Of a stretch of DNA of 64,000 nt, positions 1-64,000 are shown in pieces. A program made the position numbers and the translations under genes. Each line of letters begins with the position of its first letter. The stretch's first letter is position 1. This DNA comes from a virus: IMG/VR virus record IMGVR_UViG_3300031251_000004, positions 1 through 64,000 of that record, one strand, 5' to 3'. The notes beneath the pieces were generated by a model. That model was not told the origin of the DNA. It made no database searches and saw only the letters and a list, made by a program, of their open reading frames with translations.

Positions 1-189
1 TATGCGAGCATGCGCGCTTCCACACGCAACCTGCTTACTTCCAACGCTTCCAACGTTGTTTGACCCGTTGTCATGACAAGCGCTTTCATCGGCTCACCAT
101 GTAGTAAACAAGAAACATCCAACCACACCACGCTAATACATGTGGGGTAATGTATGCAATCTTAGACATTGCAGTCTCCTTTGCTGAAT

Positions 190-237
190 TATCCAACAAT
201 ATCCTACACATATGACTGTATAGGATATTAGCAGATA
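190..237 (-). repeat. Intergenic RNA hairpin copy 1 (UCUGCUAAU...AUUGUYGG family)
   Basis: Minus strand TATCTGCTAATATCCTATAC-AGTCATAT-GTGTAGGATATTGTTGGATA, lying between the stop of 247..750 and the next RBS. Confidence 0.75.
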
Positions 238-246
238 CGTCAGTTA

Positions 247-750
247 TTAGTAGCCTAATGCACGAGCCCAGCGACTAACACCCACCATGTCGGTTCCGAA
301 GAACTTTTTAGCGATTGACTCGGCAAAGGTATTCAATTCCTTTTTCCACGGATCCGTACCAAGTGCGATATCTGCCATAACTGGCATACACTGGTCGCCT
401 GCTTTCCGACGACCGTGGAAACATGCAAGCCTATGCACGTATGTAGCACGACGTAGGTTCCTATCGTTGCTCTGAAAGGCTTTCGTACTTGTCATCGTTG
501 ACCGCATACGGTACTTATCGCCCTTACCAGTAGTCATAAGTGATGTAATCGCCTCGTAGTCAGGCTCAGCGAAGAAGCCTTCGCCCTTACAGCCATTGCA
601 GACTTCCCACTTGTCGGGATATGTAGTCCCTTCGTATGTGAATCCCGCACGGAAGTTCTTTTTCTCACCTTTGCACCGAGTGCAAGGACGAGGCTCAGCA
701 TGTATGCTGATGTCTGGAACCATTCCTTCTTCTTCGTCGTAATCGTACAT
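247..750 (-). CDS. Hypothetical protein with DnaJ-type Zn finger
   Basis: CTRCKGE...CNGCKGEG motifs; GGAGG RBS upstream. Confidence 0.75.
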   Translation of the reverse strand: MYDYDEEEGMVPDISIHAEPRPCTRCKGEKKNFRAGFTYEGTTYPDKWEVCNGCKGEGFFAEPDYEAITSLMTTGKGDKYRMRSTMTSTKAFQSNDRNLRRATYVHRLACFHGRRKAGDQCMPVMADIALGTDPWKKELNTFAESIAKKFFGTDMVGVSRWARALGY

Positions 751-765
751 GTGTGTTTCCTCCGC

Positions 766-957
766 TTATCGCTTGACTTTGCGTAGTTGTCTACGAACCA
801 GAGCACATACCACATCTTGTAGGCTAAGCCACATCATGTAGTTAGTTTCGTTCGGATTCTTCTTATACGCTTGCATACAACTATTAGCATGTTCGCGCAT
901 GATATGAATGATGTTATCTTGCATTACAGGATCCATATTCCAAGTTTCGTCGCACAC
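766..957 (-). CDS. Small hypothetical protein
   Basis: Packed in the minus-strand operon; start uncertain. Confidence 0.55.
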   Translation of the reverse strand: MCDETWNMDPVMQDNIIHIMREHANSCMQAYKKNPNETNYMMWLSLQDVVCALVRRQLRKVKR

Positions 958-1112
958 TTGACCACTTCATCGCCGAATGCAAGAATAGCATCGTTCAACT
1001 TATCGCCGACGACAATGTGTGCGTATTCAAGCACGGCATCCGATGAAAGGAAAAGACTTCCGTTGTCGGATACAACGCATTGTGCTAGTAGATATGCGCT
1101 AATGGGGTTCAT
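924..1112 (-). CDS. Small hypothetical protein (start MNPISAY)
   Basis: AGGAGG RBS before ATG at 1112; the longer ORF start overlaps the upstream gene. Confidence 0.6.
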   Translation of the reverse strand: MNPISAYLLAQCVVSDNGSLFLSSDAVLEYAHIVVGDKLNDAILAFGDEVVKCATKLGIWIL

Positions 1113-1129
1113 TGTCTTACCTCCTGAAT

Positions 1130-1174
1130 TGTCCAACAATATCCCACACTTGTCATATGGGATATTAGCAGACA
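1130..1174 (-). repeat. Intergenic RNA hairpin copy 2
   Basis: TGTCTGCTAATATCCCATAT-GACAA-GTGTGGGATATTGTTGGACA between a stop codon and an AGGAGG RBS. Confidence 0.75.
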
Positions 1175-1176
1175 TG

Positions 1177-1506
1177 TCAGCCAGTTGGAATGATTGTATT
1201 GCGATCGTTCTCATATCGCGTATACTCGTACTTCGGCTCACGAAGTATACTTTGCACCTTGCCGTCCCCCTCGTAGCATTCCACGCATGTATCCGGGCGA
1301 CGATCTTCTTTGGGAGAACACATGATAGAGAACTCCACATGGCATTCCATACATGTATGCTTGTAGAGCTGAGGTGTCATGTAGGTGTCGAGCACAATGT
1401 CTGCAAGTTTGCGCAGATCGTCCCGCAATGTAAGCAGATCGACCGCCTGTGAGTCCATGAGGGCAGCGACATACCTTTTGAGTGCAATTCGTTTACCAAT
1501 ATCCAT
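1177..1506 (-). CDS. Hypothetical protein with CxxC...CxxC zinc ribbon
   Basis: CMEC...CVEC; AGGAGG before ATG (MDIGKR) at 1506. Confidence 0.65.
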   Translation of the reverse strand: MDIGKRIALKRYVAALMDSQAVDLLTLRDDLRKLADIVLDTYMTPQLYKHTCMECHVEFSIMCSPKEDRRPDTCVECYEGDGKVQSILREPKYEYTRYENDRNTIIPTG

Positions 1507-1613
1507 TGTCGTATACCTCCTCACAACCCCATATGATTACTCACATGAGGCTGTATGTAGGATATGACACTTTCTCTGGGGGCGATCAATACTTTTCCCC
1601 CTAATAAGACCAC

Positions 1614-2063
1614 TTATCGGTTAAGGCAGGACGTATCCACACAAGGGTTAGGATCGTGCGACTTGCGGTTGAACCTTCCTGCTTTGACTTCACCCTCCCA
1701 CTGTTCCCACCAATCTCCCCCATCCGATGACAGCTTGTCCACATTGACCCACCGAGAATCCCTGCCTGCGGCATGTAGTTCCTGTAGACCTACCAGAGCA
1801 CCATTCTCCACAAAGAGACAGAAGGTGCGATTGCTCTCACAATCCGTGACGACGTGTTCCATTGTCTTACTTTTCAGGGTGTTGACACTCAATTCTTTTC
1901 GCACCTTATCCCGTAAGGTATTCAAGTTAGCAATGCCCTTTTTCATTGTGGCAATCAGTTTAGTAGCGCCGGAATCTTTGATTGTTTCCAGCGTTTCGTT
2001 AGCTTCCACAATACGTTGCATAAGCGCACCTTGTAGGATAAAGAGTTCTTGACGAGTAAACAT
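1614..2063 (-). CDS. Hypothetical protein
   Basis: 149 aa ORF with AAGGA RBS. Confidence 0.65.
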   Translation of the reverse strand: MFTRQELFILQGALMQRIVEANETLETIKDSGATKLIATMKKGIANLNTLRDKVRKELSVNTLKSKTMEHVVTDCESNRTFCLFVENGALVGLQELHAAGRDSRWVNVDKLSSDGGDWWEQWEGEVKAGRFNRKSHDPNPCVDTSCLNR

Positions 2064-2088
2064 GCCGTTGTCCTTTCATTGTATGAAA

Positions 2089-2138
2089 AACCCCAACAAT
2101 ATCCCATACCTATGACAGTGTGGGATATTAGCAGAGCC
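2089..2138 (-). repeat. Intergenic RNA hairpin copy 3
   Basis: CTCTGCTAATATCCCACAC-TGTCATAG-GTATGGGATATTGTTGGGG between genes. Confidence 0.75.
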
Positions 2139-2155
2139 GTTCTTACTTGTGTGGC

Positions 2156-2695
2156 TTAGACAGACAGTGGGATGGCAATGTGCGACACGTTCTTCTGTTT
2201 CGCGATGCTTCGCCCATCGATCTTCAAGCCAAGATCGTGCAGTTTTTTGACCATGACACTCGGGTTAGACGTGCCAAGGATGCCTTGCAACGCTTCCACT
2301 GGCACCTTTGCCGTAGCATCGAACGCGCCCAAACGAGCCTTCAAGCTCGCACTAAGAGCATCGTACTCTGCCTTTTCCGCACGCGCCGTTGCCATGTAGG
2401 TTTCGAGCACCTTGCTGAGTGCATGTCGCACCTTCTGCTCGGCTTCGTTCTTCGCGCGTTGCTGTACCGTTGCAAGTGCGTTGATTGCCCGCACACACAC
2501 GGAGCCGATCTGGTCGAATGTAAGCGTCTCGAAGCTCGTCGGCAGATGCTCACCCTTGCCGGCATCCCAGCACAAGGTGTGCAAGGTGCGCAGGCATTCG
2601 GTGATGGTAGCAATCTGCTCACCGTTCAGCACCTTTGCCGTCTTGGTGGTCTCTTGTGCGACAGCGGCGACAGTTGCGGTATTGATGGTATCCAT
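2156..2695 (-). CDS. Hypothetical alpha-helical protein (start MDTINT)
   Basis: AGGAG RBS before ATG at 2695; Ala-rich, coiled-coil-like. Confidence 0.7.
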   Translation of the reverse strand: MDTINTATVAAVAQETTKTAKVLNGEQIATITECLRTLHTLCWDAGKGEHLPTSFETLTFDQIGSVCVRAINALATVQQRAKNEAEQKVRHALSKVLETYMATARAEKAEYDALSASLKARLGAFDATAKVPVEALQGILGTSNPSVMVKKLHDLGLKIDGRSIAKQKNVSHIAIPLSV

Positions 2696-2739
2696 GTGGG
2701 TGTATCTCCTATGTTGTGTTGTTTGACCTTCGAGCTTAT

Positions 2740-2787
2740 TGCCCGACAATGTATGCAAGACTATGATCTTACACACATTAGCAGACA
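2740..2787 (-). repeat. Intergenic RNA hairpin copy 4 (covaried inner stem)
   Basis: TGTCTGCTAATGTGTGTAAGA-TCATAG-TCTTGCATACATTGTCGGGCA. Confidence 0.7.
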
Positions 2788-2795
2788 CTCAAGCC

Positions 2796-2984
2796 TTACA
2801 GGATGAAGCTCTTTTCAGTGTATTCTTTCGTCTTAGCTCGTTTCCCGCTAAGTCTCTTGGTAGCCTTGCCGCTCATTCCTACCCTATGCGTCATATGGTA
2901 GCGAATGTCCCGTATCTGCTTACTTGTGAGTGCCTTGCAGACTTCGCAAAGGCAATTGCTTGATTGTAGAATTAGACACTTCAT
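2796..2984 (-). CDS. Small basic protein with CxCxxC
   Basis: 62 aa; ATG directly follows the upstream TGA. Confidence 0.5.
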   Translation of the reverse strand: MKCLILQSSNCLCEVCKALTSKQIRDIRYHMTHRVGMSGKATKRLSGKRAKTKEYTEKSFIL

Positions 2985-3110
2985 TCATCCACCCTTGTGC
3001 AGCCATCGGCTACTTGTAAACGTATGCCGTAGTTTCTTGCTCGGGCGCACACCACCTTTCCAGTGTGCTACATGTGCTCTCTTGAAGGTTAGCCGTTTCT
3101 TCTTTGCCAC
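2985..3110 (-). CDS. Small basic protein (41 aa, MAKKKRLTFKRAHVAHWKGG...), not in ORF track
   Basis: GGAG RBS, GTG start; its TGA abuts the ATG of the next gene. Confidence 0.45.
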   Translation of the reverse strand: MAKKKRLTFKRAHVAHWKGGVRPSKKLRHTFTSSRWLHKGG

Positions 3111-3119
3111 CTTGGCTCC

Positions 3120-3820
3120 GATCTCTTCAGTGTGCGCCTAACGCACATACCGCCCTAACAGTGTTAGGAGCGGTTTCGATCTTGCCGACGTTGTTAGCGT
3201 CTAGCCGGTATAGGCTACTTGTGATAGCCGTATGGTATAGTATTAGATTGTGGTATTATCTGCTTTCTTTGCACTCGCGCCTAGCGTTTCTTACTTCCCT
3301 ATCTCGTCGCGCTTTGGCTTACACTATCACTTTCCGCTATCAGAGCCGATAATGTAGTCTAGTTGCTTCCCTTGGGAATACAACGACAACATTGTGGCAT
3401 AAGCGGGGACCATGTAAGACAATCGCCGAACCGTAGAATAAACCTTCTAGGTGCGATATGTCGTATCGTTAGAATAGAGACTGTCTACTAGGTACACTTC
3501 CGATATTAGCGACTTTGCCTTACCTATCTTACCTACAGCGACTAGACCTTACAAGGTCATACCCCAAGGGGTATTGGTCGGCACTGTAGCGGGATAAGGC
3601 TTTCAGACTGCTTGCCAGTCTTCGCCCTGCTAAAACGGGTATTCCGTCGTATGCTCTACCTTAGGCGACATGTGGCAGACCCACACCGTTCTAAGGTTTC
3701 TAACGCTAGTGTAGGAGCTACCTACTTGTTCCGTTTCCCCGCTAGCTACTGCGGGGTGCTATCTAGAGAGAACGGCGGGCTTTGGAATTACTTTAGCCTC
3801 GCGGAAGTCTTTTTTTCTTC
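3120..3820. ncRNA. Candidate large structured non-coding RNA
   Basis: Dense nested helices with no convincing ORF; ACTTCCG(3496)/CGGAAGT(3802) closes a ~310-nt domain followed by a T tract. Confidence 0.45.
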
Positions 3821-3851
3821 CTACCGTTCACTCTCGACAATTAGGGTACAT

Positions 3852-3867
3852 TGCAGGAGGGATGCCA
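3852..3867 (-). promoter_or_regulatory. sigma54-like -24/-12 promoter, with IHF-like site at 3883-3895
   Basis: TTGGCAT-CCCTC-CTGCA; TATCATATAGTTA is 1 mismatch from WATCARNNNNTTR. Confidence 0.5.
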
Positions 3868-4253
3868 AGCTTTGGGCAGTGCTAACTATATGATATCATT
3901 AGGGCGCCGCTGGCACGGCTTGCACGCTACGCAACGGTTTGCGGTGTGATGATGTGTGTATTGAATGATCTCATAGAGTTAGGAGACAAGAAAGGTTTGC
4001 GGGGTAGGCTACTTTTTGCAGAGTAAGCAGGGATCGCTACCAGGGCGCCCAGCAACGGCTAGGGAAGCGTTAGGGGTGCCACGGGCAAGGCGAGCTAGCA
4101 GGATGCGTCTGGCGCCATTGTGGCGACTGGAAACGGGCATTGCGCCCAGTGGTGCCAGCACTCGAAGGGGAGCTCTGCAAGGATGTGGGATAATGTAGGG
4201 GGCGGGAGCTCCTCGAAGAAGGTAGTAGTTGCTTGGAGCATAGTGTAGGCGGA

Positions 4254-4269
4254 GGCAAACTGTATGCCA
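4254..4269 (-). promoter_or_regulatory. sigma54-like -24/-12 promoter
   Basis: TTGGCAT-ACAGT-TTGCC. Confidence 0.5.
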
Positions 4270-4293
4270 ATGTTATGGATCGTTTCTTGAATT

Positions 4294-4309
4294 AGCAAAG
4301 ACCATGCCA
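4294..4309 (-). promoter_or_regulatory. sigma54-like -24/-12 promoter
   Basis: TTGGCAT-GGTCT-TTGCT, near consensus TGGCAC-N5-TTGCW. Confidence 0.55.
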
Positions 4310-4629
4310 AGGTGCTAGCATGTTTCTTGCAAGGTTCAGGTGGGAGACTTGAATACAGCAGTCGCTGAACATCCTACATACTGAACGGACAGTAAGTGTT
4401 GAACCTATGATCATATAGGTGGGGTGAGCGGTATTGTATGTGGTATGATGTAGCGCTTCGCTTGAGCGAAGCTTTTAGGCTTCGCTCTAGTATAATAGTT
4501 GAGCGATCAAGTGCCGATCATGCTTAGGTCATGTATAGATCATGCTTAGGTGTAGTATGGATCATTGAGCGGTCAATGTATTACATGTAGGGCGAATAGC
4601 CAGTAGTAAACGTCTCAACTACACTGTCT

Positions 4630-5150
4630 TACCTGAACAGCATGTGGGATGATAGAGGGAGATGTTTGGAATGGTATGGAGGAATTACAGTGGAAACGGG
4701 GGCATAGTTCTTGGGGGTTGTCGGGGATGGTGGGGAGGAGTAGGATAGTTGAATAGGAATAACGATGGGGAAATGTAGGGAGAGGTGGGAGCTGTTCAGG
4801 TGATGTGGTGTAGGGGAGACGGGGAGGGGATGGGAGGAATAATACATTGTGATTGAATGTATTGAAAGATAGGGGAATTGATTACATTGTGGAATAATGT
4901 AAAAGATGTAATATGTTGTAATGAATTGTAGGAAAGGCTGTAGGGTAAGAGGGGGTAATGTAGGGAAACGTCGCGTGATGTGTTGTGGTGTAGGGGGATG
5001 TAGGCGGGCTCCCCCAGCTACTAAAACGTCCCAAAACAATAATCAAAACATAATCAAAACGTATTATACAGCAATCTCAAACGTATTCTATACAATAGTT
5101 AAAACGTGTTCTATACCACTAATACACAATCAAAACATAATAACAACACT
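4630..5150. other. Strand-skew switch with AATCAAAAC/AAACGT repeats (possible origin or genome-end junction)
   Basis: G-rich, C-poor + strand up to ~5010, then A/C-rich with repeated CAAAAC/AAACGT units. Confidence 0.45.
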
Positions 5151-5391
5151 ACATCAACAACATCAACTTATCTAACCGCTCTTCCGTTATCTCCAATGGT
5201 AATAAATAATTCAACACAAAACTTGATTTATACCAATAAATATCATAACAATTATAATCAATAAATGTTCGCTCCTCTGACATATTCCAAGTAATACAAC
5301 TATTATTAAAAATAACTTGATATATATTTTTACCCAATTTACACACACTATTGTTAGGGTTGACTTGTATAAGTCTTTCTAATATATTCAT
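5149..5391 (-). CDS. Small hypothetical protein, C-terminus RLDKLMLLM
   Basis: ATGA-coupled to the upstream gene. Confidence 0.65.
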   Translation of the reverse strand: MNILERLIQVNPNNSVCKLGKNIYQVIFNNSCITWNMSEERTFIDYNCYDIYWYKSSFVLNYLLPLEITEERLDKLMLLM

Positions 5392-5690
5392 CCTATACTC
5401 AACAACTTCTCTATATCAACCTTATACATCTCAAACTGGGTATTCAATAGATCTTCCGCTGCTTCTCTATATAATATATCATCATTCAATAAAAACTGAA
5501 CCATTGCAATCTTGAACTCTTTTATATTATTCGATATAATATAAACAGTTAATTCATACAGCATATGCTCTTGAATATAAGCATATTGTTCATTCTCTAT
5601 TCTATCATAATGTCTATGTGTTGATATTCCAGCTAGATCTAAATCTTTATCCATAAATCCTTTATTATAATGACATAACATTATAAACAA
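5388..5690 (-). CDS. Small hypothetical protein
   Basis: ORF; start uncertain; C-terminus DIEKLLSIG. Confidence 0.55.
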   Translation of the reverse strand: MFIMLCHYNKGFMDKDLDLAGISTHRHYDRIENEQYAYIQEHMLYELTVYIISNNIKEFKIAMVQFLLNDDILYREAAEDLLNTQFEMYKVDIEKLLSIG

Positions 5691-5769
5691 AACATATAAA
5701 AACTTTTATCAATTTCTAATTGGTACCAAAATTACGTTTGGATCTCTATTATTCTTATAAGATATTTCC

Positions 5770-6846
5770 TTATAATCCAACAGCTTTAGAAAACTCTGCC
5801 ACAGCTTTACGATATTTATTAGGGTTAAATTGTTTTAGGATATTGAACATATTACTATGATTTAGCATTTCTGATGCAGATCCGAAAGAATTTGTAATGT
5901 TATCCCATTCAACCTCTCTTTGTTCTTTAGTTTTGAGGGATTTGGTTTTGATATTATGTTTGAAGATTGGTATAAGTTTTTGTTCCATTAGATCGAAGAA
6001 CCGTTGTACTGGAATATGTCTTACCCAAGCAAGCATATAATCTCTATGAAATGAGGCTGGGACTAATGTTTTATATTGATTGAATTGATGAACTGAGTCT
6101 GTGAGATTGGTATAGAACTCTTCATCTGCTAGTACGTGTTCTTTATTAGATATACCAACAGTGGAACTTAGATCTTCATCATATTTTGTATCTCGGATCT
6201 TTTTGGATGGTAATCCTCCCATTTGATTTATCATATATTTTATAAATGACTGCATAAAATGTTGTAGTTCATGTCTCGCTAGACTTTTTACATCTTCAAT
6301 TTTATATTGTAATGTTTCTAACGTTCTCACATATTTGAGACTTTTGTCGACATCTTCTTTAATTACTATCCTACCTATAAGGATCTCATTTTTATCATTT
6401 ATATGGTTTTGGAGTCTTGGTTGCCACAACCCGCGGGAATTCACATTTTCTGCAAAGAACATTTCAGATGACTTATCGTCGTTAGCAAAGATCAATATAA
6501 TTTTGAATACAGAATTTGCTGCAGCTTTTGGAGCATATGGTATATCAGAACCTTTAATTCTAATAGATTTTCTTGATTTATCTTCGGCTGAGATATTGGC
6601 TGATAGTCTTTTACAATATCCATAGCATATTTTTATATCATCAAGCTGATCTTGACTTACTTTTTGACGTTGTTTTTTATTTAAATTTTTATAATTTTGT
6701 AATATAGTTTTATATTTTTCCGCCATAAAGAAACAATACGTGCCAACAGCAAAATCTTCTATCTCTTTGAGAGTATTTTGTGGAACTTGAAGAAGCCCGG
6801 CTTGTTTTTGAAACGCGATTGCTTTATTTAAGAGATCATGATACAT
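5770..6846 (-). CDS. Hypothetical protein with HExxH zincin-like motif
   Basis: ARHELQHFMQ followed by EHVLADEEFY; N-terminal KAIAFQKQA. Confidence 0.7.
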   Translation of the reverse strand: MYHDLLNKAIAFQKQAGLLQVPQNTLKEIEDFAVGTYCFFMAEKYKTILQNYKNLNKKQRQKVSQDQLDDIKICYGYCKRLSANISAEDKSRKSIRIKGSDIPYAPKAAANSVFKIILIFANDDKSSEMFFAENVNSRGLWQPRLQNHINDKNEILIGRIVIKEDVDKSLKYVRTLETLQYKIEDVKSLARHELQHFMQSFIKYMINQMGGLPSKKIRDTKYDEDLSSTVGISNKEHVLADEEFYTNLTDSVHQFNQYKTLVPASFHRDYMLAWVRHIPVQRFFDLMEQKLIPIFKHNIKTKSLKTKEQREVEWDNITNSFGSASEMLNHSNMFNILKQFNPNKYRKAVAEFSKAVGL

Positions 6847-6865
6847 ATAAATAAATGGTAAAATA

Positions 6866-7147
6866 TTACATCAGTAAAAGGGTTATATTATATATATCTA
6901 AAAAATCTGGGAAGTAGTTTATGATTGCTAAATAGCAGTATTCTATTTTATCATTATACTTAGATGAGAGGCATTTTAGAATATAAGTTTTGACTCTATC
7001 ATTATCATAGCAGCGTTCTAGTTCTTGTTTTGAATGTATGATATAGCAAGTTGCAGATGAAGGGTTATTATATAACGCGGTATTTGCGGAGTTCATCCAA
7101 CAGGAATTACATGGTTTTGATGGAAGGAGATCTTTGCAGGTTTTCAT
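6866..7147 (-). CDS. Small Cys-containing hypothetical protein
   Basis: MKTCKD...CNSC; resembles 7817..8083. Confidence 0.6.
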   Translation of the reverse strand: MKTCKDLLPSKPCNSCWMNSANTALYNNPSSATCYIIHSKQELERCYDNDRVKTYILKCLSSKYNDKIEYCYLAIINYFPDFLDIYNITLLLM

Positions 7148-7820
7148 TATTATATTGATTGAATACTTTAATGAATGCAAGACTAATAGTAATGAGGGAT
7201 TTCTTATTAGATTTAGATAGTTTGAATATCTTTGAATGTTCTTTATTTAGGAATACCATACCGGTTGACAGATATGCTTGAGTTTCATCGATGAAAACTT
7301 TTTTTGTATAGCCTTTGATTTTTAGCCAATGATTGATTTGATTTTGAATGTTTGCTGGTATAGTTTTAACAAGCTTTGTCATAATGGTTTTATAGGATTT
7401 ATTTGTATAGAAGAGTCCGTGTGCTATTTCATGATTTAATGTATTTTTATCATTCTTTGATGCGCCGATAATGTAGAAGTTTTGGGAGGATTTTTTACAA
7501 TGCATGTAGATATTGAGCATCTCATAATCATATATATTCCGATCTGGAATGAGATTGTTATGAACATTTGGGATTATATAATCTGGAATATTGAAGCCTG
7601 ACCAATCGGATGTATATGTAAAATTACCATTGCCATATTTCTTTGAATACCAGCGGATGAAAGAAAGAATGGAGAAAGACTTATTGCGGAACTTAGTGGA
7701 TGGAGATTCATAGAACTCTTGATAGCGTAGGAAGTGCATACAGAGATCGTATTGATCTGAGAACTCTAAGTAAAATATATTTGGTTTGATTTCTTTTAGG
7801 GAATATTTTGCGGTTTTCAT
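7107..7820 (-). CDS. Putative HExxH metallopeptidase-like protein
   Basis: TLNHEIAHGLFY and DETQAY. Confidence 0.65.
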   Translation of the reverse strand: MKTAKYSLKEIKPNIFYLEFSDQYDLCMHFLRYQEFYESPSTKFRNKSFSILSFIRWYSKKYGNGNFTYTSDWSGFNIPDYIIPNVHNNLIPDRNIYDYEMLNIYMHCKKSSQNFYIIGASKNDKNTLNHEIAHGLFYTNKSYKTIMTKLVKTIPANIQNQINHWLKIKGYTKKVFIDETQAYLSTGMVFLNKEHSKIFKLSKSNKKSLITISLAFIKVFNQYNNENLQRSPSIKTM

Positions 7821-8083
7821 ATTAGGAGAGATATCTTGTCTAAGTATTCGCTGTATTCTGGTTTATATAGTTTTATTGCTTCTTTTAGATATATAAAATA
7901 ATTGCCTTCGAAGCCTTCTGTTTTTATGGTTGATGCAAGGGATGCTTTTATATTTTCCCAAGATTCGAATTCATTACCCCACCATTCGATCCAGCATATG
8001 GACTGATGTAATTTTACCATTGGATGAGCTGACTTGAACGAACATACATAGCAGAGAGATATATTTAGAGATTTACATAGCAT
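7817..8083 (-). CDS. Small Cys-containing hypothetical protein
   Basis: CYVC; C-terminus YLDKISLLI. Confidence 0.65.
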   Translation of the reverse strand: MLCKSLNISLCYVCSFKSAHPMVKLHQSICWIEWWGNEFESWENIKASLASTIKTEGFEGNYFIYLKEAIKLYKPEYSEYLDKISLLI

Positions 8084-8099
8084 TGTTATATTATGTTAT

Positions 8100-8396
8100 A
8101 TGAGAAAAGTTGTTATTGAGTATGTGAAAAAAGGTTTGAGAAGAATGTGGGGAAAGAGTTTGCAACGTAATGGTGCGTTGAAGAGTGCTAAGGTTGAGAG
8201 GGGGAAGTATCGGTGTGCATGTTGCGGTAAGGTATTTAGGCGGAAGGATATAGAGGTTGATCATAAGGTTGCTGTTGGGAGATTTATTGATTTTGACACA
8301 TATGTAGAAAGACTATTCTGTGATACAAAAGGGCTTCAGGTATTATGCCGATTGTGTCATAAAAACAAAACTAAAAAAGACATAAAATCATTTTAG
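8100..8396 (+). CDS. HNH endonuclease
   Basis: CACC...EVDHK...LQVLCRLCHKNKT; opposite strand to its neighbours. Confidence 0.85.
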   Translation: MRKVVIEYVKKGLRRMWGKSLQRNGALKSAKVERGKYRCACCGKVFRRKDIEVDHKVAVGRFIDFDTYVERLFCDTKGLQVLCRLCHKNKTKKDIKSF

Positions 8397-8672
8397 CATT
8401 CTATATTTATCTGCTTCCTCTTCGGTTATAGATTGGAAAATAATTCCGCCAATGGAAAAGAACGGCATATCGTTTTCAGACCTTCCGGACATAATGACAG
8501 AGCCGGTTGCAGAAGTTAACGGTCTAAGCATATCTACATAATCTTTCAATGGTATAATAAAATTAGTTTTTTGTGAATATTGAATATATTCAAGAATATC
8601 TCGCATTAAAATTCCAGCATTACTAACATCAACTGCTTTTTTTATTACATCTAAATCAACATATGTTTTCAT
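8388..8672 (-). CDS. Hypothetical protein, tandem paralog of 8669..8965
   Basis: Shared DMP(F/Y)FSI(G/A)GI and ITEEEADKYR. Confidence 0.75.
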   Translation of the reverse strand: MKTYVDLDVIKKAVDVSNAGILMRDILEYIQYSQKTNFIIPLKDYVDMLRPLTSATGSVIMSGRSENDMPFFSIGGIIFQSITEEEADKYRMLK

Positions 8673-8965
8673 TTTAATATCCTGTACTTATCCGCTTCCT
8701 CTTCCGTAATCATTGTGAATGTTATTCCTGCGATAGAAAAATATGGCATATCATCTTTTGTTCTACCAAACGTAGCAGATCTAATGATATGATTAAGACT
8801 ACTACCACGATAACTATCATTGACTATTTTGATATAATCTTTAGCTGATAAAAGAAAATCATAGTCTCCAGTAATTTCAGCATAGCTAAATATAGCATAT
8901 ATTGAATATGTTTCATTTGTTTGAATTATTTTATCAATAATATCTTCATCTATATATTTTTTCAT
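8669..8965 (-). CDS. Hypothetical protein, tandem paralog of 8388..8672
   Basis: Same shared motifs; ATGA coupling. Confidence 0.75.
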   Translation of the reverse strand: MKKYIDEDIIDKIIQTNETYSIYAIFSYAEITGDYDFLLSAKDYIKIVNDSYRGSSLNHIIRSATFGRTKDDMPYFSIAGITFTMITEEEADKYRILK

Positions 8966-9198
8966 ATTAGCAGCAATAATTTATCTAAATCTTCTTTTAG
9001 ATGTGGAAAATCTGTATTGATTACTTCGATTGCATATTCTACCATTGGAATTCCGCTATCATTTCCAATCATATGGAAAGATGAGATCATTGCGCGCATT
9101 GTGATTTTTTGCTGTTCAATATCTTTTGCGTCGTACATAGTTTTGCATATTGATTTTTTGAAGTTTTTGATTAGTGTTTGGATTTTTGTGTTAGCCAT
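8962..9198 (-). CDS. Small hypothetical protein
   Basis: C-terminus DLDKLLLLI. Confidence 0.65.
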   Translation of the reverse strand: MANTKIQTLIKNFKKSICKTMYDAKDIEQQKITMRAMISSFHMIGNDSGIPMVEYAIEVINTDFPHLKEDLDKLLLLI

Positions 9199-9243
9199 GA
9201 TTATAATGTATATTCTGTTGGTGTTATTGTAAGTGGCGGAAAA

Positions 9244-9468
9244 TTAAATTAATATAAGAAGCTTTCTAAAAGATTCCTCTAAATGTTTATAATAGTAGGT
9301 TGCAACGTCAAGTAGATCAGATGCAGATTCGCTGTATTGTTTTATATAAACAATGAATACTTTAATTCTATCTGAATCCTCAGTACAATCAATAAGATCT
9401 GCTGCAAGTTTGTATAAAATAACATCATCCCATATACCTATTATTTGATTCATTATATATTTTTTCAT
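9244..9468 (-). CDS. Small hypothetical protein
   Basis: C-terminus FRKLLILI; ATGA-coupled. Confidence 0.6.
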   Translation of the reverse strand: MKKYIMNQIIGIWDDVILYKLAADLIDCTEDSDRIKVFIVYIKQYSESASDLLDVATYYYKHLEESFRKLLILI

Positions 9469-10043
9469 GCCAGAAGTAGAATAGAATTGATTTTGGAAAA
9501 TATTTTTTCTTTATTGGAAAAATCAAACTTTTCAAAAGGTATATATGGTATTTTTACGGATCTAAATGTTGCTTTCTTTAGTGTGTTTCCGTTGCTTGTA
9601 AGTAAGCTAGACGCTCTAGTATTGTAGTTATTTATAATAATGTATTGAATATCGTCATATGTAAAGCCAAAATGTTCCATATATGGTTCAGATGAAAAAG
9701 AGCTTTTCGTTCTATCATAAAAAATATTAATAGATCTACTGAACGAATTTGGATATACCGCGCACCATGTGCAATCTTTTTGTAAAAAGATATTGAGATC
9801 GTATAGAGAGACAAACTGATTTGCGGAGTTTGTATATAATATATTACCATTTATAATAGAAAGAGAGAACTCAAACACATCTAGATTTGGTTCTACAAAA
9901 TAATCGCTTTTCATAGATATTGTTATTTTATTTTTTGCTACTAGTATTTTATGTGCTTGATTGGAGGAGACATCCAGGCTGTGATGGCAGAATGGACAAT
10001 TTTTATATTCATCTATGAATTGTTTTAGATTCATGTTATTCAT
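9465..10043 (-). CDS. CPxC Zn-binding hypothetical protein (paralog trio)
   Basis: NCPFC; C-terminus FDFSNKEKIFSKINSILLLA. Confidence 0.7.
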   Translation of the reverse strand: MNNMNLKQFIDEYKNCPFCHHSLDVSSNQAHKILVAKNKITISMKSDYFVEPNLDVFEFSLSIINGNILYTNSANQFVSLYDLNIFLQKDCTWCAVYPNSFSRSINIFYDRTKSSFSSEPYMEHFGFTYDDIQYIIINNYNTRASSLLTSNGNTLKKATFRSVKIPYIPFEKFDFSNKEKIFSKINSILLLA

Positions 10044-10731
10044 CTGCGAGAAGGAAAATTGAATTTATTCTGGAGGATACTTTTTTGGGATTATCAAAAC
10101 TGAAGTAATCATCATTGACTAAATTAATTCTTTTTTCTTTATAGGATTTGTTTGATCCATCAATATTAGCTTCTGCAACGGAGAAAGAGGTTTTAGATAT
10201 GTTGTAATCATTTATAATATTTATAACATTCCCTTCTTTATTTTCGAAAATATTATATAATTTATAAATCTCATGATATATATCAATATATTTGATATTG
10301 AAACTAAACTGTTCATCTTTTTCGTCTTTTGGACAATAATCATCATCGGCTGAAAAATCTCCAACTGCGAGATATTTATGTGGGAAAGTAGTATTATCAC
10401 AATAAATTTGTAAATCGAAGATGCACGAGCTATTTGTATAGTGCCCGAATATTGTATTGTTTGGTATATCTATTGTTGTGAATAGCTTTTTAATTGGAAC
10501 TAGTTTGGTAGTTGTAGGTTTAAATTCTTCTACAATGGTTTCTTGTTTAACATTTTCTAATGTAATATCAAAAGATATTTGCAATGAACCAGTTAACCCT
10601 ACATTACTAAAATCATTATTATTACCAAATATTGTATTTGATATTTTATAAGTTAATTCATTTGAGCATATTGGGCAATTGGTTCGATACTCTATTAGTT
10701 TAGAAAATGTTTCAAATTCTCGTGATGGCAT
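10036..10731 (-). CDS. CPxC Zn-binding hypothetical protein (paralog trio)
   Basis: NCPIC; C-terminus FSFDNPKKVSSRINSIFLLADE. Confidence 0.7.
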   Translation of the reverse strand: MPSREFETFSKLIEYRTNCPICSNELTYKISNTIFGNNNDFSNVGLTGSLQISFDITLENVKQETIVEEFKPTTTKLVPIKKLFTTIDIPNNTIFGHYTNSSCIFDLQIYCDNTTFPHKYLAVGDFSADDDYCPKDEKDEQFSFNIKYIDIYHEIYKLYNIFENKEGNVINIINDYNISKTSFSVAEANIDGSNKSYKEKRINLVNDDYFSFDNPKKVSSRINSIFLLADE

Positions 10732-10732
10732 T

Positions 10733-11263
10733 TTATCCTAAAAGCTGTATAATTTTTAATTTTTTATCTATTGCTTTTTTTGAAGAAAAATCAAAATCAA
10801 TTACTGGTAATGTTATTAATTTAGTAAAATAGTTTACTGTTATGTGTATGGTTGACAGCGAGTTTGTAAAATCGTTATTTACTGCCATATGTACCGAATC
10901 TGGCATCATTCTGATGAAGTGGATTTTCTCAAGCATTATACTATCTATATATAGAAGATTTTTTAATAAATTACAAGTGCCGGAATAAAAAAAATGATAT
11001 TTGCGACATTGGCGACCAATAATTAATTTAGATGAGTTTTTGCAATTATTATAATTATAATTTTCCGTGATTTTATTGTTGAATAAATTTATTGAAAACT
11101 CATTAAACAATGATGCCGGTAAAAGATTTAGGTTGTTATTATCTAAGCTACCTGACAGGAACCCGGCAAATGTAATTGTTGGCTCAGTGCGTTTTTTGCA
11201 CAAGGGGCAAAATTCTATATAATTAAAAAAATCGAATAAGTTATTAAATTGTTGAACTACCAC
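10733..11263 (-). CDS. CPxC Zn-binding hypothetical protein (paralog trio)
   Basis: FCPLC; C-terminus FDFSSKKAIDKKLKIIQLLG. Confidence 0.7.
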   Translation of the reverse strand: MVVQQFNNLFDFFNYIEFCPLCKKRTEPTITFAGFLSGSLDNNNLNLLPASLFNEFSINLFNNKITENYNYNNCKNSSKLIIGRQCRKYHFFYSGTCNLLKNLLYIDSIMLEKIHFIRMMPDSVHMAVNNDFTNSLSTIHITVNYFTKLITLPVIDFDFSSKKAIDKKLKIIQLLG

Positions 11264-11284
11264 TTAAAAGTATATATCAATAAA

Positions 11285-11968
11285 TTATACTGTTGGTACT
11301 TCGTGTTCTCTTATTCTTTCAATAAGTTTTGGTAATGGTAGGTTTTCGAAATTATATTTTGTTTTGAATGCGTCTAATGCTTTTTGTGTTTCCGGTCCTA
11401 AGATACCATCTGGTGGTTCTTTTAGTGGAAAGATATCACCAGTTGGAACTAAAATTTTATTTAGTTTAGTTTGAACGTCTTTTGGAATTGATGGATATTT
11501 TGATTTTGATGGAGTAATTTTAAGTTCTGGGACTTGAACTGTTGACTCTTGTTGTGGCGCTGGAACTGATGGTTGTTTAGCCGATTGAGCTTTTAATGAA
11601 TCTATGAATGGCATCAAATTTTTTGTGGCAAAATTTATTGTATTTTGGTTTTTTGATTTTGTTAAAACTTGATATATTTTTGTTGCCGTATCTGCTAGGT
11701 TTTGGAATGATAGTTCACCTTGAGGATATCTTAGGGAACTATATAGATTACGTGCTTCGGCAGGGAAATTGGCTTGGTCGGCAGTCCACTGATTAGTTAA
11801 CAATTTTACAAGTGCTTTTCTGGCAGGTTCTGTTGAACTTGCTGTTTGAGATGTTTTGTTGAATTTTTTATCAAATTTATTAGCTAATGTGATCGATTTA
11901 GAAAAATCGTATTCTTTATTAGCAGTAGCTAGTTTTTCAAATTTTTTAGCTTTATCAAATAAATCCAT
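11285..11968 (-). CDS. Protein with C-terminal peptidoglycan-binding domain (PG_binding_1-like)
   Basis: PDGILGPETQKALDAFK; AGGAG RBS before ATG at 11968. Confidence 0.7.
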   Translation of the reverse strand: MDLFDKAKKFEKLATANKEYDFSKSITLANKFDKKFNKTSQTASSTEPARKALVKLLTNQWTADQANFPAEARNLYSSLRYPQGELSFQNLADTATKIYQVLTKSKNQNTINFATKNLMPFIDSLKAQSAKQPSVPAPQQESTVQVPELKITPSKSKYPSIPKDVQTKLNKILVPTGDIFPLKEPPDGILGPETQKALDAFKTKYNFENLPLPKLIERIREHEVPTV

Positions 11969-12073
11969 AACAAAATCTCCTATTGACTCGATATGAGTCT
12001 GCAATTATAATACAGTATTATTCCCAAAGAATATTATATCAGATCTAGTGAAAATTATTTATATTTTATTATG

Positions 12074-12101
12074 TTGACAGCTTTTAGCTAAGACTTAAAT
12101 T
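12074..12101 (+). promoter_or_regulatory. sigma70-type promoter
   Basis: TTGACA-N16-TAAATT upstream of 12119. Confidence 0.45.
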
Positions 12102-12118
12102 GTATGAGAGGCAAATAA

Positions 12119-13087
12119 ATGAACAACTACTCGTTTGAAAATTATATAATGCAATGTTGCAAATCTCGTGAATGGAATTTACGGAAGTTTCTAAAAAAGA
12201 AATTAATTGATGCTGGATTCAGAATTATAGAAGATGACTACTCATCTTATAGAAAGGGCAAGTATCAGCAAGTACATAACCTCTTAGCTATAAGAGGAGA
12301 GCCAAGGATATGCTTGGTAGCACACACTGATGTTTGTAGAGATCATGGTAATGATATACCAGATGTTAATCCAGTAATAAAAACAATGGAAATTGATGAT
12401 GAGCTGAAACAAATAATTCAAGATAAAGATTGTGATGTTCAAGTTGGCGGTGATGATAGGCTTGGTGTTGCAATAAACAGTTGGATAGCATTAAATACAG
12501 GATATGATTTAGGGTTGTTATTTACGACAGATGAAGAGGTAGGTGTTGTCAGCGCTGAATATGTTCATTTTCCAGAACTATTGGATTTTGATCTTTTATT
12601 ACAAGTTGATCGTGGTAATAGATCTCATCAATTAGTAAATAGTATTGGCGGAGAACAATTGTGTTCATATGTTACAGCTAATAGATTGATACAAATATCA
12701 AAAAATATAAATCATCCTCGTTATATTGTTGATGGTATGTTGACAGATGTTTTAGCACTGAAAATGAATCATATGTGTAAGGACGCTGTAAATATGACTT
12801 GTGGATACCATAATTCAATTGGTGCTCAGAGAAATGAATATATTGATATACAGGAAGCAAAAGATACAATGCAGTATGTTTCAAGTATAATTCAATACTA
12901 TGATCTGAGAGAAGATGAAAATGAATCTAATGGTATAATTGAAAAAGATGTGTGGGAAGAATCATCATACACTCGTACAGAGACTATATATTCCAATGAA
13001 TTAAGGGGACGTGCTAAGAGCATAGGATATACAGATGATGATTTATTTAGTGAGGATAGGTATAATGATGACAGAGGGTATAGGTAG
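12119..13087 (+). CDS. M20/M28/M42-family zinc peptidase-like protein
   Basis: LVAHTDV, GGDDRLG, DEEVG, QVDR motifs. Confidence 0.75.
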   Translation: MNNYSFENYIMQCCKSREWNLRKFLKKKLIDAGFRIIEDDYSSYRKGKYQQVHNLLAIRGEPRICLVAHTDVCRDHGNDIPDVNPVIKTMEIDDELKQIIQDKDCDVQVGGDDRLGVAINSWIALNTGYDLGLLFTTDEEVGVVSAEYVHFPELLDFDLLLQVDRGNRSHQLVNSIGGEQLCSYVTANRLIQISKNINHPRYIVDGMLTDVLALKMNHMCKDAVNMTCGYHNSIGAQRNEYIDIQEAKDTMQYVSSIIQYYDLREDENESNGIIEKDVWEESSYTRTETIYSNELRGRAKSIGYTDDDLFSEDRYNDDRGYR

Positions 13088-13089
13088 GA

Positions 13090-13578
13090 TCACTGGTTTG
13101 GCTCTACATCTCTAATACATGGTGGGTCGAGGTGCCAAGGATTGTAATCTCTTGTTCGTTTTTCACCAACGAATAAATCATAATAATTACAGCGATAACA
13201 ACAATGACAAAAACAGCAACGAGTAAAACATTTTTTAAGTTCTATCAATGCTGTAAGATAAACTTGATTTATTGGAAGGGTTATATCAGGAGGACCAATT
13301 TTATTACAAAGCACGGAAACTAAGCCAGATTTTGCAAAGAGTACCATATCAGCATTATTTCGATTTGTTTGATCCCAAAGATCTCGTAAGACTAAAACAC
13401 GATAACCCTTGGCAATTTGTTCAGCTGGCCAATAACCATCTGATGCCACATATCCGTCAAATTGTGCTGCAGTTAAAACTTCCGTAATAAACAATTGACG
13501 AACAAAAGTTTTTAATACCTCACTTGACAAATCATTATTGATGAATATAATAGCTGGTGGAGAAGTGATAATAGCCAT
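13090..13578 (-). CDS. Hypothetical protein with Cys-rich C-terminus and two DGY motifs
   Basis: Start MAIITS at 13578 avoids overlap with dUTPase; CFTRCCFCHCCYRC. Confidence 0.6.
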   Translation of the reverse strand: MAIITSPPAIIFINNDLSSEVLKTFVRQLFITEVLTAAQFDGYVASDGYWPAEQIAKGYRVLVLRDLWDQTNRNNADMVLFAKSGLVSVLCNKIGPPDITLPINQVYLTALIELKKCFTRCCFCHCCYRCNYYDLFVGEKRTRDYNPWHLDPPCIRDVEPNQ

Positions 13579-13625
13579 ATAAATATAACATATAATGCCG
13601 AATAAAATTAGAAAGGAACTAATAA

Positions 13626-14141
13626 ATGAATGATACCATAATCCCATACAAAGAATCCGTTCCAACATTTAAGTTTGCTCTACGAGAAGATTTAAAAAAC
13701 GATAAAAGGTTTCTGCCAACACGAGCAGAACCGTTTGCATTAGGATACGATGTTAGAGCAGCAACAAAAGATAAAAAAGATATTATTTTACGTGCTGGTC
13801 AATATTTTAAAATTCCACTTGGATTTAGATCTTTTTGCCCATCGGGTTGGGGCTATGAATTACATCCTAGAAGTAGTTCATTCGCTAAAAAATCAATGCA
13901 CAACTTGATTGGAATAATTGATGAAACATTTCCCCTGGAATGCCAGATTGTTGGTCAATATATTCCTGATTTAGGATCGTTAGGAAAAGATCTAACTATA
14001 AAATTTGGCGATGCTATTGGTCAAATTATTCCAGTGCGACGACAAGATGCAATAATTGAAGATATTTCAAATGAAGAGATGGATAAAATGTTTAAAGAAA
14101 GAAATGCACCGCGAACCGGTGGTATAGGAAGTACAGGATAA
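13626..14141 (+). CDS. dut: Trimeric dUTPase
   Basis: GYDV, PRSS, GIID, GQII and RTGGIGSTG motifs. Confidence 0.9.
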   Translation: MNDTIIPYKESVPTFKFALREDLKNDKRFLPTRAEPFALGYDVRAATKDKKDIILRAGQYFKIPLGFRSFCPSGWGYELHPRSSSFAKKSMHNLIGIIDETFPLECQIVGQYIPDLGSLGKDLTIKFGDAIGQIIPVRRQDAIIEDISNEEMDKMFKERNAPRTGGIGSTG

Positions 14142-14687
14142 ATGTCATATATAGAACCAACAGGATGGATTCAAACATATACTGGAAAACAATTCTTTCC
14201 ATTGAATCCACAATTAGAAGATATATGTATAGAAGATATTGCACATAGTCTTTCTATGCTATGTAGATTTACCGGTCATTCACAGGAATTTTATTCCGTT
14301 GGTCAACATTCAATCTATGTTAGTAAGATGTGTAGTAAAGAAAACGAGTTAGCCGGGCTCTTACATGATGCAGAAGAAGCATATACTAATGATCTTGCCC
14401 GACCAATAAAACGATTGAAAGAGTTTGGGTTTTTCAGAAACGCTGGAGAAAATATTCAATCAGTAATACGATATAAATTTTCATTACCTAAAGAAGAGCC
14501 AGAAGAAATTAAATTTGTGGATCTAAAAATGCTTGCCACAGAAGCAAGAGATTTAATGTCTCCTCTACACGCAGATTGGAAACAACCAATAGAGCCATAT
14601 AATTTTCGTATAGAACCGGTACAGCCAAAAGAAGCAGAAAAAATGTTTTTAGAAAGATTTTATGAACTATACAAGAAAACAAAATAA
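14142..14687 (+). CDS. HD-domain phosphohydrolase (YfbR/5'-deoxynucleotidase-like)
   Basis: EDIAHSLS..CRF.GH..YSVGQHS..LLHDAEEAY..DL. Confidence 0.85.
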   Translation: MSYIEPTGWIQTYTGKQFFPLNPQLEDICIEDIAHSLSMLCRFTGHSQEFYSVGQHSIYVSKMCSKENELAGLLHDAEEAYTNDLARPIKRLKEFGFFRNAGENIQSVIRYKFSLPKEEPEEIKFVDLKMLATEARDLMSPLHADWKQPIEPYNFRIEPVQPKEAEKMFLERFYELYKKTK

Positions 14688-15010
14688 TGTCTAAAATAGT
14701 AGTTCAAGGGCGCGAACCACATGAAATAAAAGCTATGGAAGAAAAACGCAAAAAAGAAGCTGAGACGAAAAAGAAAGTTGTTGCACCAAAAGTAAAATCA
14801 TATTATGATGTTAAAGTAGAATGTATGGTTCCAATTACATTAATATATAAGGTGTTAGCTGATGATGAACAAGAAGCGTTAGAGTTATTTTCTAAAAAAA
14901 CACCAACACAAATGAAGCCAAATCTTTTATTAAAGAAAATAATAAAAGCTACGGTATATACATCAGGCAGCAGTATGATAAAATTTGTAAAAAACTATAT
15001 GGTGCGATAA
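14687..15010 (+). CDS. Hypothetical protein
   Basis: Translationally coupled ORF in the operon. Confidence 0.65.
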   Translation: MSKIVVQGREPHEIKAMEEKRKKEAETKKKVVAPKVKSYYDVKVECMVPITLIYKVLADDEQEALELFSKKTPTQMKPNLLLKKIIKATVYTSGSSMIKFVKNYMVR

Positions 15011-15609
15011 TGCCTGGTATTGTATATTATTGTCTTGACATAGAAACAAATGGACTTATGTTTAAAAATAATTTCCATGAAATTACAGAGCTATCTATTC
15101 TTAGAACTGAAGATAGAATGCAACTATCTAGACAGGTGAGAGTTAATTTCCCTGAACATTCAAGTTTTGATGCACTAAAAATCACAGGTAAAACTATTGA
15201 TGATTTGAAAAAAGGTATATCAAAACAACAACTAATAAATGATGTTGAAGAGTTTTTGTCAGAAGATAATACAACACCAGAGCATAGATGTTTAGTTGGG
15301 CACAACGTAGTTAATTTTGATAGAAAATTTCTCTGGCAGCAGTGGGAAATGTTCAATAAACAATTTCCGCTATCATTGTATTTAGATACGTTAAATATGT
15401 CAAAAGATCATGCAAAGAAAATTGGCTTAGTGAAGCCATCATTAAAACTAGAAGCAGCATGTGATCTTCTTGGAGTAAAAAAACAAGACGGTAAACATAA
15501 CGCTAAATCAGATACAAGAAATGCTTATTTGCTATGGTTAAAATTAATGGAAAAAGTAGATCATTTAGAACATATAAAACGAATACCTCATATAGAAAAC
15601 AATGATTAA
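15010..15609 (+). CDS. DEDDh 3'-5' exonuclease (DnaQ-like)
   Basis: LDIETNG, GHNVVNFD, LDTL, HNAKSD. Confidence 0.9.
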   Translation: MPGIVYYCLDIETNGLMFKNNFHEITELSILRTEDRMQLSRQVRVNFPEHSSFDALKITGKTIDDLKKGISKQQLINDVEEFLSEDNTTPEHRCLVGHNVVNFDRKFLWQQWEMFNKQFPLSLYLDTLNMSKDHAKKIGLVKPSLKLEAACDLLGVKKQDGKHNAKSDTRNAYLLWLKLMEKVDHLEHIKRIPHIENND

Positions 15610-16216
15610 AAATACAGATTTAGAAACACTATATAATAAAATTTCTGGTAGAATAGATCTTGTTGGAACTATGTTAGGTGATGTAGACCTATTACCAAAA
15701 ATTATAAAAAGCTGTAGACTTAAACCTTATTCAATATTTTCTGGCGACTATCAATCTAAATTAGTATTTGAAGAATATTGGGTTGATGAGTTTGGGAATT
15801 CATTAAAAATTAAAAATAAAATACCAAGAATCATAATGAATGATACTCAGATAAGTAAAAATACTAAAATTAGTACTGATTTATTTTTCGGAAACTCTAC
15901 AGATGCTATTGCGAAAAACAGTAAATGTGTTTTCATAATAAACGGAAAGTTTGATAAAAGTTGTTATTTTGTTTCTTTTTATGGTAAGGACGAATATATT
16001 AGATCGTTTTTTTTCTATGAAAAATTAGCAAGGGTGTCGCCAATTTTATTAGGATTAAATACCTTACGTGAGCTATTTAGAAATATAAATAGTGTGTTGC
16101 GTAGAGATATTGATAAAAATAAAATGGATTTGCTCATAAAATTTGACGTCTTAGATTATACTGTATGCTGGGAGCCAGCCGGATGGAAAGAACATATAAA
16201 AGGAGATTGCAGATAA
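15602..16216 (+). CDS. Hypothetical protein
   Basis: Coupled ORF, 204 aa. Confidence 0.65.
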   Translation: MIKNTDLETLYNKISGRIDLVGTMLGDVDLLPKIIKSCRLKPYSIFSGDYQSKLVFEEYWVDEFGNSLKIKNKIPRIIMNDTQISKNTKISTDLFFGNSTDAIAKNSKCVFIINGKFDKSCYFVSFYGKDEYIRSFFFYEKLARVSPILLGLNTLRELFRNINSVLRRDIDKNKMDLLIKFDVLDYTVCWEPAGWKEHIKGDCR

Positions 16217-16435
16217 ATGGCAGATAAAGATGGTGTATTAGAGTTTGAAGGTAGTGTTATAAATTTAGTTAGAGATAAAGTATTCGTTCAAATAAATGAT
16301 AATTATACAGTCATATGTACGGTTAGCGGGAAGATACGACAAAGCGGAATAAAACTTATTCCTGGGGATAAAGTACGTGTTGAGGTGAGCGTATATGATA
16401 CAAGTAAGGGTCGTGTTGTTTATAGGATGAAATGA
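16217..16435 (+). CDS. infA: Translation initiation factor IF-1
   Basis: 72 aa; SGKIR..IKLIPGDKVRVEVS.YD.SKGRVVYR. Confidence 0.92.
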   Translation: MADKDGVLEFEGSVINLVRDKVFVQINDNYTVICTVSGKIRQSGIKLIPGDKVRVEVSVYDTSKGRVVYRMK

Positions 16436-16442
16436 GGCACAT

Positions 16443-17462
16443 ATGAAATTTGAAGAAACATTAACATTCAATGATGTTCTTATTAAACCATCATACAGTG
16501 AGATACGAAGTCGTTCAGAAATAGATCTATCTGTCAACCTATCTAAGGGACTTAATTTTTCTATCCCAGTGTTTCCTGCAAATATGAAAACTATTGTAAA
16601 TTTACAAGTTGCAGAAGAATTTTATAAACTTGGTGGTATGTGCTTGCTACATAGATTTTGTTCCACAGATGAACAGTTAGATATACTGAAAACACTTCAT
16701 AATAAATACAAAGACGTATTCGATTATATCGGCGTATCAGTTGGCGTTAAAGATGAAGATTATAAAAATATAAAAATATTTTATGATCTTGGAATAAGAA
16801 TTATATGCGTTGATGTGGCACATGGTGATAGCCTAAACTGTGTAAATATGACTAATTTTATTTTTAAAAATTTCCCTGATGTATTTTTAATTGCAGGAAA
16901 TGTTGCTACCGGAAGCGGTGCGTTTAGATTATGGTTAGCCGGAGCTGATGCAGTTAAAGTAGGCGTCGGTTCAGGTAGTATATGTCTGACAAGAATTACT
17001 GCTGGCGTTGGAGTTCCGCAATTATCAGCTTTAATTGATGTACATAAAACACGAACAAATAACCCACTACTAAAAGATAAATTTATAATTGCAGATGGTG
17101 GTTGTTCAAAGGTTGGAGATTTGGTAAAAAGTTTATGTTTTTCAGATATGGTAATGAGCGGTAATATGTTTGCCGGTGCATTAGAATCACCTGGAGAAGA
17201 AATTGAAATTGATGGAAATAAATATAAACAATACGACGGAAGCTCTACGCATAAATCAGACTATATCGAAGGGGTGAAAGCAATGGTTCCAGCAAAAGGA
17301 AAGATAACTAACATTGTAAAATCGATGTTGGAAGGTATATCAAGCGGATGTTCATATGTTGGCGCGCATAATCTCCATGAACTAAAAACAAACGCCGAGT
17401 TCGTAAAAATAACAAACGCTGGTATTATAGAAAGCCATGCACATGATGTGGTGATAAGATGA
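16443..17462 (+). CDS. IMP dehydrogenase/GMP reductase family protein, CBS-less
   Basis: TFNDVLI, DVAHGDS, AGNVAT, VGVGSGSICLTR, IADGG. Confidence 0.9.
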   Translation: MKFEETLTFNDVLIKPSYSEIRSRSEIDLSVNLSKGLNFSIPVFPANMKTIVNLQVAEEFYKLGGMCLLHRFCSTDEQLDILKTLHNKYKDVFDYIGVSVGVKDEDYKNIKIFYDLGIRIICVDVAHGDSLNCVNMTNFIFKNFPDVFLIAGNVATGSGAFRLWLAGADAVKVGVGSGSICLTRITAGVGVPQLSALIDVHKTRTNNPLLKDKFIIADGGCSKVGDLVKSLCFSDMVMSGNMFAGALESPGEEIEIDGNKYKQYDGSSTHKSDYIEGVKAMVPAKGKITNIVKSMLEGISSGCSYVGAHNLHELKTNAEFVKITNAGIIESHAHDVVIR

Positions 17463-17713
17463 TTGAATTTAGATTTGAAAATTATATAGTATCTTTTCCC
17501 AAAAGCACATTATACAGCACATATGATGACGATTATTGCTATGGTATAAAAATATATGATGGTAATGATGAATATGAATTGATTCACAATAGACAAGCCA
17601 ACTGGAGTAGAATATATATTATAAAAAATAATGTAATAAAGGATATTCCATTCAAAGAATCTACGATAGGTTTATTTCCGGAATATGTAAAAATGAAAGT
17701 TATAAATGAATAA
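17459..17713 (+). CDS. Hypothetical protein
   Basis: Coupled ORF. Confidence 0.55.
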   Translation: MIEFRFENYIVSFPKSTLYSTYDDDYCYGIKIYDGNDEYELIHNRQANWSRIYIIKNNVIKDIPFKESTIGLFPEYVKMKVINE

Positions 17714-18281
17714 TATTATAAATATAACAGACAAGTGGATAAAAGATGCGGGAGATTTTGCAGAGCAATCTATATCTACAAACATAGGTATGTATGCTGC
17801 ACGAAATCAACCCAATATAAAAAAAGGTATTAATGACAATAAAATTGGCAAAATAGGTGAAGAGGTAGTTTATACTTATTTGAAAACAATATTCCCAAAT
17901 ATTACAACACCTGATTACGCTATATATAAAGCACGCGGGAAATCGTGGGAAAAAGATTTACGAGATATAAAATCTGATACGAAAGTTGGAGTGAAAACTC
18001 AGACAGTTGAATCAGCAAATAAGTATGGTGAATCCTGGGTATTTCAAAATCAAGATAAAGGAATACATGGGGACGGTAAAACCGAGAATAATAATTACAT
18101 TGCATTTACGTTGATCGATTTAGATAAAAAAATTGGAATTATAAGAGCTATAGTAAAAGTGTCATGGCTGCATGAGAATAAATTATTTATGCCAATGAAG
18201 CTAGCATATTTACAAAATAACAAGCAAGCAGTTTATTATAATGAATTATTGAAGTATGAGAATGATTTATGGCAACTCTAA
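17706..18281 (+). CDS. Putative PD-(D/E)XK nuclease-like protein
   Basis: GKIGEE...PD...KDL...VGVKTQ pattern; overlaps the MTase start. Confidence 0.5.
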   Translation: MNNIINITDKWIKDAGDFAEQSISTNIGMYAARNQPNIKKGINDNKIGKIGEEVVYTYLKTIFPNITTPDYAIYKARGKSWEKDLRDIKSDTKVGVKTQTVESANKYGESWVFQNQDKGIHGDGKTENNNYIAFTLIDLDKKIGIIRAIVKVSWLHENKLFMPMKLAYLQNNKQAVYYNELLKYENDLWQL

Positions 18282-19081
18282 CACCATTCCGATACCCGGG
18301 GGCTAAAAATAAATTACTTCCAATTCTAATCAGTGAAATAGATAAAGTAATCTATACCAGTAAATGTATAGGATTTGCTGATGTATTTGTTGGCGGAGGT
18401 TCTGTTTTGTTAGGCATAGCAAACAAGTACCAAAAAATACATTTATTTGCTAATGATAAAGATTATTGGGTATATTGTTTTTGGAAAATAGTTTCAGATG
18501 AAAATACTAATAGTTTAAATAAATTATTAGATATGATGAAATCATTTCCAACGATTTCATTGTTCAATGAATTGAGACAAAACACTTCAATAGATGAGGT
18601 CGATTGTGCATATAAAGCGATTTTTTTCAATCGTACAGCGTTTTCCGGCATACTCACCAGTGGGCCAATAGGCGGTCAAGAACAAAAAAGCAAATGGACA
18701 GTAGATTGTAGATATAATTTTGATAAGCTACAAAATAAAATATTAAAATGTCATGAATTATTGGTTGGACGAACAACAGTTTCCAATGATGATTTTTATA
18801 ATTATAATATAATGAGTGATAGTAACGTTTTACTATATTGTGATCCTCCATATTTTGAAAAAGGTAATATGCTATATAGAGAAGGCATGACACCTAACGA
18901 ACATAAAAAATTATCTGATTTATTATGTAGTAGAGATGGTTGGCTTTTATCTTATGATGATCATCCAGAAATTAGAAAACTATATATCACTAAAAAAATT
19001 ATAGATCTTTCTGCTAACTACTGCATAAACGGTAAAAAAGTTGACTGGAAAAAGAAAAACGAATTAATAATAACTCCATAG
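18269..19081 (+). CDS. DNA adenine methyltransferase (Dam/D12 class)
   Basis: PFRYPGAK, DVFVGGGSV, FFNR..FSG, YCDPPY. Confidence 0.92.
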   Translation: MATLTPFRYPGAKNKLLPILISEIDKVIYTSKCIGFADVFVGGGSVLLGIANKYQKIHLFANDKDYWVYCFWKIVSDENTNSLNKLLDMMKSFPTISLFNELRQNTSIDEVDCAYKAIFFNRTAFSGILTSGPIGGQEQKSKWTVDCRYNFDKLQNKILKCHELLVGRTTVSNDDFYNYNIMSDSNVLLYCDPPYFEKGNMLYREGMTPNEHKKLSDLLCSRDGWLLSYDDHPEIRKLYITKKIIDLSANYCINGKKVDWKKKNELIITP

Positions 19082-19088
19082 GAAAAAC

Positions 19089-19733
19089 ATGCACGAAAAT
19101 AAAGTAGAATTAATTGGAACATATGGTGGCGACGAAACTCATGCATTGAGTGCATGGACTTCAACGTCAAGAGATTTGACCGATGATAAACGTGGTAGAA
19201 TGGGCAAACTATTAAAAATGCTTGCAGAACAGCACCATCATAGTGTTTTTGAAAAAAGTATGATACATTTTTTAGTTACTACCGAAATTCCAACACATTA
19301 TCAAATCCTTAAACATAGAATAGGTGTCTCAGTTAATGGTGAATCTGCAAGATATAAAGAATTAAAAGATGACAAGTTTTATATTCCAGTTGATTGGGCA
19401 AATGACGAGCAGGTTTTACTTATACAACATTGCGAAGACTCATTAAAAAAATATCACGAATGTTTAGCAAGGTTAACGGTAGCAGGGGTACCAAGGAAAC
19501 GCGCAAAAGAAAGCGCTAGATTTTATCTACCATATGCAAATCAGCTAACCGCGGATATTTCATTTAATTTTAGATCTTTTATGCATTTCGTTGGGCTTCG
19601 TAATAGCGAGGACGCTCAATTGGAAATTAGAGAGCTTGCGCAAAAAATGTTAGAAATTATATTTAACACTGGCAATTTTACCAAATCACTCGAAGGATTT
19701 GGATGGACGGAAGCAAAAATATTTAATAGGTAA
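19089..19733 (+). CDS. thyX: FAD-dependent thymidylate synthase
   Basis: HHSVFE, LKHRIGVSVNGESARY, ARFYLP, NFRSFMHF..LR..AQLEIR. Confidence 0.93.
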   Translation: MHENKVELIGTYGGDETHALSAWTSTSRDLTDDKRGRMGKLLKMLAEQHHHSVFEKSMIHFLVTTEIPTHYQILKHRIGVSVNGESARYKELKDDKFYIPVDWANDEQVLLIQHCEDSLKKYHECLARLTVAGVPRKRAKESARFYLPYANQLTADISFNFRSFMHFVGLRNSEDAQLEIRELAQKMLEIIFNTGNFTKSLEGFGWTEAKIFNR

Positions 19734-19735
19734 AA

Positions 19736-20560
19736 ATGACAAGATCTTTTGATAAAGAATTACTTATGCAAGAGTACCAGGAACTTGGTAGCCTGCGTAA
19801 AATTTCTGCCAAATATTATATTGACAGAAAAACAATATTGAAATTATGTAAGTTATATAACATAGAAGTTTCACATGTAAAAGGTGCTAAGTACAAATAT
19901 TCATATAATGAAGATTTTTTCACGCAAGAAACTGAAGAGGTGTTTTATTTGGCTGGATTCATAGCGGCTGACGGCTGTGTCACAGATCTAGATAATAAAG
20001 GGCGTTCACGAATGTTAATAATTAATTTACAAACGGGAGACACAGATCATTTAGAAAAAATAAAGAAACTATTAAATTCAGACCATCCTATAAAAGATCA
20101 TCGTATTCATCGAGAAATTAATAAATATAATCTTAATCCAACATGGATGAGTTCATTTAGAGTTTGCATTTCAGAAAAATTTTTCAATGATCTTGCAAAA
20201 TTTAATATAATACCACATAAAAGTCTAACATATACATGGCCAGAGTGGTTAAAAAATCATCCAATGAAACATCATTTTATTAGGGGATATAATGATGGTG
20301 ATGGGTGTTTTAGTATGCAAAAATCTAAGCAGCTAATATTTAGTCTTGTTGGTGCTAAAAGTTTTTTGTTAGATATTCATAAATCTTTTGAGGAAGAATG
20401 TATTGGTATAAAAACTAACAAAAAACTAACACCATATAAAAATATTTATGCACTTAAATACTGTGGCAATGGTATTGTAGGTAAAATAAGTAAATATTTA
20501 TACGAGGACGCCACTATTTATTTAGATCGTAAAAAGAATACAATAAATCATTTATTATAA
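19736..20560 (+). CDS. Free-standing LAGLIDADG homing endonuclease with N-terminal HTH-like segment
   Basis: YLAGFIAADGC and FIRGYNDGDG. Confidence 0.88.
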   Translation: MTRSFDKELLMQEYQELGSLRKISAKYYIDRKTILKLCKLYNIEVSHVKGAKYKYSYNEDFFTQETEEVFYLAGFIAADGCVTDLDNKGRSRMLIINLQTGDTDHLEKIKKLLNSDHPIKDHRIHREINKYNLNPTWMSSFRVCISEKFFNDLAKFNIIPHKSLTYTWPEWLKNHPMKHHFIRGYNDGDGCFSMQKSKQLIFSLVGAKSFLLDIHKSFEEECIGIKTNKKLTPYKNIYALKYCGNGIVGKISKYLYEDATIYLDRKKNTINHLL

Positions 20561-20586
20561 CGCTATCAAAGTTTTAGCATACATAT

Positions 20587-23500
20587 ATGATTCAATATGT
20601 AATGCGAGCGTTCAAGACAACAGTCCCAACCGGTCATATCTACTGGGCTGTATTAAATACGCCAGACCTAACTGGTGCTGAATCTGGCTATAATCCTGCT
20701 GATCTTACAAATATAGTAATAGATTACTCGTTTGAAGTTCCAATTAATGGAACTGGTGGAGCAATCCCTCCGGGGCTCGCTGGAGGAGATCTTACTGGAA
20801 CTTATCCAGATCCCAGTGTCGCCAAAATAGCAGGAACTAAGGTAGCAACCACTACCCCGGCAGATGGTCAAGTGCTAACATATGTTGCAGCTAATAGCGA
20901 CTGGGAACCCAAGCCATCAATCGCTGGAGGCGGCAATGCAGGCGGAGATCTTTCTGGAACCTATCCGAACCCAGCTGTATCAAAAATACATTCAGCAACC
21001 GTTCCAGCAGCAGGAAGCTTAACGCCCGGTAATGTACTTCAAGTAAGCGGCGCATCGGCATTAACGTATGCGCCAATAAATCTTGCCGGTGGTATAAACA
21101 CCATAACTGGACAATTACCAACTGGGAATCAAGTTCCCCAAACTGTTGGCGGAGATCTTTCTGGAACCACAGTAAGCGCAACAGTAGCAAAATTAGATGG
21201 CTACGTTCTTTCTGCTCCAAATCCACAAATAGGACAAGTTTTAGAGTTCAATGGATCTACATGGGCACCATCTACAATATCTTCATCGTTCCCACCGAGT
21301 GGTGCTGCTGGCGGTGATCTATCTGGAACTTATCCTAATCCAACTGTAGCAAAATTACAAGGAAGAGCAGTAGCGTCAACCACTCCTCAAAACGGATACG
21401 TTCTAACTTGGAATACGACCAATAGCGACTGGGAACCAGCAAGGACATTTGCTTTTGAGGTTCAACCAAATCCATCATGGAGTCAGCCAACATGGTTCAT
21501 TGATCCATCTGGCGGAAATGATGCTAATGATGGATACACCGTAAGCACGCCAGTAAAAACTTGGGCACAAATCATTTCTCGTTTTGGAACTTATTCTCCA
21601 TTACTTACACAAAATACAACATTTACATTCTTATCCAATCATACAGATAATACTGATCCAGTTATATTTACGCCTTACCTCGGCGGGACTGGCATTACTG
21701 TTATTATTACAGGTGTGCTAAATACGTCAAATCAAGTTTCAACCGGGCCGCTTTCTGGTTTAATTGCTAAAAATAGAAATACTGGAACATTACTAGCGGC
21801 TGCATTAACCAATAATCCAGTACCCGGGTGGTTCGTACATGATATAAACAATGATGGGTACTGCTGGGTATACAAAAATCCAAGCCCCAATGTTGCAACG
21901 TTATCACAACCAATGGAATCTTCAGTAAGCGCATTAGCTGCTGATAATGCTTCTCCATCAGAAATTGATAGCACTGCCACTAATGATATCTATATAGCAT
22001 ACGAACCAATACACGTAAACATTATGCAGATTACAACTCAATCTTCTGGATCAGAAGAAAGTTATATCGCCGGTAGAATTATTATACAAAACTTAGTTAT
22101 TTTTGATCCTGCTAATAGTGATGATAATAACAGCGCCATACTCGGTAATTATGTAGCACTGGCAGAAACAAGAGTGGATAGATACACTATTATTTATCAA
22201 ACTGAGTTATCAAGCGAACTACCAGTATTAAATTGTTTTATAGGAAATGCTATTATCAGTGCAACGGCGTTATTGTACGGCGGTATCTTAGGAAGAGCTA
22301 GTGACGCTGTTGTTGTAGAAATAACAGAAGGATTTTACCCTGTATTAGATGCAGATATCATATTAGCATATGATTTAACTGCATTTTGCAATCTATACGC
22401 AGGATATTACTATATTGAACAAGGAGCAAGATTACTGGCTTATCCAAGAAGTACAATAGAATCATTAGGATCATATGTTGATGGCTATTGTGCTGTGTGG
22501 GGACCTGGCAGTATAAACGTAGATTCAATTTATATTTATAATGATCTACTAACTAACACTGCACAAGGATATTTCAAGCATACCGGATCACTAACAATCA
22601 ATAGTAAATCGACTGCATACTCTTTTGATCCAAGCGGGAATGGTGCGTGGAGAAACAGAATACCAATTACTCCAACACAATTAGATGCATCACTATCTAG
22701 TGGAGGTTTTGCCGGGACAGCACTGATTCCCGGTGGGGGAATAATAACTGCTTTTGGTGGTGATCAACATGGGTATAATTATGCTCCAAGCGATGCATTA
22801 TTAGTACCAAACTGGTGTATAGATCCACAATTTGGTAACGATTCGAATGATGGTAAATCATCGATGACTCCAATTCGTACTTGGGCTGAATTAGTTAGAC
22901 GATGGGGAAGCTCTTCTCCGGTGTTCAATGTACCGGTTACTATTACATTCTTATCTGATCAATTAAATTTCAATGATCCAGTTTATCTTAATCCTGGTTT
23001 TGGTTCTGGTGGCAGTTTAACCATAGTGGGTGCACTACAGCATCAATTTAATACTAACTTATCTGGAGTCATACCCAAGAATCCAACTGCTACTGGACCT
23101 AATCCAGCCGGTTTATTGCAAGCTAATTTAACAACCGCTGCCGATGGTTATGCCGGGTATTTGCTAATCAATAATACTCAGGGCGGAGCCGTTTGCTGGA
23201 TTGACAGTATCTCAAGTGGAATGGCAGTGTTGACCAATCCGTTCGTTCCCAATTACCCAACATATAATACTTCACCTAATCAGGTCAATACCTTTACTAA
23301 CGGTGATGCGATTTCCATTTATCAGCCCACCAAAATTTATGTCAGCGGATTTACCCAAGGCATTGGCGCTGGAACTATTCTTTTCGTTCATTTGTGGTTA
23401 GTTGATCCAACTGGGACGGTCGGAAATACCGAAGTAGCTTTACCGCTTTCTTCGTCTTGTAATGAAACCAGAATGGATGTTTACACTCTATTCAATTTGG

Positions 23501-25452
23501 TTAGTACAGAAGCTACTGTCTCTGCCCTAGTTAACTCTTGGGCTAATGGTGGTGTGAGTATTTTAGGCGGTTCTATGGTGGGTGGAGCGGCTGGTACTGC
23601 TTTAGTTAATTCGGTTGGCATTAACGGATTTGTCGACGGAGATGCTGTTATTCATGGAATTACTTCCTTTGGCGATGCTCAAGGACAAGGGTTTTTTAGT
23701 AATCAAATTGGTTCCGTTTATATAGACAATTCCAGCTTAGCTATTTCCGATAATACTACATACATTATTGGAGATTTATTATTGGACAGTGATGCTGGTA
23801 CCAATTATACCTACGGCATATATGGTCAATATAAATTAAATTTGAACGAGGTTTCCTGTAGACTAACCTATATCAACCCAAGCTCTGCTACATCGTGGTT
23901 TAAGGGAACTCCTACTTTGCTAATGGATGGTCTTCCTTTTGCTAATGCTTATGATCGAACTCAAGATCCGGGAGTTTGGCATCCGGCTCGCGCCCTCACT
24001 CCAGCTAACTTGGACTTACCAGTTATTCAGGGTGGATTTGGTGGATTAGCCATAGGTGACGGTGGTTCTATTATTAGTGATGGCTATCAAACCTCGTCTA
24101 TTATCGTTCCTAGTTTGTCTTTCTTCGTAGATCCTTCTAATGTTAGCGGGCTAGCTTCCGATGGTTATGATGGTCTAACTTCATCAACTCCTATTTTGAC
24201 AATCGCCGAATTGAATCGTCGATATCGTGGTCGTACCATTAATGTTCCCACTACGGTTACCATAATGAGCAATATACTAAGTGGTGATGATCCTCTCGAT
24301 CTTTCAACCATTACCATAACTCCAAGTGGAACTTTATTGTTTGCCGGCACCCCACAAATTAAATACTCTGGCACACTAACATCTGGAACTATTGCAATAA
24401 ACCCACTAGGTAACCAACGACAAGTATTAGAAGATACTGCACTGGGTGCTACTGGATGGGATGGTTATGTAGGAGATATTATAACAAGTTTAACGGCAGA
24501 TGGATATGAGGCGTGGGTCGTCAAATTAGACGGTGTTGCTAGTGCTGATAAGGCTTTTGCTAGTAGGGCATACAACTATAATGCTGGTACGATTGGCGGT
24601 TATCATAGTGGAGATACTTATCAAATAAGCATTGGTAGCGATATGAGGTTAGGAAACATAAGCCCTAAGGCACTAACAGTTTTAAACTTCATACAGTCCT
24701 CCGGACAACTTAATTTTCAAGATTTTAATTTCGTTAGTACATCAAGTGTGTCTATCCCAACTTTCATCGACAATATTGGTATGATATTTATCAGATGTAA
24801 ATTTGGAGATCCTCTTGTATTTAGTGCCGGATCCTGCGCGACTACACTTGAGAATTGTTATGTTGGTAATTTTCCTATACCTCCATCAGGTAATTTTAGT
24901 GATCAAGGTATACAATCAGTAGCGCCAGAGGGATTCCAGTTTGAAGCCGGGGTTTACCAATCTTATCAATCGGATTTTTGTGCTTATTTAGCGCTTACCA
25001 ACGACGTTTATGTGACAGGTTGGGGTATAGAAGTTGGACCATCTAACATAATAACATTGGGTGTAGAAGGTGGTAACCAAACCGGAAACGATGGTGGTGC
25101 ACAATTTCAAGACTGTTTATCATCAGCCATAACACTTTCATCATCGAATGCTACTCTCGGTGCTTACGAGCCGCTTCAAACAATTCTCGCCTGGGGAACT
25201 GGAAACGACGGATATGGCGTGTTAGTCGGGCAAGGCGTTAATTGCTTTGTAGGACCTTCCATTGTCACAGGCGCTATGGGCGACTTCGCTTTCAATACGA
25301 CTAATAATGGTATCATTTCCACTGCTCGTGCTTGGGACGAAACCAGTGGCACTTGGACAGCCCCAATTGCTACCACATGGACAAATCTTTCTAGTAGCCT
25401 AGAAAATAACGCACACAATGTGGCAACTAATTCCGTTATTATTAGCAAATAA
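20587..25452 (+). CDS. Large tail fibre/spike-like virion protein with three tandem modules
   Basis: GGDLSGTYPNP repeats; three (W/F)x(I/V)DP..NDG..P(V/I)xT modules; 10 DGY. Confidence 0.8.
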   Translation: MIQYVMRAFKTTVPTGHIYWAVLNTPDLTGAESGYNPADLTNIVIDYSFEVPINGTGGAIPPGLAGGDLTGTYPDPSVAKIAGTKVATTTPADGQVLTYVAANSDWEPKPSIAGGGNAGGDLSGTYPNPAVSKIHSATVPAAGSLTPGNVLQVSGASALTYAPINLAGGINTITGQLPTGNQVPQTVGGDLSGTTVSATVAKLDGYVLSAPNPQIGQVLEFNGSTWAPSTISSSFPPSGAAGGDLSGTYPNPTVAKLQGRAVASTTPQNGYVLTWNTTNSDWEPARTFAFEVQPNPSWSQPTWFIDPSGGNDANDGYTVSTPVKTWAQIISRFGTYSPLLTQNTTFTFLSNHTDNTDPVIFTPYLGGTGITVIITGVLNTSNQVSTGPLSGLIAKNRNTGTLLAAALTNNPVPGWFVHDINNDGYCWVYKNPSPNVATLSQPMESSVSALAADNASPSEIDSTATNDIYIAYEPIHVNIMQITTQSSGSEESYIAGRIIIQNLVIFDPANSDDNNSAILGNYVALAETRVDRYTIIYQTELSSELPVLNCFIGNAIISATALLYGGILGRASDAVVVEITEGFYPVLDADIILAYDLTAFCNLYAGYYYIEQGARLLAYPRSTIESLGSYVDGYCAVWGPGSINVDSIYIYNDLLTNTAQGYFKHTGSLTINSKSTAYSFDPSGNGAWRNRIPITPTQLDASLSSGGFAGTALIPGGGIITAFGGDQHGYNYAPSDALLVPNWCIDPQFGNDSNDGKSSMTPIRTWAELVRRWGSSSPVFNVPVTITFLSDQLNFNDPVYLNPGFGSGGSLTIVGALQHQFNTNLSGVIPKNPTATGPNPAGLLQANLTTAADGYAGYLLINNTQGGAVCWIDSISSGMAVLTNPFVPNYPTYNTSPNQVNTFTNGDAISIYQPTKIYVSGFTQGIGAGTILFVHLWLVDPTGTVGNTEVALPLSSSCNETRMDVYTLFNLVSTEATVSALVNSWANGGVSILGGSMVGGAAGTALVNSVGINGFVDGDAVIHGITSFGDAQGQGFFSNQIGSVYIDNSSLAISDNTTYIIGDLLLDSDAGTNYTYGIYGQYKLNLNEVSCRLTYINPSSATSWFKGTPTLLMDGLPFANAYDRTQDPGVWHPARALTPANLDLPVIQGGFGGLAIGDGGSIISDGYQTSSIIVPSLSFFVDPSNVSGLASDGYDGLTSSTPILTIAELNRRYRGRTINVPTTVTIMSNILSGDDPLDLSTITITPSGTLLFAGTPQIKYSGTLTSGTIAINPLGNQRQVLEDTALGATGWDGYVGDIITSLTADGYEAWVVKLDGVASADKAFASRAYNYNAGTIGGYHSGDTYQISIGSDMRLGNISPKALTVLNFIQSSGQLNFQDFNFVSTSSVSIPTFIDNIGMIFIRCKFGDPLVFSAGSCATTLENCYVGNFPIPPSGNFSDQGIQSVAPEGFQFEAGVYQSYQSDFCAYLALTNDVYVTGWGIEVGPSNIITLGVEGGNQTGNDGGAQFQDCLSSAITLSSSNATLGAYEPLQTILAWGTGNDGYGVLVGQGVNCFVGPSIVTGAMGDFAFNTTNNGIISTARAWDETSGTWTAPIATTWTNLSSSLENNAHNVATNSVIISK

Positions 25453-25845
25453 CTATCTATACATTGGATAGTGTCGACAGCGCCAGCATAACAGTTTTGT
25501 TTCTTCAAAATTGGCACAAGCCATTGGATAGAATTCATCGCATTCACAACAGCGCATGCCATCAAGCTTGCTATGTATTGCTACGATATTATGTTCCGTT
25601 ATAAAATAAACATAGCTATCTGTAAATCTTTTATCTATTTTATATTTACGAAGGTTATCGGATGATAAGTATACACTACCATCAAGAAAATAATTACTTG
25701 GAATATATATCATATATCCATTATTGTGGATGGATATAATCTCAAATACTTTTTTTTCACAACCGGTCTCTTCGTAAACATTTACGATTTTATTATCTTT
25801 TATCTTGCATACTACTTTATCACCGGGTGAACAATGTAGTCCCAT
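25453..25845 (-). CDS. Hypothetical protein with C-terminal zinc finger
   Basis: CCEC...CWRC. Confidence 0.65.
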   Translation of the reverse strand: MGLHCSPGDKVVCKIKDNKIVNVYEETGCEKKVFEIISIHNNGYMIYIPSNYFLDGSVYLSSDNLRKYKIDKRFTDSYVYFITEHNIVAIHSKLDGMRCCECDEFYPMACANFEETKLLCWRCRHYPMYR

Positions 25846-25867
25846 ATATTATATACGGGATTATTGG

Positions 25868-26347
25868 CTATTTTGTTGGCTCGTTATAAAAATATACGCT
25901 AACGCCTTGTTCTACTAATCCGCTAATTAGTAAATCTTGCAGCTCTGGTATTGCAGAGGTTAGTAGAGTTGATACGTGAACACTTGCTTTTTCGTACTTA
26001 GCTTTTTCACTGACTTTCTTAATAGCTGTCTGTAATGCTTTCTGATCTACCTTACCAGTTTTATCTTGCACCAACATAGATATAACCCATGTATCGCTTG
26101 CCGTAGCTGTTTCGTTTAATGAACCAAGCTTAAAATTCATTTGAGTTGCATACCAATATGAATTATCTTCCTTTACCTTAGCCCACCGTTTTGCTAATAT
26201 CAAACTTAGTGGCGAAGTGAATTTTCCATCTTGACCAACAACATTAAGAATAAAACGAAGTCCTGCATTTTCTGGCGCTAAAACTGATGCGTTGACTATT
26301 TTTGTTTTACCTTGTGCTATGAACCTTTTATCTAATTTATTATCCAT
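25868..26347 (-). CDS. Macrodomain-like protein (divergent)
   Basis: Pattern ILNVV..GKF..LAKRW..FKLGS..WVISMLVQ resembles small phage macrodomains. Confidence 0.45.
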   Translation of the reverse strand: MDNKLDKRFIAQGKTKIVNASVLAPENAGLRFILNVVGQDGKFTSPLSLILAKRWAKVKEDNSYWYATQMNFKLGSLNETATASDTWVISMLVQDKTGKVDQKALQTAIKKVSEKAKYEKASVHVSTLLTSAIPELQDLLISGLVEQGVSVYFYNEPTK

Positions 26348-26356
26348 TTGTGTCTC

Positions 26357-26971
26357 CTAATTTTGATATATCATCAATGTAATTTCTTTTAATTTATTTT
26401 CTAGATCTGACCTATTTATTTTATCCAACTCAAAATGAACTGATTTAAATCCAAGCTTTTCTCCGCCAACAGCATTCTCAATTCTATCATCTAAATAAAT
26501 ACAGTTTTTAAAATCAGGGTATATATCTAAAAATGTTTTATAGTATAAATAACTGGGCTTTCTGGCTCCAACTTCACAACTAAAAAACCTTATACTATTA
26601 TCATATACTTTTGATCCTAGAACTGATTTTATCAGTTCAGCGTGTTCTATACCTATATTACTAAGCAATGCAATTTTTATGTCAAAATCTAATAAATCTT
26701 CTAAAAAACCTATCATAACAGCGTCAGCTGTTATAACCATATCCCATTCTTTTAGTAAATCTTTAATTATGACAGGGGATTTTATTTTAAAATGATCTCT
26801 GAGTTCATCTGATATTTGAGTAAGCCCAAGATCGTGTAATTTTGTGGTTCTATGCAAGAAATAATTTACATCTTCTAATGGAAGATTAAGTGTTCTAGAT
26901 AGCTTATCAATAAAGTTATCAAACTTCACATTACAAATAACATTACCAAGATCAACTGCTAAATAGTTCAT
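26357..26971 (-). CDS. HAD-family hydrolase
   Basis: VDLGNV, LLSN, RKP, YLDDRIEN. Confidence 0.85.
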   Translation of the reverse strand: MNYLAVDLGNVICNVKFDNFIDKLSRTLNLPLEDVNYFLHRTTKLHDLGLTQISDELRDHFKIKSPVIIKDLLKEWDMVITADAVMIGFLEDLLDFDIKIALLSNIGIEHAELIKSVLGSKVYDNSIRFFSCEVGARKPSYLYYKTFLDIYPDFKNCIYLDDRIENAVGGEKLGFKSVHFELDKINRSDLENKLKEITLMIYQN

Positions 26972-27921
26972 AATTCTCCTAAGTGCTCCGATATAAATTT
27001 AACTTTTTCATTCAATTGAATCTCTATTTTATTTGATTGGTTATAATCATTCGATATACATCCAAAATTACAATATTTATTAATCATTGATACAATAACA
27101 GTTTCTATGTCATCATATCTTGGATTACAGATATTATATTTTTGATTATAGAACGCATCTGCCGCGAATGTTGCGGTTCCATCTGATATAAAATATTTAC
27201 AGTTTTCAATGTATTCTTTAATTTGATTTTCTTCTAAAAGATTTTTTACTCTCATGTCATTAAAACGCTCTAATGTAAAAGAAGAAAATAGTAATGAGTT
27301 TTTATTTTTCAACTCATTTATAATGTTTTTATTTGATTTTGGTAATGCTAAAAAATAATCAATTTTTTTAGATCCATCGCCTAAAATAAAATTAGGGCGA
27401 ACCCATTCATAAGTATCAGAAACAATATTATTATATTTGGAATCACCGATATAAGACAAAATGAATCTTCTATTAGAATTATTCAGTAGATTTAAAATAT
27501 AACCATTCTTTCTTGGGCTGGAATCAAGAAGATGAAAATAATTTTTATGTATGCCTAAATTATATTTTATATCATTATTTATAGCATAATATAAATTGAT
27601 TGGGCTAAATTGCCATAACTTAATATTCAATTCTAATGCTATTGTTGAAGTAAAAATCTCAAAATCGGAAATTATTATGTCAGGGCTGAATCTTTTTATC
27701 TCGTTAGAATAATACGAATAATTTCCATTGAAACTAATCTCATTGATATTTGTAAAATTCAATAAACTGTCTAATGTATAATCAACATCAAGATCGCCAA
27801 GTGATTTTTTGAAGGCGGCAGTTTTTATTATGTAATTTTTATGCTGTATTGATTGTAAGAATCGTTTTAGCTGGTAAAAACTACCCAACCTATTCCCAGC
27901 AGCGTATAATATTTTTAGCAT
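26968..27921 (-). CDS. GT-B glycosyltransferase-like protein (MJ1255/VC2487-like)
   Basis: MLKILYAAGN.LG, FSPDIIISDFE, FISDGT..FAADAFY. Confidence 0.6.
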   Translation of the reverse strand: MLKILYAAGNRLGSFYQLKRFLQSIQHKNYIIKTAAFKKSLGDLDVDYTLDSLLNFTNINEISFNGNYSYYSNEIKRFSPDIIISDFEIFTSTIALELNIKLWQFSPINLYYAINNDIKYNLGIHKNYFHLLDSSPRKNGYILNLLNNSNRRFILSYIGDSKYNNIVSDTYEWVRPNFILGDGSKKIDYFLALPKSNKNIINELKNKNSLLFSSFTLERFNDMRVKNLLEENQIKEYIENCKYFISDGTATFAADAFYNQKYNICNPRYDDIETVIVSMINKYCNFGCISNDYNQSNKIEIQLNEKVKFISEHLGEL

Positions 27922-28514
27922 TATTTTTTAGCTAGATTTCTAATAAAATTAGCTTGTTTCAAAAACAAGTCCTTAGTCATACGAACATCTCCTGCGGCAC
28001 GATGTGCTTTCTCTTTTTTGATGCCATACTTCTGAACTAATCCATTCAAGTTATAATATTCGCTTTGTTCTGTTATTCCAATAACATCCATAAATACTTG
28101 AATTTGCATTGTATCTAATGCGTATCGTTTCGAGAACGGAAATGTTTCATTTGCATTAACTTTATTCCACATTGCAACTAACATATCTTTATCAAATCCA
28201 CATATATTATGACCGACAAGAAGCCTTTCTTCGGATGCGTGAAGATCATTCATCAGCCAGTTTTCAATTTCAGCTGTGGCTTTTTCTGCTGGGATATATG
28301 TTTCCCTACCTTCTTTTGTGTTATGCAAAAGATTCTCTAAATTATGACCATTTACTCGCAATGCATCAGGTTGAATGTTATCCGTACGGATGGGCTTAAT
28401 ACACCAAGTTTTTTGATCTTGGTTGGAAAGACGGTAAAACGATACTTCGATTATGTCATGGTCTTGTGTTAATCCGCTAGTTTCGCAATCCGTAATATAC
28501 AGTTCATATTTCAT
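27921..28514 (-). CDS. DEDDh 3'-5' exonuclease (second paralog)
   Basis: TDCETSG, GHNICGFD, LDTM, AHRAAGD. Confidence 0.9.
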   Translation of the reverse strand: MKYELYITDCETSGLTQDHDIIEVSFYRLSNQDQKTWCIKPIRTDNIQPDALRVNGHNLENLLHNTKEGRETYIPAEKATAEIENWLMNDLHASEERLLVGHNICGFDKDMLVAMWNKVNANETFPFSKRYALDTMQIQVFMDVIGITEQSEYYNLNGLVQKYGIKKEKAHRAAGDVRMTKDLFLKQANFIRNLAKK

Positions 28515-28564
28515 AACTACAATTATAGGTAGGAAAAAATTATATACAACTTAGTTATAATATA

Positions 28565-28930
28565 TTATTTTTCAAAAACTTTCTTTAATTCTTTTCTTAA
28601 TCCGGCAAGCGATTTAATCCCAGTTTTTCCCTGACAAATTAAAAAACTAAATCCGCTGGGGGTGCGTAAATATTCTTTTTCTTTTTTAGAAACTTTACTT
28701 CCTTCAAGGACGAAAACAATTTTATTATTTTCAAAAATATTCCATCGTTCATTTTTATTTGCCGACGCTATCCTCTTGACCCGAATAACTTTTTCTACTA
28801 CATACTTCTCTTCATCAAATAAATCATAATCAAATTTACTAAATGTATGTTTTACCTTTGATCCGTCATGAACATATTCAATTTCTGGAACTACTGATGA
28901 ATTAAAATCACTATAATGTTTTTGGCTCAT
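28565..28930 (-). CDS. Hypothetical protein
   Basis: 121 aa with AAGGA RBS. Confidence 0.65.
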   Translation of the reverse strand: MSQKHYSDFNSSVVPEIEYVHDGSKVKHTFSKFDYDLFDEEKYVVEKVIRVKRIASANKNERWNIFENNKIVFVLEGSKVSKKEKEYLRTPSGFSFLICQGKTGIKSLAGLRKELKKVFEK

Positions 28931-28939
28931 TATCCTTCC

Positions 28940-30145
28940 TTACTTAGCTGCGGAATCCGCAGCTACTAATCCAGTCAATGCAGCATATAAAATACCACTT
29001 TGTCCCGATGCTTCGCCTGCGCAAAACATATTTGTTATATCTGTTTCCATATTATTTGCTACATTAATTTTTGGTATCAATGGTAAAATTGTTGGCACAT
29101 GGAAATATGCTTTATTAATTATTTCTGGTAGAAATTGACTTACTTGTTTTATTGCATCTGGCAACCAATTATATTCTGGTATAATAGAGATTTTACTTTT
29201 ATTTGTCAAGATGTGGGAAACTCTTTCCTTTATTATACGATCATTAGTTAATATAAATACTAATTGACCTAGCCTATTCGTTTCCTCAAATCCACCGTTC
29301 TCAAAATGTCTATTGCCTATTAGGTTGAATGACATATTTTCAGATTTCCATCTAACCTCATTGCTTCTAAATGAAGAAATTGCCATATCAACATGATCCT
29401 CAGGTATCACAGTTCCGTTCCAAGACATCGGTCCAAGCTCTAATTCATTACTTACTATTGAACAATTAGATTTATTAAAATCTTTCATTGATTGAGCTGT
29501 TGTTTCTATTCTTATTCCAAACTTAGAAGTATTATTATCTGTTATAATACCTAATGATTTATATAATTCACTAACCCATCTCCATCCGCTTCTTCCAGCA
29601 CAAATGATTAGTTTTTTACAATGTATTTGTTTTAATGATGAGGTAATAATAAAACCTCTTTTGTTTTTTACAACGCTCGTAATTCCTTCATCAAAACATA
29701 ATGTAATGCTTTTTTCTATATCATTTACTATTTTTTTGGATAGGGCATGTATTTCCCTTGGATATAATTGTATATAATCATTCTTGACAATTTCGAAACC
29801 GCTTTTTTTAATTCGCTTTTCCAAGTTGACTTTTGGTCCAAGATCTTTTACAACCGTTAGATCGAATATGTTTTTGATATAAGAGTTAAACCATTTGAGT
29901 GATGCATTGACTTTGCGATTGCCAGTTATAGGTGAAACTTTATCAATATCAGAAAGATATAATTTACCATCACTAGTTGGAAGAAGACCAAGAAATCCTG
30001 ACATTTGCGAACGCCTTTTGCCGGGGGCAGAGCTTTCGTCAAAAAGAATAACTTTCTTACCTTTATGCTCTTTTGCTATTTTTAATGCAGCAAATGTTCC
30101 AGCAACACCTGAACCTATAATCGCAATATCATATTTAGTTGGCAT
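28940..30145 (-). CDS. FAD/NAD(P)-dependent oxidoreductase
   Basis: IAIIGSGVAG, ICAGRSG, METDITNMFCAGE..GILYAA. Confidence 0.85.
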   Translation of the reverse strand: MPTKYDIAIIGSGVAGTFAALKIAKEHKGKKVILFDESSAPGKRRSQMSGFLGLLPTSDGKLYLSDIDKVSPITGNRKVNASLKWFNSYIKNIFDLTVVKDLGPKVNLEKRIKKSGFEIVKNDYIQLYPREIHALSKKIVNDIEKSITLCFDEGITSVVKNKRGFIITSSLKQIHCKKLIICAGRSGWRWVSELYKSLGIITDNNTSKFGIRIETTAQSMKDFNKSNCSIVSNELELGPMSWNGTVIPEDHVDMAISSFRSNEVRWKSENMSFNLIGNRHFENGGFEETNRLGQLVFILTNDRIIKERVSHILTNKSKISIIPEYNWLPDAIKQVSQFLPEIINKAYFHVPTILPLIPKINVANNMETDITNMFCAGEASGQSGILYAALTGLVAADSAAK

Positions 30146-30202
30146 AGATACCTTTCAAGATATCTATATCATACTAAAATAAATTGAAAATTAAAATGTC
30201 AG

Positions 30203-30559
30203 CTATTTTACAGTAACGGTATCATTAATATTTATTTTTGCTGCTTTTAGTGCATTAGTCATAGGAGCTGATAGCTTTTGTTTTAATAGCGTATCTAGTC
30301 CTATTGCTACTTTTGGATTGGCTGGGGCTAAAACTGATTTAAATGTAGCTACCGGTCCTTTGTTCACTAATATAAAAATTGTTACAGCCGCATCATCTGG
30401 CACACCAGCTTGATTAAGCATTGGTGCTACATTAGTAGACAATTGCCATAATCTTGCATTTTCTAAAACAGTCTAAATCTCCCCCGATTGAGCAGACATA
30501 ACAGCTTGTGCTTGTTTTTCAAACTTTGTTGCCAATTTATGTAATGTATTGATATCCAT
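30203..30559 (-). pseudogene. Hypothetical gene interrupted by an in-frame TAG at 30473-30475
   Basis: AGGGA RBS then MDINTLHKLATKFEKQAQAVMSAQSGEI*TVLENARLWQLSTNVAP, in frame with the 79-aa ORF. Confidence 0.6.
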
Positions 30560-30629
30560 TTTAATCCCTATTATAATTATAATTGATTATTGGCAGCGGT
30601 CGATGCTAAAAAGATGGCATATAATGTGA

Positions 30630-31895
30630 ATGCCATCTTCAATTCTTTACCCAGCATCTCTGGACAATACCAGTACTTTGCCAACGGCTTATGACAATAT
30701 CACCCCTGTCAAGGCAGAAACTGTTAATATTTTGCGTGATGCTATTTTAGCTATTGAGCAAACCTTAGGCGTAAAACCTCAAGGCGTCTATACAACAGTT
30801 CGGGCAAGACTAGATGCGTTAGATGTAATAATTGGTTCTATAATTTCTGGTGGTGGAGGTGGCGGAGGAGGTGGCGGGTCAGTAGTATTTGCTGGCGATC
30901 TAATGGGAACATCAACCCATCAGATAGTCATTGGACTACAAAATAACCCAGTCAATCCGGTTAAGCCCATTGCGGGACAAGCATTAATATTTGACGGATA
31001 TCAATGGAATCCAAGTACAAACTTTTTAGGGTTAGAAATTATAACCGGACCAATTTTATCAACATCTGAAAATACCGGGCTAATAGAATTAGATGGTAAA
31101 TTTATAGTAAATGGTATAAACATATCGTCATCATCAACATCTGATATGGGTCAAGGTATTATTTATTATGATTCAACTTTGAACAGATTTCAAGTTTCCG
31201 AAGATGGCGGGTCATATGTAAATCTTATTGGTGGCTCTTCTGGTGGAGCTGCAAGCGGTGATTTAGATGGGTATTATCCAGATCCAGTTGTAGTTGGAAT
31301 TCAAACCATTCCAGTAAATCCAATAACACCAATCGCCGGGCAAGCACTAATATATGATGGGTATACATGGATACCTGGAACTAATTTTATAACTCAAGAT
31401 ATCTTTACCACCGGTAGCGTAACTAGCGGACCTGATTTATCAACATCTGCAACCACTGGGTTACTAACATTAGACGGTAAAATGGTTGTAAACGGTATCA
31501 ACACATCTCTTATATCTGATGCTGGTCAAGCAATAATTTACTTTGATGGTTATACAAATAATCTATTGATTTCTGAAAACGGTAATCCTTATGTAAATAT
31601 ATTTGCTGATATTCGTAATATAATAAATACGAGCTCAAACTATACAACAACTCAACAAGATTCAGTTATATTAATTACATCTGGCTCATCAATAACTATT
31701 CAATTAGTCAATAACCCAATAACCGGAACAGTTCAAACCGTAAAAGACAAGTCAGGTAATGCCGGAACGTTTAATATAACAATACAGTCTTCTGCTGGTG
31801 GAGTTTTAATAGATGGAGCAAGTACTTATATAATTTCTACCAATAATGGTAAGGCAAGTTTTATATTTGATGGTATTGGTTGGTATAGCGTATAA
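30630..31895 (+). CDS. Virion fibre/decoration protein (paralog of 46252..48657)
   Basis: Shared N-terminal NILRDAILAIE..LGVKPQG..VRARLDAL and shared C-terminal domain; 4 DGY. Confidence 0.75.
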   Translation: MPSSILYPASLDNTSTLPTAYDNITPVKAETVNILRDAILAIEQTLGVKPQGVYTTVRARLDALDVIIGSIISGGGGGGGGGGSVVFAGDLMGTSTHQIVIGLQNNPVNPVKPIAGQALIFDGYQWNPSTNFLGLEIITGPILSTSENTGLIELDGKFIVNGINISSSSTSDMGQGIIYYDSTLNRFQVSEDGGSYVNLIGGSSGGAASGDLDGYYPDPVVVGIQTIPVNPITPIAGQALIYDGYTWIPGTNFITQDIFTTGSVTSGPDLSTSATTGLLTLDGKMVVNGINTSLISDAGQAIIYFDGYTNNLLISENGNPYVNIFADIRNIINTSSNYTTTQQDSVILITSGSSITIQLVNNPITGTVQTVKDKSGNAGTFNITIQSSAGGVLIDGASTYIISTNNGKASFIFDGIGWYSV

Positions 31896-31923
31896 TAATT
31901 TCACATATTCAATAGGAACATAA

Positions 31924-34900
31924 ATGTCTTTCTCTGGAAAACCAACTAATGCTAATGAACTAATTCTTTGGGATGGCACCGAGTTTTATAGTGGTAAATT
32001 AACTGGTAATAATATAGATACAGCGTCTACCACTGCTATACAAATAAACGGTGAATTGATAGGAACAGCCTTTGGCGCAAATAATGGAACTACAATACCA
32101 ACACTAACAAGTGGTAGCGGAGTTCCAAGCACAACACCAGCAAATGGTTCGCTGTATATGCGAGTTGATGGTACCGGTAGCACTGGATTATATACATATC
32201 AGAGCGGAACTTGGGTATCAGTTTCTGGAAGCGGAACATTTAGCGCTGGCGGAGATCTTTCTGGCACATCATCAAATCAAACCGTAATAGCAATTCAAGG
32301 TAATGCAGTTGAAGCCGGAGTTTTAGGCAGCACACAAGACGGTTATGTTCTAACTTGGGTCAACGCATCAAGCCAATGGCAGCCAAAACCATCTGAGGTA
32401 AGTCTATATGGTGATGTAAATGGTACATCTGCTTCATCTACGGTTGTTGCTATACAAGGAAATACTATAACATCTGGCGCTCTTACTAAGGGGCAATTTT
32501 TCGTTGCAACAAGCACAAGTAATTGGGCAGCTACAACATTATCCGGAGATGTTAACGAGAGCGCTACAACCCCTGGACAACTAACTGTAATTCAAATAAA
32601 TGGTTCAACGGTTCCAGCAGGAGGATCATTAACAACTGGTAATGTTCTACAAGTCAATGGAAGCAGTAGTCTTACTTATGCTGCGGTCAATCTTGCTGGC
32701 GGTAGTAATTATGTCACGGGCGTTCTTCCAACCGGGAATCAAGCAAACCAATCTCTTACACTAACCGGTGATATAACCGGAAGTGGTACAACTGTTGGTA
32801 CAGCTACTACATTAGCAAACACTGCCGTATCTGCTGGAAGTTATGGAAGCTCTACACAAGTAGGAACATTTACCGTTGATGCTAAGGGTCGTCTAACCGC
32901 TGCAAGCAATACTACCATCTCTGGAACTACTCCAGGTGGAGTTGCAGGCGGTGATTTATCTGGCACATATCCAAACCCAACTATCGGATCATTAGACGGT
33001 TATGCATTACCAAGCCCAACACCAGGCGTTCTAGAAGAAGTAGGTGGTAGTCTTGTATGGAGTACAGTCAATCTTGCTTCGAGCACATATGTAAGCGGCA
33101 TTTTGCCAACTGCTAATCAAGCCGCCCAAACAATGGGTGGAGATGTTTCAGGCACAACCGCAAGTGCAACCGTAATCAAGGTTGATGGAGTTTCTTATCC
33201 GGCAAGCCCAAGCACTAATACAGTACCAGTTGTTACTGCAAGTAATACTGTTACATATCAGCAAATTGCTGACGCTCAAGTTAGTGCAACTGCTGCTATC
33301 GCTGGTACAAAAATAAGCCCTAATTTTGGAACTCAAAATGTAACTACATCTGGTAATATAACAACAACAAGTACCGGATCTATTACATCAAATACAACTG
33401 TAACAGCAGTTAGTGGAGTTATTACTCCATCAGTTGATACATCTGGTGCATCTACACTAACACTTGGAACAACCAATGCTACCAAGGTACAAATTGGTAC
33501 AAGTGGTAACACAACCGAAATACTTGGTAACTTACAAGTTGATGGCGCTGAAACAATTATTGGTACTAGCATATTCCAACAAGCTGCAACATTTGATGGA
33601 AACGTAACGGTTGCTGATGGTTATAGTTTTACAGTGATCGGTGCTACTGGCGGAACATTCTCTATAAACGGAGATGGAGCATCCACATTATCAACTAGTT
33701 CAGGCGCATTGACTATTGATGGTTATGCTAGCACACTTATACAAGCAAACGGATCTACTCAAATAGATGTTAGCACTAATGGAGTACAACTATTCTCTGG
33801 ATCACAATCACTTGGCGGAGGAGTTGGAGTACTCGGATTTACTAATGCAACAACGGATCCAACAACTAATCCATCAAACGGCGCAATACTTTATTCATCA
33901 GGTGGCGTACTAAATATACGACAATCTAATGGTACCACATTCCCAATTACATCAGGTGCGACTGCATTTACTGCTGGTGGAGATTTATCTGGAACAGCAA
34001 CAAGCCAACAAGTAATATCATTGACTGGTACTACCGGAACAGTTAGTACGGCGTCGTCCACAAGTACAATTCAATTCAATACGGCTTCCACATCACCAAC
34101 ATTTAATCAAGCAAATAATACGGCTGCTTCTGGAACTGGAACAGCACTAACAGTACAAGCACAAAACGCTACAGGAAGTACAAGCACTGGTGGTGCATTA
34201 CATCTAACATCAGGTACTGGTACAACTGTTGCTGGAAACGTTCTTATTCAAACTGGTGGTACAACACAATTAACTGTATCACCAACTGCTGTTACATTCG
34301 CATCATTGTCTGGCGGAGGATCACAGGCATTCGTTACCGTTAGCACAAGCGGAGTAATATCAACAACTGCTATATCTGCTGGTGGTGATCTAAATGGAAA
34401 CTATCCAAATCCATATGTCTCATCATTGAGTGGATCTGGTGGTACAGGAAATCTTGTAACGATCAATTCAGGATTCTTAGAATGGGCATCAACGGTCGGT
34501 GCTTGTGTATTATCACAGGCAACCACTTCAACTGGTGGTAGCGGTACACTAACTGTAAGAGCAAGAGATTCATCTGCTTCTGGTCACGTTGGTGCAGATC
34601 TTAACTTGTGCGCTGGATACGGTCCATCAGGTATTGGAACACTAAGACTACAAACTGGTTCATCCGCTGGTTCATCGCCATCAATTGGCGGTAGCAACGA
34701 TCAAGTAGTAATTACAACAACATCAATTGCATTGACTCCAAGTCTTTTGAACTGGACTGGTGGTACTGGTGATTTACAATCCAACGGATCAACAATTATT
34801 CAAATAAGCACTGGTACTGCAACAGTAACAGGTGCATTGAATCAATCAAGTGGTGCGTTCTCATTAGCTGGTAATGGTGCATCATCAATAACAACTACTT

Positions 34901-37089
34901 CGGCTCACGCATTGACAATAACAGCTGGTGCAGCATCTACATGGTCAAGTTCTGGCGCATTAACAATTACATCTGGTGGAACTTCAACCTGGTCAACAAG
35001 TTCAGGAACTTTATATGTGGATGCAGCACAATATCTAAACCTTGGTGAAACTACAGCCCTTGCAATCAACATGGCTCAGCCAGGAATACTTACCACGGTA
35101 AACGGAACATTGACTGTCGAGCAAGGTACTACACTAAATAGCAGTCTAACTCAATCAAACGGTGCAGTTTCATTATCTGGTAATGCGGCATCAAGTTTTA
35201 CAACTTCAAGCGGCGGACTAACACTAACTGGTGCAGCAGCAAGTACATGGTCAACAAGCGCTGGACTATTAACAATAAATGGTCACACCGGTATAGCATT
35301 ACAAGATGCCGGGTCAACGTATCTAACATTAACGACTAATCAACTACAATGGGCTCAGAGCGCGTTTACACCAGTAATCAATCAAGCTGCCGCAGTAAAT
35401 AATGGAACATCATTTACTATTAGCTCTCAAAATGCCGGTGGAAGTGGTTATAACGGTGGTGATTTAATCCTAACATCTGGTGCTAAAACTGGTAGCGGAT
35501 ATGATGGATATATCTATTTAGAAGCTGGCGGTAATATAGAAGCATTTATTATGTCTGCCGATGCAACATCTGCTGGCGGACTTGGAATTGGTACTACACC
35601 CGGAAGTGATCCAACAATTACTCGTGGTTCTGGTATTCCAACCACAACTCAACCAAATGGAAGCCTTTTCTTACGAACTGATGGTGACGCATCATCAACC
35701 ATCTATATTAGAGAAGCTGGTACATGGAGCATAATATCCGGAGCAGGCGGTACTCCAGGCGGTAGTGCTGGTGGAGATCTTAGTGGAACTTATCCTAACC
35801 CAACAGTTGCTAAGGTTGATGGAGTTGTATATCCAGCAAGCCCAAGCACAAATACTGTTCCGGTTGTAACAGCCAGTAATACTGTTACATATCAGCAAAT
35901 TGCTAATGCCCAAGTTTCGGCTACAGCTAATATCGCAGTTAGCAAACTAGCTGCTGGTACGGCTGCACAACTATTACTAAATAACTCTACACCTACTCCA
36001 ACTTGGACAACAGTTAGCGGAGATGCAACGATCTCGGCTACCGGTAGTGTTACAGTTATATCTTTGGACGGTTATACATTACCAAGTCCAACGCCTGGAG
36101 TTTTGCAAGAAGTTGGCGGTAATCTTGTATGGAGTACGGTAAATCTAGCATCATCAACTTATGTGTCTGGCGTTCTTCCAACTGCAAATCAAGCAGCACA
36201 ATCACTCACTCTAACAGGTGATGTAACAAGTTCAGGTGGAACAACAGCATCAGCGTCCACAACGGTTGCAAAAATACAAGGCGTTGCAATTACTGGAACA
36301 CCAGCTGCTGGCTATGTATTAGAAGCGACAAGCCCAACCGCAGCATCTTGGCAAGCTCTTACCAGTGTTACATTAAGTGGAGATGTAACCGGAACAACCG
36401 CATCAAACATTCTATCATCAATAGATGGTTATGCGCTTCCAAATCCGGGACAACATCAAGGCGTATTACAGTCTGCAAGCAACGGTGCATTATCTTGGAG
36501 CACAGTAAATCTTGCATCTAGCTCGTATGTGTCTGGTAATCTTCCCGTAGCAAACATTGCTCCAGGAACTTCTGCTCAAGTTTTGATGAGCAATGGAACA
36601 CCAGCAACAACTTGGACAACATTAAGTGGCGATGTTACAATAAGCGCGACTGGCGCTACAACTGTAAATAGTATTAGTGGCAGCTCACCTATTGCAATAT
36701 CTGCGGCAACACTAAACTTCACTGGTGGAACTGGAAACTTACAATCAAATGGAACCACGGTTGCTAGTATTACTGCTAATAAACTAATAACATCAAAAGG
36801 TATTCGAAGAAATGTAACAACAGTTAGTGGTTCAACATATACAGCACTAGCCACTGATGATATCATTGCAGCAGATCCAACCAGTAATACAATAGCAATT
36901 ACATTACCGTCTTCACCAACAACAGGTGATACGCTTGTAATTAAAGATATAACTGGTCAAGCAAATACAAATAATATAACGATTACACCAGCATCCGGCA
37001 ACATTGATGGAGCTAGTAACTTTGTTATAGATATGAATTATGCAAGTATTACAGTGGTATTTACAGGAGCTCAATGGAGCGTATTGTAA
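31924..37089 (+). CDS. Long Ser/Thr/Gly-rich tail fibre-like protein
   Basis: 1721 aa; GGDLSGT and L(S/T)GDV repeats; internal duplications; 7 DGY. Confidence 0.8.
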   Translation: MSFSGKPTNANELILWDGTEFYSGKLTGNNIDTASTTAIQINGELIGTAFGANNGTTIPTLTSGSGVPSTTPANGSLYMRVDGTGSTGLYTYQSGTWVSVSGSGTFSAGGDLSGTSSNQTVIAIQGNAVEAGVLGSTQDGYVLTWVNASSQWQPKPSEVSLYGDVNGTSASSTVVAIQGNTITSGALTKGQFFVATSTSNWAATTLSGDVNESATTPGQLTVIQINGSTVPAGGSLTTGNVLQVNGSSSLTYAAVNLAGGSNYVTGVLPTGNQANQSLTLTGDITGSGTTVGTATTLANTAVSAGSYGSSTQVGTFTVDAKGRLTAASNTTISGTTPGGVAGGDLSGTYPNPTIGSLDGYALPSPTPGVLEEVGGSLVWSTVNLASSTYVSGILPTANQAAQTMGGDVSGTTASATVIKVDGVSYPASPSTNTVPVVTASNTVTYQQIADAQVSATAAIAGTKISPNFGTQNVTTSGNITTTSTGSITSNTTVTAVSGVITPSVDTSGASTLTLGTTNATKVQIGTSGNTTEILGNLQVDGAETIIGTSIFQQAATFDGNVTVADGYSFTVIGATGGTFSINGDGASTLSTSSGALTIDGYASTLIQANGSTQIDVSTNGVQLFSGSQSLGGGVGVLGFTNATTDPTTNPSNGAILYSSGGVLNIRQSNGTTFPITSGATAFTAGGDLSGTATSQQVISLTGTTGTVSTASSTSTIQFNTASTSPTFNQANNTAASGTGTALTVQAQNATGSTSTGGALHLTSGTGTTVAGNVLIQTGGTTQLTVSPTAVTFASLSGGGSQAFVTVSTSGVISTTAISAGGDLNGNYPNPYVSSLSGSGGTGNLVTINSGFLEWASTVGACVLSQATTSTGGSGTLTVRARDSSASGHVGADLNLCAGYGPSGIGTLRLQTGSSAGSSPSIGGSNDQVVITTTSIALTPSLLNWTGGTGDLQSNGSTIIQISTGTATVTGALNQSSGAFSLAGNGASSITTTSAHALTITAGAASTWSSSGALTITSGGTSTWSTSSGTLYVDAAQYLNLGETTALAINMAQPGILTTVNGTLTVEQGTTLNSSLTQSNGAVSLSGNAASSFTTSSGGLTLTGAAASTWSTSAGLLTINGHTGIALQDAGSTYLTLTTNQLQWAQSAFTPVINQAAAVNNGTSFTISSQNAGGSGYNGGDLILTSGAKTGSGYDGYIYLEAGGNIEAFIMSADATSAGGLGIGTTPGSDPTITRGSGIPTTTQPNGSLFLRTDGDASSTIYIREAGTWSIISGAGGTPGGSAGGDLSGTYPNPTVAKVDGVVYPASPSTNTVPVVTASNTVTYQQIANAQVSATANIAVSKLAAGTAAQLLLNNSTPTPTWTTVSGDATISATGSVTVISLDGYTLPSPTPGVLQEVGGNLVWSTVNLASSTYVSGVLPTANQAAQSLTLTGDVTSSGGTTASASTTVAKIQGVAITGTPAAGYVLEATSPTAASWQALTSVTLSGDVTGTTASNILSSIDGYALPNPGQHQGVLQSASNGALSWSTVNLASSSYVSGNLPVANIAPGTSAQVLMSNGTPATTWTTLSGDVTISATGATTVNSISGSSPIAISAATLNFTGGTGNLQSNGTTVASITANKLITSKGIRRNVTTVSGSTYTALATDDIIAADPTSNTIAITLPSSPTTGDTLVIKDITGQANTNNITITPASGNIDGASNFVIDMNYASITVVFTGAQWSVL

Positions 37090-37134
37090 TCAATCGATTT
37101 ATACTAATGATAATATATAATAATAGGAGAATCA

Positions 37135-37554
37135 TTGTCATATAAGGAACCACGAGCACTAACTACCGACTTTGGATTAATCAAATTATCCGGAGATCTT
37201 GCTGGCACAGCCGCATCTCCAATAGTAATAAGAATTAATACACACACGGTTGCAACACAAACTCTTGGTGCATCACAAGATGGATATGTACTGACTTGGG
37301 TGAATGCAACATCATCTTGGACTGCTGAATCTGCTCCTGGTAGTTCTGGACCAACTGGAACGGCTGGCGGAGATCTTAGTGGAACTTTTCCTAACCCAAC
37401 AGTTGTAGCATTACAAACAATTCCAATTATAACAACCGCTCCAACTAACGGACAAGTACTGACATACGTTTCAGCTGATGGAAAATGGGAACCAAAAACA
37501 GTAACGGGAGCTACACCAAGTATTGCTCGCACATTTATGCTTATGGGCTGCTAA
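37135..37554 (+). CDS. Short fibre-associated protein
   Basis: AGGAG with TTG start; GGDLSGTFPNP; QDGYVLTW. Confidence 0.75.
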   Translation: MSYKEPRALTTDFGLIKLSGDLAGTAASPIVIRINTHTVATQTLGASQDGYVLTWVNATSSWTAESAPGSSGPTGTAGGDLSGTFPNPTVVALQTIPIITTAPTNGQVLTYVSADGKWEPKTVTGATPSIARTFMLMGC

Positions 37555-37566
37555 TAGGAAAATACA

Positions 37567-37911
37567 ATGACAGATACATTTCAAGTTTTAGGGCAACTAA
37601 ATATAACAACTACTGGAACACTACAAACATTGTATACAGTACCAGCAACAACTTCTACAACTATATCTACTTTGGCGGTATGCAATCAAAATAATAGTAC
37701 TGCTGCTTTTAGTGTAACGGTTAGAAGCGTAGCTGGTGCCAATGCCGATCTTTATTTATATGGAGGTTCGGTTGCTGGAGGTTTAGAATTATCAGGACCT
37801 AATACATTTTTGGCTACTTTGGGTATTACGCTTGCTACTGGTGATATTGTTAAGGTTCAATCAGATACAGCCAACGTTACCTTCCATCTTTTTGGCGTTC
37901 AAGTAACTTAA
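37567..37911 (+). CDS. Small beta-sandwich virion protein
   Basis: TLYTVPA...LAVCN...GITLATGD..FHLFG, typical of fibre-linked phage proteins. Confidence 0.7.
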   Translation: MTDTFQVLGQLNITTTGTLQTLYTVPATTSTTISTLAVCNQNNSTAAFSVTVRSVAGANADLYLYGGSVAGGLELSGPNTFLATLGITLATGDIVKVQSDTANVTFHLFGVQVT

Positions 37912-37966
37912 TATCTAAAACTTTTTTCAATATACTAAAACTTTGGTATTTATTTAGGAAAAATAT

Positions 37967-40105
37967 ATGTCTCAAGGCACCGCAGTAACTGTAAATAACA
38001 TAAACCTAGTCTCTTTGAGTGGTGATATCACCGGCAACACCATTGACGGCTATGTTTCTTCTATTAGCGGTCCATCTCCAGTCATCGTTACACCTAACTC
38101 TTTACAATGGCTTAGCTCGGTTACCTCTCCTACTTTAACTCAAGCTTCTTCAGCTAATCCCGGACAAAATCTAACCATTCAAGCTCAAGGTACTGGCGGA
38201 GGTGGAGCAGGCGGCAATTTAATTCTTGCTTCTGGAACTTCATTATTTGGCAGTGCCGGCAATATCATCTTTCAATTAGGCGCTACGACAGGTTTGACTT
38301 TATTATCTACTGGAACTTTGCAGTTTCCGGCTACCGCTACAGCAACCATCAATCAAGCTGCCTCTACCGGAGGCGCTACTAATTTAAGCATTACTGCCCA
38401 ATCAGCTGGTGGCGCTGGAGACAACGGTGGAGCTTTAGTATTGACTTCAGGAGCTTCCACTACAACTGGTACTTCTGGTAATGTTATTATTAATACGGCT
38501 ACTCCAGGTGGTGGTACTGCTGGTAATATCTTATTTCAGGTTAGTGGTACTACTCAGGCTTTCGTTAATAGCTTTGGTGTTGGTATCGGATCTACTCCTG
38601 GCACTTCTCCTACTATTACTTCTGGTTCTGGCGTTCCAACTTCCACCCAACCGACTGGCTCTCTTTATCTAAATACCAGCGGTTCAACAATTACCGGTGT
38701 TTATACCCGCACTACCAGCTGGCTACCAATCAACGCCTACACAGGCTTAATAGCTCCAATTACAGCTACCACTAATACTAATACCGTTGCAGTATACACT
38801 GTCGACAGCACTTCTGGTAATGACGGAGTTATTCTTCATTTTCACACTGGTCCTACAACTTACGTAATGCCATCCCCTGCTCCCGGACGACAAATCATTA
38901 TTCGAGATATTACTGGTGCCATCGAAACTACCAATCAAACTGGCGGATATGTTACTGGCTCCGGAGCTACTAGCAACGTTATTTTTGTTGCTCCTCATGG
39001 TACCGAATCTTTTAATGGGAGTGCTGGCTATATATTAACTGGAGGTTCTACTTTTCACGTTACTAATAACTCAGCCGCCGTCACTTGCAGCACTGGTTTA
39101 TTTACCACTGAACTTGCACCCGGCATGAGCATCACATTTGGCGCTCAATCTGGTGTATCTTACGTAATCTCTTCCATCGGATCAGCAACTTCACTCACAC
39201 TTACCTCTGTGTATACAGGTACCACTAGTACTACCTCTTCTGCCACTATGAATAGTTTAGCTTACTATGCTAACTGGGGTACTCTTACTTTGACAAGTGA
39301 TGGTACTAACTGGTTCGCTACTAGCAATAAACCCATGCGTGTTTACTTAACTGCTAACGGTACTTTTATCCCTTCTCCTGGCTGTACTGCTGCTTATTTA
39401 GTTGGCTGCGGAGGTGGTGGAGGTGGTGCTGGTGGTGGTGGAACTAGTACTTCTGGTGGTGGCGGAGGCGGCGGCGCACTTCAATCGATTATGATAACCA
39501 CGCTTACTCCTAATATTGCTAGTGGTTATACCGTGGTAATTGGTGCTGGTGGGACAGGTGGAGTCGCTAACTCAGCTGGCACTACTGGTAATCCAGGAAA
39601 TAATACTTCTTTTGGTACCTTAGCATATTTTTATGGTGCCTCTGGTGGTAGCAGCAGTGGAGGTCTTTTTAATTCTCCCGGTGGTTTATTTTTTACTAAT
39701 AGTGGTACAAATATGTATTCTTCTTCTAGCGCTGCCGTTGGCACTGGATCTGCGTCTCTTGCGGCCGCAACTACTCAACTTCAAGGAAGTACATCGCCAG
39801 GATCTATTGCCATGGGTGGGTCTGGCGGAGCAAATAGTATAAGCGGTGTTGCTGGAATGATCAATACCAGTTCGAATCTAGCAACGGCTTATGTTGCTGG
39901 TACCGGAGGCGGAAGCAACGGCGGTGGCGGCGGCGGTGCTGGACCTCAAGGCAACGGTGGCAACGCTGGTGCTGCCTCAAGTGTAGGATCATCGGCTTCC
40001 GCTAATACTGGAGCTGGAGGTGGCGGTGGTGGTATTCTTGCCAGTACTGGCACCGCTGGCGGAAACGGTGGAAGTGGATATCTCTATGTATATACTTGGA
40101 TGTAA
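37967..40105 (+). CDS. Glycine-rich tail fibre-like protein, paralog 1 of 4
   Basis: MPxPxxGRQIIIRDITG; poly-Gly C-terminal domain ending GGSGYLYVY. Confidence 0.8.
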   Translation: MSQGTAVTVNNINLVSLSGDITGNTIDGYVSSISGPSPVIVTPNSLQWLSSVTSPTLTQASSANPGQNLTIQAQGTGGGGAGGNLILASGTSLFGSAGNIIFQLGATTGLTLLSTGTLQFPATATATINQAASTGGATNLSITAQSAGGAGDNGGALVLTSGASTTTGTSGNVIINTATPGGGTAGNILFQVSGTTQAFVNSFGVGIGSTPGTSPTITSGSGVPTSTQPTGSLYLNTSGSTITGVYTRTTSWLPINAYTGLIAPITATTNTNTVAVYTVDSTSGNDGVILHFHTGPTTYVMPSPAPGRQIIIRDITGAIETTNQTGGYVTGSGATSNVIFVAPHGTESFNGSAGYILTGGSTFHVTNNSAAVTCSTGLFTTELAPGMSITFGAQSGVSYVISSIGSATSLTLTSVYTGTTSTTSSATMNSLAYYANWGTLTLTSDGTNWFATSNKPMRVYLTANGTFIPSPGCTAAYLVGCGGGGGGAGGGGTSTSGGGGGGGALQSIMITTLTPNIASGYTVVIGAGGTGGVANSAGTTGNPGNNTSFGTLAYFYGASGGSSSGGLFNSPGGLFFTNSGTNMYSSSSAAVGTGSASLAAATTQLQGSTSPGSIAMGGSGGANSISGVAGMINTSSNLATAYVAGTGGGSNGGGGGGAGPQGNGGNAGAASSVGSSASANTGAGGGGGGILASTGTAGGNGGSGYLYVYTWM

Positions 40106-40116
40106 AGGTCAAATAA

Positions 40117-42234
40117 ATGGCTCAAAGTAATATAATTTTATATGGTGATGTAATTGGTAATAGCGGTAGCAATACTGTTTATTCTATTACTGGTATTTCG
40201 CCAACCTCTACAGTTCCTGTTAGCGCCGCTACTTTGCAATGGTTAAATACAACAGCCTCTCCAATTTTAGGTCAATTTACTAACGCTTATACGGCAGGAC
40301 AAAATCTTACCGTTCAAGCACAAGGAAGCAGTTTTACGGCTGCCAATGGCGGTAATTTAGTTTTAGCTTCTGGTACTACTTCTTCTGGGACCGTTGGTAA
40401 TATTCAATTACAACTCGGCAATACTACTGGTCTTACACTATTAGCTACTGGAACTTTGCAATTTGGAGCAGCTGTTACAGCTGGTATTACTCAATCCTCT
40501 GCTGCTGGCACTGGAACCAATCTAAACATTACTGCCCAATCAGCTGGCGGAACTGCCAATAACGGTGGAACTTTACTTCTCACTTCTGGGGCGTCTACTA
40601 CAACTGGAACCTCTGGAAACGTTACTTTCAATACCAGCGCGCCCGGTTATGGTGGAACTATTAGTAATATTCTTTTCCAAATTAGCGGTGTCACTCAAGC
40701 TTTCGTTACTGGACTGACTACTAATTCTGGTTTGGGCATCGGATCTACTCCTGGCACTTCTCCTACTATTACTTCTGGTTCTGGTACTCCATCTACCACT
40801 CAAACAAGCGGGTCTATTTATCTAAATACTAGCGGAGGTTTATATACTCGACAGAGCAGCATTTGGTCTCAGTTTGGAGCATCTAATATTAGTCAATTAA
40901 CAGCCCCTATTTCACAATTAGTTAATACTAATACTTCTCACGCCATTTATACAGTTGATTCGATTGGTAGTTATGATGGTGTCATTTTACATAACTATAC
41001 GGCAAGTACTACTGGATATACATACGTTATGCCTGCACCTACAGCGGGACGTCAAATTGTTATTCGAGATATAACTGGAAGTATTGAAACCGCTAATACT
41101 GGCGGTTACATAACAGGAACTGGTACCGGAAGTAAAGTAATTTTTATCGCCCCTCACGGAACAGAATCTTTTAACGGAAACTCTGGTTTTACTTTATCTG
41201 GTGGCTCTACTTTTAATGTCACAAATGGATCTGCCACTGTTACCGCTACCGGATCTTCATTTACTACTCAATTAGCTCCAGGTATGAGTATTACTTTTAG
41301 TGCTCAGTCTAGTACATCCTATATAATTTCTGCGATTGGTTCCAATACTTCTTTGACACTTGCTACTAATTATACTGGTACTACTAGTACCACATCTGCT
41401 GCTACTATGAACAGCTTAGCTTACTATGCTAATTACGGTACAATCACACTATACAGCGATGGTACTAACTGGTTAGCTTCTAGTAATAAACCACTTCGTG
41501 CTTATTTAACTGGAAGTAGCGGAGCTTTCTTTATCTCTCCAGGCATTACTAACACCTTTATCACTGCTGCTGGCGGTGGCGGTGGTGGAGGCGGTGGAAC
41601 TACTACCTGTGGCGGTGGTGGTGGCGGAGGATCCATTCAATCTACCACTAATATTACTGTAGCCGCTAATACTTCTTATACCGTGGCCATTGGTGCTGGT
41701 GGAGCAGCTGGAGCTACAGGAGCCGCTGGCGGAGCCGGTGGAACTACTTCTTTTGGTACCTTAGCTTATTTTTATGGTGCTTCTGGTGGAGGATTCAATT
41801 CTACCGCTACCACTTACGCTTGTGGCGGGTATCCATTTACTAACAATGGTTCTACTAACGTCTACTCTTCCGTAGCATATGCAGGAACTGGAACAAACTC
41901 AATTAATGCCAGTACCGGTATCACTTCTAGCAATTTACTTGGACAATTATCAATGGGCGGATCTGGGGCTTACACTGGCGTTACTTCTTTTGCTGGTTTG
42001 GCAAATGCTGTCGGTAATGGTTCTTATACTGGTGGAGCAGCTGGTGGTACTTTTGGTGGCGGTGGCGGTGGAGCCGGACCTCAAGGTGCTGGTGCAGCAG
42101 GCGGAGCCTCTGGAGCTGGCGGTTCTTCTGCTAATGCTAATACGGGAGCGGGTGGCGGTGGTGGTGGCGGTAATGCCAGCACTACTGGTGGAACAGGTGG
42201 AAGCGGATATCTATATCTATTAATGTATATGTAA
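40117..42234 (+). CDS. Glycine-rich tail fibre-like protein, paralog 2 of 4
   Basis: Same architecture as 37967..40105. Confidence 0.8.
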   Translation: MAQSNIILYGDVIGNSGSNTVYSITGISPTSTVPVSAATLQWLNTTASPILGQFTNAYTAGQNLTVQAQGSSFTAANGGNLVLASGTTSSGTVGNIQLQLGNTTGLTLLATGTLQFGAAVTAGITQSSAAGTGTNLNITAQSAGGTANNGGTLLLTSGASTTTGTSGNVTFNTSAPGYGGTISNILFQISGVTQAFVTGLTTNSGLGIGSTPGTSPTITSGSGTPSTTQTSGSIYLNTSGGLYTRQSSIWSQFGASNISQLTAPISQLVNTNTSHAIYTVDSIGSYDGVILHNYTASTTGYTYVMPAPTAGRQIVIRDITGSIETANTGGYITGTGTGSKVIFIAPHGTESFNGNSGFTLSGGSTFNVTNGSATVTATGSSFTTQLAPGMSITFSAQSSTSYIISAIGSNTSLTLATNYTGTTSTTSAATMNSLAYYANYGTITLYSDGTNWLASSNKPLRAYLTGSSGAFFISPGITNTFITAAGGGGGGGGGTTTCGGGGGGGSIQSTTNITVAANTSYTVAIGAGGAAGATGAAGGAGGTTSFGTLAYFYGASGGGFNSTATTYACGGYPFTNNGSTNVYSSVAYAGTGTNSINASTGITSSNLLGQLSMGGSGAYTGVTSFAGLANAVGNGSYTGGAAGGTFGGGGGGAGPQGAGAAGGASGAGGSSANANTGAGGGGGGGNASTTGGTGGSGYLYLLMYM

Positions 42235-42248
42235 TGAGGAATGAGTAA

Positions 42249-44339
42249 ATGAATATAAATGGCATAATGGTAGCTGGTGATCTTGCAGGAAGTAGCGACT
42301 CTAATCTCGTTATTTCTATTAGCGGAACATCTCCAATCAACATAACTCCTAATGCATTACAGTGGGCAATTAGTACTACTATCCCTATTTTAGGTCAAAT
42401 TGCTTCAGCCACGGCTGCTGGACAAGCTCTAACAATTCAAGCACAAGGTAGTACTGGATCTGGTACCAATGGTGGTAACTTAGTATTAGCTTCTGGAGCC
42501 TCTGCATCTGGAACTGCAGGAAGCGTCCAATTACAATCTGGTATTATCACTAATTTATCTTTAACTTCTACCGGTTCTTTGCAATTTGGTTCTACTATTA
42601 CTTCACCTACCCTTACTCAAGCAACTGCTTCGGCTGCTGGCGGCAATTTAAGCATTACTGCTCAATCAGCTGGTGGAACTACTAATAATGGAGGCTCTTT
42701 AGTTTTGACTTCTGGGTCTTCCTCTACCACCGGTATTTCTGGAAACGTCACTATCAATACAGCTACACCAGGTGGTGGTGGAACAGCAGGTAATATCCTC
42801 TTTCAGGTTAGCGGCACGACTCAAGCTTTCGTTACCACTAACGCTAGCGGAGCTGGGTTTGGCATCGGATCTACTCCTGGCACTTCTCCTACTATTACCA
42901 GTGGAACCGGAACCCCATCGTCTACCGAACCTAATGGGTCTCTTTATCTAAATGTTGCCGGATCAAGTAGTTCGGTTATTTATACTCGTCAAAATGGAAC
43001 TTGGGCTTCTGTGTCTACCGCTGGTATACAAATTATTCCTTTAACCGAAACAATTACCACTAATTCTTCTCACAGTATTTATACTGTCGATAGTACAGGT
43101 GGAGGATCTGACGGTATTATTTTACACAATTATACTGCTAGCACTACTGGATACACATATATTATGCCTGCTCCAACTGCTGGACGCCAAATTATTATTC
43201 GTGACATAACTGGTGGCATTGAAACAGCCAATACGGGTGGATATATTACTGGTACTGGAACATCCAGTAAAGTTATCTTTATTGCCCCTCATGCTGTCGA
43301 ATCATTTAATGGCAGTTCTGGATATGCTTTAAGCGGATCTGCTTTTCACTTTACCAACAACTCTGCTACTGTCACAGCTACCAGTTCTTTATTTACCACA
43401 GAATTGGCTCCCGGAATGAGCATTGTACCAGTAGGGGGTACTGCAACTACTACCGCCTCATACATAATTTCTTCCATTTCTAATGCAACTACTCTAACTC
43501 TCACTACCAATTACACTGGGAATACTAGTACCGCAGGCACCGCTACTATGAATAGCTTAGCTTACTATGCTAACTACGGTACACTAACACTCATTAGTAA
43601 TGGGACTAACTGGTTTGCTTCTAGCAATAAACCATTACGCGCTTATATAACTGGTAGTACCGGAACTTTCATTCCTTCTCCTGGAAGCACGAGCGCTACA
43701 CTTATTGGTTGCGGTGGTGGTGGTGGTGGTGCTAATAACGGAGGCGTATCCTCCTCTACTGGTGGTGGTGGTGGTGGAGCTCTACAATCCGTTATAAATA
43801 CTAGTATTACTCCAAATACCGCCTATTCAATTACTATTGGAGCGGGTGGCGGAAACGCCGGTGGAACCGGAGGTATTACATTCTTTGGTAGCTCAGCGAC
43901 TTTTAATGGAGGTTCTGGTGGTGGAGGGGGCGCGGGGGGCACCTGTGGTTCCGGTGGATATCCAGTTAGCAATGGATCAGCAACTAATATTTATAGTGAT
44001 GCTTTATCTGGTTTAGGTGTATCATCTATTGCTGCAGCCACAGCTATAACACCAACCAATATGCCAGGAATGATGGGCATGGGTGCGGGATCATTTTTAG
44101 CCGCTAATACACCCGGATTTAATAATATAATGGGTAATGGTTCTTATTCTGGTGGGACTACCAACAACGGTGGCGGTGGTGGTGCAGGACCACAAGGAAA
44201 TGGTGGTAATGGTGCTAGTGCCGGTACTGGCGGTTCAGCAGCCGCAAATAGTGGTGCTGGTGGCGGTGGAAACTATAGTACTCCCGGTTCTGCTGGTGCT
44301 GGTGGTTCAGGTTATCTTTATATTCTTATGCCAATGTAA
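42249..44339 (+). CDS. Glycine-rich tail fibre-like protein, paralog 3 of 4
   Basis: Same architecture as 37967..40105. Confidence 0.8.
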   Translation: MNINGIMVAGDLAGSSDSNLVISISGTSPINITPNALQWAISTTIPILGQIASATAAGQALTIQAQGSTGSGTNGGNLVLASGASASGTAGSVQLQSGIITNLSLTSTGSLQFGSTITSPTLTQATASAAGGNLSITAQSAGGTTNNGGSLVLTSGSSSTTGISGNVTINTATPGGGGTAGNILFQVSGTTQAFVTTNASGAGFGIGSTPGTSPTITSGTGTPSSTEPNGSLYLNVAGSSSSVIYTRQNGTWASVSTAGIQIIPLTETITTNSSHSIYTVDSTGGGSDGIILHNYTASTTGYTYIMPAPTAGRQIIIRDITGGIETANTGGYITGTGTSSKVIFIAPHAVESFNGSSGYALSGSAFHFTNNSATVTATSSLFTTELAPGMSIVPVGGTATTTASYIISSISNATTLTLTTNYTGNTSTAGTATMNSLAYYANYGTLTLISNGTNWFASSNKPLRAYITGSTGTFIPSPGSTSATLIGCGGGGGGANNGGVSSSTGGGGGGALQSVINTSITPNTAYSITIGAGGGNAGGTGGITFFGSSATFNGGSGGGGGAGGTCGSGGYPVSNGSATNIYSDALSGLGVSSIAAATAITPTNMPGMMGMGAGSFLAANTPGFNNIMGNGSYSGGTTNNGGGGGAGPQGNGGNGASAGTGGSAAANSGAGGGGNYSTPGSAGAGGSGYLYILMPM

Positions 44340-44352
44340 TTAAGGTTCAATA

Positions 44353-46248
44353 ATGTCTCTAACGATCAATCTAAATGGCGATGTAGTAGGAACTAATAAT
44401 GGCAATATAATCATCTCCATTAATAGTTCTTTTGCCCTACCTATTTCATCCCCTACTTTTCAGTGGAATAGTGGCGTTTCATCTCCCACCCTTATTCAAA
44501 CAGCCAATACAAATGTCAGCGCTGTTGGGCAAAACTTTACCATACAAGCACAAAGTACCACTGGTTCGGGATCTACGGCTGGCAATCTCAATTTAGCCGC
44601 TGGCACCGCCCCCACCGCTTCTGGTACCGGTAACGTTAATATTCAAGGTGGTGCTCCTACTTCTTTAGTTAACATCATTACCTTCAATGCTACTGACTTC
44701 GATGCGGACGGCTTGGTGGAAACGATAGGAATAGGCTCTTCTTTGGTCTCTCCTCGTATTTACCAAATTACTAGCTCAGGTGCTGGTACAAATCTTACTA
44801 TCCAAGCACAGAACGCAGCCGGTAGCAATAACAATGGTGGAAGTCTTGTTCTAAAAGGCGGCACTGCTACTGGCACTGGTACCACTGGCGGTATCGTCCC
44901 CACCGTCCAAGTTAGAACTAATACAACTAATACTATTTATACTATTGATAGCACGGGTGGTGGGAGCGATTATCATATTCTACACAATAATACTGGCACC
45001 GTTTCTTATGTCATGCCAGCTCCGACTGCCGGACGAGAATTATTCCTTCGAGATATTACTGGTTCCATTAACACATATGGCTCTATTCCCTCTAATGTTT
45101 TCTTAGTTCCTCATGCTGTTGAAAAGTTTAACACTTCTTCGGGTTATGTTATGTCTGGCACTTTCAATATCACCAATGGTAGCACTTCAGTTACAGCTAG
45201 CTCCACCAAGGCAGGTATTTTGGCAGCCGGAATGAGTGTTGTTTTTGGCACCGATACTAAGAGCTATATCATCTCTTCTTTCAACGGTACTACTGGAATT
45301 ACTTTAGCTTCATCTTATGCTGGTACTACTAATGCAACTGCTACTGGAACTATTAACAGCTTAACCTTTGCTGCCAATTATGGAGTTTTGCGTTTAGTGA
45401 GTGATGGGGCTAACTGGTATGTCCGAGGAGATGGGACGCTAACATATGTCTCATTCACGGCTAGTGGTACTTTTATCACACCTCAAGGAGTTACTTTTCT
45501 TAATGTGAGTGCATTTGGAGGTGGTGGGGGTGGAGGATCTGGTGGTGCGACTTCTACAGCCGCCAATGCTGGTGGCGGAGGTGGAGGTGGCGGGACTATT
45601 CAGTCGTCAACAGTTTTTTCTGTTATCCCCAGTACATCAAATTCTATTACTATTGGTGCTGGTGGAACTGGCGGAGCTGCCGTCACTCCTAATCAACCAG
45701 GTAATCCTGGTACTGCGGGTGGTGATACCATAATTCAGAACATAAGTTACATAAATACTTTTCTTGGTGCCTCCGGCGGGGGCGGCGGAGCGGCTTCGCC
45801 CTCTACAACGTGTTCTGGCGGATTATGTATCAGAAATGCTTCTTCTTCGGGAAATTTTTACAATACATTATCAAGTACATCAAACACCATTGCTACAGGT
45901 ACTACAAATTTTGAAGGTACAACTGGCTTTCTTTCCGTTGGTGGAGGCGGTATTGCTACAAATGGCGAAGCAGGGAGCCCTGGATGTTCTAACATCACAT
46001 TTGCACCTACTGGAACCAGTACTGGCGGAGCGGTGGGTTCTAGCGGATGCGGTGGTGGAGCAGGCGGTGGATCTGGCCCTAATGGTCCAGGTGGCAACGG
46101 TGGAACTGGTGGAACCTCTCCTGTCGCTGGTACCAGCGCGCTAGCTAATACTGGAGGAGGCGGTGGCGGTGGCGGAGGAAATAGTACTACATCTGCTATC
46201 GGCGGAAATGGTGGATCTGGATTTCTCTATTTTACTTATTCCCTATAA
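44353..46248 (+). CDS. Glycine-rich tail fibre-like protein, paralog 4 of 4 (most diverged)
   Basis: MPAPTAGRELFLRDITG; GGSGFLYF end. Confidence 0.8.
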   Translation: MSLTINLNGDVVGTNNGNIIISINSSFALPISSPTFQWNSGVSSPTLIQTANTNVSAVGQNFTIQAQSTTGSGSTAGNLNLAAGTAPTASGTGNVNIQGGAPTSLVNIITFNATDFDADGLVETIGIGSSLVSPRIYQITSSGAGTNLTIQAQNAAGSNNNGGSLVLKGGTATGTGTTGGIVPTVQVRTNTTNTIYTIDSTGGGSDYHILHNNTGTVSYVMPAPTAGRELFLRDITGSINTYGSIPSNVFLVPHAVEKFNTSSGYVMSGTFNITNGSTSVTASSTKAGILAAGMSVVFGTDTKSYIISSFNGTTGITLASSYAGTTNATATGTINSLTFAANYGVLRLVSDGANWYVRGDGTLTYVSFTASGTFITPQGVTFLNVSAFGGGGGGGSGGATSTAANAGGGGGGGGTIQSSTVFSVIPSTSNSITIGAGGTGGAAVTPNQPGNPGTAGGDTIIQNISYINTFLGASGGGGGAASPSTTCSGGLCIRNASSSGNFYNTLSSTSNTIATGTTNFEGTTGFLSVGGGGIATNGEAGSPGCSNITFAPTGTSTGGAVGSSGCGGGAGGGSGPNGPGGNGGTGGTSPVAGTSALANTGGGGGGGGGNSTTSAIGGNGGSGFLYFTYSL

Positions 46249-46251
46249 ACC

Positions 46252-48657
46252 TTACACACTAATCCACATACCACCATCCCATACAACTGTAATTCCCTCA
46301 TAATTCACAGCTATTATATACGTGGCAGCCCCATCAATCATATTGCCATTACCATCAACTGTTATATTGTATGTTGCTGCACTTCCACGCCCATCTTTAA
46401 TATCAAATGTCTGACCAATCGTTGGAATCAATGGTAATGTCACAGTTATCATACCAGTCAATACACCAGCAGATATAACAGAATCCGTTGCAACCACGCC
46501 ATAACTATTAGTAATAACTGTTACGTTTTGTACAACACCCGAGTTCCCAATTTTCTTTGCTTCCCACGCACTATCTGCATTAACCCACGTCAATACATAA
46601 CCATCTTCGCCAGCACCTAATACTTCTGGCAAAATAGGATTACCAGATAGTTTGGAAACAGTATTAGCACCAGTTGTTCCGGTAACATCACCGAGCATTG
46701 TTTGCTGTACTTGATTTGCTGTTGGCAACATTCCGGTAACATGACTGCTTCCACCAGCAAGATTTACTGCAGCATATCCCAATGATGCTACTCCAGTAAC
46801 AGTCAGCACACTTCCAGGAACAAGACTACCAGATATAGGAACAGTTGCTCCATTAATCTTTGCCACGGTTGGATTAGGATATGTATTCGACAAATCACCA
46901 CCAGCAGCACCAGTTGGTACTGCCATTACATTCATCGGTCCCCATGTCATTCCATCCCAACCCAAAAACTGATTTACTACAGGACCGGCATCATTTACAG
47001 GATTCCCTTGCAATCCGGTTACAATGGGATCTGGATATGTATTACCTAAATCTCCGGCAGCCAATCCAGTTGGTGGCAATGACGTTGGAATAGTAATTGT
47101 TGTTGGCTCCCATAGAGTATCTGTTGCACTCCACACAAGAGATTGACCATCTGTTGGTGCAATTGACTTTACAGGATATCCCTGTATACCTATTACAGTT
47201 TGGGTTGTAGTAGTACCAGATAGATCACCACCGGCAGTAAATGCTGGCGTTACACTTAACCCAGACCATTCATATCCATCATATACAAAATACTGACCAA
47301 CCGTAGGTAATGTGTTTGATACTGGAACTCCTTGTATTTGAATTACGGTTGGATCTGGGTAATAACCATCTAGATCACCTCTTGCTGGTCCGGTTGGCGT
47401 GCTGGTAAATGATATTGTTGCTGGTTGCCAGGCAATACCAGAATACTCTAATATCTGACCCGTCGTTGGAACTATTGGCGCTACCGGAATACCACGTAAT
47501 GCTGATACAGTTGATGTATTAGTAAATCCTGTAACATCACCAGACATTGCTTGATCTGCTTGATTAGCCGTTGGTAATATGCCAGTAACGGACAATGTAA
47601 GATCAACTAATCCGTATCGTAATGCACTACCACCACTAACTTGTAAAACATTACCAACTACAAGACTACCACTAACAGGAACTGCTGCTCCATTTATTTT
47701 AACTACCTGTGAGGTTGTAGCAGTTCCAATAACATCACCAAGTAGTGTTTGTGGTGCTTGATTACTTGCTGGTAATAGACCTTCAACATAATTACTACCA
47801 CCAGCGAGATTTATTGGAGCATAGTTTAGAAACGAACTACCAAATACCTGTAATACATATCCGTCAGTTAGACTGCCAGCAGCTGGAACGAATGCTCCAT
47901 TTATTCTTCCAACAGTTGGATTAGGATATGTACCAGAAAGATCCCCACCAGCAGAACCAGTTGGCGTTGAACTTGGAGAGCTTGGCGTCCACTCACCACC
48001 TATAAATGTTAGTACTTGATTTGCTGTTGGCGTTGTTGAACTGACTGGTACTGTATATATACCAATAACTATTTGATTTGTAGCTGTACCAGAAAGATCT
48101 CCGCCTGGAATAAAACTATTACCTATTAATGGAACATAAGCATATCCATCTTGTGATACTAAAAACTGATTTGAGTAGCCATCAAAGTATATGATACCTT
48201 GACCAGGATTAGACACATTTCCTAACGGTGCATCGATGGCATCAACGATTATCTTCCCATCAATTTCTAATAGCCCTGTAGTTTCTGATGCACTGTCTAT
48301 TGGACCAGATACGATACCGCCAGTTGTGGATATATTTTGCGCTAGAAAATTATTAGATCCGTTTGGAGTTGGTCCCCAGGAAGTTCCATTCCAGATTATT
48401 GTTTGTCCGGGTTCTGGAATACCAGAAGATATAATATTACCAGCGCCATTGGTATTGAATAGCACGCCCTCTAATGCATCTAGTCTAGCCCGTACCGTAG
48501 AATAAATACCCTGAGGTTTTACTCCAAGGGTGGCTTCTATAGCTAAAATTGCATCGCGCAAAATATTAACCGAACCTGCTTTTACAGGAGTAATATTATC
48601 CAATATCGTAGGTAGAGTAATGCTACTGTCTATTTGCGCGGGGAATTTAGTTGCCAT
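46252..48657 (-). CDS. Virion fibre protein with GDL.G.YP.P repeats (paralog of 30630..31895)
   Basis: Shared N- and C-terminal domains; 6 DGY. Confidence 0.8.
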   Translation of the reverse strand: MATKFPAQIDSSITLPTILDNITPVKAGSVNILRDAILAIEATLGVKPQGIYSTVRARLDALEGVLFNTNGAGNIISSGIPEPGQTIIWNGTSWGPTPNGSNNFLAQNISTTGGIVSGPIDSASETTGLLEIDGKIIVDAIDAPLGNVSNPGQGIIYFDGYSNQFLVSQDGYAYVPLIGNSFIPGGDLSGTATNQIVIGIYTVPVSSTTPTANQVLTFIGGEWTPSSPSSTPTGSAGGDLSGTYPNPTVGRINGAFVPAAGSLTDGYVLQVFGSSFLNYAPINLAGGSNYVEGLLPASNQAPQTLLGDVIGTATTSQVVKINGAAVPVSGSLVVGNVLQVSGGSALRYGLVDLTLSVTGILPTANQADQAMSGDVTGFTNTSTVSALRGIPVAPIVPTTGQILEYSGIAWQPATISFTSTPTGPARGDLDGYYPDPTVIQIQGVPVSNTLPTVGQYFVYDGYEWSGLSVTPAFTAGGDLSGTTTTQTVIGIQGYPVKSIAPTDGQSLVWSATDTLWEPTTITIPTSLPPTGLAAGDLGNTYPDPIVTGLQGNPVNDAGPVVNQFLGWDGMTWGPMNVMAVPTGAAGGDLSNTYPNPTVAKINGATVPISGSLVPGSVLTVTGVASLGYAAVNLAGGSSHVTGMLPTANQVQQTMLGDVTGTTGANTVSKLSGNPILPEVLGAGEDGYVLTWVNADSAWEAKKIGNSGVVQNVTVITNSYGVVATDSVISAGVLTGMITVTLPLIPTIGQTFDIKDGRGSAATYNITVDGNGNMIDGAATYIIAVNYEGITVVWDGGMWISV

Positions 48658-48673
48658 AGGTATGCTTCAATAA

Positions 48674-48701
48674 TATGCAACAATATCGATATTATTGCAT
48701 T
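48674..48701. promoter_or_regulatory. Palindromic bidirectional candidate late promoter
   Basis: ATGCAACAATATCGATATTATTGCAT between divergent virion genes; TATCGAT-N6-GCAT on both strands. Confidence 0.55.
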
Positions 48702-48706
48702 TCAAT

Positions 48707-49645
48707 ATGGCAACTTCTTACATTATGCGCGCATTTAAAACTTCACTGCCGGATGGGTATGTATCTTGGGCGGTAATAAATGCTCCTGATTACACTGGTG
48801 AGTTCTCTGAATATAATCCAGCAGAACTTATCGATATCACATTAGATTATTCTATACCAACGCGTGTAAATGGAACTGCCGGTCCGGTAATTGGTTATGC
48901 CGGTGGCGATTTAGCTGGGACTTTTCCAAATCCAACTGTAATTGGATTACAAACTAACCCGATTTCACAATTACAACCAACAGCAGGACAAGTACTTGCC
49001 TGGGATCAAGTAAGCAAAACTTGGATGCCAAAAACATTGCCGGGCAATATGGCAACTCCATTACAAGTAAACTCCGCCGTTATTACAAATCATACAGGAA
49101 CATTAGCCGGTGTGTCATTTGCTCTAGCACCAAACGGATATGCGTTTCAGGTTCTTGGTGGAACTATGGTTTTAGCACCAATAAATGTTGGTGGAGGCGC
49201 GAATTATATTACAGGATATTTGCCAGTCGACAACGGCGGTAATACGATCAAATCGTATGAAATAACAGCAGTTGGAACCACAGTAAACACATCATTGACA
49301 ACATTCCAAACAGTAGGATCTTTTTCAGTTGATCCAACAAGATTTTCACCTGCAAGCACCGGTGGAACAAGAACAATAACTCTTCAAGCAATACTTTCTA
49401 CTACTGGCGTAACAATGGAGTTGCAACTATACAATCTTGGAACAGGAATGTTAGTTTCTCTTGGCGGCGGAGATGTTTTTCAATCAGCAGATTTAATACC
49501 AACGTTATATACATCACAGGATCTTACATCTCTTTTATCAAGTGAATTATCACAATACGAAGTTAGAATTAGACAGACAATTATTGGTACAGCTTTAGAT
49601 CAATCAATTTGCGAAATGTGTAAATTACAAGTAGATTGGACTTAG
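48707..49645 (+). CDS. Virion protein sharing its N-terminal module with 20587..25452
   Basis: YIMRAFKT..W.V.N.PD.TG..YNPA.L; GGDLAGTFPNP. Confidence 0.75.
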   Translation: MATSYIMRAFKTSLPDGYVSWAVINAPDYTGEFSEYNPAELIDITLDYSIPTRVNGTAGPVIGYAGGDLAGTFPNPTVIGLQTNPISQLQPTAGQVLAWDQVSKTWMPKTLPGNMATPLQVNSAVITNHTGTLAGVSFALAPNGYAFQVLGGTMVLAPINVGGGANYITGYLPVDNGGNTIKSYEITAVGTTVNTSLTTFQTVGSFSVDPTRFSPASTGGTRTITLQAILSTTGVTMELQLYNLGTGMLVSLGGGDVFQSADLIPTLYTSQDLTSLLSSELSQYEVRIRQTIIGTALDQSICEMCKLQVDWT

Positions 49646-49649
49646 TCTA

Positions 49650-50588
49650 ATGGTATTACAGTTTTTTCAGAATATAAATCCATCAAGCGTTACGGATGCT
49701 ATATTTAGATGGAAACAGATTATGGTTGCCCACGGTTGGACAATACCACAATCATCCGATGCAAGCACGTATAATACTGGCGATGTCATAACATCTTCCA
49801 ATTCAGGACCAGGTGGATTAGCTAATGAGCGTGCGTGGTTCGTAATAAAACAACCATCCAGTTCAAGATCGTTATGTCTCCAACGAGGATTTGGCGATAT
49901 TTATTGGAGAATAAAATACAGCGTTGGAGGATTTGGTTTTGGATCGCCATCAGCAATACATGTACCAGACGGTAATACAAATGACGAGAATATCATATTC
50001 GGAAGAGGAACAGATTCAGTACCAGTATATGGTTATTTTAGCGCAGGAATAAATACAATACAAATCGCAATAGATAGTGCTATGCCATTTGGATTCTACT
50101 TTCTAACTTATCCAAGCAGCGCTCCTTATCTTGGTAATGTGATTATGTTAGACCCACTAATAAATATACCAGTACAGGATCAAGATCCTTATATCATATA
50201 TATTGACAACACAACTTATTCCTTAAAGAATAAGGGAATAAACGGAACATTCAGCTCACATGCACGAGGATATTTTAGATATGGGACAGATGAACAATTA
50301 TTTACCAGGATACCTGCGGCTAACTATTATGGCGCAAATAAAACAGTAATACCGGCATCACTACCAGTAAATCCAATAAATGGTAATGATGATATGTTTC
50401 CGATTTTTTATATACTATCTGCATCTGCTGGTATACGAGGTGAACAATACAAAGGCATGTCATCATTTTTAAAATGGTGCGGAACAACCAGACCATGCGG
50501 AACGCTTGTTCAATTAGCATCACCTGGTGATAGGGTAATTTTTGGAGATGTTAATTTACCTTGGAATAATACAGTGGTGTCAACATGA
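49650..50588 (+). CDS. Putative virion protein, paralog 1 of 3
   Basis: AIF.WK..GW..SSD, RAWF, WRIKYS, YKG...WC, PGD, LPWNN. Confidence 0.7.
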   Translation: MVLQFFQNINPSSVTDAIFRWKQIMVAHGWTIPQSSDASTYNTGDVITSSNSGPGGLANERAWFVIKQPSSSRSLCLQRGFGDIYWRIKYSVGGFGFGSPSAIHVPDGNTNDENIIFGRGTDSVPVYGYFSAGINTIQIAIDSAMPFGFYFLTYPSSAPYLGNVIMLDPLINIPVQDQDPYIIYIDNTTYSLKNKGINGTFSSHARGYFRYGTDEQLFTRIPAANYYGANKTVIPASLPVNPINGNDDMFPIFYILSASAGIRGEQYKGMSSFLKWCGTTRPCGTLVQLASPGDRVIFGDVNLPWNNTVVST

Positions 50589-51571
50589 CAATGCAATTTC
50601 AAACTAACTATCTTCCAACTACTGGCTCGGATGCAATTTTTCAATTCAAGACTTTTCTTGTTAGCGTTATGGGCTGGACTGTAATTCAATCATCGGATGG
50701 AACAACGGTATATTCTGGTGATGGATTGTATCATTATCATCCTGGACCAAACGGATTAGCAAATGACAGAGCTTGGTTCACAATTCAAGTCGCCGGCTCA
50801 ACAAGACAATTTAGTTTCCAACACGTTGACAATGTAATTGATATATTCACAAATAAGACTTGGAGAATAAAATATAGTTATTTTGGATTTGATACACCAA
50901 ATTATCTTAGACCATTCGTTGCAACTCCACATTCATCCAGTGGCGATGATCAAGTTATCTATGGTGGTGGTACAGATACATTTCCAACATTCGGAACATT
51001 ATTTAAACAAGACGGAACATACACACAACAAATTATGGGAGACCCTGCGACTAATGCGGTATGTTTCTTTTGTCATACTAATGAAATGGTTATACCGCCA
51101 ACCGCATTTGTATTCGATGCGATGGCAACAGGAAGTTATGATCCTAGTGATATTGAACCATACATAACTTATGTATCCGGTAATACATTAAATACTTTCA
51201 GCGTAGCAGATCTGAATGACAATACCGCTCCATATTGTCCTGGCGGCTGGTTATACAAAGGATTACCAGGAGAAGGGTTTGCCAAGATTCCAGGATTAAC
51301 ATTTGCTAATTATGATAGTGGATATTCAGTTCCATATAATATTGGAAGCAACTCATATACATTCCAGGATCAGTTTTTCCCAATTGTGTACGCTCGACCA
51401 ACACTCACGCCTCCTGTGCCACCAGCTGGATATAAAGGAGTATCTTCATTAATGCAATGGTGTGGTACTCAACGCGTTAAATTAGGGGTAATAGGATTAG
51501 CTGCACCAGGAGATCATGTTATAGTAAATAACGTCGTACTGCCTTGGAATAATACAGCATTAATAACATAA
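50585..51571 (+). CDS. Putative virion protein, paralog 2 of 3
   Basis: Same motifs as 49650..50588. Confidence 0.7.
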   Translation: MTMQFQTNYLPTTGSDAIFQFKTFLVSVMGWTVIQSSDGTTVYSGDGLYHYHPGPNGLANDRAWFTIQVAGSTRQFSFQHVDNVIDIFTNKTWRIKYSYFGFDTPNYLRPFVATPHSSSGDDQVIYGGGTDTFPTFGTLFKQDGTYTQQIMGDPATNAVCFFCHTNEMVIPPTAFVFDAMATGSYDPSDIEPYITYVSGNTLNTFSVADLNDNTAPYCPGGWLYKGLPGEGFAKIPGLTFANYDSGYSVPYNIGSNSYTFQDQFFPIVYARPTLTPPVPPAGYKGVSSLMQWCGTQRVKLGVIGLAAPGDHVIVNNVVLPWNNTALIT

Positions 51572-51583
51572 CGGAGAGTTTCA

Positions 51584-52585
51584 ATGACATATCAGTTTAA
51601 TCAAAATCTTACACCAACCGACGGATGCAATGCTATTTTCTTATGGAAACAATTCATGGTTGGAGCGCCTGGATGGTCAGTTATTGCCTCTTCTGATGGC
51701 ACGACAAACGCTAATAGCGATGTTATTACATCAGGTGGTACAGGAGCTGGTGGATTACTAAATACCAGAGCATGGTTCGTTATCAAACAGCCTGCTTCAA
51801 CAAGACAGTTTTGCTTTCAGACAATAGGCGTTCACGCACCACCAGCTAGCCCAAATGCTGCAATGTGGAGGGTAAAATATTCTCCAACAGGATTCATAAA
51901 TGGTGGAGGTCCAACAATAACCCCAACGGCAAACACAAGTTCATTTACCGGAGTTGAAGACGCCGGAGTAGTCCTTGGTTCTGCAATAGGCACAGATGCC
52001 TCCCCACTTGGAGCAGCGCTATTCGGATTAGACGGCACATACAGAATGCATATGATGGCAGATGATACTGCACCAAATGGATTTTATTGGTTCTGCACAA
52101 CTATACCAACAACCAGTATATCATCAGGATTCTGTTTTGACCCACTTGCAACTGGAACATTTCCTGGTGGTGATACCGATCCTTATGTCGTATATCACGC
52201 AACAAACTCATTTGCTAAAATTCTTTCAATAACAGGTCAAACAACTGCACCGTTGAGCTTTCTAAGGAGAGGTATGACTGGTGAAACATTTGATCATTTA
52301 GCAGCCGGTATGTTCTGTGCAGACAGCGGTAATACACCACTAATAGGCGGATTACCATCTAATCCAACCAATGGAACAGACGATCTCTTGCCAATGATTT
52401 ATGCTAGACCAACATTATGGAATAGCGTTGGACAACCATCAGGCTATAAGGGGGTTGCATCACTTGTCAAATGGTGCAGCACTGCTAGAACTACGACAGA
52501 CATGCTTTCAGTTGTAACGCCTGGTGACAGGATCGTTGTTGGTAATTCCACTTTTCCATGGAATAATGTTAACCCAAGCATATAA
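51584..52585 (+). CDS. Putative virion protein, paralog 3 of 3
   Basis: Same motifs as 49650..50588. Confidence 0.7.
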   Translation: MTYQFNQNLTPTDGCNAIFLWKQFMVGAPGWSVIASSDGTTNANSDVITSGGTGAGGLLNTRAWFVIKQPASTRQFCFQTIGVHAPPASPNAAMWRVKYSPTGFINGGGPTITPTANTSSFTGVEDAGVVLGSAIGTDASPLGAALFGLDGTYRMHMMADDTAPNGFYWFCTTIPTTSISSGFCFDPLATGTFPGGDTDPYVVYHATNSFAKILSITGQTTAPLSFLRRGMTGETFDHLAAGMFCADSGNTPLIGGLPSNPTNGTDDLLPMIYARPTLWNSVGQPSGYKGVASLVKWCSTARTTTDMLSVVTPGDRIVVGNSTFPWNNVNPSI

Positions 52586-52594
52586 TAGGTAAAT

Positions 52595-52870
52595 ATGGTT
52601 GTTGGAAATGATTATGTAACACCATTCGCTATACTCACTTTTGCTGTATATGGATTAAAACCATATTCTGCCGAGGATTTAGTCAGTGACTTTTTTACTG
52701 AATCAACTTCAACTCAGGCGTTTTTAGCACAATCATTATTAGATTCATCATTTATCTCTATTGAATCAACGACAACACGACCGTTTTTATGTGAATTACT
52801 TTCGGAGTCATCGTTTAATTCACAAGAGTCAAGCGCCATAACACCATTTGAAGTAGGATGTTTTTCTTAG
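52595..52870 (+). CDS. Small acidic repeat protein
   Basis: ~21-aa PF.AE.L...SF repeats. Confidence 0.6.
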   Translation: MVVGNDYVTPFAILTFAVYGLKPYSAEDLVSDFFTESTSTQAFLAQSLLDSSFISIESTTTRPFLCELLSESSFNSQESSAITPFEVGCFS

Positions 52871-52882
52871 TAAGGAATACCA

Positions 52883-53233
52883 ATGGGCGCAGAATGTTTA
52901 TCCGATGGAAGTTTTACATTAGTTGAAGGGATCATATCTCCATTCAGTGCTGAATCACTAATTGATGATCAATTTACTCTTAGTTATGGAAATATGGTTC
53001 CATTCATTGGAACATTTTGGGGATGCAGTACTATAAATGGAGAACCTTGTGGCAACATTGCTACATACTATAAAATGATTGCACGAGATCCGGACTGCAC
53101 ATCGTTATCATATGTATCTTGGGTAGTATTAAATCAACCCGATATTGACGGATCTATGTATACGGGTCCAAGATGCGGTACAAGTAGCTTGCAAGATATA
53201 GCAATAGAAGCTAAATGGATTATACAACTATAA
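52883..53233 (+). CDS. Small protein with repeat N-terminus and fibre-type module at C-terminus
   Basis: YYKMIA...YVSWVVLNQPD resembles the N-termini of 20587 and 48707. Confidence 0.65.
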   Translation: MGAECLSDGSFTLVEGIISPFSAESLIDDQFTLSYGNMVPFIGTFWGCSTINGEPCGNIATYYKMIARDPDCTSLSYVSWVVLNQPDIDGSMYTGPRCGTSSLQDIAIEAKWIIQL

Positions 53234-53768
53234 GCGACATAACGGCATCAATAAATCTAATACGCTCCTGAGCGCTATCTGTACTTATATTATAGTATTT
53301 GATTGAAAACATTTCCAATAATAATTTAAGCATAGAATCGATACTAACTACCGCATCCCAATTTAATTGTTCACGAACACCATCACTTTTTAGTGTTGCT
53401 TTTGATGGTCGAACGAAGAATATGGTTGCGTCTTTTAGGGCTGTTATGTATTGCTCGAACTCTGGTCGTTTGACGAGTTCGTTTACTATTGTTGAATGTT
53501 GAGCCGAATAGGCAACTGCGTCAAGAAGCGACCTATCAGCCACAAATGATGTTAGTTTAGATTCTTCTAGTAATTGACGGTTGAACACCTCTGTTTGATA
53601 TGAGTTAACTGTTTCAATATCGGAACGCAGTGAATCAATTTGAAGTTCTCGTTCGCTTAGCACTTGTCTAGCACATTCAGGAAGTATAGGTAATTTATAC
53701 TTTTCTGATGTATAACGAGTTAGAGTTGTTTTGCCTGTTGATTGGGCACCAACATAATAAACTTTCAT
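53220..53768 (-). CDS. NadR/AAA_28-type P-loop NTPase/kinase
   Basis: GAQSTGKTT, LPECAR, ADRSLLDAVAY. Confidence 0.85.
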   Translation of the reverse strand: MKVYYVGAQSTGKTTLTRYTSEKYKLPILPECARQVLSERELQIDSLRSDIETVNSYQTEVFNRQLLEESKLTSFVADRSLLDAVAYSAQHSTIVNELVKRPEFEQYITALKDATIFFVRPSKATLKSDGVREQLNWDAVVSIDSMLKLLLEMFSIKYYNISTDSAQERIRFIDAVMSLIVV

Positions 53769-53787
53769 AATTTATTTTCTTTCTAAT

Positions 53788-54456
53788 TTATAATACGACG
53801 AAATCTCTATCAATTAATAATACTAATGTGGTTGCGTCTTTTGCGAACCCAAGTTTCTGAACTATATTGCCAGGATTTGATGGCGGGGTAGCAGAATATT
53901 TTCCTGGGATTACATCTAAATAATAAGTTGCCGTTGTTATCAATCCTGATTGCCCTGTTAGTTCTCCATAATACATTACTACTGCTTGTGTTAGTGATGG
54001 CTTAGATTGAACAACGCCAATTACTGGTTGAGCAAATGGTTCGAATGCATATGCCTGATCTACATAATCTGATGAAGTTAAATACACAACATCATTAACA
54101 TTAACATTTGTTGAACAAGCGTATGTTCCTGATACTGCACCAGATTGTTCGAATGGATTACCAGTTCCATTAGTTATACCATTACGATTTAAAAATCCAG
54201 TGAATACCGGATCGAATGACATTAAGTTTACATTACTCTGAAACGCTTTTATACTCTTTGTCCGAAATTTATGATATAACTCGCCTTTTATTAAGGATGA
54301 TTTTATTTCTTCCTCTGATATACCGCGTATCTTCATTAGATCAATATAAGCGCCTGGACCGACTGGATTATTGAATATATTAATCCATCTGGTAGTAATA
54401 TTTTGCACTACAAATGTAATATCAGTAGGATTTTTTCTGTAAGCAAAAACATTCAT
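53788..54456 (-). CDS. Putative virion decoration protein
   Basis: C-terminal VYL..A...VIGVV..YYL..PG...PP...IVQKLGFA domain. Confidence 0.55.
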   Translation of the reverse strand: MNVFAYRKNPTDITFVVQNITTRWINIFNNPVGPGAYIDLMKIRGISEEEIKSSLIKGELYHKFRTKSIKAFQSNVNLMSFDPVFTGFLNRNGITNGTGNPFEQSGAVSGTYACSTNVNVNDVVYLTSSDYVDQAYAFEPFAQPVIGVVQSKPSLTQAVVMYYGELTGQSGLITTATYYLDVIPGKYSATPPSNPGNIVQKLGFAKDATTLVLLIDRDFVVL

Positions 54457-54476
54457 ATCAATATAATACGAAAAAA

Positions 54477-54647
54477 TTAGCCTATTTGTATTAGTTCATT
54501 GAACTGTTGAGCAGTTAGTTCGACTGAATTAGCAATAGTTTCTAATGGCTTATCATTATTTTTTGCTACGATCGTTATTATGATTTTATTTGGAGATGAA
54601 GATTTAGATACTTCTATATAGGAATGATCTTTGAATTGAATTTTCAT
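54477..54647 (-). CDS. Small hypothetical protein (56 aa), not in ORF track
   Basis: ATGA overlap with the map stop; MKIQFKDHSYIEVS...NELIQIG. Confidence 0.55.
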   Translation of the reverse strand: MKIQFKDHSYIEVSKSSSPNKIIITIVAKNNDKPLETIANSVELTAQQFNELIQIG

Positions 54648-55471
54648 TGAAAATATATTTCTCTTTCTATTCCTTCACCATCACGATGAGTTATAATTTC
54701 TAAATGATCTGAATGCAGGAACATTGAGTGCTCACAATGGCTTCCAACCTCTGGCGTCATTACGCTCCAACCATCATCTGCTGTTTTAGTATAAAAATTA
54801 CTTGATCTAATTGTTGCTTGAGGCTCGATTGCAATCGTCATACCAGCACACGCGCGGACTCCATCATTAATTGATGAACGATTTGGTATAAATGGTTGAG
54901 CGTGAGGAGTATCATACCCGATCCCATGACCTCCATAATTAACTACAACATCGTATTTATCTTTTAGTGTTTTATAAATTGCATCACCTATACTACCAAT
55001 TTTCTTTCCTATTGATATGGATTTTATTCCAGCATATAGTGATTGCTTTGTAGCTTCTGATAGATCGGTATATTCTTTTTCAGCTGCGCCATAAAAACAA
55101 GTAATAGCACTGTCTGCAATACTACCATTATAGGTGGCGCCAAGATCGAAACTTACTTTATCGCCTTCTTGCAAGATATATTCATTTGGTATTCCGTGAA
55201 CCAACTGCTTATTTACACTAATACACACTCCACACGGAAATCCCTTATAATTTTTGAACGTAGCCGTACAACCATTTTTTTCTATGTACTCCTCAGCTAT
55301 ATTATTTAGCTCAAGCATAGTCATAGTTGTTTTTTCTTTTACCGCATTCTCCAGTAATTGCAGGGCGCCAGCAACAACTTTGCCAGCAATACGTTGTCGT
55401 TCCAGCCAAGTATTATCTTGCAATATTATAAAATCGCTAATTGAAGATTTATTATTCAATTGTAATCTCAA
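54644..55471 (-). CDS. map: Methionine aminopeptidase type I
   Basis: CISVN..VHGIP, DLG..ADSAIT, YGGHGIG, AIEP, HCEHS. Confidence 0.93.
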   Translation of the reverse strand: MRLQLNNKSSISDFIILQDNTWLERQRIAGKVVAGALQLLENAVKEKTTMTMLELNNIAEEYIEKNGCTATFKNYKGFPCGVCISVNKQLVHGIPNEYILQEGDKVSFDLGATYNGSIADSAITCFYGAAEKEYTDLSEATKQSLYAGIKSISIGKKIGSIGDAIYKTLKDKYDVVVNYGGHGIGYDTPHAQPFIPNRSSINDGVRACAGMTIAIEPQATIRSSNFYTKTADDGWSVMTPEVGSHCEHSMFLHSDHLEIITHRDGEGIEREIYFQ

Positions 55472-55718
55472 AATTACGCCCTATTGAATTGAATATACTA
55501 TATGGAACATGATCAACTTTTTCATATTCTATGCCATCAGCATCTAATGCTTCCCTTGCTTTACAACGCATACATTGTACTTTTATACCAGGTGTAAAAC
55601 TATGTGTTGGCTGTCCTGTTTCTAAATCAGTACCAAAACTATATGAACCGCCTTGTACATAACAAGAACATCCCCCAACAGTCATCGATTTAACTATAGC
55701 TATTGTATTTTCGTGCAT
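55452..55718 (-). CDS. Small hypothetical protein (CxC...CxxC)
   Basis: ORF in operon. Confidence 0.6.
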   Translation of the reverse strand: MHENTIAIVKSMTVGGCSCYVQGGSYSFGTDLETGQPTHSFTPGIKVQCMRCKAREALDADGIEYEKVDHVPYSIFNSIGRNFEITIE

Positions 55719-55721
55719 AAA

Positions 55722-56078
55722 TTACTCCTGATCTGCTGGTGCTTCTACTGCCGTCATTCCTTTATCATCAACCACAACTTTTGGTGCTGGCTGTTCTGAT
55801 GTTTTCTTTATACCTGAAAACTTCTTCATCACTGCTTCTGTATCCTCAGTTGAGGTAGCAGAAAAATGACGAACCTCGGTTTTTACTACTGGTTCTTTAC
55901 CTACAAGGGTTAGGTCTAGTTTTAATGTTAGGCTAACAATTGTTTGATCAAATGTTTTTACACAATTTTGAACATTCTTAAGATCTTCTCGTGTTAGCTT
56001 TATACTTTCGTTATTGACTGAAGTTGCCATGAAGTTTCTAACTGTAATTAGATTTGCAATATCTTGTAATAATTTCAT
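55722..56078 (-). CDS. Hypothetical protein
   Basis: ORF in operon. Confidence 0.65.
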   Translation of the reverse strand: MKLLQDIANLITVRNFMATSVNNESIKLTREDLKNVQNCVKTFDQTIVSLTLKLDLTLVGKEPVVKTEVRHFSATSTEDTEAVMKKFSGIKKTSEQPAPKVVVDDKGMTAVEAPADQE

Positions 56079-56079
56079 T

Positions 56080-56355
56080 TTAGCTCTTCCTTGTTATAGT
56101 GCCATCTTCGCCAAGAAGATCACCATCTGATAGGCGGTACTTTACTGCAAAACGCAGTACTAAGTTGTTATACGTTAGATCTGCTGTTTCACTTTGAGAA
56201 ACAGCAAGTTTAGCGTTTGCTATTGCTGTTTCTCGTTTTGATTTTGCCAAATCAAGAGCTGCTTTGTCAGCGTCTTCTAAGCGCTCAGAAACTTGAACGC
56301 TTACTGGTTGAGTTGGTGCTGGTTGTGTTGATACATCTGGTGTTTGATCGGACAT
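56080..56355 (-). CDS. Hypothetical coiled-coil protein
   Basis: AAGGAG RBS; promoter upstream. Confidence 0.7.
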   Translation of the reverse strand: MSDQTPDVSTQPAPTQPVSVQVSERLEDADKAALDLAKSKRETAIANAKLAVSQSETADLTYNNLVLRFAVKYRLSDGDLLGEDGTITRKS

Positions 56356-56395
56356 AATTGTTCTCCTTTACCCGTATACTGGGCTTTCAGTAAAC

Positions 56396-56423
56396 AATAT
56401 ATCACTGATTATTTGTCTGTCAA
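56396..56423 (-). promoter_or_regulatory. sigma70-type promoter
   Basis: TTGACA-N16-TATATT with extended TG. Confidence 0.55.
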
Positions 56424-56452
56424 CAATTTTTATTATTTTTATTTTAGCTATG

Positions 56453-57799
56453 TTATAGTATTTCTGAGGCTAATGTAGCAAGCGGTGAGCGCTCACCTTT
56501 TGTTAGTAAAACGCTTCCGCATATATCATAACCTTTGAATTTCTCAATAGCATGTATAAGCGCATTATTAGCAGAGTCTAATTGCATATTATCTATTTGT
56601 TTTAAATCACCTAACAGTACTACTTTGCTACCTTCGCCTATTCTTGTAATCATTGTTTTTAGTTCATGAAGGCTACTGTTTTGTACTTCGTCAATAATAA
56701 TAAATGCATTTGGTAATGAACGCCCTCGAAGATATGAAAGAGCTTCCATTTCAATAAGCCCGCGTTCCATCATTAGAGATAGGTATGGATCTACACCTTC
56801 TTTATTATTTTTATTCATTTTAGAACTTGAGTTTTTTATTAGAAAATTCAAATTATCTCTAAATGATGCTAAGAACGGTGATAGTTTTTCTGCCTTATCG
56901 CCTGGAAGGGTACCAAGATCTTTACCAACTGAAACTATTGGCTTCATTATTATTAGTTTTTCATATCGTTTTTCTTGAGATTCTAAAACGCTATGCAATC
57001 CAGCAGCAAGCGATAGTAATGTTTTACCAGTTCCACTCGGACCAGCCAATGAAACTAAGTTAACCGAGTTATCCAGCAAAAGATCTAATGCGAAGTTTTG
57101 CTCTGAACTTTTCGGAGAAATACCAAATACATTTTTATGTTTTCTAATTTCAATTATTTCTTTTTTATTAGCATGAAATCTTCCATATCCAAGCAACTCT
57201 TCTTTTGAAGACTTTAATACTAAAATATCATTAGCTCGTAATTCGTGTTTTTCTATAAAAACATCATGAACTTCTATGGAATGATTGCCAAAAAACTCAT
57301 TCATTTGTTCACCATCTATTTCGAGTTCTCTTACGCTATTATATATTTCATCAGCAGATTTGTATCTATCTTTTGTATAGTCTTCTGCTGATAGCCCGAG
57401 AGCTTTTGCGCGTATGCGCAATGCAATATCTTTGCTAATTAGTATTACTTTTTCAGTACGATTTAGTTTATTAAGTTTTAATGCGCAAGACAATATTCTA
57501 TTATCACCATATAAAAATGTTCCTAGTGATTTATCTTCCTCGGTGTTATTATCTATTTTTAATAGAATATTATTTTCTAACTTTATACCTTTTTCAATAT
57601 CTTTATTATTTGGTAATAATCCATCCAATGTTCTAATAACTGTTCTTGCATTCTTACCAGTTTCATCAAGAAACTTCTTTAGTTTATCTAACTCCTCTAA
57701 GACTGTAATTGGTATAACCACTATATTATCACTAAAAGATTTAAAACTCATAGGATCATACACGAGAACTGATGTATCAAGAATATAGATTTTTTTCAC
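56453..57799 (-). CDS. phoH: PIN-PhoH (PhoH2-type) protein
   Basis: ILDTSVL..LEELD PIN domain; GPSGTGKT, RGRSL, IIDEVQN, GDLKQID; GGAG before GTG at 57799. Confidence 0.92.
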   Translation of the reverse strand: MKKIYILDTSVLVYDPMSFKSFSDNIVVIPITVLEELDKLKKFLDETGKNARTVIRTLDGLLPNNKDIEKGIKLENNILLKIDNNTEEDKSLGTFLYGDNRILSCALKLNKLNRTEKVILISKDIALRIRAKALGLSAEDYTKDRYKSADEIYNSVRELEIDGEQMNEFFGNHSIEVHDVFIEKHELRANDILVLKSSKEELLGYGRFHANKKEIIEIRKHKNVFGISPKSSEQNFALDLLLDNSVNLVSLAGPSGTGKTLLSLAAGLHSVLESQEKRYEKLIIMKPIVSVGKDLGTLPGDKAEKLSPFLASFRDNLNFLIKNSSSKMNKNNKEGVDPYLSLMMERGLIEMEALSYLRGRSLPNAFIIIDEVQNSSLHELKTMITRIGEGSKVVLLGDLKQIDNMQLDSANNALIHAIEKFKGYDICGSVLLTKGERSPLATLASEIL

Positions 57800-57852
57800 T
57801 GTTATCTCCGTTTGCAAGAAATTATTTACATAGAACTAATTTATATTGATTA

Positions 57853-58221
57853 TTACTCCTTTCCGTTATCTTGTTCAAAAACTGTCCAAAATTCAATATT
57901 CATTTCCATATATAATTTCTTGTTTGGATCAACCTGCGATAGATCCTTTTTCATTTTATATGTTGGTTTTTTCCATTCCGCAATAAGCTCTTTTTCTGCA
58001 AAAATCTTCAAGCAACCGTCGTGAGACTCAATAATAGTTATCCCATAAAACTCCAATGACTTTCGAGTTCTTATCTTATCTTCAATAGAAAGAGGCTCCT
58101 CGGATTTGTAGTTTATGTCTACTTCGAGAGCCTCTAAAATTGTCTTGATGAAACGGGATTGCTCCTGCGTTTCTATATTTTTAGTATTTTCGTTTCGTTT
58201 AAGTAAGATGGTATAACGCAT
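57853..58221 (-). CDS. Hypothetical protein
   Basis: 122 aa ORF with candidate late promoter upstream. Confidence 0.65.
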   Translation of the reverse strand: MRYTILLKRNENTKNIETQEQSRFIKTILEALEVDINYKSEEPLSIEDKIRTRKSLEFYGITIIESHDGCLKIFAEKELIAEWKKPTYKMKKDLSQVDPNKKLYMEMNIEFWTVFEQDNGKE

Positions 58222-58260
58222 ACTGTCTTAATATAATACGAAAAAAATAGTAAATCTAAA

Positions 58261-60741
58261 CTAACATTTTGAAAAACCACAATCTTTACATCTAAGACAG
58301 CCTTCTTGATATATAAGAGTATTTTCTTGTTTACAAGACGGACATACCTTTTCGCTAGCAGATTTTGCGCCATCCTGAACATAAGATTTTAATACCCTTG
58401 ACATAACCATTGAGAATGAAGTTATATCTGAATATTTATCCTTTTGTAATTGCTCTACAATATATTGTACTGGAACACCGTGTCTTAATGACAACGATAT
58501 GGTTCTTGAGAACGCACCAAAATTAGCGTTCTCAAATACATTTGCAATATCTTTGATTGTCATTTGATCATCATCTTCGCCAACAATTAGGTTATATGTG
58601 GATATACCATCTACTTTACCATTCTTTTGAATCTGACCCGTTTTATGTTTATTTGGTATATCAACATATTTTGATAGCCCGCCGAATGCTTCATATGGCT
58701 GTCCGTTTAGCAAGCCAATAAACATTGTCCACTGCTCACCTTTTATTTTGGCTTTCTTAATATCGCATGGAAGGATGTCTGGTCGTTTTGGAGCCATAGC
58801 TGTGTGAATTATATTTGGACGATTTTCTTTTGATTCATTTTGTTCCATACTAACTAATACTCCAGATCTACACCCATCACGATATACTGTAAATCCTTTT
58901 GTTCCAGATTCCCATGCCTTCATATATACTTCAGATACTAATTCTTTAGTTGCTGAATTAGGAAGATTACAAGTTTTTGATATAGCATGACAAGTCCACT
59001 TTTGAGCAACTGCTTGCAAATCTACACTTGCGACCCAGTCAATTTCATTTGATGTTGCTTGCCAATAAGGAGACTTTTTAATATTAGTTTCGCCTGTAAT
59101 TTTCATCCATTTTTTTACGCCATGATGATATACATTGAATTCCTGCCACTTATCACCAAGCTGATCGGTAAAATCTACTTTAGCATTTTTATCTGATGAA
59201 TTAATTTTCTTTCTTCGTTTATATTCCAAAAGAAATGGAGGTTCAATACCCGAAGTTGTTTGAGTTAATGTTGATACGCTGCCAGCAGGAGCCGTAGTAA
59301 GTAATGCTATATTCCTTCTGCCATTCTTTTTATATATTTCATAAGTTTTTTTATCAGCTTTCCATATCTGTTCTAAAAACTCATGACCTTTTTCTTTTTC
59401 AAAAGAAAATACTGGGAATGTCCCTCGTTCTCCAGCCATAATACAGGTAGAACGATAGCATCCTATTGCTAAATGTTTATATATTTTTTCGGTTATCTCT
59501 ATTGATTCTTTAGATCCGTATTTTATATTTAGCATTGCTATACAGTCACCAACGCCAGTTATACCAGTTCCGGTTCTTCGCCCATTTATACATGCCTGTT
59601 TTACCTTATCCCATAACTCCAATTCAATTGCTTTGACATTTGCGGGTTCGGGATCTTTTTTTATTTTTGCTATTATTTTATCAATTGATTCAATTTCAAG
59701 ATCAATCATATCATCCATTAATCGCTGCGCTTTAATTGAATGATCTAAAAATAGATTAAAATCAAAATCAGCATCTTTTGTAAATGGATTATTTACATAT
59801 GATGTAAGATTTATTAACAACAATCTACAACTATCATATGCTGACAAAATCAATTCGGAGCAAGGATTTGTTGATATTGATTTATACCCCATATCATTAT
59901 ATATATCTGATGGCGTTCTTCGCAAGGAAGTATCCCAAAATAATAATCCAGGCTCAGCACTTGTATGAGCCGCATCTATAATTTCATCCCATATTTCTTT
60001 TGCATTAATATAATTAGACACTTCAGGGGTATCAGAATCAACCGGCCAACGAAGCTGATACTGTTCGTTATTTTTTACTGCTTTCATGAATTCATCTGAC
60101 AATTGCAATGATATATTTGCTCCAGTTACTTTTTTTAAATCTTTTTTTATATTTATAAATGTTCGTACTTCTGGATGATGAATAGAACAGGTTATCATGA
60201 GCGCGCCTCTTCGCCCAGACTGTCCAACCTCTCTAATTGTATTAGAGAATCTTTCCATAAACATACCAATACCATCTGTTGTTTTTGCAGCATTCGCTGT
60301 AGCAACTCCTTTTGGTCGTAATGTTGATATATTGAGACCAACGCCACCTCTTCGTTTTGATATTTGAGCGAGTTCCTGATCTGTTTTTAAAATACCCCCA
60401 TAAGAATCATATGGGCTTTCAACAACAAAACAATTAGACAAACTTTGAATTTGATATGAGTTCCCAATAGCAGACATTGGGCTTCCCTGAGGGACAATAT
60501 ACTTGAACTTATCTAGTAACGCAAATATTTCTTTTTCATCCATGGGATTGGGATATTTACTTTCTATTCTTGCAAACTCTTTTGCAAGTCGCCAATGCAT
60601 TTCAGTAGGAGTTAACTCAAGATATTCTCCTTTTTCATTTTGAAGGGCGTATTTATCTGTAAATACTTTACCTGCTAATTCATCACCATCGAAATATTCG
60701 ATACTAGCCTCTAAAACTTGTTCATACGTATATTTTTTCAT
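58261..60741 (-). CDS. nrdJ: Class II (adenosylcobalamin-dependent) ribonucleotide reductase
   Basis: SLSNCF, RRGGVG, TNPCSE, APAGS, GFTVYRDG; C-terminal TSCPD-like domain and CPSC..EGC..C..CG.SKC. Confidence 0.92.
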   Translation of the reverse strand: MKKYTYEQVLEASIEYFDGDELAGKVFTDKYALQNEKGEYLELTPTEMHWRLAKEFARIESKYPNPMDEKEIFALLDKFKYIVPQGSPMSAIGNSYQIQSLSNCFVVESPYDSYGGILKTDQELAQISKRRGGVGLNISTLRPKGVATANAAKTTDGIGMFMERFSNTIREVGQSGRRGALMITCSIHHPEVRTFINIKKDLKKVTGANISLQLSDEFMKAVKNNEQYQLRWPVDSDTPEVSNYINAKEIWDEIIDAAHTSAEPGLLFWDTSLRRTPSDIYNDMGYKSISTNPCSELILSAYDSCRLLLINLTSYVNNPFTKDADFDFNLFLDHSIKAQRLMDDMIDLEIESIDKIIAKIKKDPEPANVKAIELELWDKVKQACINGRRTGTGITGVGDCIAMLNIKYGSKESIEITEKIYKHLAIGCYRSTCIMAGERGTFPVFSFEKEKGHEFLEQIWKADKKTYEIYKKNGRRNIALLTTAPAGSVSTLTQTTSGIEPPFLLEYKRRKKINSSDKNAKVDFTDQLGDKWQEFNVYHHGVKKWMKITGETNIKKSPYWQATSNEIDWVASVDLQAVAQKWTCHAISKTCNLPNSATKELVSEVYMKAWESGTKGFTVYRDGCRSGVLVSMEQNESKENRPNIIHTAMAPKRPDILPCDIKKAKIKGEQWTMFIGLLNGQPYEAFGGLSKYVDIPNKHKTGQIQKNGKVDGISTYNLIVGEDDDQMTIKDIANVFENANFGAFSRTISLSLRHGVPVQYIVEQLQKDKYSDITSFSMVMSRVLKSYVQDGAKSASEKVCPSCKQENTLIYQEGCLRCKDCGFSKC

Positions 60742-60813
60742 TCCTAATCCTTCTCGCATTTAAGATAGTTCTTTACTGCGTTTTCAACAACAACGCTGAA
60801 AACTAAAATCTTT

Positions 60814-61443
60814 TTATAGTCGAATATTTTTTTTCAAAACATCCAACGCGCCGTCAATCATTTTCATACAATAAAAACGTGATAGCTTCATTTTCTTGCA
60901 AACTTTGCTTATTGACAACGGCTTATCGCCATCAACTCCGAATACAAGATTTACTATTTTCTTTTGCTCCTCATTTAAATGATCCATCGCTGAACCAATT
61001 ACTTTAGTTATTTCTAAATCTTCCGTAAGCGTCTCAGGTATATTTTTTTCTTCTTTTAGTTCTGGCATTTTCGTCTCTCTATGAGGCACATTAGCTTTTG
61101 CAAACTTCAACGGGTATCTAATAACTGTATGAGTGTTTGCGCTACGAGTTATTCTAGTTTCTATATACTTATGAGCCCACCAAAAGAAATTTCCTTTACT
61201 AGGATCATAATTATTCATTGCTCGTACTAAGACTTCTAATCCCTCTTGGTTCAAATCTTCATAATTTGAGAACCCCTTATACTTATTGGTTCGCATCGAT
61301 ATCAGGTAAAAAAACTTATCTATACATATTTGTTCGTGTTTCTTGTATTCTGCTATATCCGTCTGACTTTTTGTTTCCTCACTTTTATTTCGTAGTTGAA
61401 TTAATGTCATCATGAGATTTTGAGCTTCTTCAATAGATATCAT
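60814..61443 (-). CDS. Phage RNA polymerase sigma factor (sigma70 family)
   Basis: Region 2 EDLNQEG..A..YDPSKG.F..WA and region 4 HTH; likely start MISIEE at 61443. Confidence 0.85.
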   Translation of the reverse strand: MISIEEAQNLMMTLIQLRNKSEETKSQTDIAEYKKHEQICIDKFFYLISMRTNKYKGFSNYEDLNQEGLEVLVRAMNNYDPSKGNFFWWAHKYIETRITRSANTHTVIRYPLKFAKANVPHRETKMPELKEEKNIPETLTEDLEITKVIGSAMDHLNEEQKKIVNLVFGVDGDKPLSISKVCKKMKLSRFYCMKMIDGALDVLKKNIRL

Positions 61444-61484
61444 TCTTACCAGCCTTTTGATGGCATTAGCGCCAACAATTAACC

Positions 61485-61512
61485 AATATAAGACATAGAA
61501 AAAGAATGTCAA
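61485..61512 (-). promoter_or_regulatory. sigma70-type promoter of the sigma factor gene
   Basis: TTGACA-N16-TATATT. Confidence 0.55.
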
Positions 61513-61573
61513 GGTATTGGATGACTATTTTTGTGTTTGTAGTAAAAAATATATCTTGTTAGTGATAGAAAAC

Positions 61574-61771
61574 TTACTTTGAGTATCGATCTTTTGCCCA
61601 TCCACCCCCAACCAGCGTGAAACTTGTTTGTGAAATCAAACGCTTAGGCGGCGGACTAATTTTATTATTTTCTTTACATGTAGGACACTCTTGTAATGGC
61701 TCGTCATGAACTGACTGAACTGCCTCGAACTCTTTATCGCAAATTTCACAATAATAACAATAGGTTGCCAT
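61574..61771 (-). CDS. FmdB-family zinc ribbon protein
   Basis: Y.Y.CEIC..FE..Q...CPTC...RLIS..F.L.GGGW. Confidence 0.85.
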   Translation of the reverse strand: MATYCYYCEICDKEFEAVQSVHDEPLQECPTCKENNKISPPPKRLISQTSFTLVGGGWAKDRYSK

Positions 61772-61772
61772 T

Positions 61773-62003
61773 CTATTTTCCCTTATTCATAATCTTATTA
61801 ATTACGTCTTGCGCTATCTTATTAGCTTCATCTTCTGATATTATATTTGTTTTTACTTTGCTATCTACTTCGGTTAGTATTTTTTGAATACGTTTTAGAT
61901 TTCGCGATGGCTTTGGCGTTTTGCCTTGTTGCACATCATCGAATGCTTTTTTCAATTCTTTGATGGCGAAATCAATTACTTGTTTTTTATTATCATCTGG
62001 CAT
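61773..62003 (-). CDS. Hypothetical protein
   Basis: AGGA RBS; coupled ORF. Confidence 0.6.
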   Translation of the reverse strand: MPDDNKKQVIDFAIKELKKAFDDVQQGKTPKPSRNLKRIQKILTEVDSKVKTNIISEDEANKIAQDVINKIMNKGK

Positions 62004-62012
62004 TTTGATTTC

Positions 62013-62330
62013 CTATATTAGGAGTAAAAACTTATTTATATGTTCTTCTACTTCAATAATTTTTATTGTTAAATAATCAATCTTGGTAAATGAAACAATA
62101 TATCGTTCGCTAAAATCTGATTTATCACTTAATTTTATTAGGTTTGCTTGTTGTCTATCTATGCTACGAATATAATCGAGCAGATCACCTTTATCATCCA
62201 TCATGGTATGAACTATTTTAGTATAATAGTTTTCTATTTTTCCATTAACAAAATTAGGATGCTTTTTATTAAAAAGAAACTTGTCTGCTACGCCGTAATA
62301 GATTTTATCGGGGTCGATTTCTTTTTCCAC
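62013..62330 (-). CDS. Hypothetical protein, C-terminus HINKFLLLI
   Basis: ORF in operon. Confidence 0.6.
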   Translation of the reverse strand: MEKEIDPDKIYYGVADKFLFNKKHPNFVNGKIENYYTKIVHTMMDDKGDLLDYIRSIDRQQANLIKLSDKSDFSERYIVSFTKIDYLTIKIIEVEEHINKFLLLI

Positions 62331-62625
62331 GATCTAGTCCTTGTTGAATTTGTTCATACTTGGCTTCACCTATGAAATTGGAGTATACTTTTTCTGAACT
62401 ATATAATTCTTTCTGAAACTTTTGAGCGTCTTCTTTTGTTTTTGCTGTTAGCTCATGTCCTGTTAGTTCAACAATGCCCCTCCCGCCCAGACTAATTAAA
62501 TGTATTATGTTTCCTTTGGCATTACATTTGGGGCAGGTGTCTGGATCAGGCGCTTTTATTGATTGTTCTAATTCCCATTCGTGATTACATTCTGGCGATT
62601 CATGTTTAAATTCATATACTGGCAT
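62305..62625 (-). CDS. FmdB-like zinc ribbon protein (HxxxxC variant)
   Basis: MPVYEFKHESPECNHEWE...CPKC..HLIS. Confidence 0.75.
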   Translation of the reverse strand: MPVYEFKHESPECNHEWELEQSIKAPDPDTCPKCNAKGNIIHLISLGGRGIVELTGHELTAKTKEDAQKFQKELYSSEKVYSNFIGEAKYEQIQQGLDRGKRNRPR

Positions 62626-62626
62626 T

Positions 62627-64000
62627 TTATTCCTTTATTTTTCCTATCCGATCTGATATATCATCAGGATCGGTTTTTGTAACACTGTTGCTATAGCTTG
62701 GATCATTTATTAACGCACAACATGCGTAATTTTTTAAGGCCTTTCCTTTACCAAGCTCTGTTCGTCTAGATTTTATAATATGCATCGTGATATCTGGTTC
62801 TTCTGGCGGGCGTTTTTCTATTTGTATTCCGAAGTTAGCATTATGCATTATCATTTTGCTGCGGCCAATACGATGTAGCCCAATCTGATTTTCCATTGCC
62901 TTCTTACCTTGCATAATATCATTTAATTGAACCGCACTCAACATAATAATTTCATGAACACGGGCGAACTCGCTTAACTGCTCACTTATTTTACCAAGTT
63001 TCAACCAGTCATCCATATTTTCATCTCTGGTATAATCCATCAATGACAAATAATCTACTACCATAACTTTTGGTTTCTTACGTGTAAGAACTATATCATT
63101 GAATATCAGCTCAATGGTTTCTATTGTGGCTCCGCGTGGTATATCAACGATCTCAAAATCAAATGGATACTGCTTTACAAACTTTAAACATTTAGTCAGT
63201 CTCTTTTGCTCATCATCGGTTAACTTTGCATCACGAATACCCTTTTGCGGTATCATACCTAATCTTGCTAATATACGTTCTTGCATATCATTGAATGGCA
63301 TTTCAAGACTTATATATAATATATCAGTACCTTCTCTGAAATCTCTTTCCATATCAATTGTATTACCTTGAAGCCACATATTCATTGCCATATTCATTAG
63401 CAACATTGACTTGCCGCCGCCTGTATCTGCACCAATCAATAACATTTCCGATGGGCGCATGCCGCCCGTTGTAAAATCAAAAAAACTATATCCTGTTGGC
63501 ATACCAATACCAAAATTAGGATCCTTTAATTTTGCTACATACCTATTCTTAAAATCATCAGCAGCGCCCTTTAATGTATTTTGTTCATATGCTTTGAGTT
63601 GATTTATATTTTTGATATTATTTAATACTGATTGAATATCACCAATACTCTTTTTTAAATCTAAATTATCTGCTTGACTTGTTAGTCCGTCTTTTAGATT
63701 ATGAATAAGCTTTTCCGAATACCTCTTCTTTAATTTTTCTAAATCGTGCTTATATTCTTTATCATCATAATTGAATGCCATTATCCTATCGAATAATTGA
63801 TCTGTGTGCTCAGCGAATGCTTTATTTTTAGCAGGATCAATACGCTCTAATATTACACGCTTAGTAGGCACATCTTTATATACACGAATATATTCAATAA
63901 CCAATTTAGCAAAACGCCAAGCGCTCGGATCAAACAACTTCTCATTGCAATCGTGCGCAAACTCCAATGCGTATTTACGATTGGTTAGAATTGTTTTTAA
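62627..64000 (-). CDS. dnaB: DnaB-like replicative helicase (5' end outside the window)
   Basis: GADTGGGKS, ISLEM, VVDYL, SAVQLN; frame open to the window edge. Confidence 0.9.
   Translation of the reverse strand, partial: LKTILTNRKYALEFAHDCNEKLFDPSAWRFAKLVIEYIRVYKDVPTKRVILERIDPAKNKAFAEHTDQLFDRIMAFNYDDKEYKHDLEKLKKRYSEKLIHNLKDGLTSQADNLDLKKSIGDIQSVLNNIKNINQLKAYEQNTLKGAADDFKNRYVAKLKDPNFGIGMPTGYSFFDFTTGGMRPSEMLLIGADTGGGKSMLLMNMAMNMWLQGNTIDMERDFREGTDILYISLEMPFNDMQERILARLGMIPQKGIRDAKLTDDEQKRLTKCLKFVKQYPFDFEIVDIPRGATIETIELIFNDIVLTRKKPKVMVVDYLSLMDYTRDENMDDWLKLGKISEQLSEFARVHEIIMLSAVQLNDIMQGKKAMENQIGLHRIGRSKMIMHNANFGIQIEKRPPEEPDITMHIIKSRRTELGKGKALKNYACCALINDPSYSNSVTKTDPDDISDRIGKIKE

What the first reader, a model, noticed from the sequence alone, without database searches (positions are those of the whole stretch)
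13090..49645. D-G-Y tripeptide strongly enriched in virion proteins: candidate phage modification or binding sequon
Seen: about 32 DGY tripeptides: 10 in 20587, 7 in 31924, 6 in 46252, 4 in 30630, 2 in 13090, and 1 each in 37135, 37967 and 48707. None was noticed in the enzymes (NrdJ, DnaB, PhoH, MetAP, IMPDH). A rough composition-based expectation is only 1-2. DGY is not part of one repeat unit. It replaces other residues at different homologous positions: GDLSGTYP becomes GDLDGYYP, GSLT(P/T)GNVLQV becomes GSLTDGYVLQV, VAKINGATV becomes VAKLDGYVL, and VPTGHIYW becomes LPDGYVSW. The four Gly-rich fibres, which have a different codon bias, carry only one in ~2,740 aa. Inference: repeated, independent gain of a short surface motif points to selection for a virion-wide tag. 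It could be an acceptor for Tyr O-glycosylation or another modification, an Asp-Gly isomerisation or cross-linking site, or a docking site for a decoration protein.
Basis: partly seen in the sequence, partly recalled or inferred. Interest (0 to 1): 0.88.

Follow-up and report, generated by a model that had tools for sequence, protein, structure and literature searches.

The report
DGY tag on huge-phage virion proteins
The tail-fibre and baseplate proteins of this uncultured huge phage and its whole clade carry the exact tripeptide Asp-Gly-Tyr about ten times more often than chance, a real and undescribed surface motif that something appears to read, perhaps the phage's own sugar-transferases, although no modification has been shown.

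Summary
On the 102-kb contig DGY is the most over-represented of all tripeptides (45 seen, 4.6 expected, P=6e-29).

- **Level:** it acts on the protein, not the DNA, and is exact and ordered. Permutations and one-residue neighbours (DGF, NGY, EGY, SGY, DAY) sit at expectation.
- **Clade-wide:** two near-complete relatives (406 and 361 kb) and a 78-kb relative show the same, confined to the virion module.
- **Recurrent gain:** in 120 orthologues of one baseplate protein DGY occurs 508 times (22.6 expected) at 59 sites. 48 sites are rare and lineage-specific, often in insertions. No other tripeptide behaves like this.
- **Repeat share:** about half of the window's DGY lie in a DUF5907-like fibre repeat, but repeat-free baseplate proteins are just as enriched.
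- **Outgroups:** Bacillus phage G (nearest cultured relative), an unrelated 462-kb phage and T4 fibres lack the enrichment.

The best reading is a selected surface motif, most plausibly a Tyr acceptor for conserved phage glycosyltransferases. This is inferred, not shown. The scan had already noted this tag in at least 24 other genomes. I found no published description.

The parts
20587..25452 (+). 1621-aa fibre/spike protein, 10 DGY (0.42 expected). Two sit in beta-helix N-cap-like contexts, one in the fibre repeat, and the rest are singletons.
   Evidence: weak PHROG hit only
30630..31895 (+). 421-aa fibre protein, 4 DGY (0.13 expected). C-terminal part resembles the proximal tail-fibre subunit.
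   Evidence: phrog_972, E 9e-5
31924..37089 (+). 1721-aa fibre protein, 7 DGY (0.15 expected)
37135..37554 (+). 139-aa protein with one DGY in the DGY-V-L-T-W module. DUF5907 hit just under the cut-off.
   Evidence: PF19264, 26.8 bits against cut-off 27
37967..40105 (+). First of four Gly-rich fibres (Gly_rich_2 domain), 1 DGY near the N-terminus. The other three (40117-46248) have none, but Asp is very scarce in them.
46252..48657 (-). 801-aa fibre protein, 6 DGY (0.17 expected). In the model, four sit at hairpin turns or strand starts, one in a short bridged segment and one in the loop after a strand. The N-terminus resembles CBA120 TSP4 / T4 gp10-type attachment domains.
48695..49645 (+). 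316-aa protein of unknown family, 1 DGY
13090..13668 (-). 192-aa protein of unknown family outside the fibre block, with two DGY six residues apart. Its orthologue in the 406-kb relative has three.
26968..27921 (-). 317-aa GT-B glycosyltransferase (Glyco_trans_1_3 / MJ1255 family) in a minus-strand island inside the fibre gene block. Candidate reader. Conserved in all four clade genomes searched and absent from phage G.
26357..26971 (-). 204-aa HAD-type (sugar-)phosphatase next to the GT-B
28940..30145 (-). 401-aa FAD-dependent oxidoreductase of unclear subfamily in the same island. Conserved in relatives. No link to DGY shown.

Best explanation
DGY is a short, exact, surface-located motif that selection keeps adding to and retaining on virion proteins of this huge-phage clade: fibres, baseplate giants, sheath and some head-module neighbours. 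It is there because a specific macromolecule reads it.

The most plausible reader is one of the phage's conserved cytoplasmic glycosyltransferases, with the Tyr hydroxyl as sugar acceptor and Asp-Gly presenting it on a tight turn. The candidates are:
- the GT-B at 26968-27921 inside the fibre block;
- the GT4 and GT2, with a dTDP-glucose 4,6-dehydratase-like enzyme, directly downstream of the baseplate genes at contig 74153-79742.

**Shown:** the enrichment, its exactness, its action at the protein level, its restriction to the virion module and to this clade, the recurrent gains in variable loops, and the conserved transferase genes.

For: 1. **Rank.** DGY is the top tripeptide in four genomes of the clade: 45 seen / 4.6 expected, 91/17.3, 73/15.3 and 32/4.3.
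2. **Virion module only.** In the 406-kb relative the virion module has 74 against 6.5 expected, and the rest of the genome 17 against 10.8.
3. **Exact and ordered.** Over 115,000 aa of virion modules DGY is 10.8 times expectation. Its permutations are 0.5-2.6 times. DGF, DGW, DGH, NGY, EGY, SGY, TGY, DAY and DSY are 0.8-1.5 times.
4. **Not a DNA motif.** The pattern GAYGGNTAY occurs 45 times in frame against 2 in other sense frames and 5 antisense. Codon use at DGY equals the genome's.
5. **Recurrent gain.** In 120 orthologues of one baseplate protein DGY occurs 508 times against 22.6 expected, at 59 sites of which 48 are rare. Rare sites per expectation are 2.12, against a median of 0.22 and a next-best value of 0.94 among 3550 tripeptides. 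DGY also appears as insertions and tandem copies between orthologues.
6. **Surface-like location.** 22 of 49 rare sites lie in insertion columns that hold 4.4% of residues. The others lie close to indel hot spots and in less conserved stretches. No extended flanking consensus exists.
7. **Persistence.** The enrichment is 8-18 fold in every identity bin down to 28% across 65 diverse representatives of that baseplate family.
8. **Candidate readers.** The GT4, the GT2, a possible GT2-like protein (weak WcaE match), an unassigned 349-aa protein and the dehydratase-like enzyme lie directly downstream of the baseplate genes, co-oriented with them, and are conserved in all relatives examined. The GT-B is conserved in all four searched.
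9. **Outgroups lack both.** Phage G (major capsid protein 54% identical) has DGY at 1.6 times expectation, like DGF at 1.7 times, and no homologue of these genes. The unrelated 462-kb phage LR756500 has DGY at 1.1 times and no GT4 or GT-B.
Against: - No modification has been observed. No virion proteomics exists for this uncultured clade.
- The link between transferases and DGY rests on one phylogenetic contrast (clade against two outgroups), so shared ancestry confounds it.
- The transferases could serve something else, such as DNA base glycosylation. A thymidylate-synthase-like gene, a DNA methyltransferase and an exonuclease lie nearby. They could also modify host envelope glycans.
- In the fibre repeat the Tyr of DGY-V-L-T-W lies in register with Leu and Trp on one strand face, which suggests a packing role there rather than an exposed acceptor.
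- In the structure model, four of six DGY sit at hairpin turns or strand starts. This also fits a purely conformational role.
- T4 virion proteins show a mild DGY excess (11 against 3.3), so a small intrinsic preference may exist.
- No Tyr-directed protein glycosyltransferase with a D-G-Y sequon is known (own knowledge; no paper found).
Confidence: 0.38

Rival explanations
1. DGY is an intrinsic structural or adhesive element with no separate reader. It forms a Tyr-tipped tight turn (Asp-Gly turn, with Tyr starting the next strand) that stabilises thin beta-rich fibre and baseplate domains. Alternatively it acts as many weak, antibody-loop-like contact points for host surface polysaccharide.
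For: - In the model of the 46252 protein, four of six DGY sit at hairpin turns or strand starts.
- Flanks are modestly enriched in hydrophobic and aromatic residues.
- DGY often arises at pre-existing x-G-x turn positions of the fibre repeat and of the baseplate protein.
- The DUF5907-like repeat variant carries two DGY per unit at fixed positions.
- T4 virion proteins show a mild excess.
- The motif marks proteins that face the host.
Against: - A conformational preference should also raise NGY, DGF, DGT and EGY, but all are at expectation.
- Orthologues work with zero DGY.
- Equally large beta-rich virion proteins of phage G and LR756500, and T4 gp34/gp37, lack it.
- Gains by insertion of bare DGY or DGY-DGY in variable loops are hard to explain by fold stability.
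- Generic stickiness would not demand an exact order.
Confidence: 0.27
2. DGY is a docking or recognition site for a protein partner, or the target of a Tyr-directed modification other than glycosylation. Partners could be a decoration protein, an assembly chaperone or a sorting factor for late virion proteins. Other modifications could be phosphorylation, sulfation, nucleotidylation or oxidative cross-linking.
For: - The same exactness, clade restriction, virion restriction and recurrent gain in loops as for the best explanation.
- Short spacings of 3-6 residues between DGY copies suggest multivalency.
- An FAD-dependent oxidoreductase of unknown role is conserved inside the fibre gene block.
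Against: No candidate partner, kinase or sulfotransferase was identified. The oxidoreductase matches only through its generic FAD-binding N-terminus. Dozens of sites per protein is unusual for a docking motif.
Confidence: 0.2
3. Asp-Gly chemistry is the point. DGY sites undergo spontaneous succinimide and isoaspartate formation, or cross-linking, acting as a maturation or ageing device for the virion.
For: Asp-Gly is the sequence most prone to isomerisation (established chemistry; aspartimide review PMC12447389 surfaced). The motif is surface-located.
Against: This chemistry depends little on the following residue, yet only Tyr is enriched after Asp-Gly: DGY is 25% of all DG-x on the contig, 6 times background. 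Asn-Gly, which deamidates even faster, is not enriched before Tyr.
Confidence: 0.05
4. The enrichment is only inheritance: paralogous copies of one fibre repeat unit, or a mutational process that inserts a fixed 9-mer, with no selection on the tripeptide.
For: 18 of the 32 window sites fall in six recurrent repeat contexts. In DGY-rich fibre homologues about 200 of 468 DGY are in the two fixed positions of the repeat.
Against: - Repeat-free baseplate proteins are enriched 10-22 fold.
- 362 non-redundant contexts exist with no common flank.
- Many gains are point substitutions from DGK, TGY, SGT, NGT or DGI.
- Codons at DGY follow genome usage rather than one 9-mer.
Confidence: 0.03

Closest known systems
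Virion glycosylation of mycobacteriophages by phage-encoded glycosyltransferases (Freeman et al. 2023, from own knowledge; a genome note that infers capsid glycosylation from two phage glycosyltransferases is PMC11256854)
   Same: Glycosyltransferase genes sit beside structural genes. The proposed outcome is a sugar-coated virion surface made in the cytoplasm.
   Different: There the glycans are O-linked to Ser/Thr-rich C-terminal tails of capsid and tail-tube subunits, and they were shown by mass spectrometry. Here the candidate acceptor is Tyr in an exact tripeptide scattered through fibre and baseplate proteins. The major capsid protein has none, and nothing has been shown chemically.
Short protein glycosylation sequons: N-X-S/T of the cytoplasmic N-glycosyltransferase HMW1C acting on the HMW1 adhesin, and D-(S/T)-(A/I/L/V/M/T) of Bacteroidota general O-glycosylation (own knowledge; PMC8698959 surfaced)
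   Same: A three-residue motif marks many sites on surface or adhesin proteins. In the Bacteroidota sequon it also starts with Asp. HMW1C shows that a soluble cytoplasmic enzyme can decorate an adhesin at dozens of sites.
   Different: The acceptor would be Tyr, not Asn, Ser or Thr. The 10-25 fold enrichment is far stronger than reported for those sequons. No transferase has been tied to DGY.
Tyrosine O-glycosylation of S-layer proteins (Paenibacillus alvei, Thermoanaerobacter; review PMC2943079)
   Same: A precedent for glycans on the Tyr hydroxyl of a bacterial surface array protein.
   Different: It happens outside the cytoplasm through a lipid-linked pathway at a few sites. No D-G-Y consensus is described for it.
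DUF5907 (PF19264) fibre repeat
   Same: The window's fibres and their homologues are built of the same unit of about 45 residues: a G-D-L-S-G-T-Y-P-N-P element, then I-Q-G, then G-Q-V-L ... W. Many homologues carry PF19264.
   Different: In this clade the x-G-x positions of the unit have been converted to DGY, up to two or more per unit. 37 of 120 homologues keep the canonical form with no DGY at all.
Tyrosine corner of Greek-key beta proteins (own knowledge)
   Same: A structural motif in which Tyr cannot be replaced by Phe and Gly lies nearby.
   Different: The classical corner has Gly at Y-2 and Pro at Y-3 (L-x-P-G-x-Y). Here Gly is at Y-1 and Asp at Y-2. The motif appears in inserted loops and is absent from related phages.

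Membership tests
Protein glycosylation sequon | A short fixed motif marks the target proteins and is specific in residue and order | tested here: met
   DGY is 10.8 times expectation. Permutations and one-residue neighbours are about 1 times.
Protein glycosylation sequon | The motif residue carries a covalently attached glycan | not testable with these tools
   The clade is uncultured and no proteomic data are at hand.
Protein glycosylation sequon | A cognate transferase co-occurs with the motif | tested here: inconclusive
   GT4, GT2 and GT-B are present in every clade genome searched and absent from phage G. LR756500 has only a distant GT2-like match. This is a single phylogenetic contrast, and other roles for these enzymes are not excluded.
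Mycobacteriophage-type virion glycosylation | Phage glycosyltransferase genes adjacent to structural genes | tested here: met
   GT4 and GT2 lie directly downstream of the last baseplate or Ig-repeat gene in G000, G001, G002 and G005. The GT-B lies inside the fibre block.
Mycobacteriophage-type virion glycosylation | Acceptors are Ser/Thr-rich C-terminal extensions of capsid and tail-tube subunits | tested here: not met
   The motif is Tyr-centred and scattered. The major head protein of the 406-kb relative has no DGY.
DUF5907 (PF19264) repeat proteins | Match to the Pfam model above the gathering score | tested here: inconclusive
   The 37135 protein scores 26.8 bits against a cut-off of 27. 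The large fibres give no hit, but many of their homologues carry PF19264.
DUF5907 (PF19264) repeat proteins | Repeat unit with the G-D-L-x-G-x-Y-P-x-P element followed by G-Q-V-L ... W | tested here: met
   Alignment consensus and contexts.
Generic Asp-Gly beta-turn preference | Conservative variants (NGY, DGF, DGT, EGY) are enriched as well | tested here: not met
   All are 0.8-1.5 times expectation in the virion modules. DGF is depleted in the baseplate orthologues, 9 against 34 expected.
Generic Asp-Gly beta-turn preference | Present in fibres and baseplates of unrelated phages | tested here: not met
   T4 gp34 and gp37 have 0. Phage G is 1.6 times genome-wide, with the excess from one paralogous module. 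LR756500 is 1.1 times, with 0 in all eight proteins of 900 aa or more.
Tyrosine corner | Gly at Y-2 and Pro at Y-3, with Tyr near a strand end | tested here: not met
   Gly is at Y-1 and Asp at Y-2. There is no Pro preference at Y-3.

The most novel reading that the evidence does not exclude
DGY is the acceptor sequon of a previously unknown Tyr-directed cytoplasmic protein-modification system of a large clade of 350-480 kb phages. Phage-encoded transferases would decorate the outer surface of fibres, baseplate and sheath at hundreds of sites per virion. The sequon is selected so strongly that it is repeatedly inserted into surface loops.
Probability: 0.38. Interest if true: 0.9.

Novelty: new variant of a known kind. 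Interest (0 to 1): 0.8.

Why it matters
**If DGY is a modification sequon.**
- It would be the first Tyr-directed sequon known for any virus.
- It would show that huge phages coat their host-contacting machinery with glycans at a density unknown for phages. That bears on host recognition, on protection from proteases or defence sensors, and on environmental persistence.
- An exact three-residue tag with a soluble transferase would also be a useful tool for site-specific protein labelling.

**If it proves to be purely structural or adhesive.** A tripeptide selected 10-25 fold over chance, and repeatedly inserted into loops across hundreds of uncultured genomes, would still be an unusually clean case of motif-level convergent evolution in virion proteins.

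Tried and rejected
**Explanations rejected**
- DNA-level motif: the pattern is in frame almost exclusively.
- Fixed 9-mer insertion: codons at DGY follow genome usage.
- Pure repeat inheritance.
- Generic beta-turn preference.
- A general property of huge phages or of big virion proteins.
- A loss lineage: the phage whose baseplate orthologue has 0 DGY is still DGY-rich overall and keeps the transferase locus, so it gives no natural loss test.

**Searches that gave nothing useful**
- Pfam gave no above-threshold family for the large fibres.
- The PDB sequence search gave no relative.
- The fibre protein has no tblastn match in GenBank phages.
- Pfam capsid families PF07068 and PF05065 found nothing in the relatives. 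The major head protein was found through PHROGs instead.
- The search for related loci with alignment A2 failed for lack of conserved stretches.
- The DGY-free fibre homologue P0086 and the DGY-free baseplate homologue P0279 were not found in IMG/VR. I therefore could not examine genomes of DGY-free homologues outside the clade.
- Literature searches for DUF5907, 'DGY motif' with tail fiber, and Asp-Gly-Tyr found nothing on phages.

**Limits of the structure work**
- The AlphaFold model of the 46252 protein is of moderate quality (pLDDT 70.9). It gives secondary structure only, so solvent exposure of the tyrosines could not be measured.
- The first alignment was too large for folding.
Full report
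**Where the window lies.** The window is the first 64 kb of a 101,913-base IMG/VR virus record judged 24% complete. Its B12-dependent ribonucleotide reductase is closest to those of uncultured huge phages. Near-complete relatives of 406 kb and 361 kb were found through a fibre protein and the Baseplate_J protein.
- Positions 20.6-52.6 kb of the window hold large fibre genes, interrupted by a minus-strand island of small enzyme genes at 25.4-30.1 kb.
- The rest of the contig holds a sugar locus (74.1-79.7 kb), then an Ig-repeat protein and a baseplate module with proteins of 1077, 2284, 1363 (Baseplate_J) and 714 aa.

**Checking the observation.**
- Composition predicts about 1.1 in those eight proteins.
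- Over all 104 ORFs of the contig there are 45 DGY against 4.6 expected. This makes DGY the most over-represented of all tripeptides (Poisson P=6e-29; the next, GGG, is 4e-22). Two thousand per-protein shuffles gave a mean of 4.7 and a maximum of 12.
- After Asp-Gly, Tyr follows in 25% of cases, 6 times background, and Phe once. Before Gly-Tyr, Asp stands in 34% of cases.
- The DNA pattern GAYGGNTAY occurs 45 times in the coding frame, twice in other sense frames and five times antisense. Codon choice at the three positions mirrors the genome's. The signal therefore lies in the protein, not the DNA.
- Non-virion genes hold only three DGY.

**How much is a repeat.** The contexts fall partly into recurrent classes. 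Homologues of the 46252 protein (120 listed, many on contigs of 350-510 kb) show why.
- The fibres are built from a DUF5907-like unit. It has a G-D-L-S-G-T-Y-P-N-P element, an I-Q-G element and a G-Q-V-L ... W hairpin.
- In 68 of the 120 homologues the x-G-x positions of this unit read DGY, typically twice per unit. Such proteins reach 25-27 DGY. Another 37 of the 120 keep the canonical unit with no DGY at all.
- This search is seeded by shared words, so it may favour DGY-bearing relatives.
- In the window 18 of 32 sites belong to six such contexts, which leaves about 20 independent contexts.
- In the DGY-V-L-T-W form the Tyr shares a strand face with Leu and Trp, so there it probably packs rather than protrudes. 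This is inferred from the alternation of residues along a strand.

**Beyond the repeat and beyond this contig.**
- In the 406-kb relative (95% complete) DGY is again the top tripeptide: 91 against 17.3, P=1e-35. The virion module at 55-192 kb has 74 against 6.5, and the remaining 81,000 aa have 17 against 10.8.
- In the 361-kb relative (Baseplate_J 52% identical) it is again top: 73 against 15.3. The 40-100 kb stretch has 44 against 3.2, mostly in repeat-free baseplate giants.
- Pooling the virion modules of four genomes (115,000 aa) gives DGY at 10.8 times expectation. The five permutations are 0.5-2.6 times, and the higher values come from overlaps such as Y-DGY. Every one-residue neighbour tested (DGF, DGW, DGH, NGY, EGY, SGY, TGY, DAY, DSY) is 0.8-1.5 times.
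- The sheath carries two DGY and proteins next to the major head protein carry two or three. The major head protein has none, and several large proteins (1641, 786, 673 and 1271 aa) have none in any genome.

**Site dynamics.** Alignments of six orthologous virion proteins between the close and the distant relatives (42-58% identity) show that roughly half of the DGY sites are conserved. That is far more than a random tripeptide at this divergence.
- Many other sites are lineage-specific. Several arise as insertions of a bare DGY, or of two DGY adjacent or one residue apart, where the orthologue has a gap.
- The 1077-aa baseplate protein has 120 listed full-length orthologues of at least 47% identity. 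Together they hold 508 DGY against 22.6 expected (median 4 per protein), spread over 59 alignment positions. A few positions are near-universal and 48 occur in six sequences or fewer.
- Measured as rare sites per expected count, DGY scores 2.12. The median of 3550 tripeptides is 0.22 and the next best is 0.94.
- In the same proteins DGF (9 against 34), DSY (7 against 28) and DAY (4 against 19) are depleted.
- Of 49 rare sites, 22 lie in insertion columns that hold 4.4% of residues. The others sit a median of 3 columns from an indel hot spot (9 for all core columns) and in less conserved surroundings.
- Across 362 non-redundant contexts there is no extended consensus, only a mild excess of aromatic and hydrophobic neighbours. 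Short spacings of 3-6 residues between copies recur.
- An exhaustive HMMER search finds this baseplate family in only 168 representatives. DGY remains 8-18 times expectation in every identity bin down to 28%, although 13 of 65 long members have none.
- One such zero-DGY orthologue lies on a 78-kb contig that is nevertheless DGY-rich overall (32 against 4.3, top tripeptide). Individual proteins vary, but the phage trait does not.

**Structure.** An AlphaFold model of the 46252 protein (55-row alignment, mean pLDDT 70.9) places its six DGY as follows:
- two in four-residue hairpin loops between strands;
- two as Asp-Gly loop with Tyr as the first residue of a strand;
- one in a short bridged segment;
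- one in the loop after a strand.

Foldseek matches the N-terminal part to the attachment domains of CBA120 TSP4 and to T4 gp9/gp10-type domains, which fits a fibre or spike subunit. The tool returns no coordinates, so exposure of the tyrosines could not be measured.

**Outgroups.**
- The major head protein of the clade is highly conserved: at least 76% identity in the best 80 of 316 IMG/VR loci.
- Its nearest match among GenBank phages is Bacillus phage G at 54%. In phage G, DGY is 33 against 20.8, rank 217, no different from DGF (35 against 21) or NGY (30 against 22.5). The only local excess comes from paralogous copies of one module.
- The unrelated 462-kb phage LR756500 has 22 against 19.7, rank 2300, and none in its eight proteins of 900 aa or more.
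- T4 structural regions show 11 against 3.3, and none in gp34 or gp37.

The enrichment is thus specific to this clade, with at most a weak general background.

**Candidate readers.** Directly downstream of the last baseplate or Ig-repeat gene, and co-oriented with it, lie five genes:
- a GT4;
- a GT2;
- an unassigned 349-aa protein;
- a 284-aa protein with a weak WcaE match (possible GT2);
- a dTDP-glucose 4,6-dehydratase-like enzyme.

On this contig a GIY-YIG homing endonuclease is inserted among them.

Inside the fibre block sits an island with a GT-B of the Glyco_trans_1_3 / MJ1255 family, a HAD phosphatase, an RNase T-like exonuclease and an FAD oxidoreductase.

Both sets are conserved in synteny in the relatives. 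The GT4 and the GT-B are present in every clade genome searched and have no homologue in phage G. This co-occurrence is one phylogenetic contrast and does not show a functional link. The enzymes could instead serve DNA or envelope glycosylation, and a thymidylate-synthase-like gene and a DNA methyltransferase lie nearby.

**Reading.**
- Five features argue that DGY is selected as a motif that something recognises, and not as a by-product of fold or composition. It is exact and ordered. Conservative variants are not enriched. It is restricted to virion proteins and to one clade. Gains recur in variable loops. Orthologues exist without it.
- The preference for Tyr over Phe fits either a need for the hydroxyl or simple surface exposure. 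At one well-conserved site the alternatives to Tyr are Asn, Ser, Asp and Thr, not Phe, which points to exposure.
- I rank a Tyr-directed modification by the conserved phage glycosyltransferases first (0.38), an intrinsic structural or adhesive turn second (0.27), and another reader or modification third (0.20).
- Nothing here shows a modification.

**Prior notes and literature.** The scan's notebook holds follow-up reports of the same tag in at least 24 other genomes of this clade, with the same leading reading. I treated these as leads only. Full-text searches found no published description of a DGY motif in phages, nor of DUF5907.

Noticed in passing
window 1-4000: The first 4 kb have 47-50% G+C against 29-33% in the following 16 kb and hold few convincing ORFs. 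Earlier notes of the scan propose structured RNA and promoters there.
   Followed up: no
window 20000-50000: Fibre genes have clearly higher G+C (39-47%) than the enzyme genes around and between them (28-33%). Their Gly-rich composition explains only part of this.
   Followed up: no
L005:11951-12844 (contig 75951-76844, minus strand): A GIY-YIG / NUMOD3 homing endonuclease is inserted inside the conserved sugar locus between the 349-aa and 284-aa genes. Further PHROG 'endonuclease' genes are scattered through the virion module of the 406-kb relative.
   Followed up: partly
G002 (IMGVR_UViG_3300034073_005389) 103149-104910: The major head protein gene of the 361-kb relative matches only residues 95-338 of its orthologue (87% identity), and a 312-aa ORF lies directly beside it. 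This may be an interrupted or intron-bearing capsid gene.
   Followed up: no
Bacillus phage G, JN638751.1 about 326000-343000: Four large phage G proteins share a paralogous module ending in N-G-R-H-T-D-G-Y-W-Y-V-R-G, in five to six copies. It accounts for the only local DGY excess in that genome.
   Followed up: partly
T4 NC_000866 gp18 residue 531: The T4 sheath carries G-G-D-G-Y-V-L-Y-G, which resembles the D-G-Y-V-L-T-W hairpin of the fibre repeat. This is probably coincidence or a shared hairpin type.
   Followed up: no
window 49650-52585: Three adjacent ORFs of similar size (312, 328 and 333 aa) have no family match and no DGY, directly after the DGY-rich fibres. Whether they are paralogues was not checked.
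   Followed up: no
contig 72688-74103 (outside the window): A tubulin-like gene lies between the sugar locus and the replication genes. It is 94% identical in the 406-kb relative and 56% in the 361-kb relative. The tubulin reading comes from an earlier scan note.
   Followed up: partly
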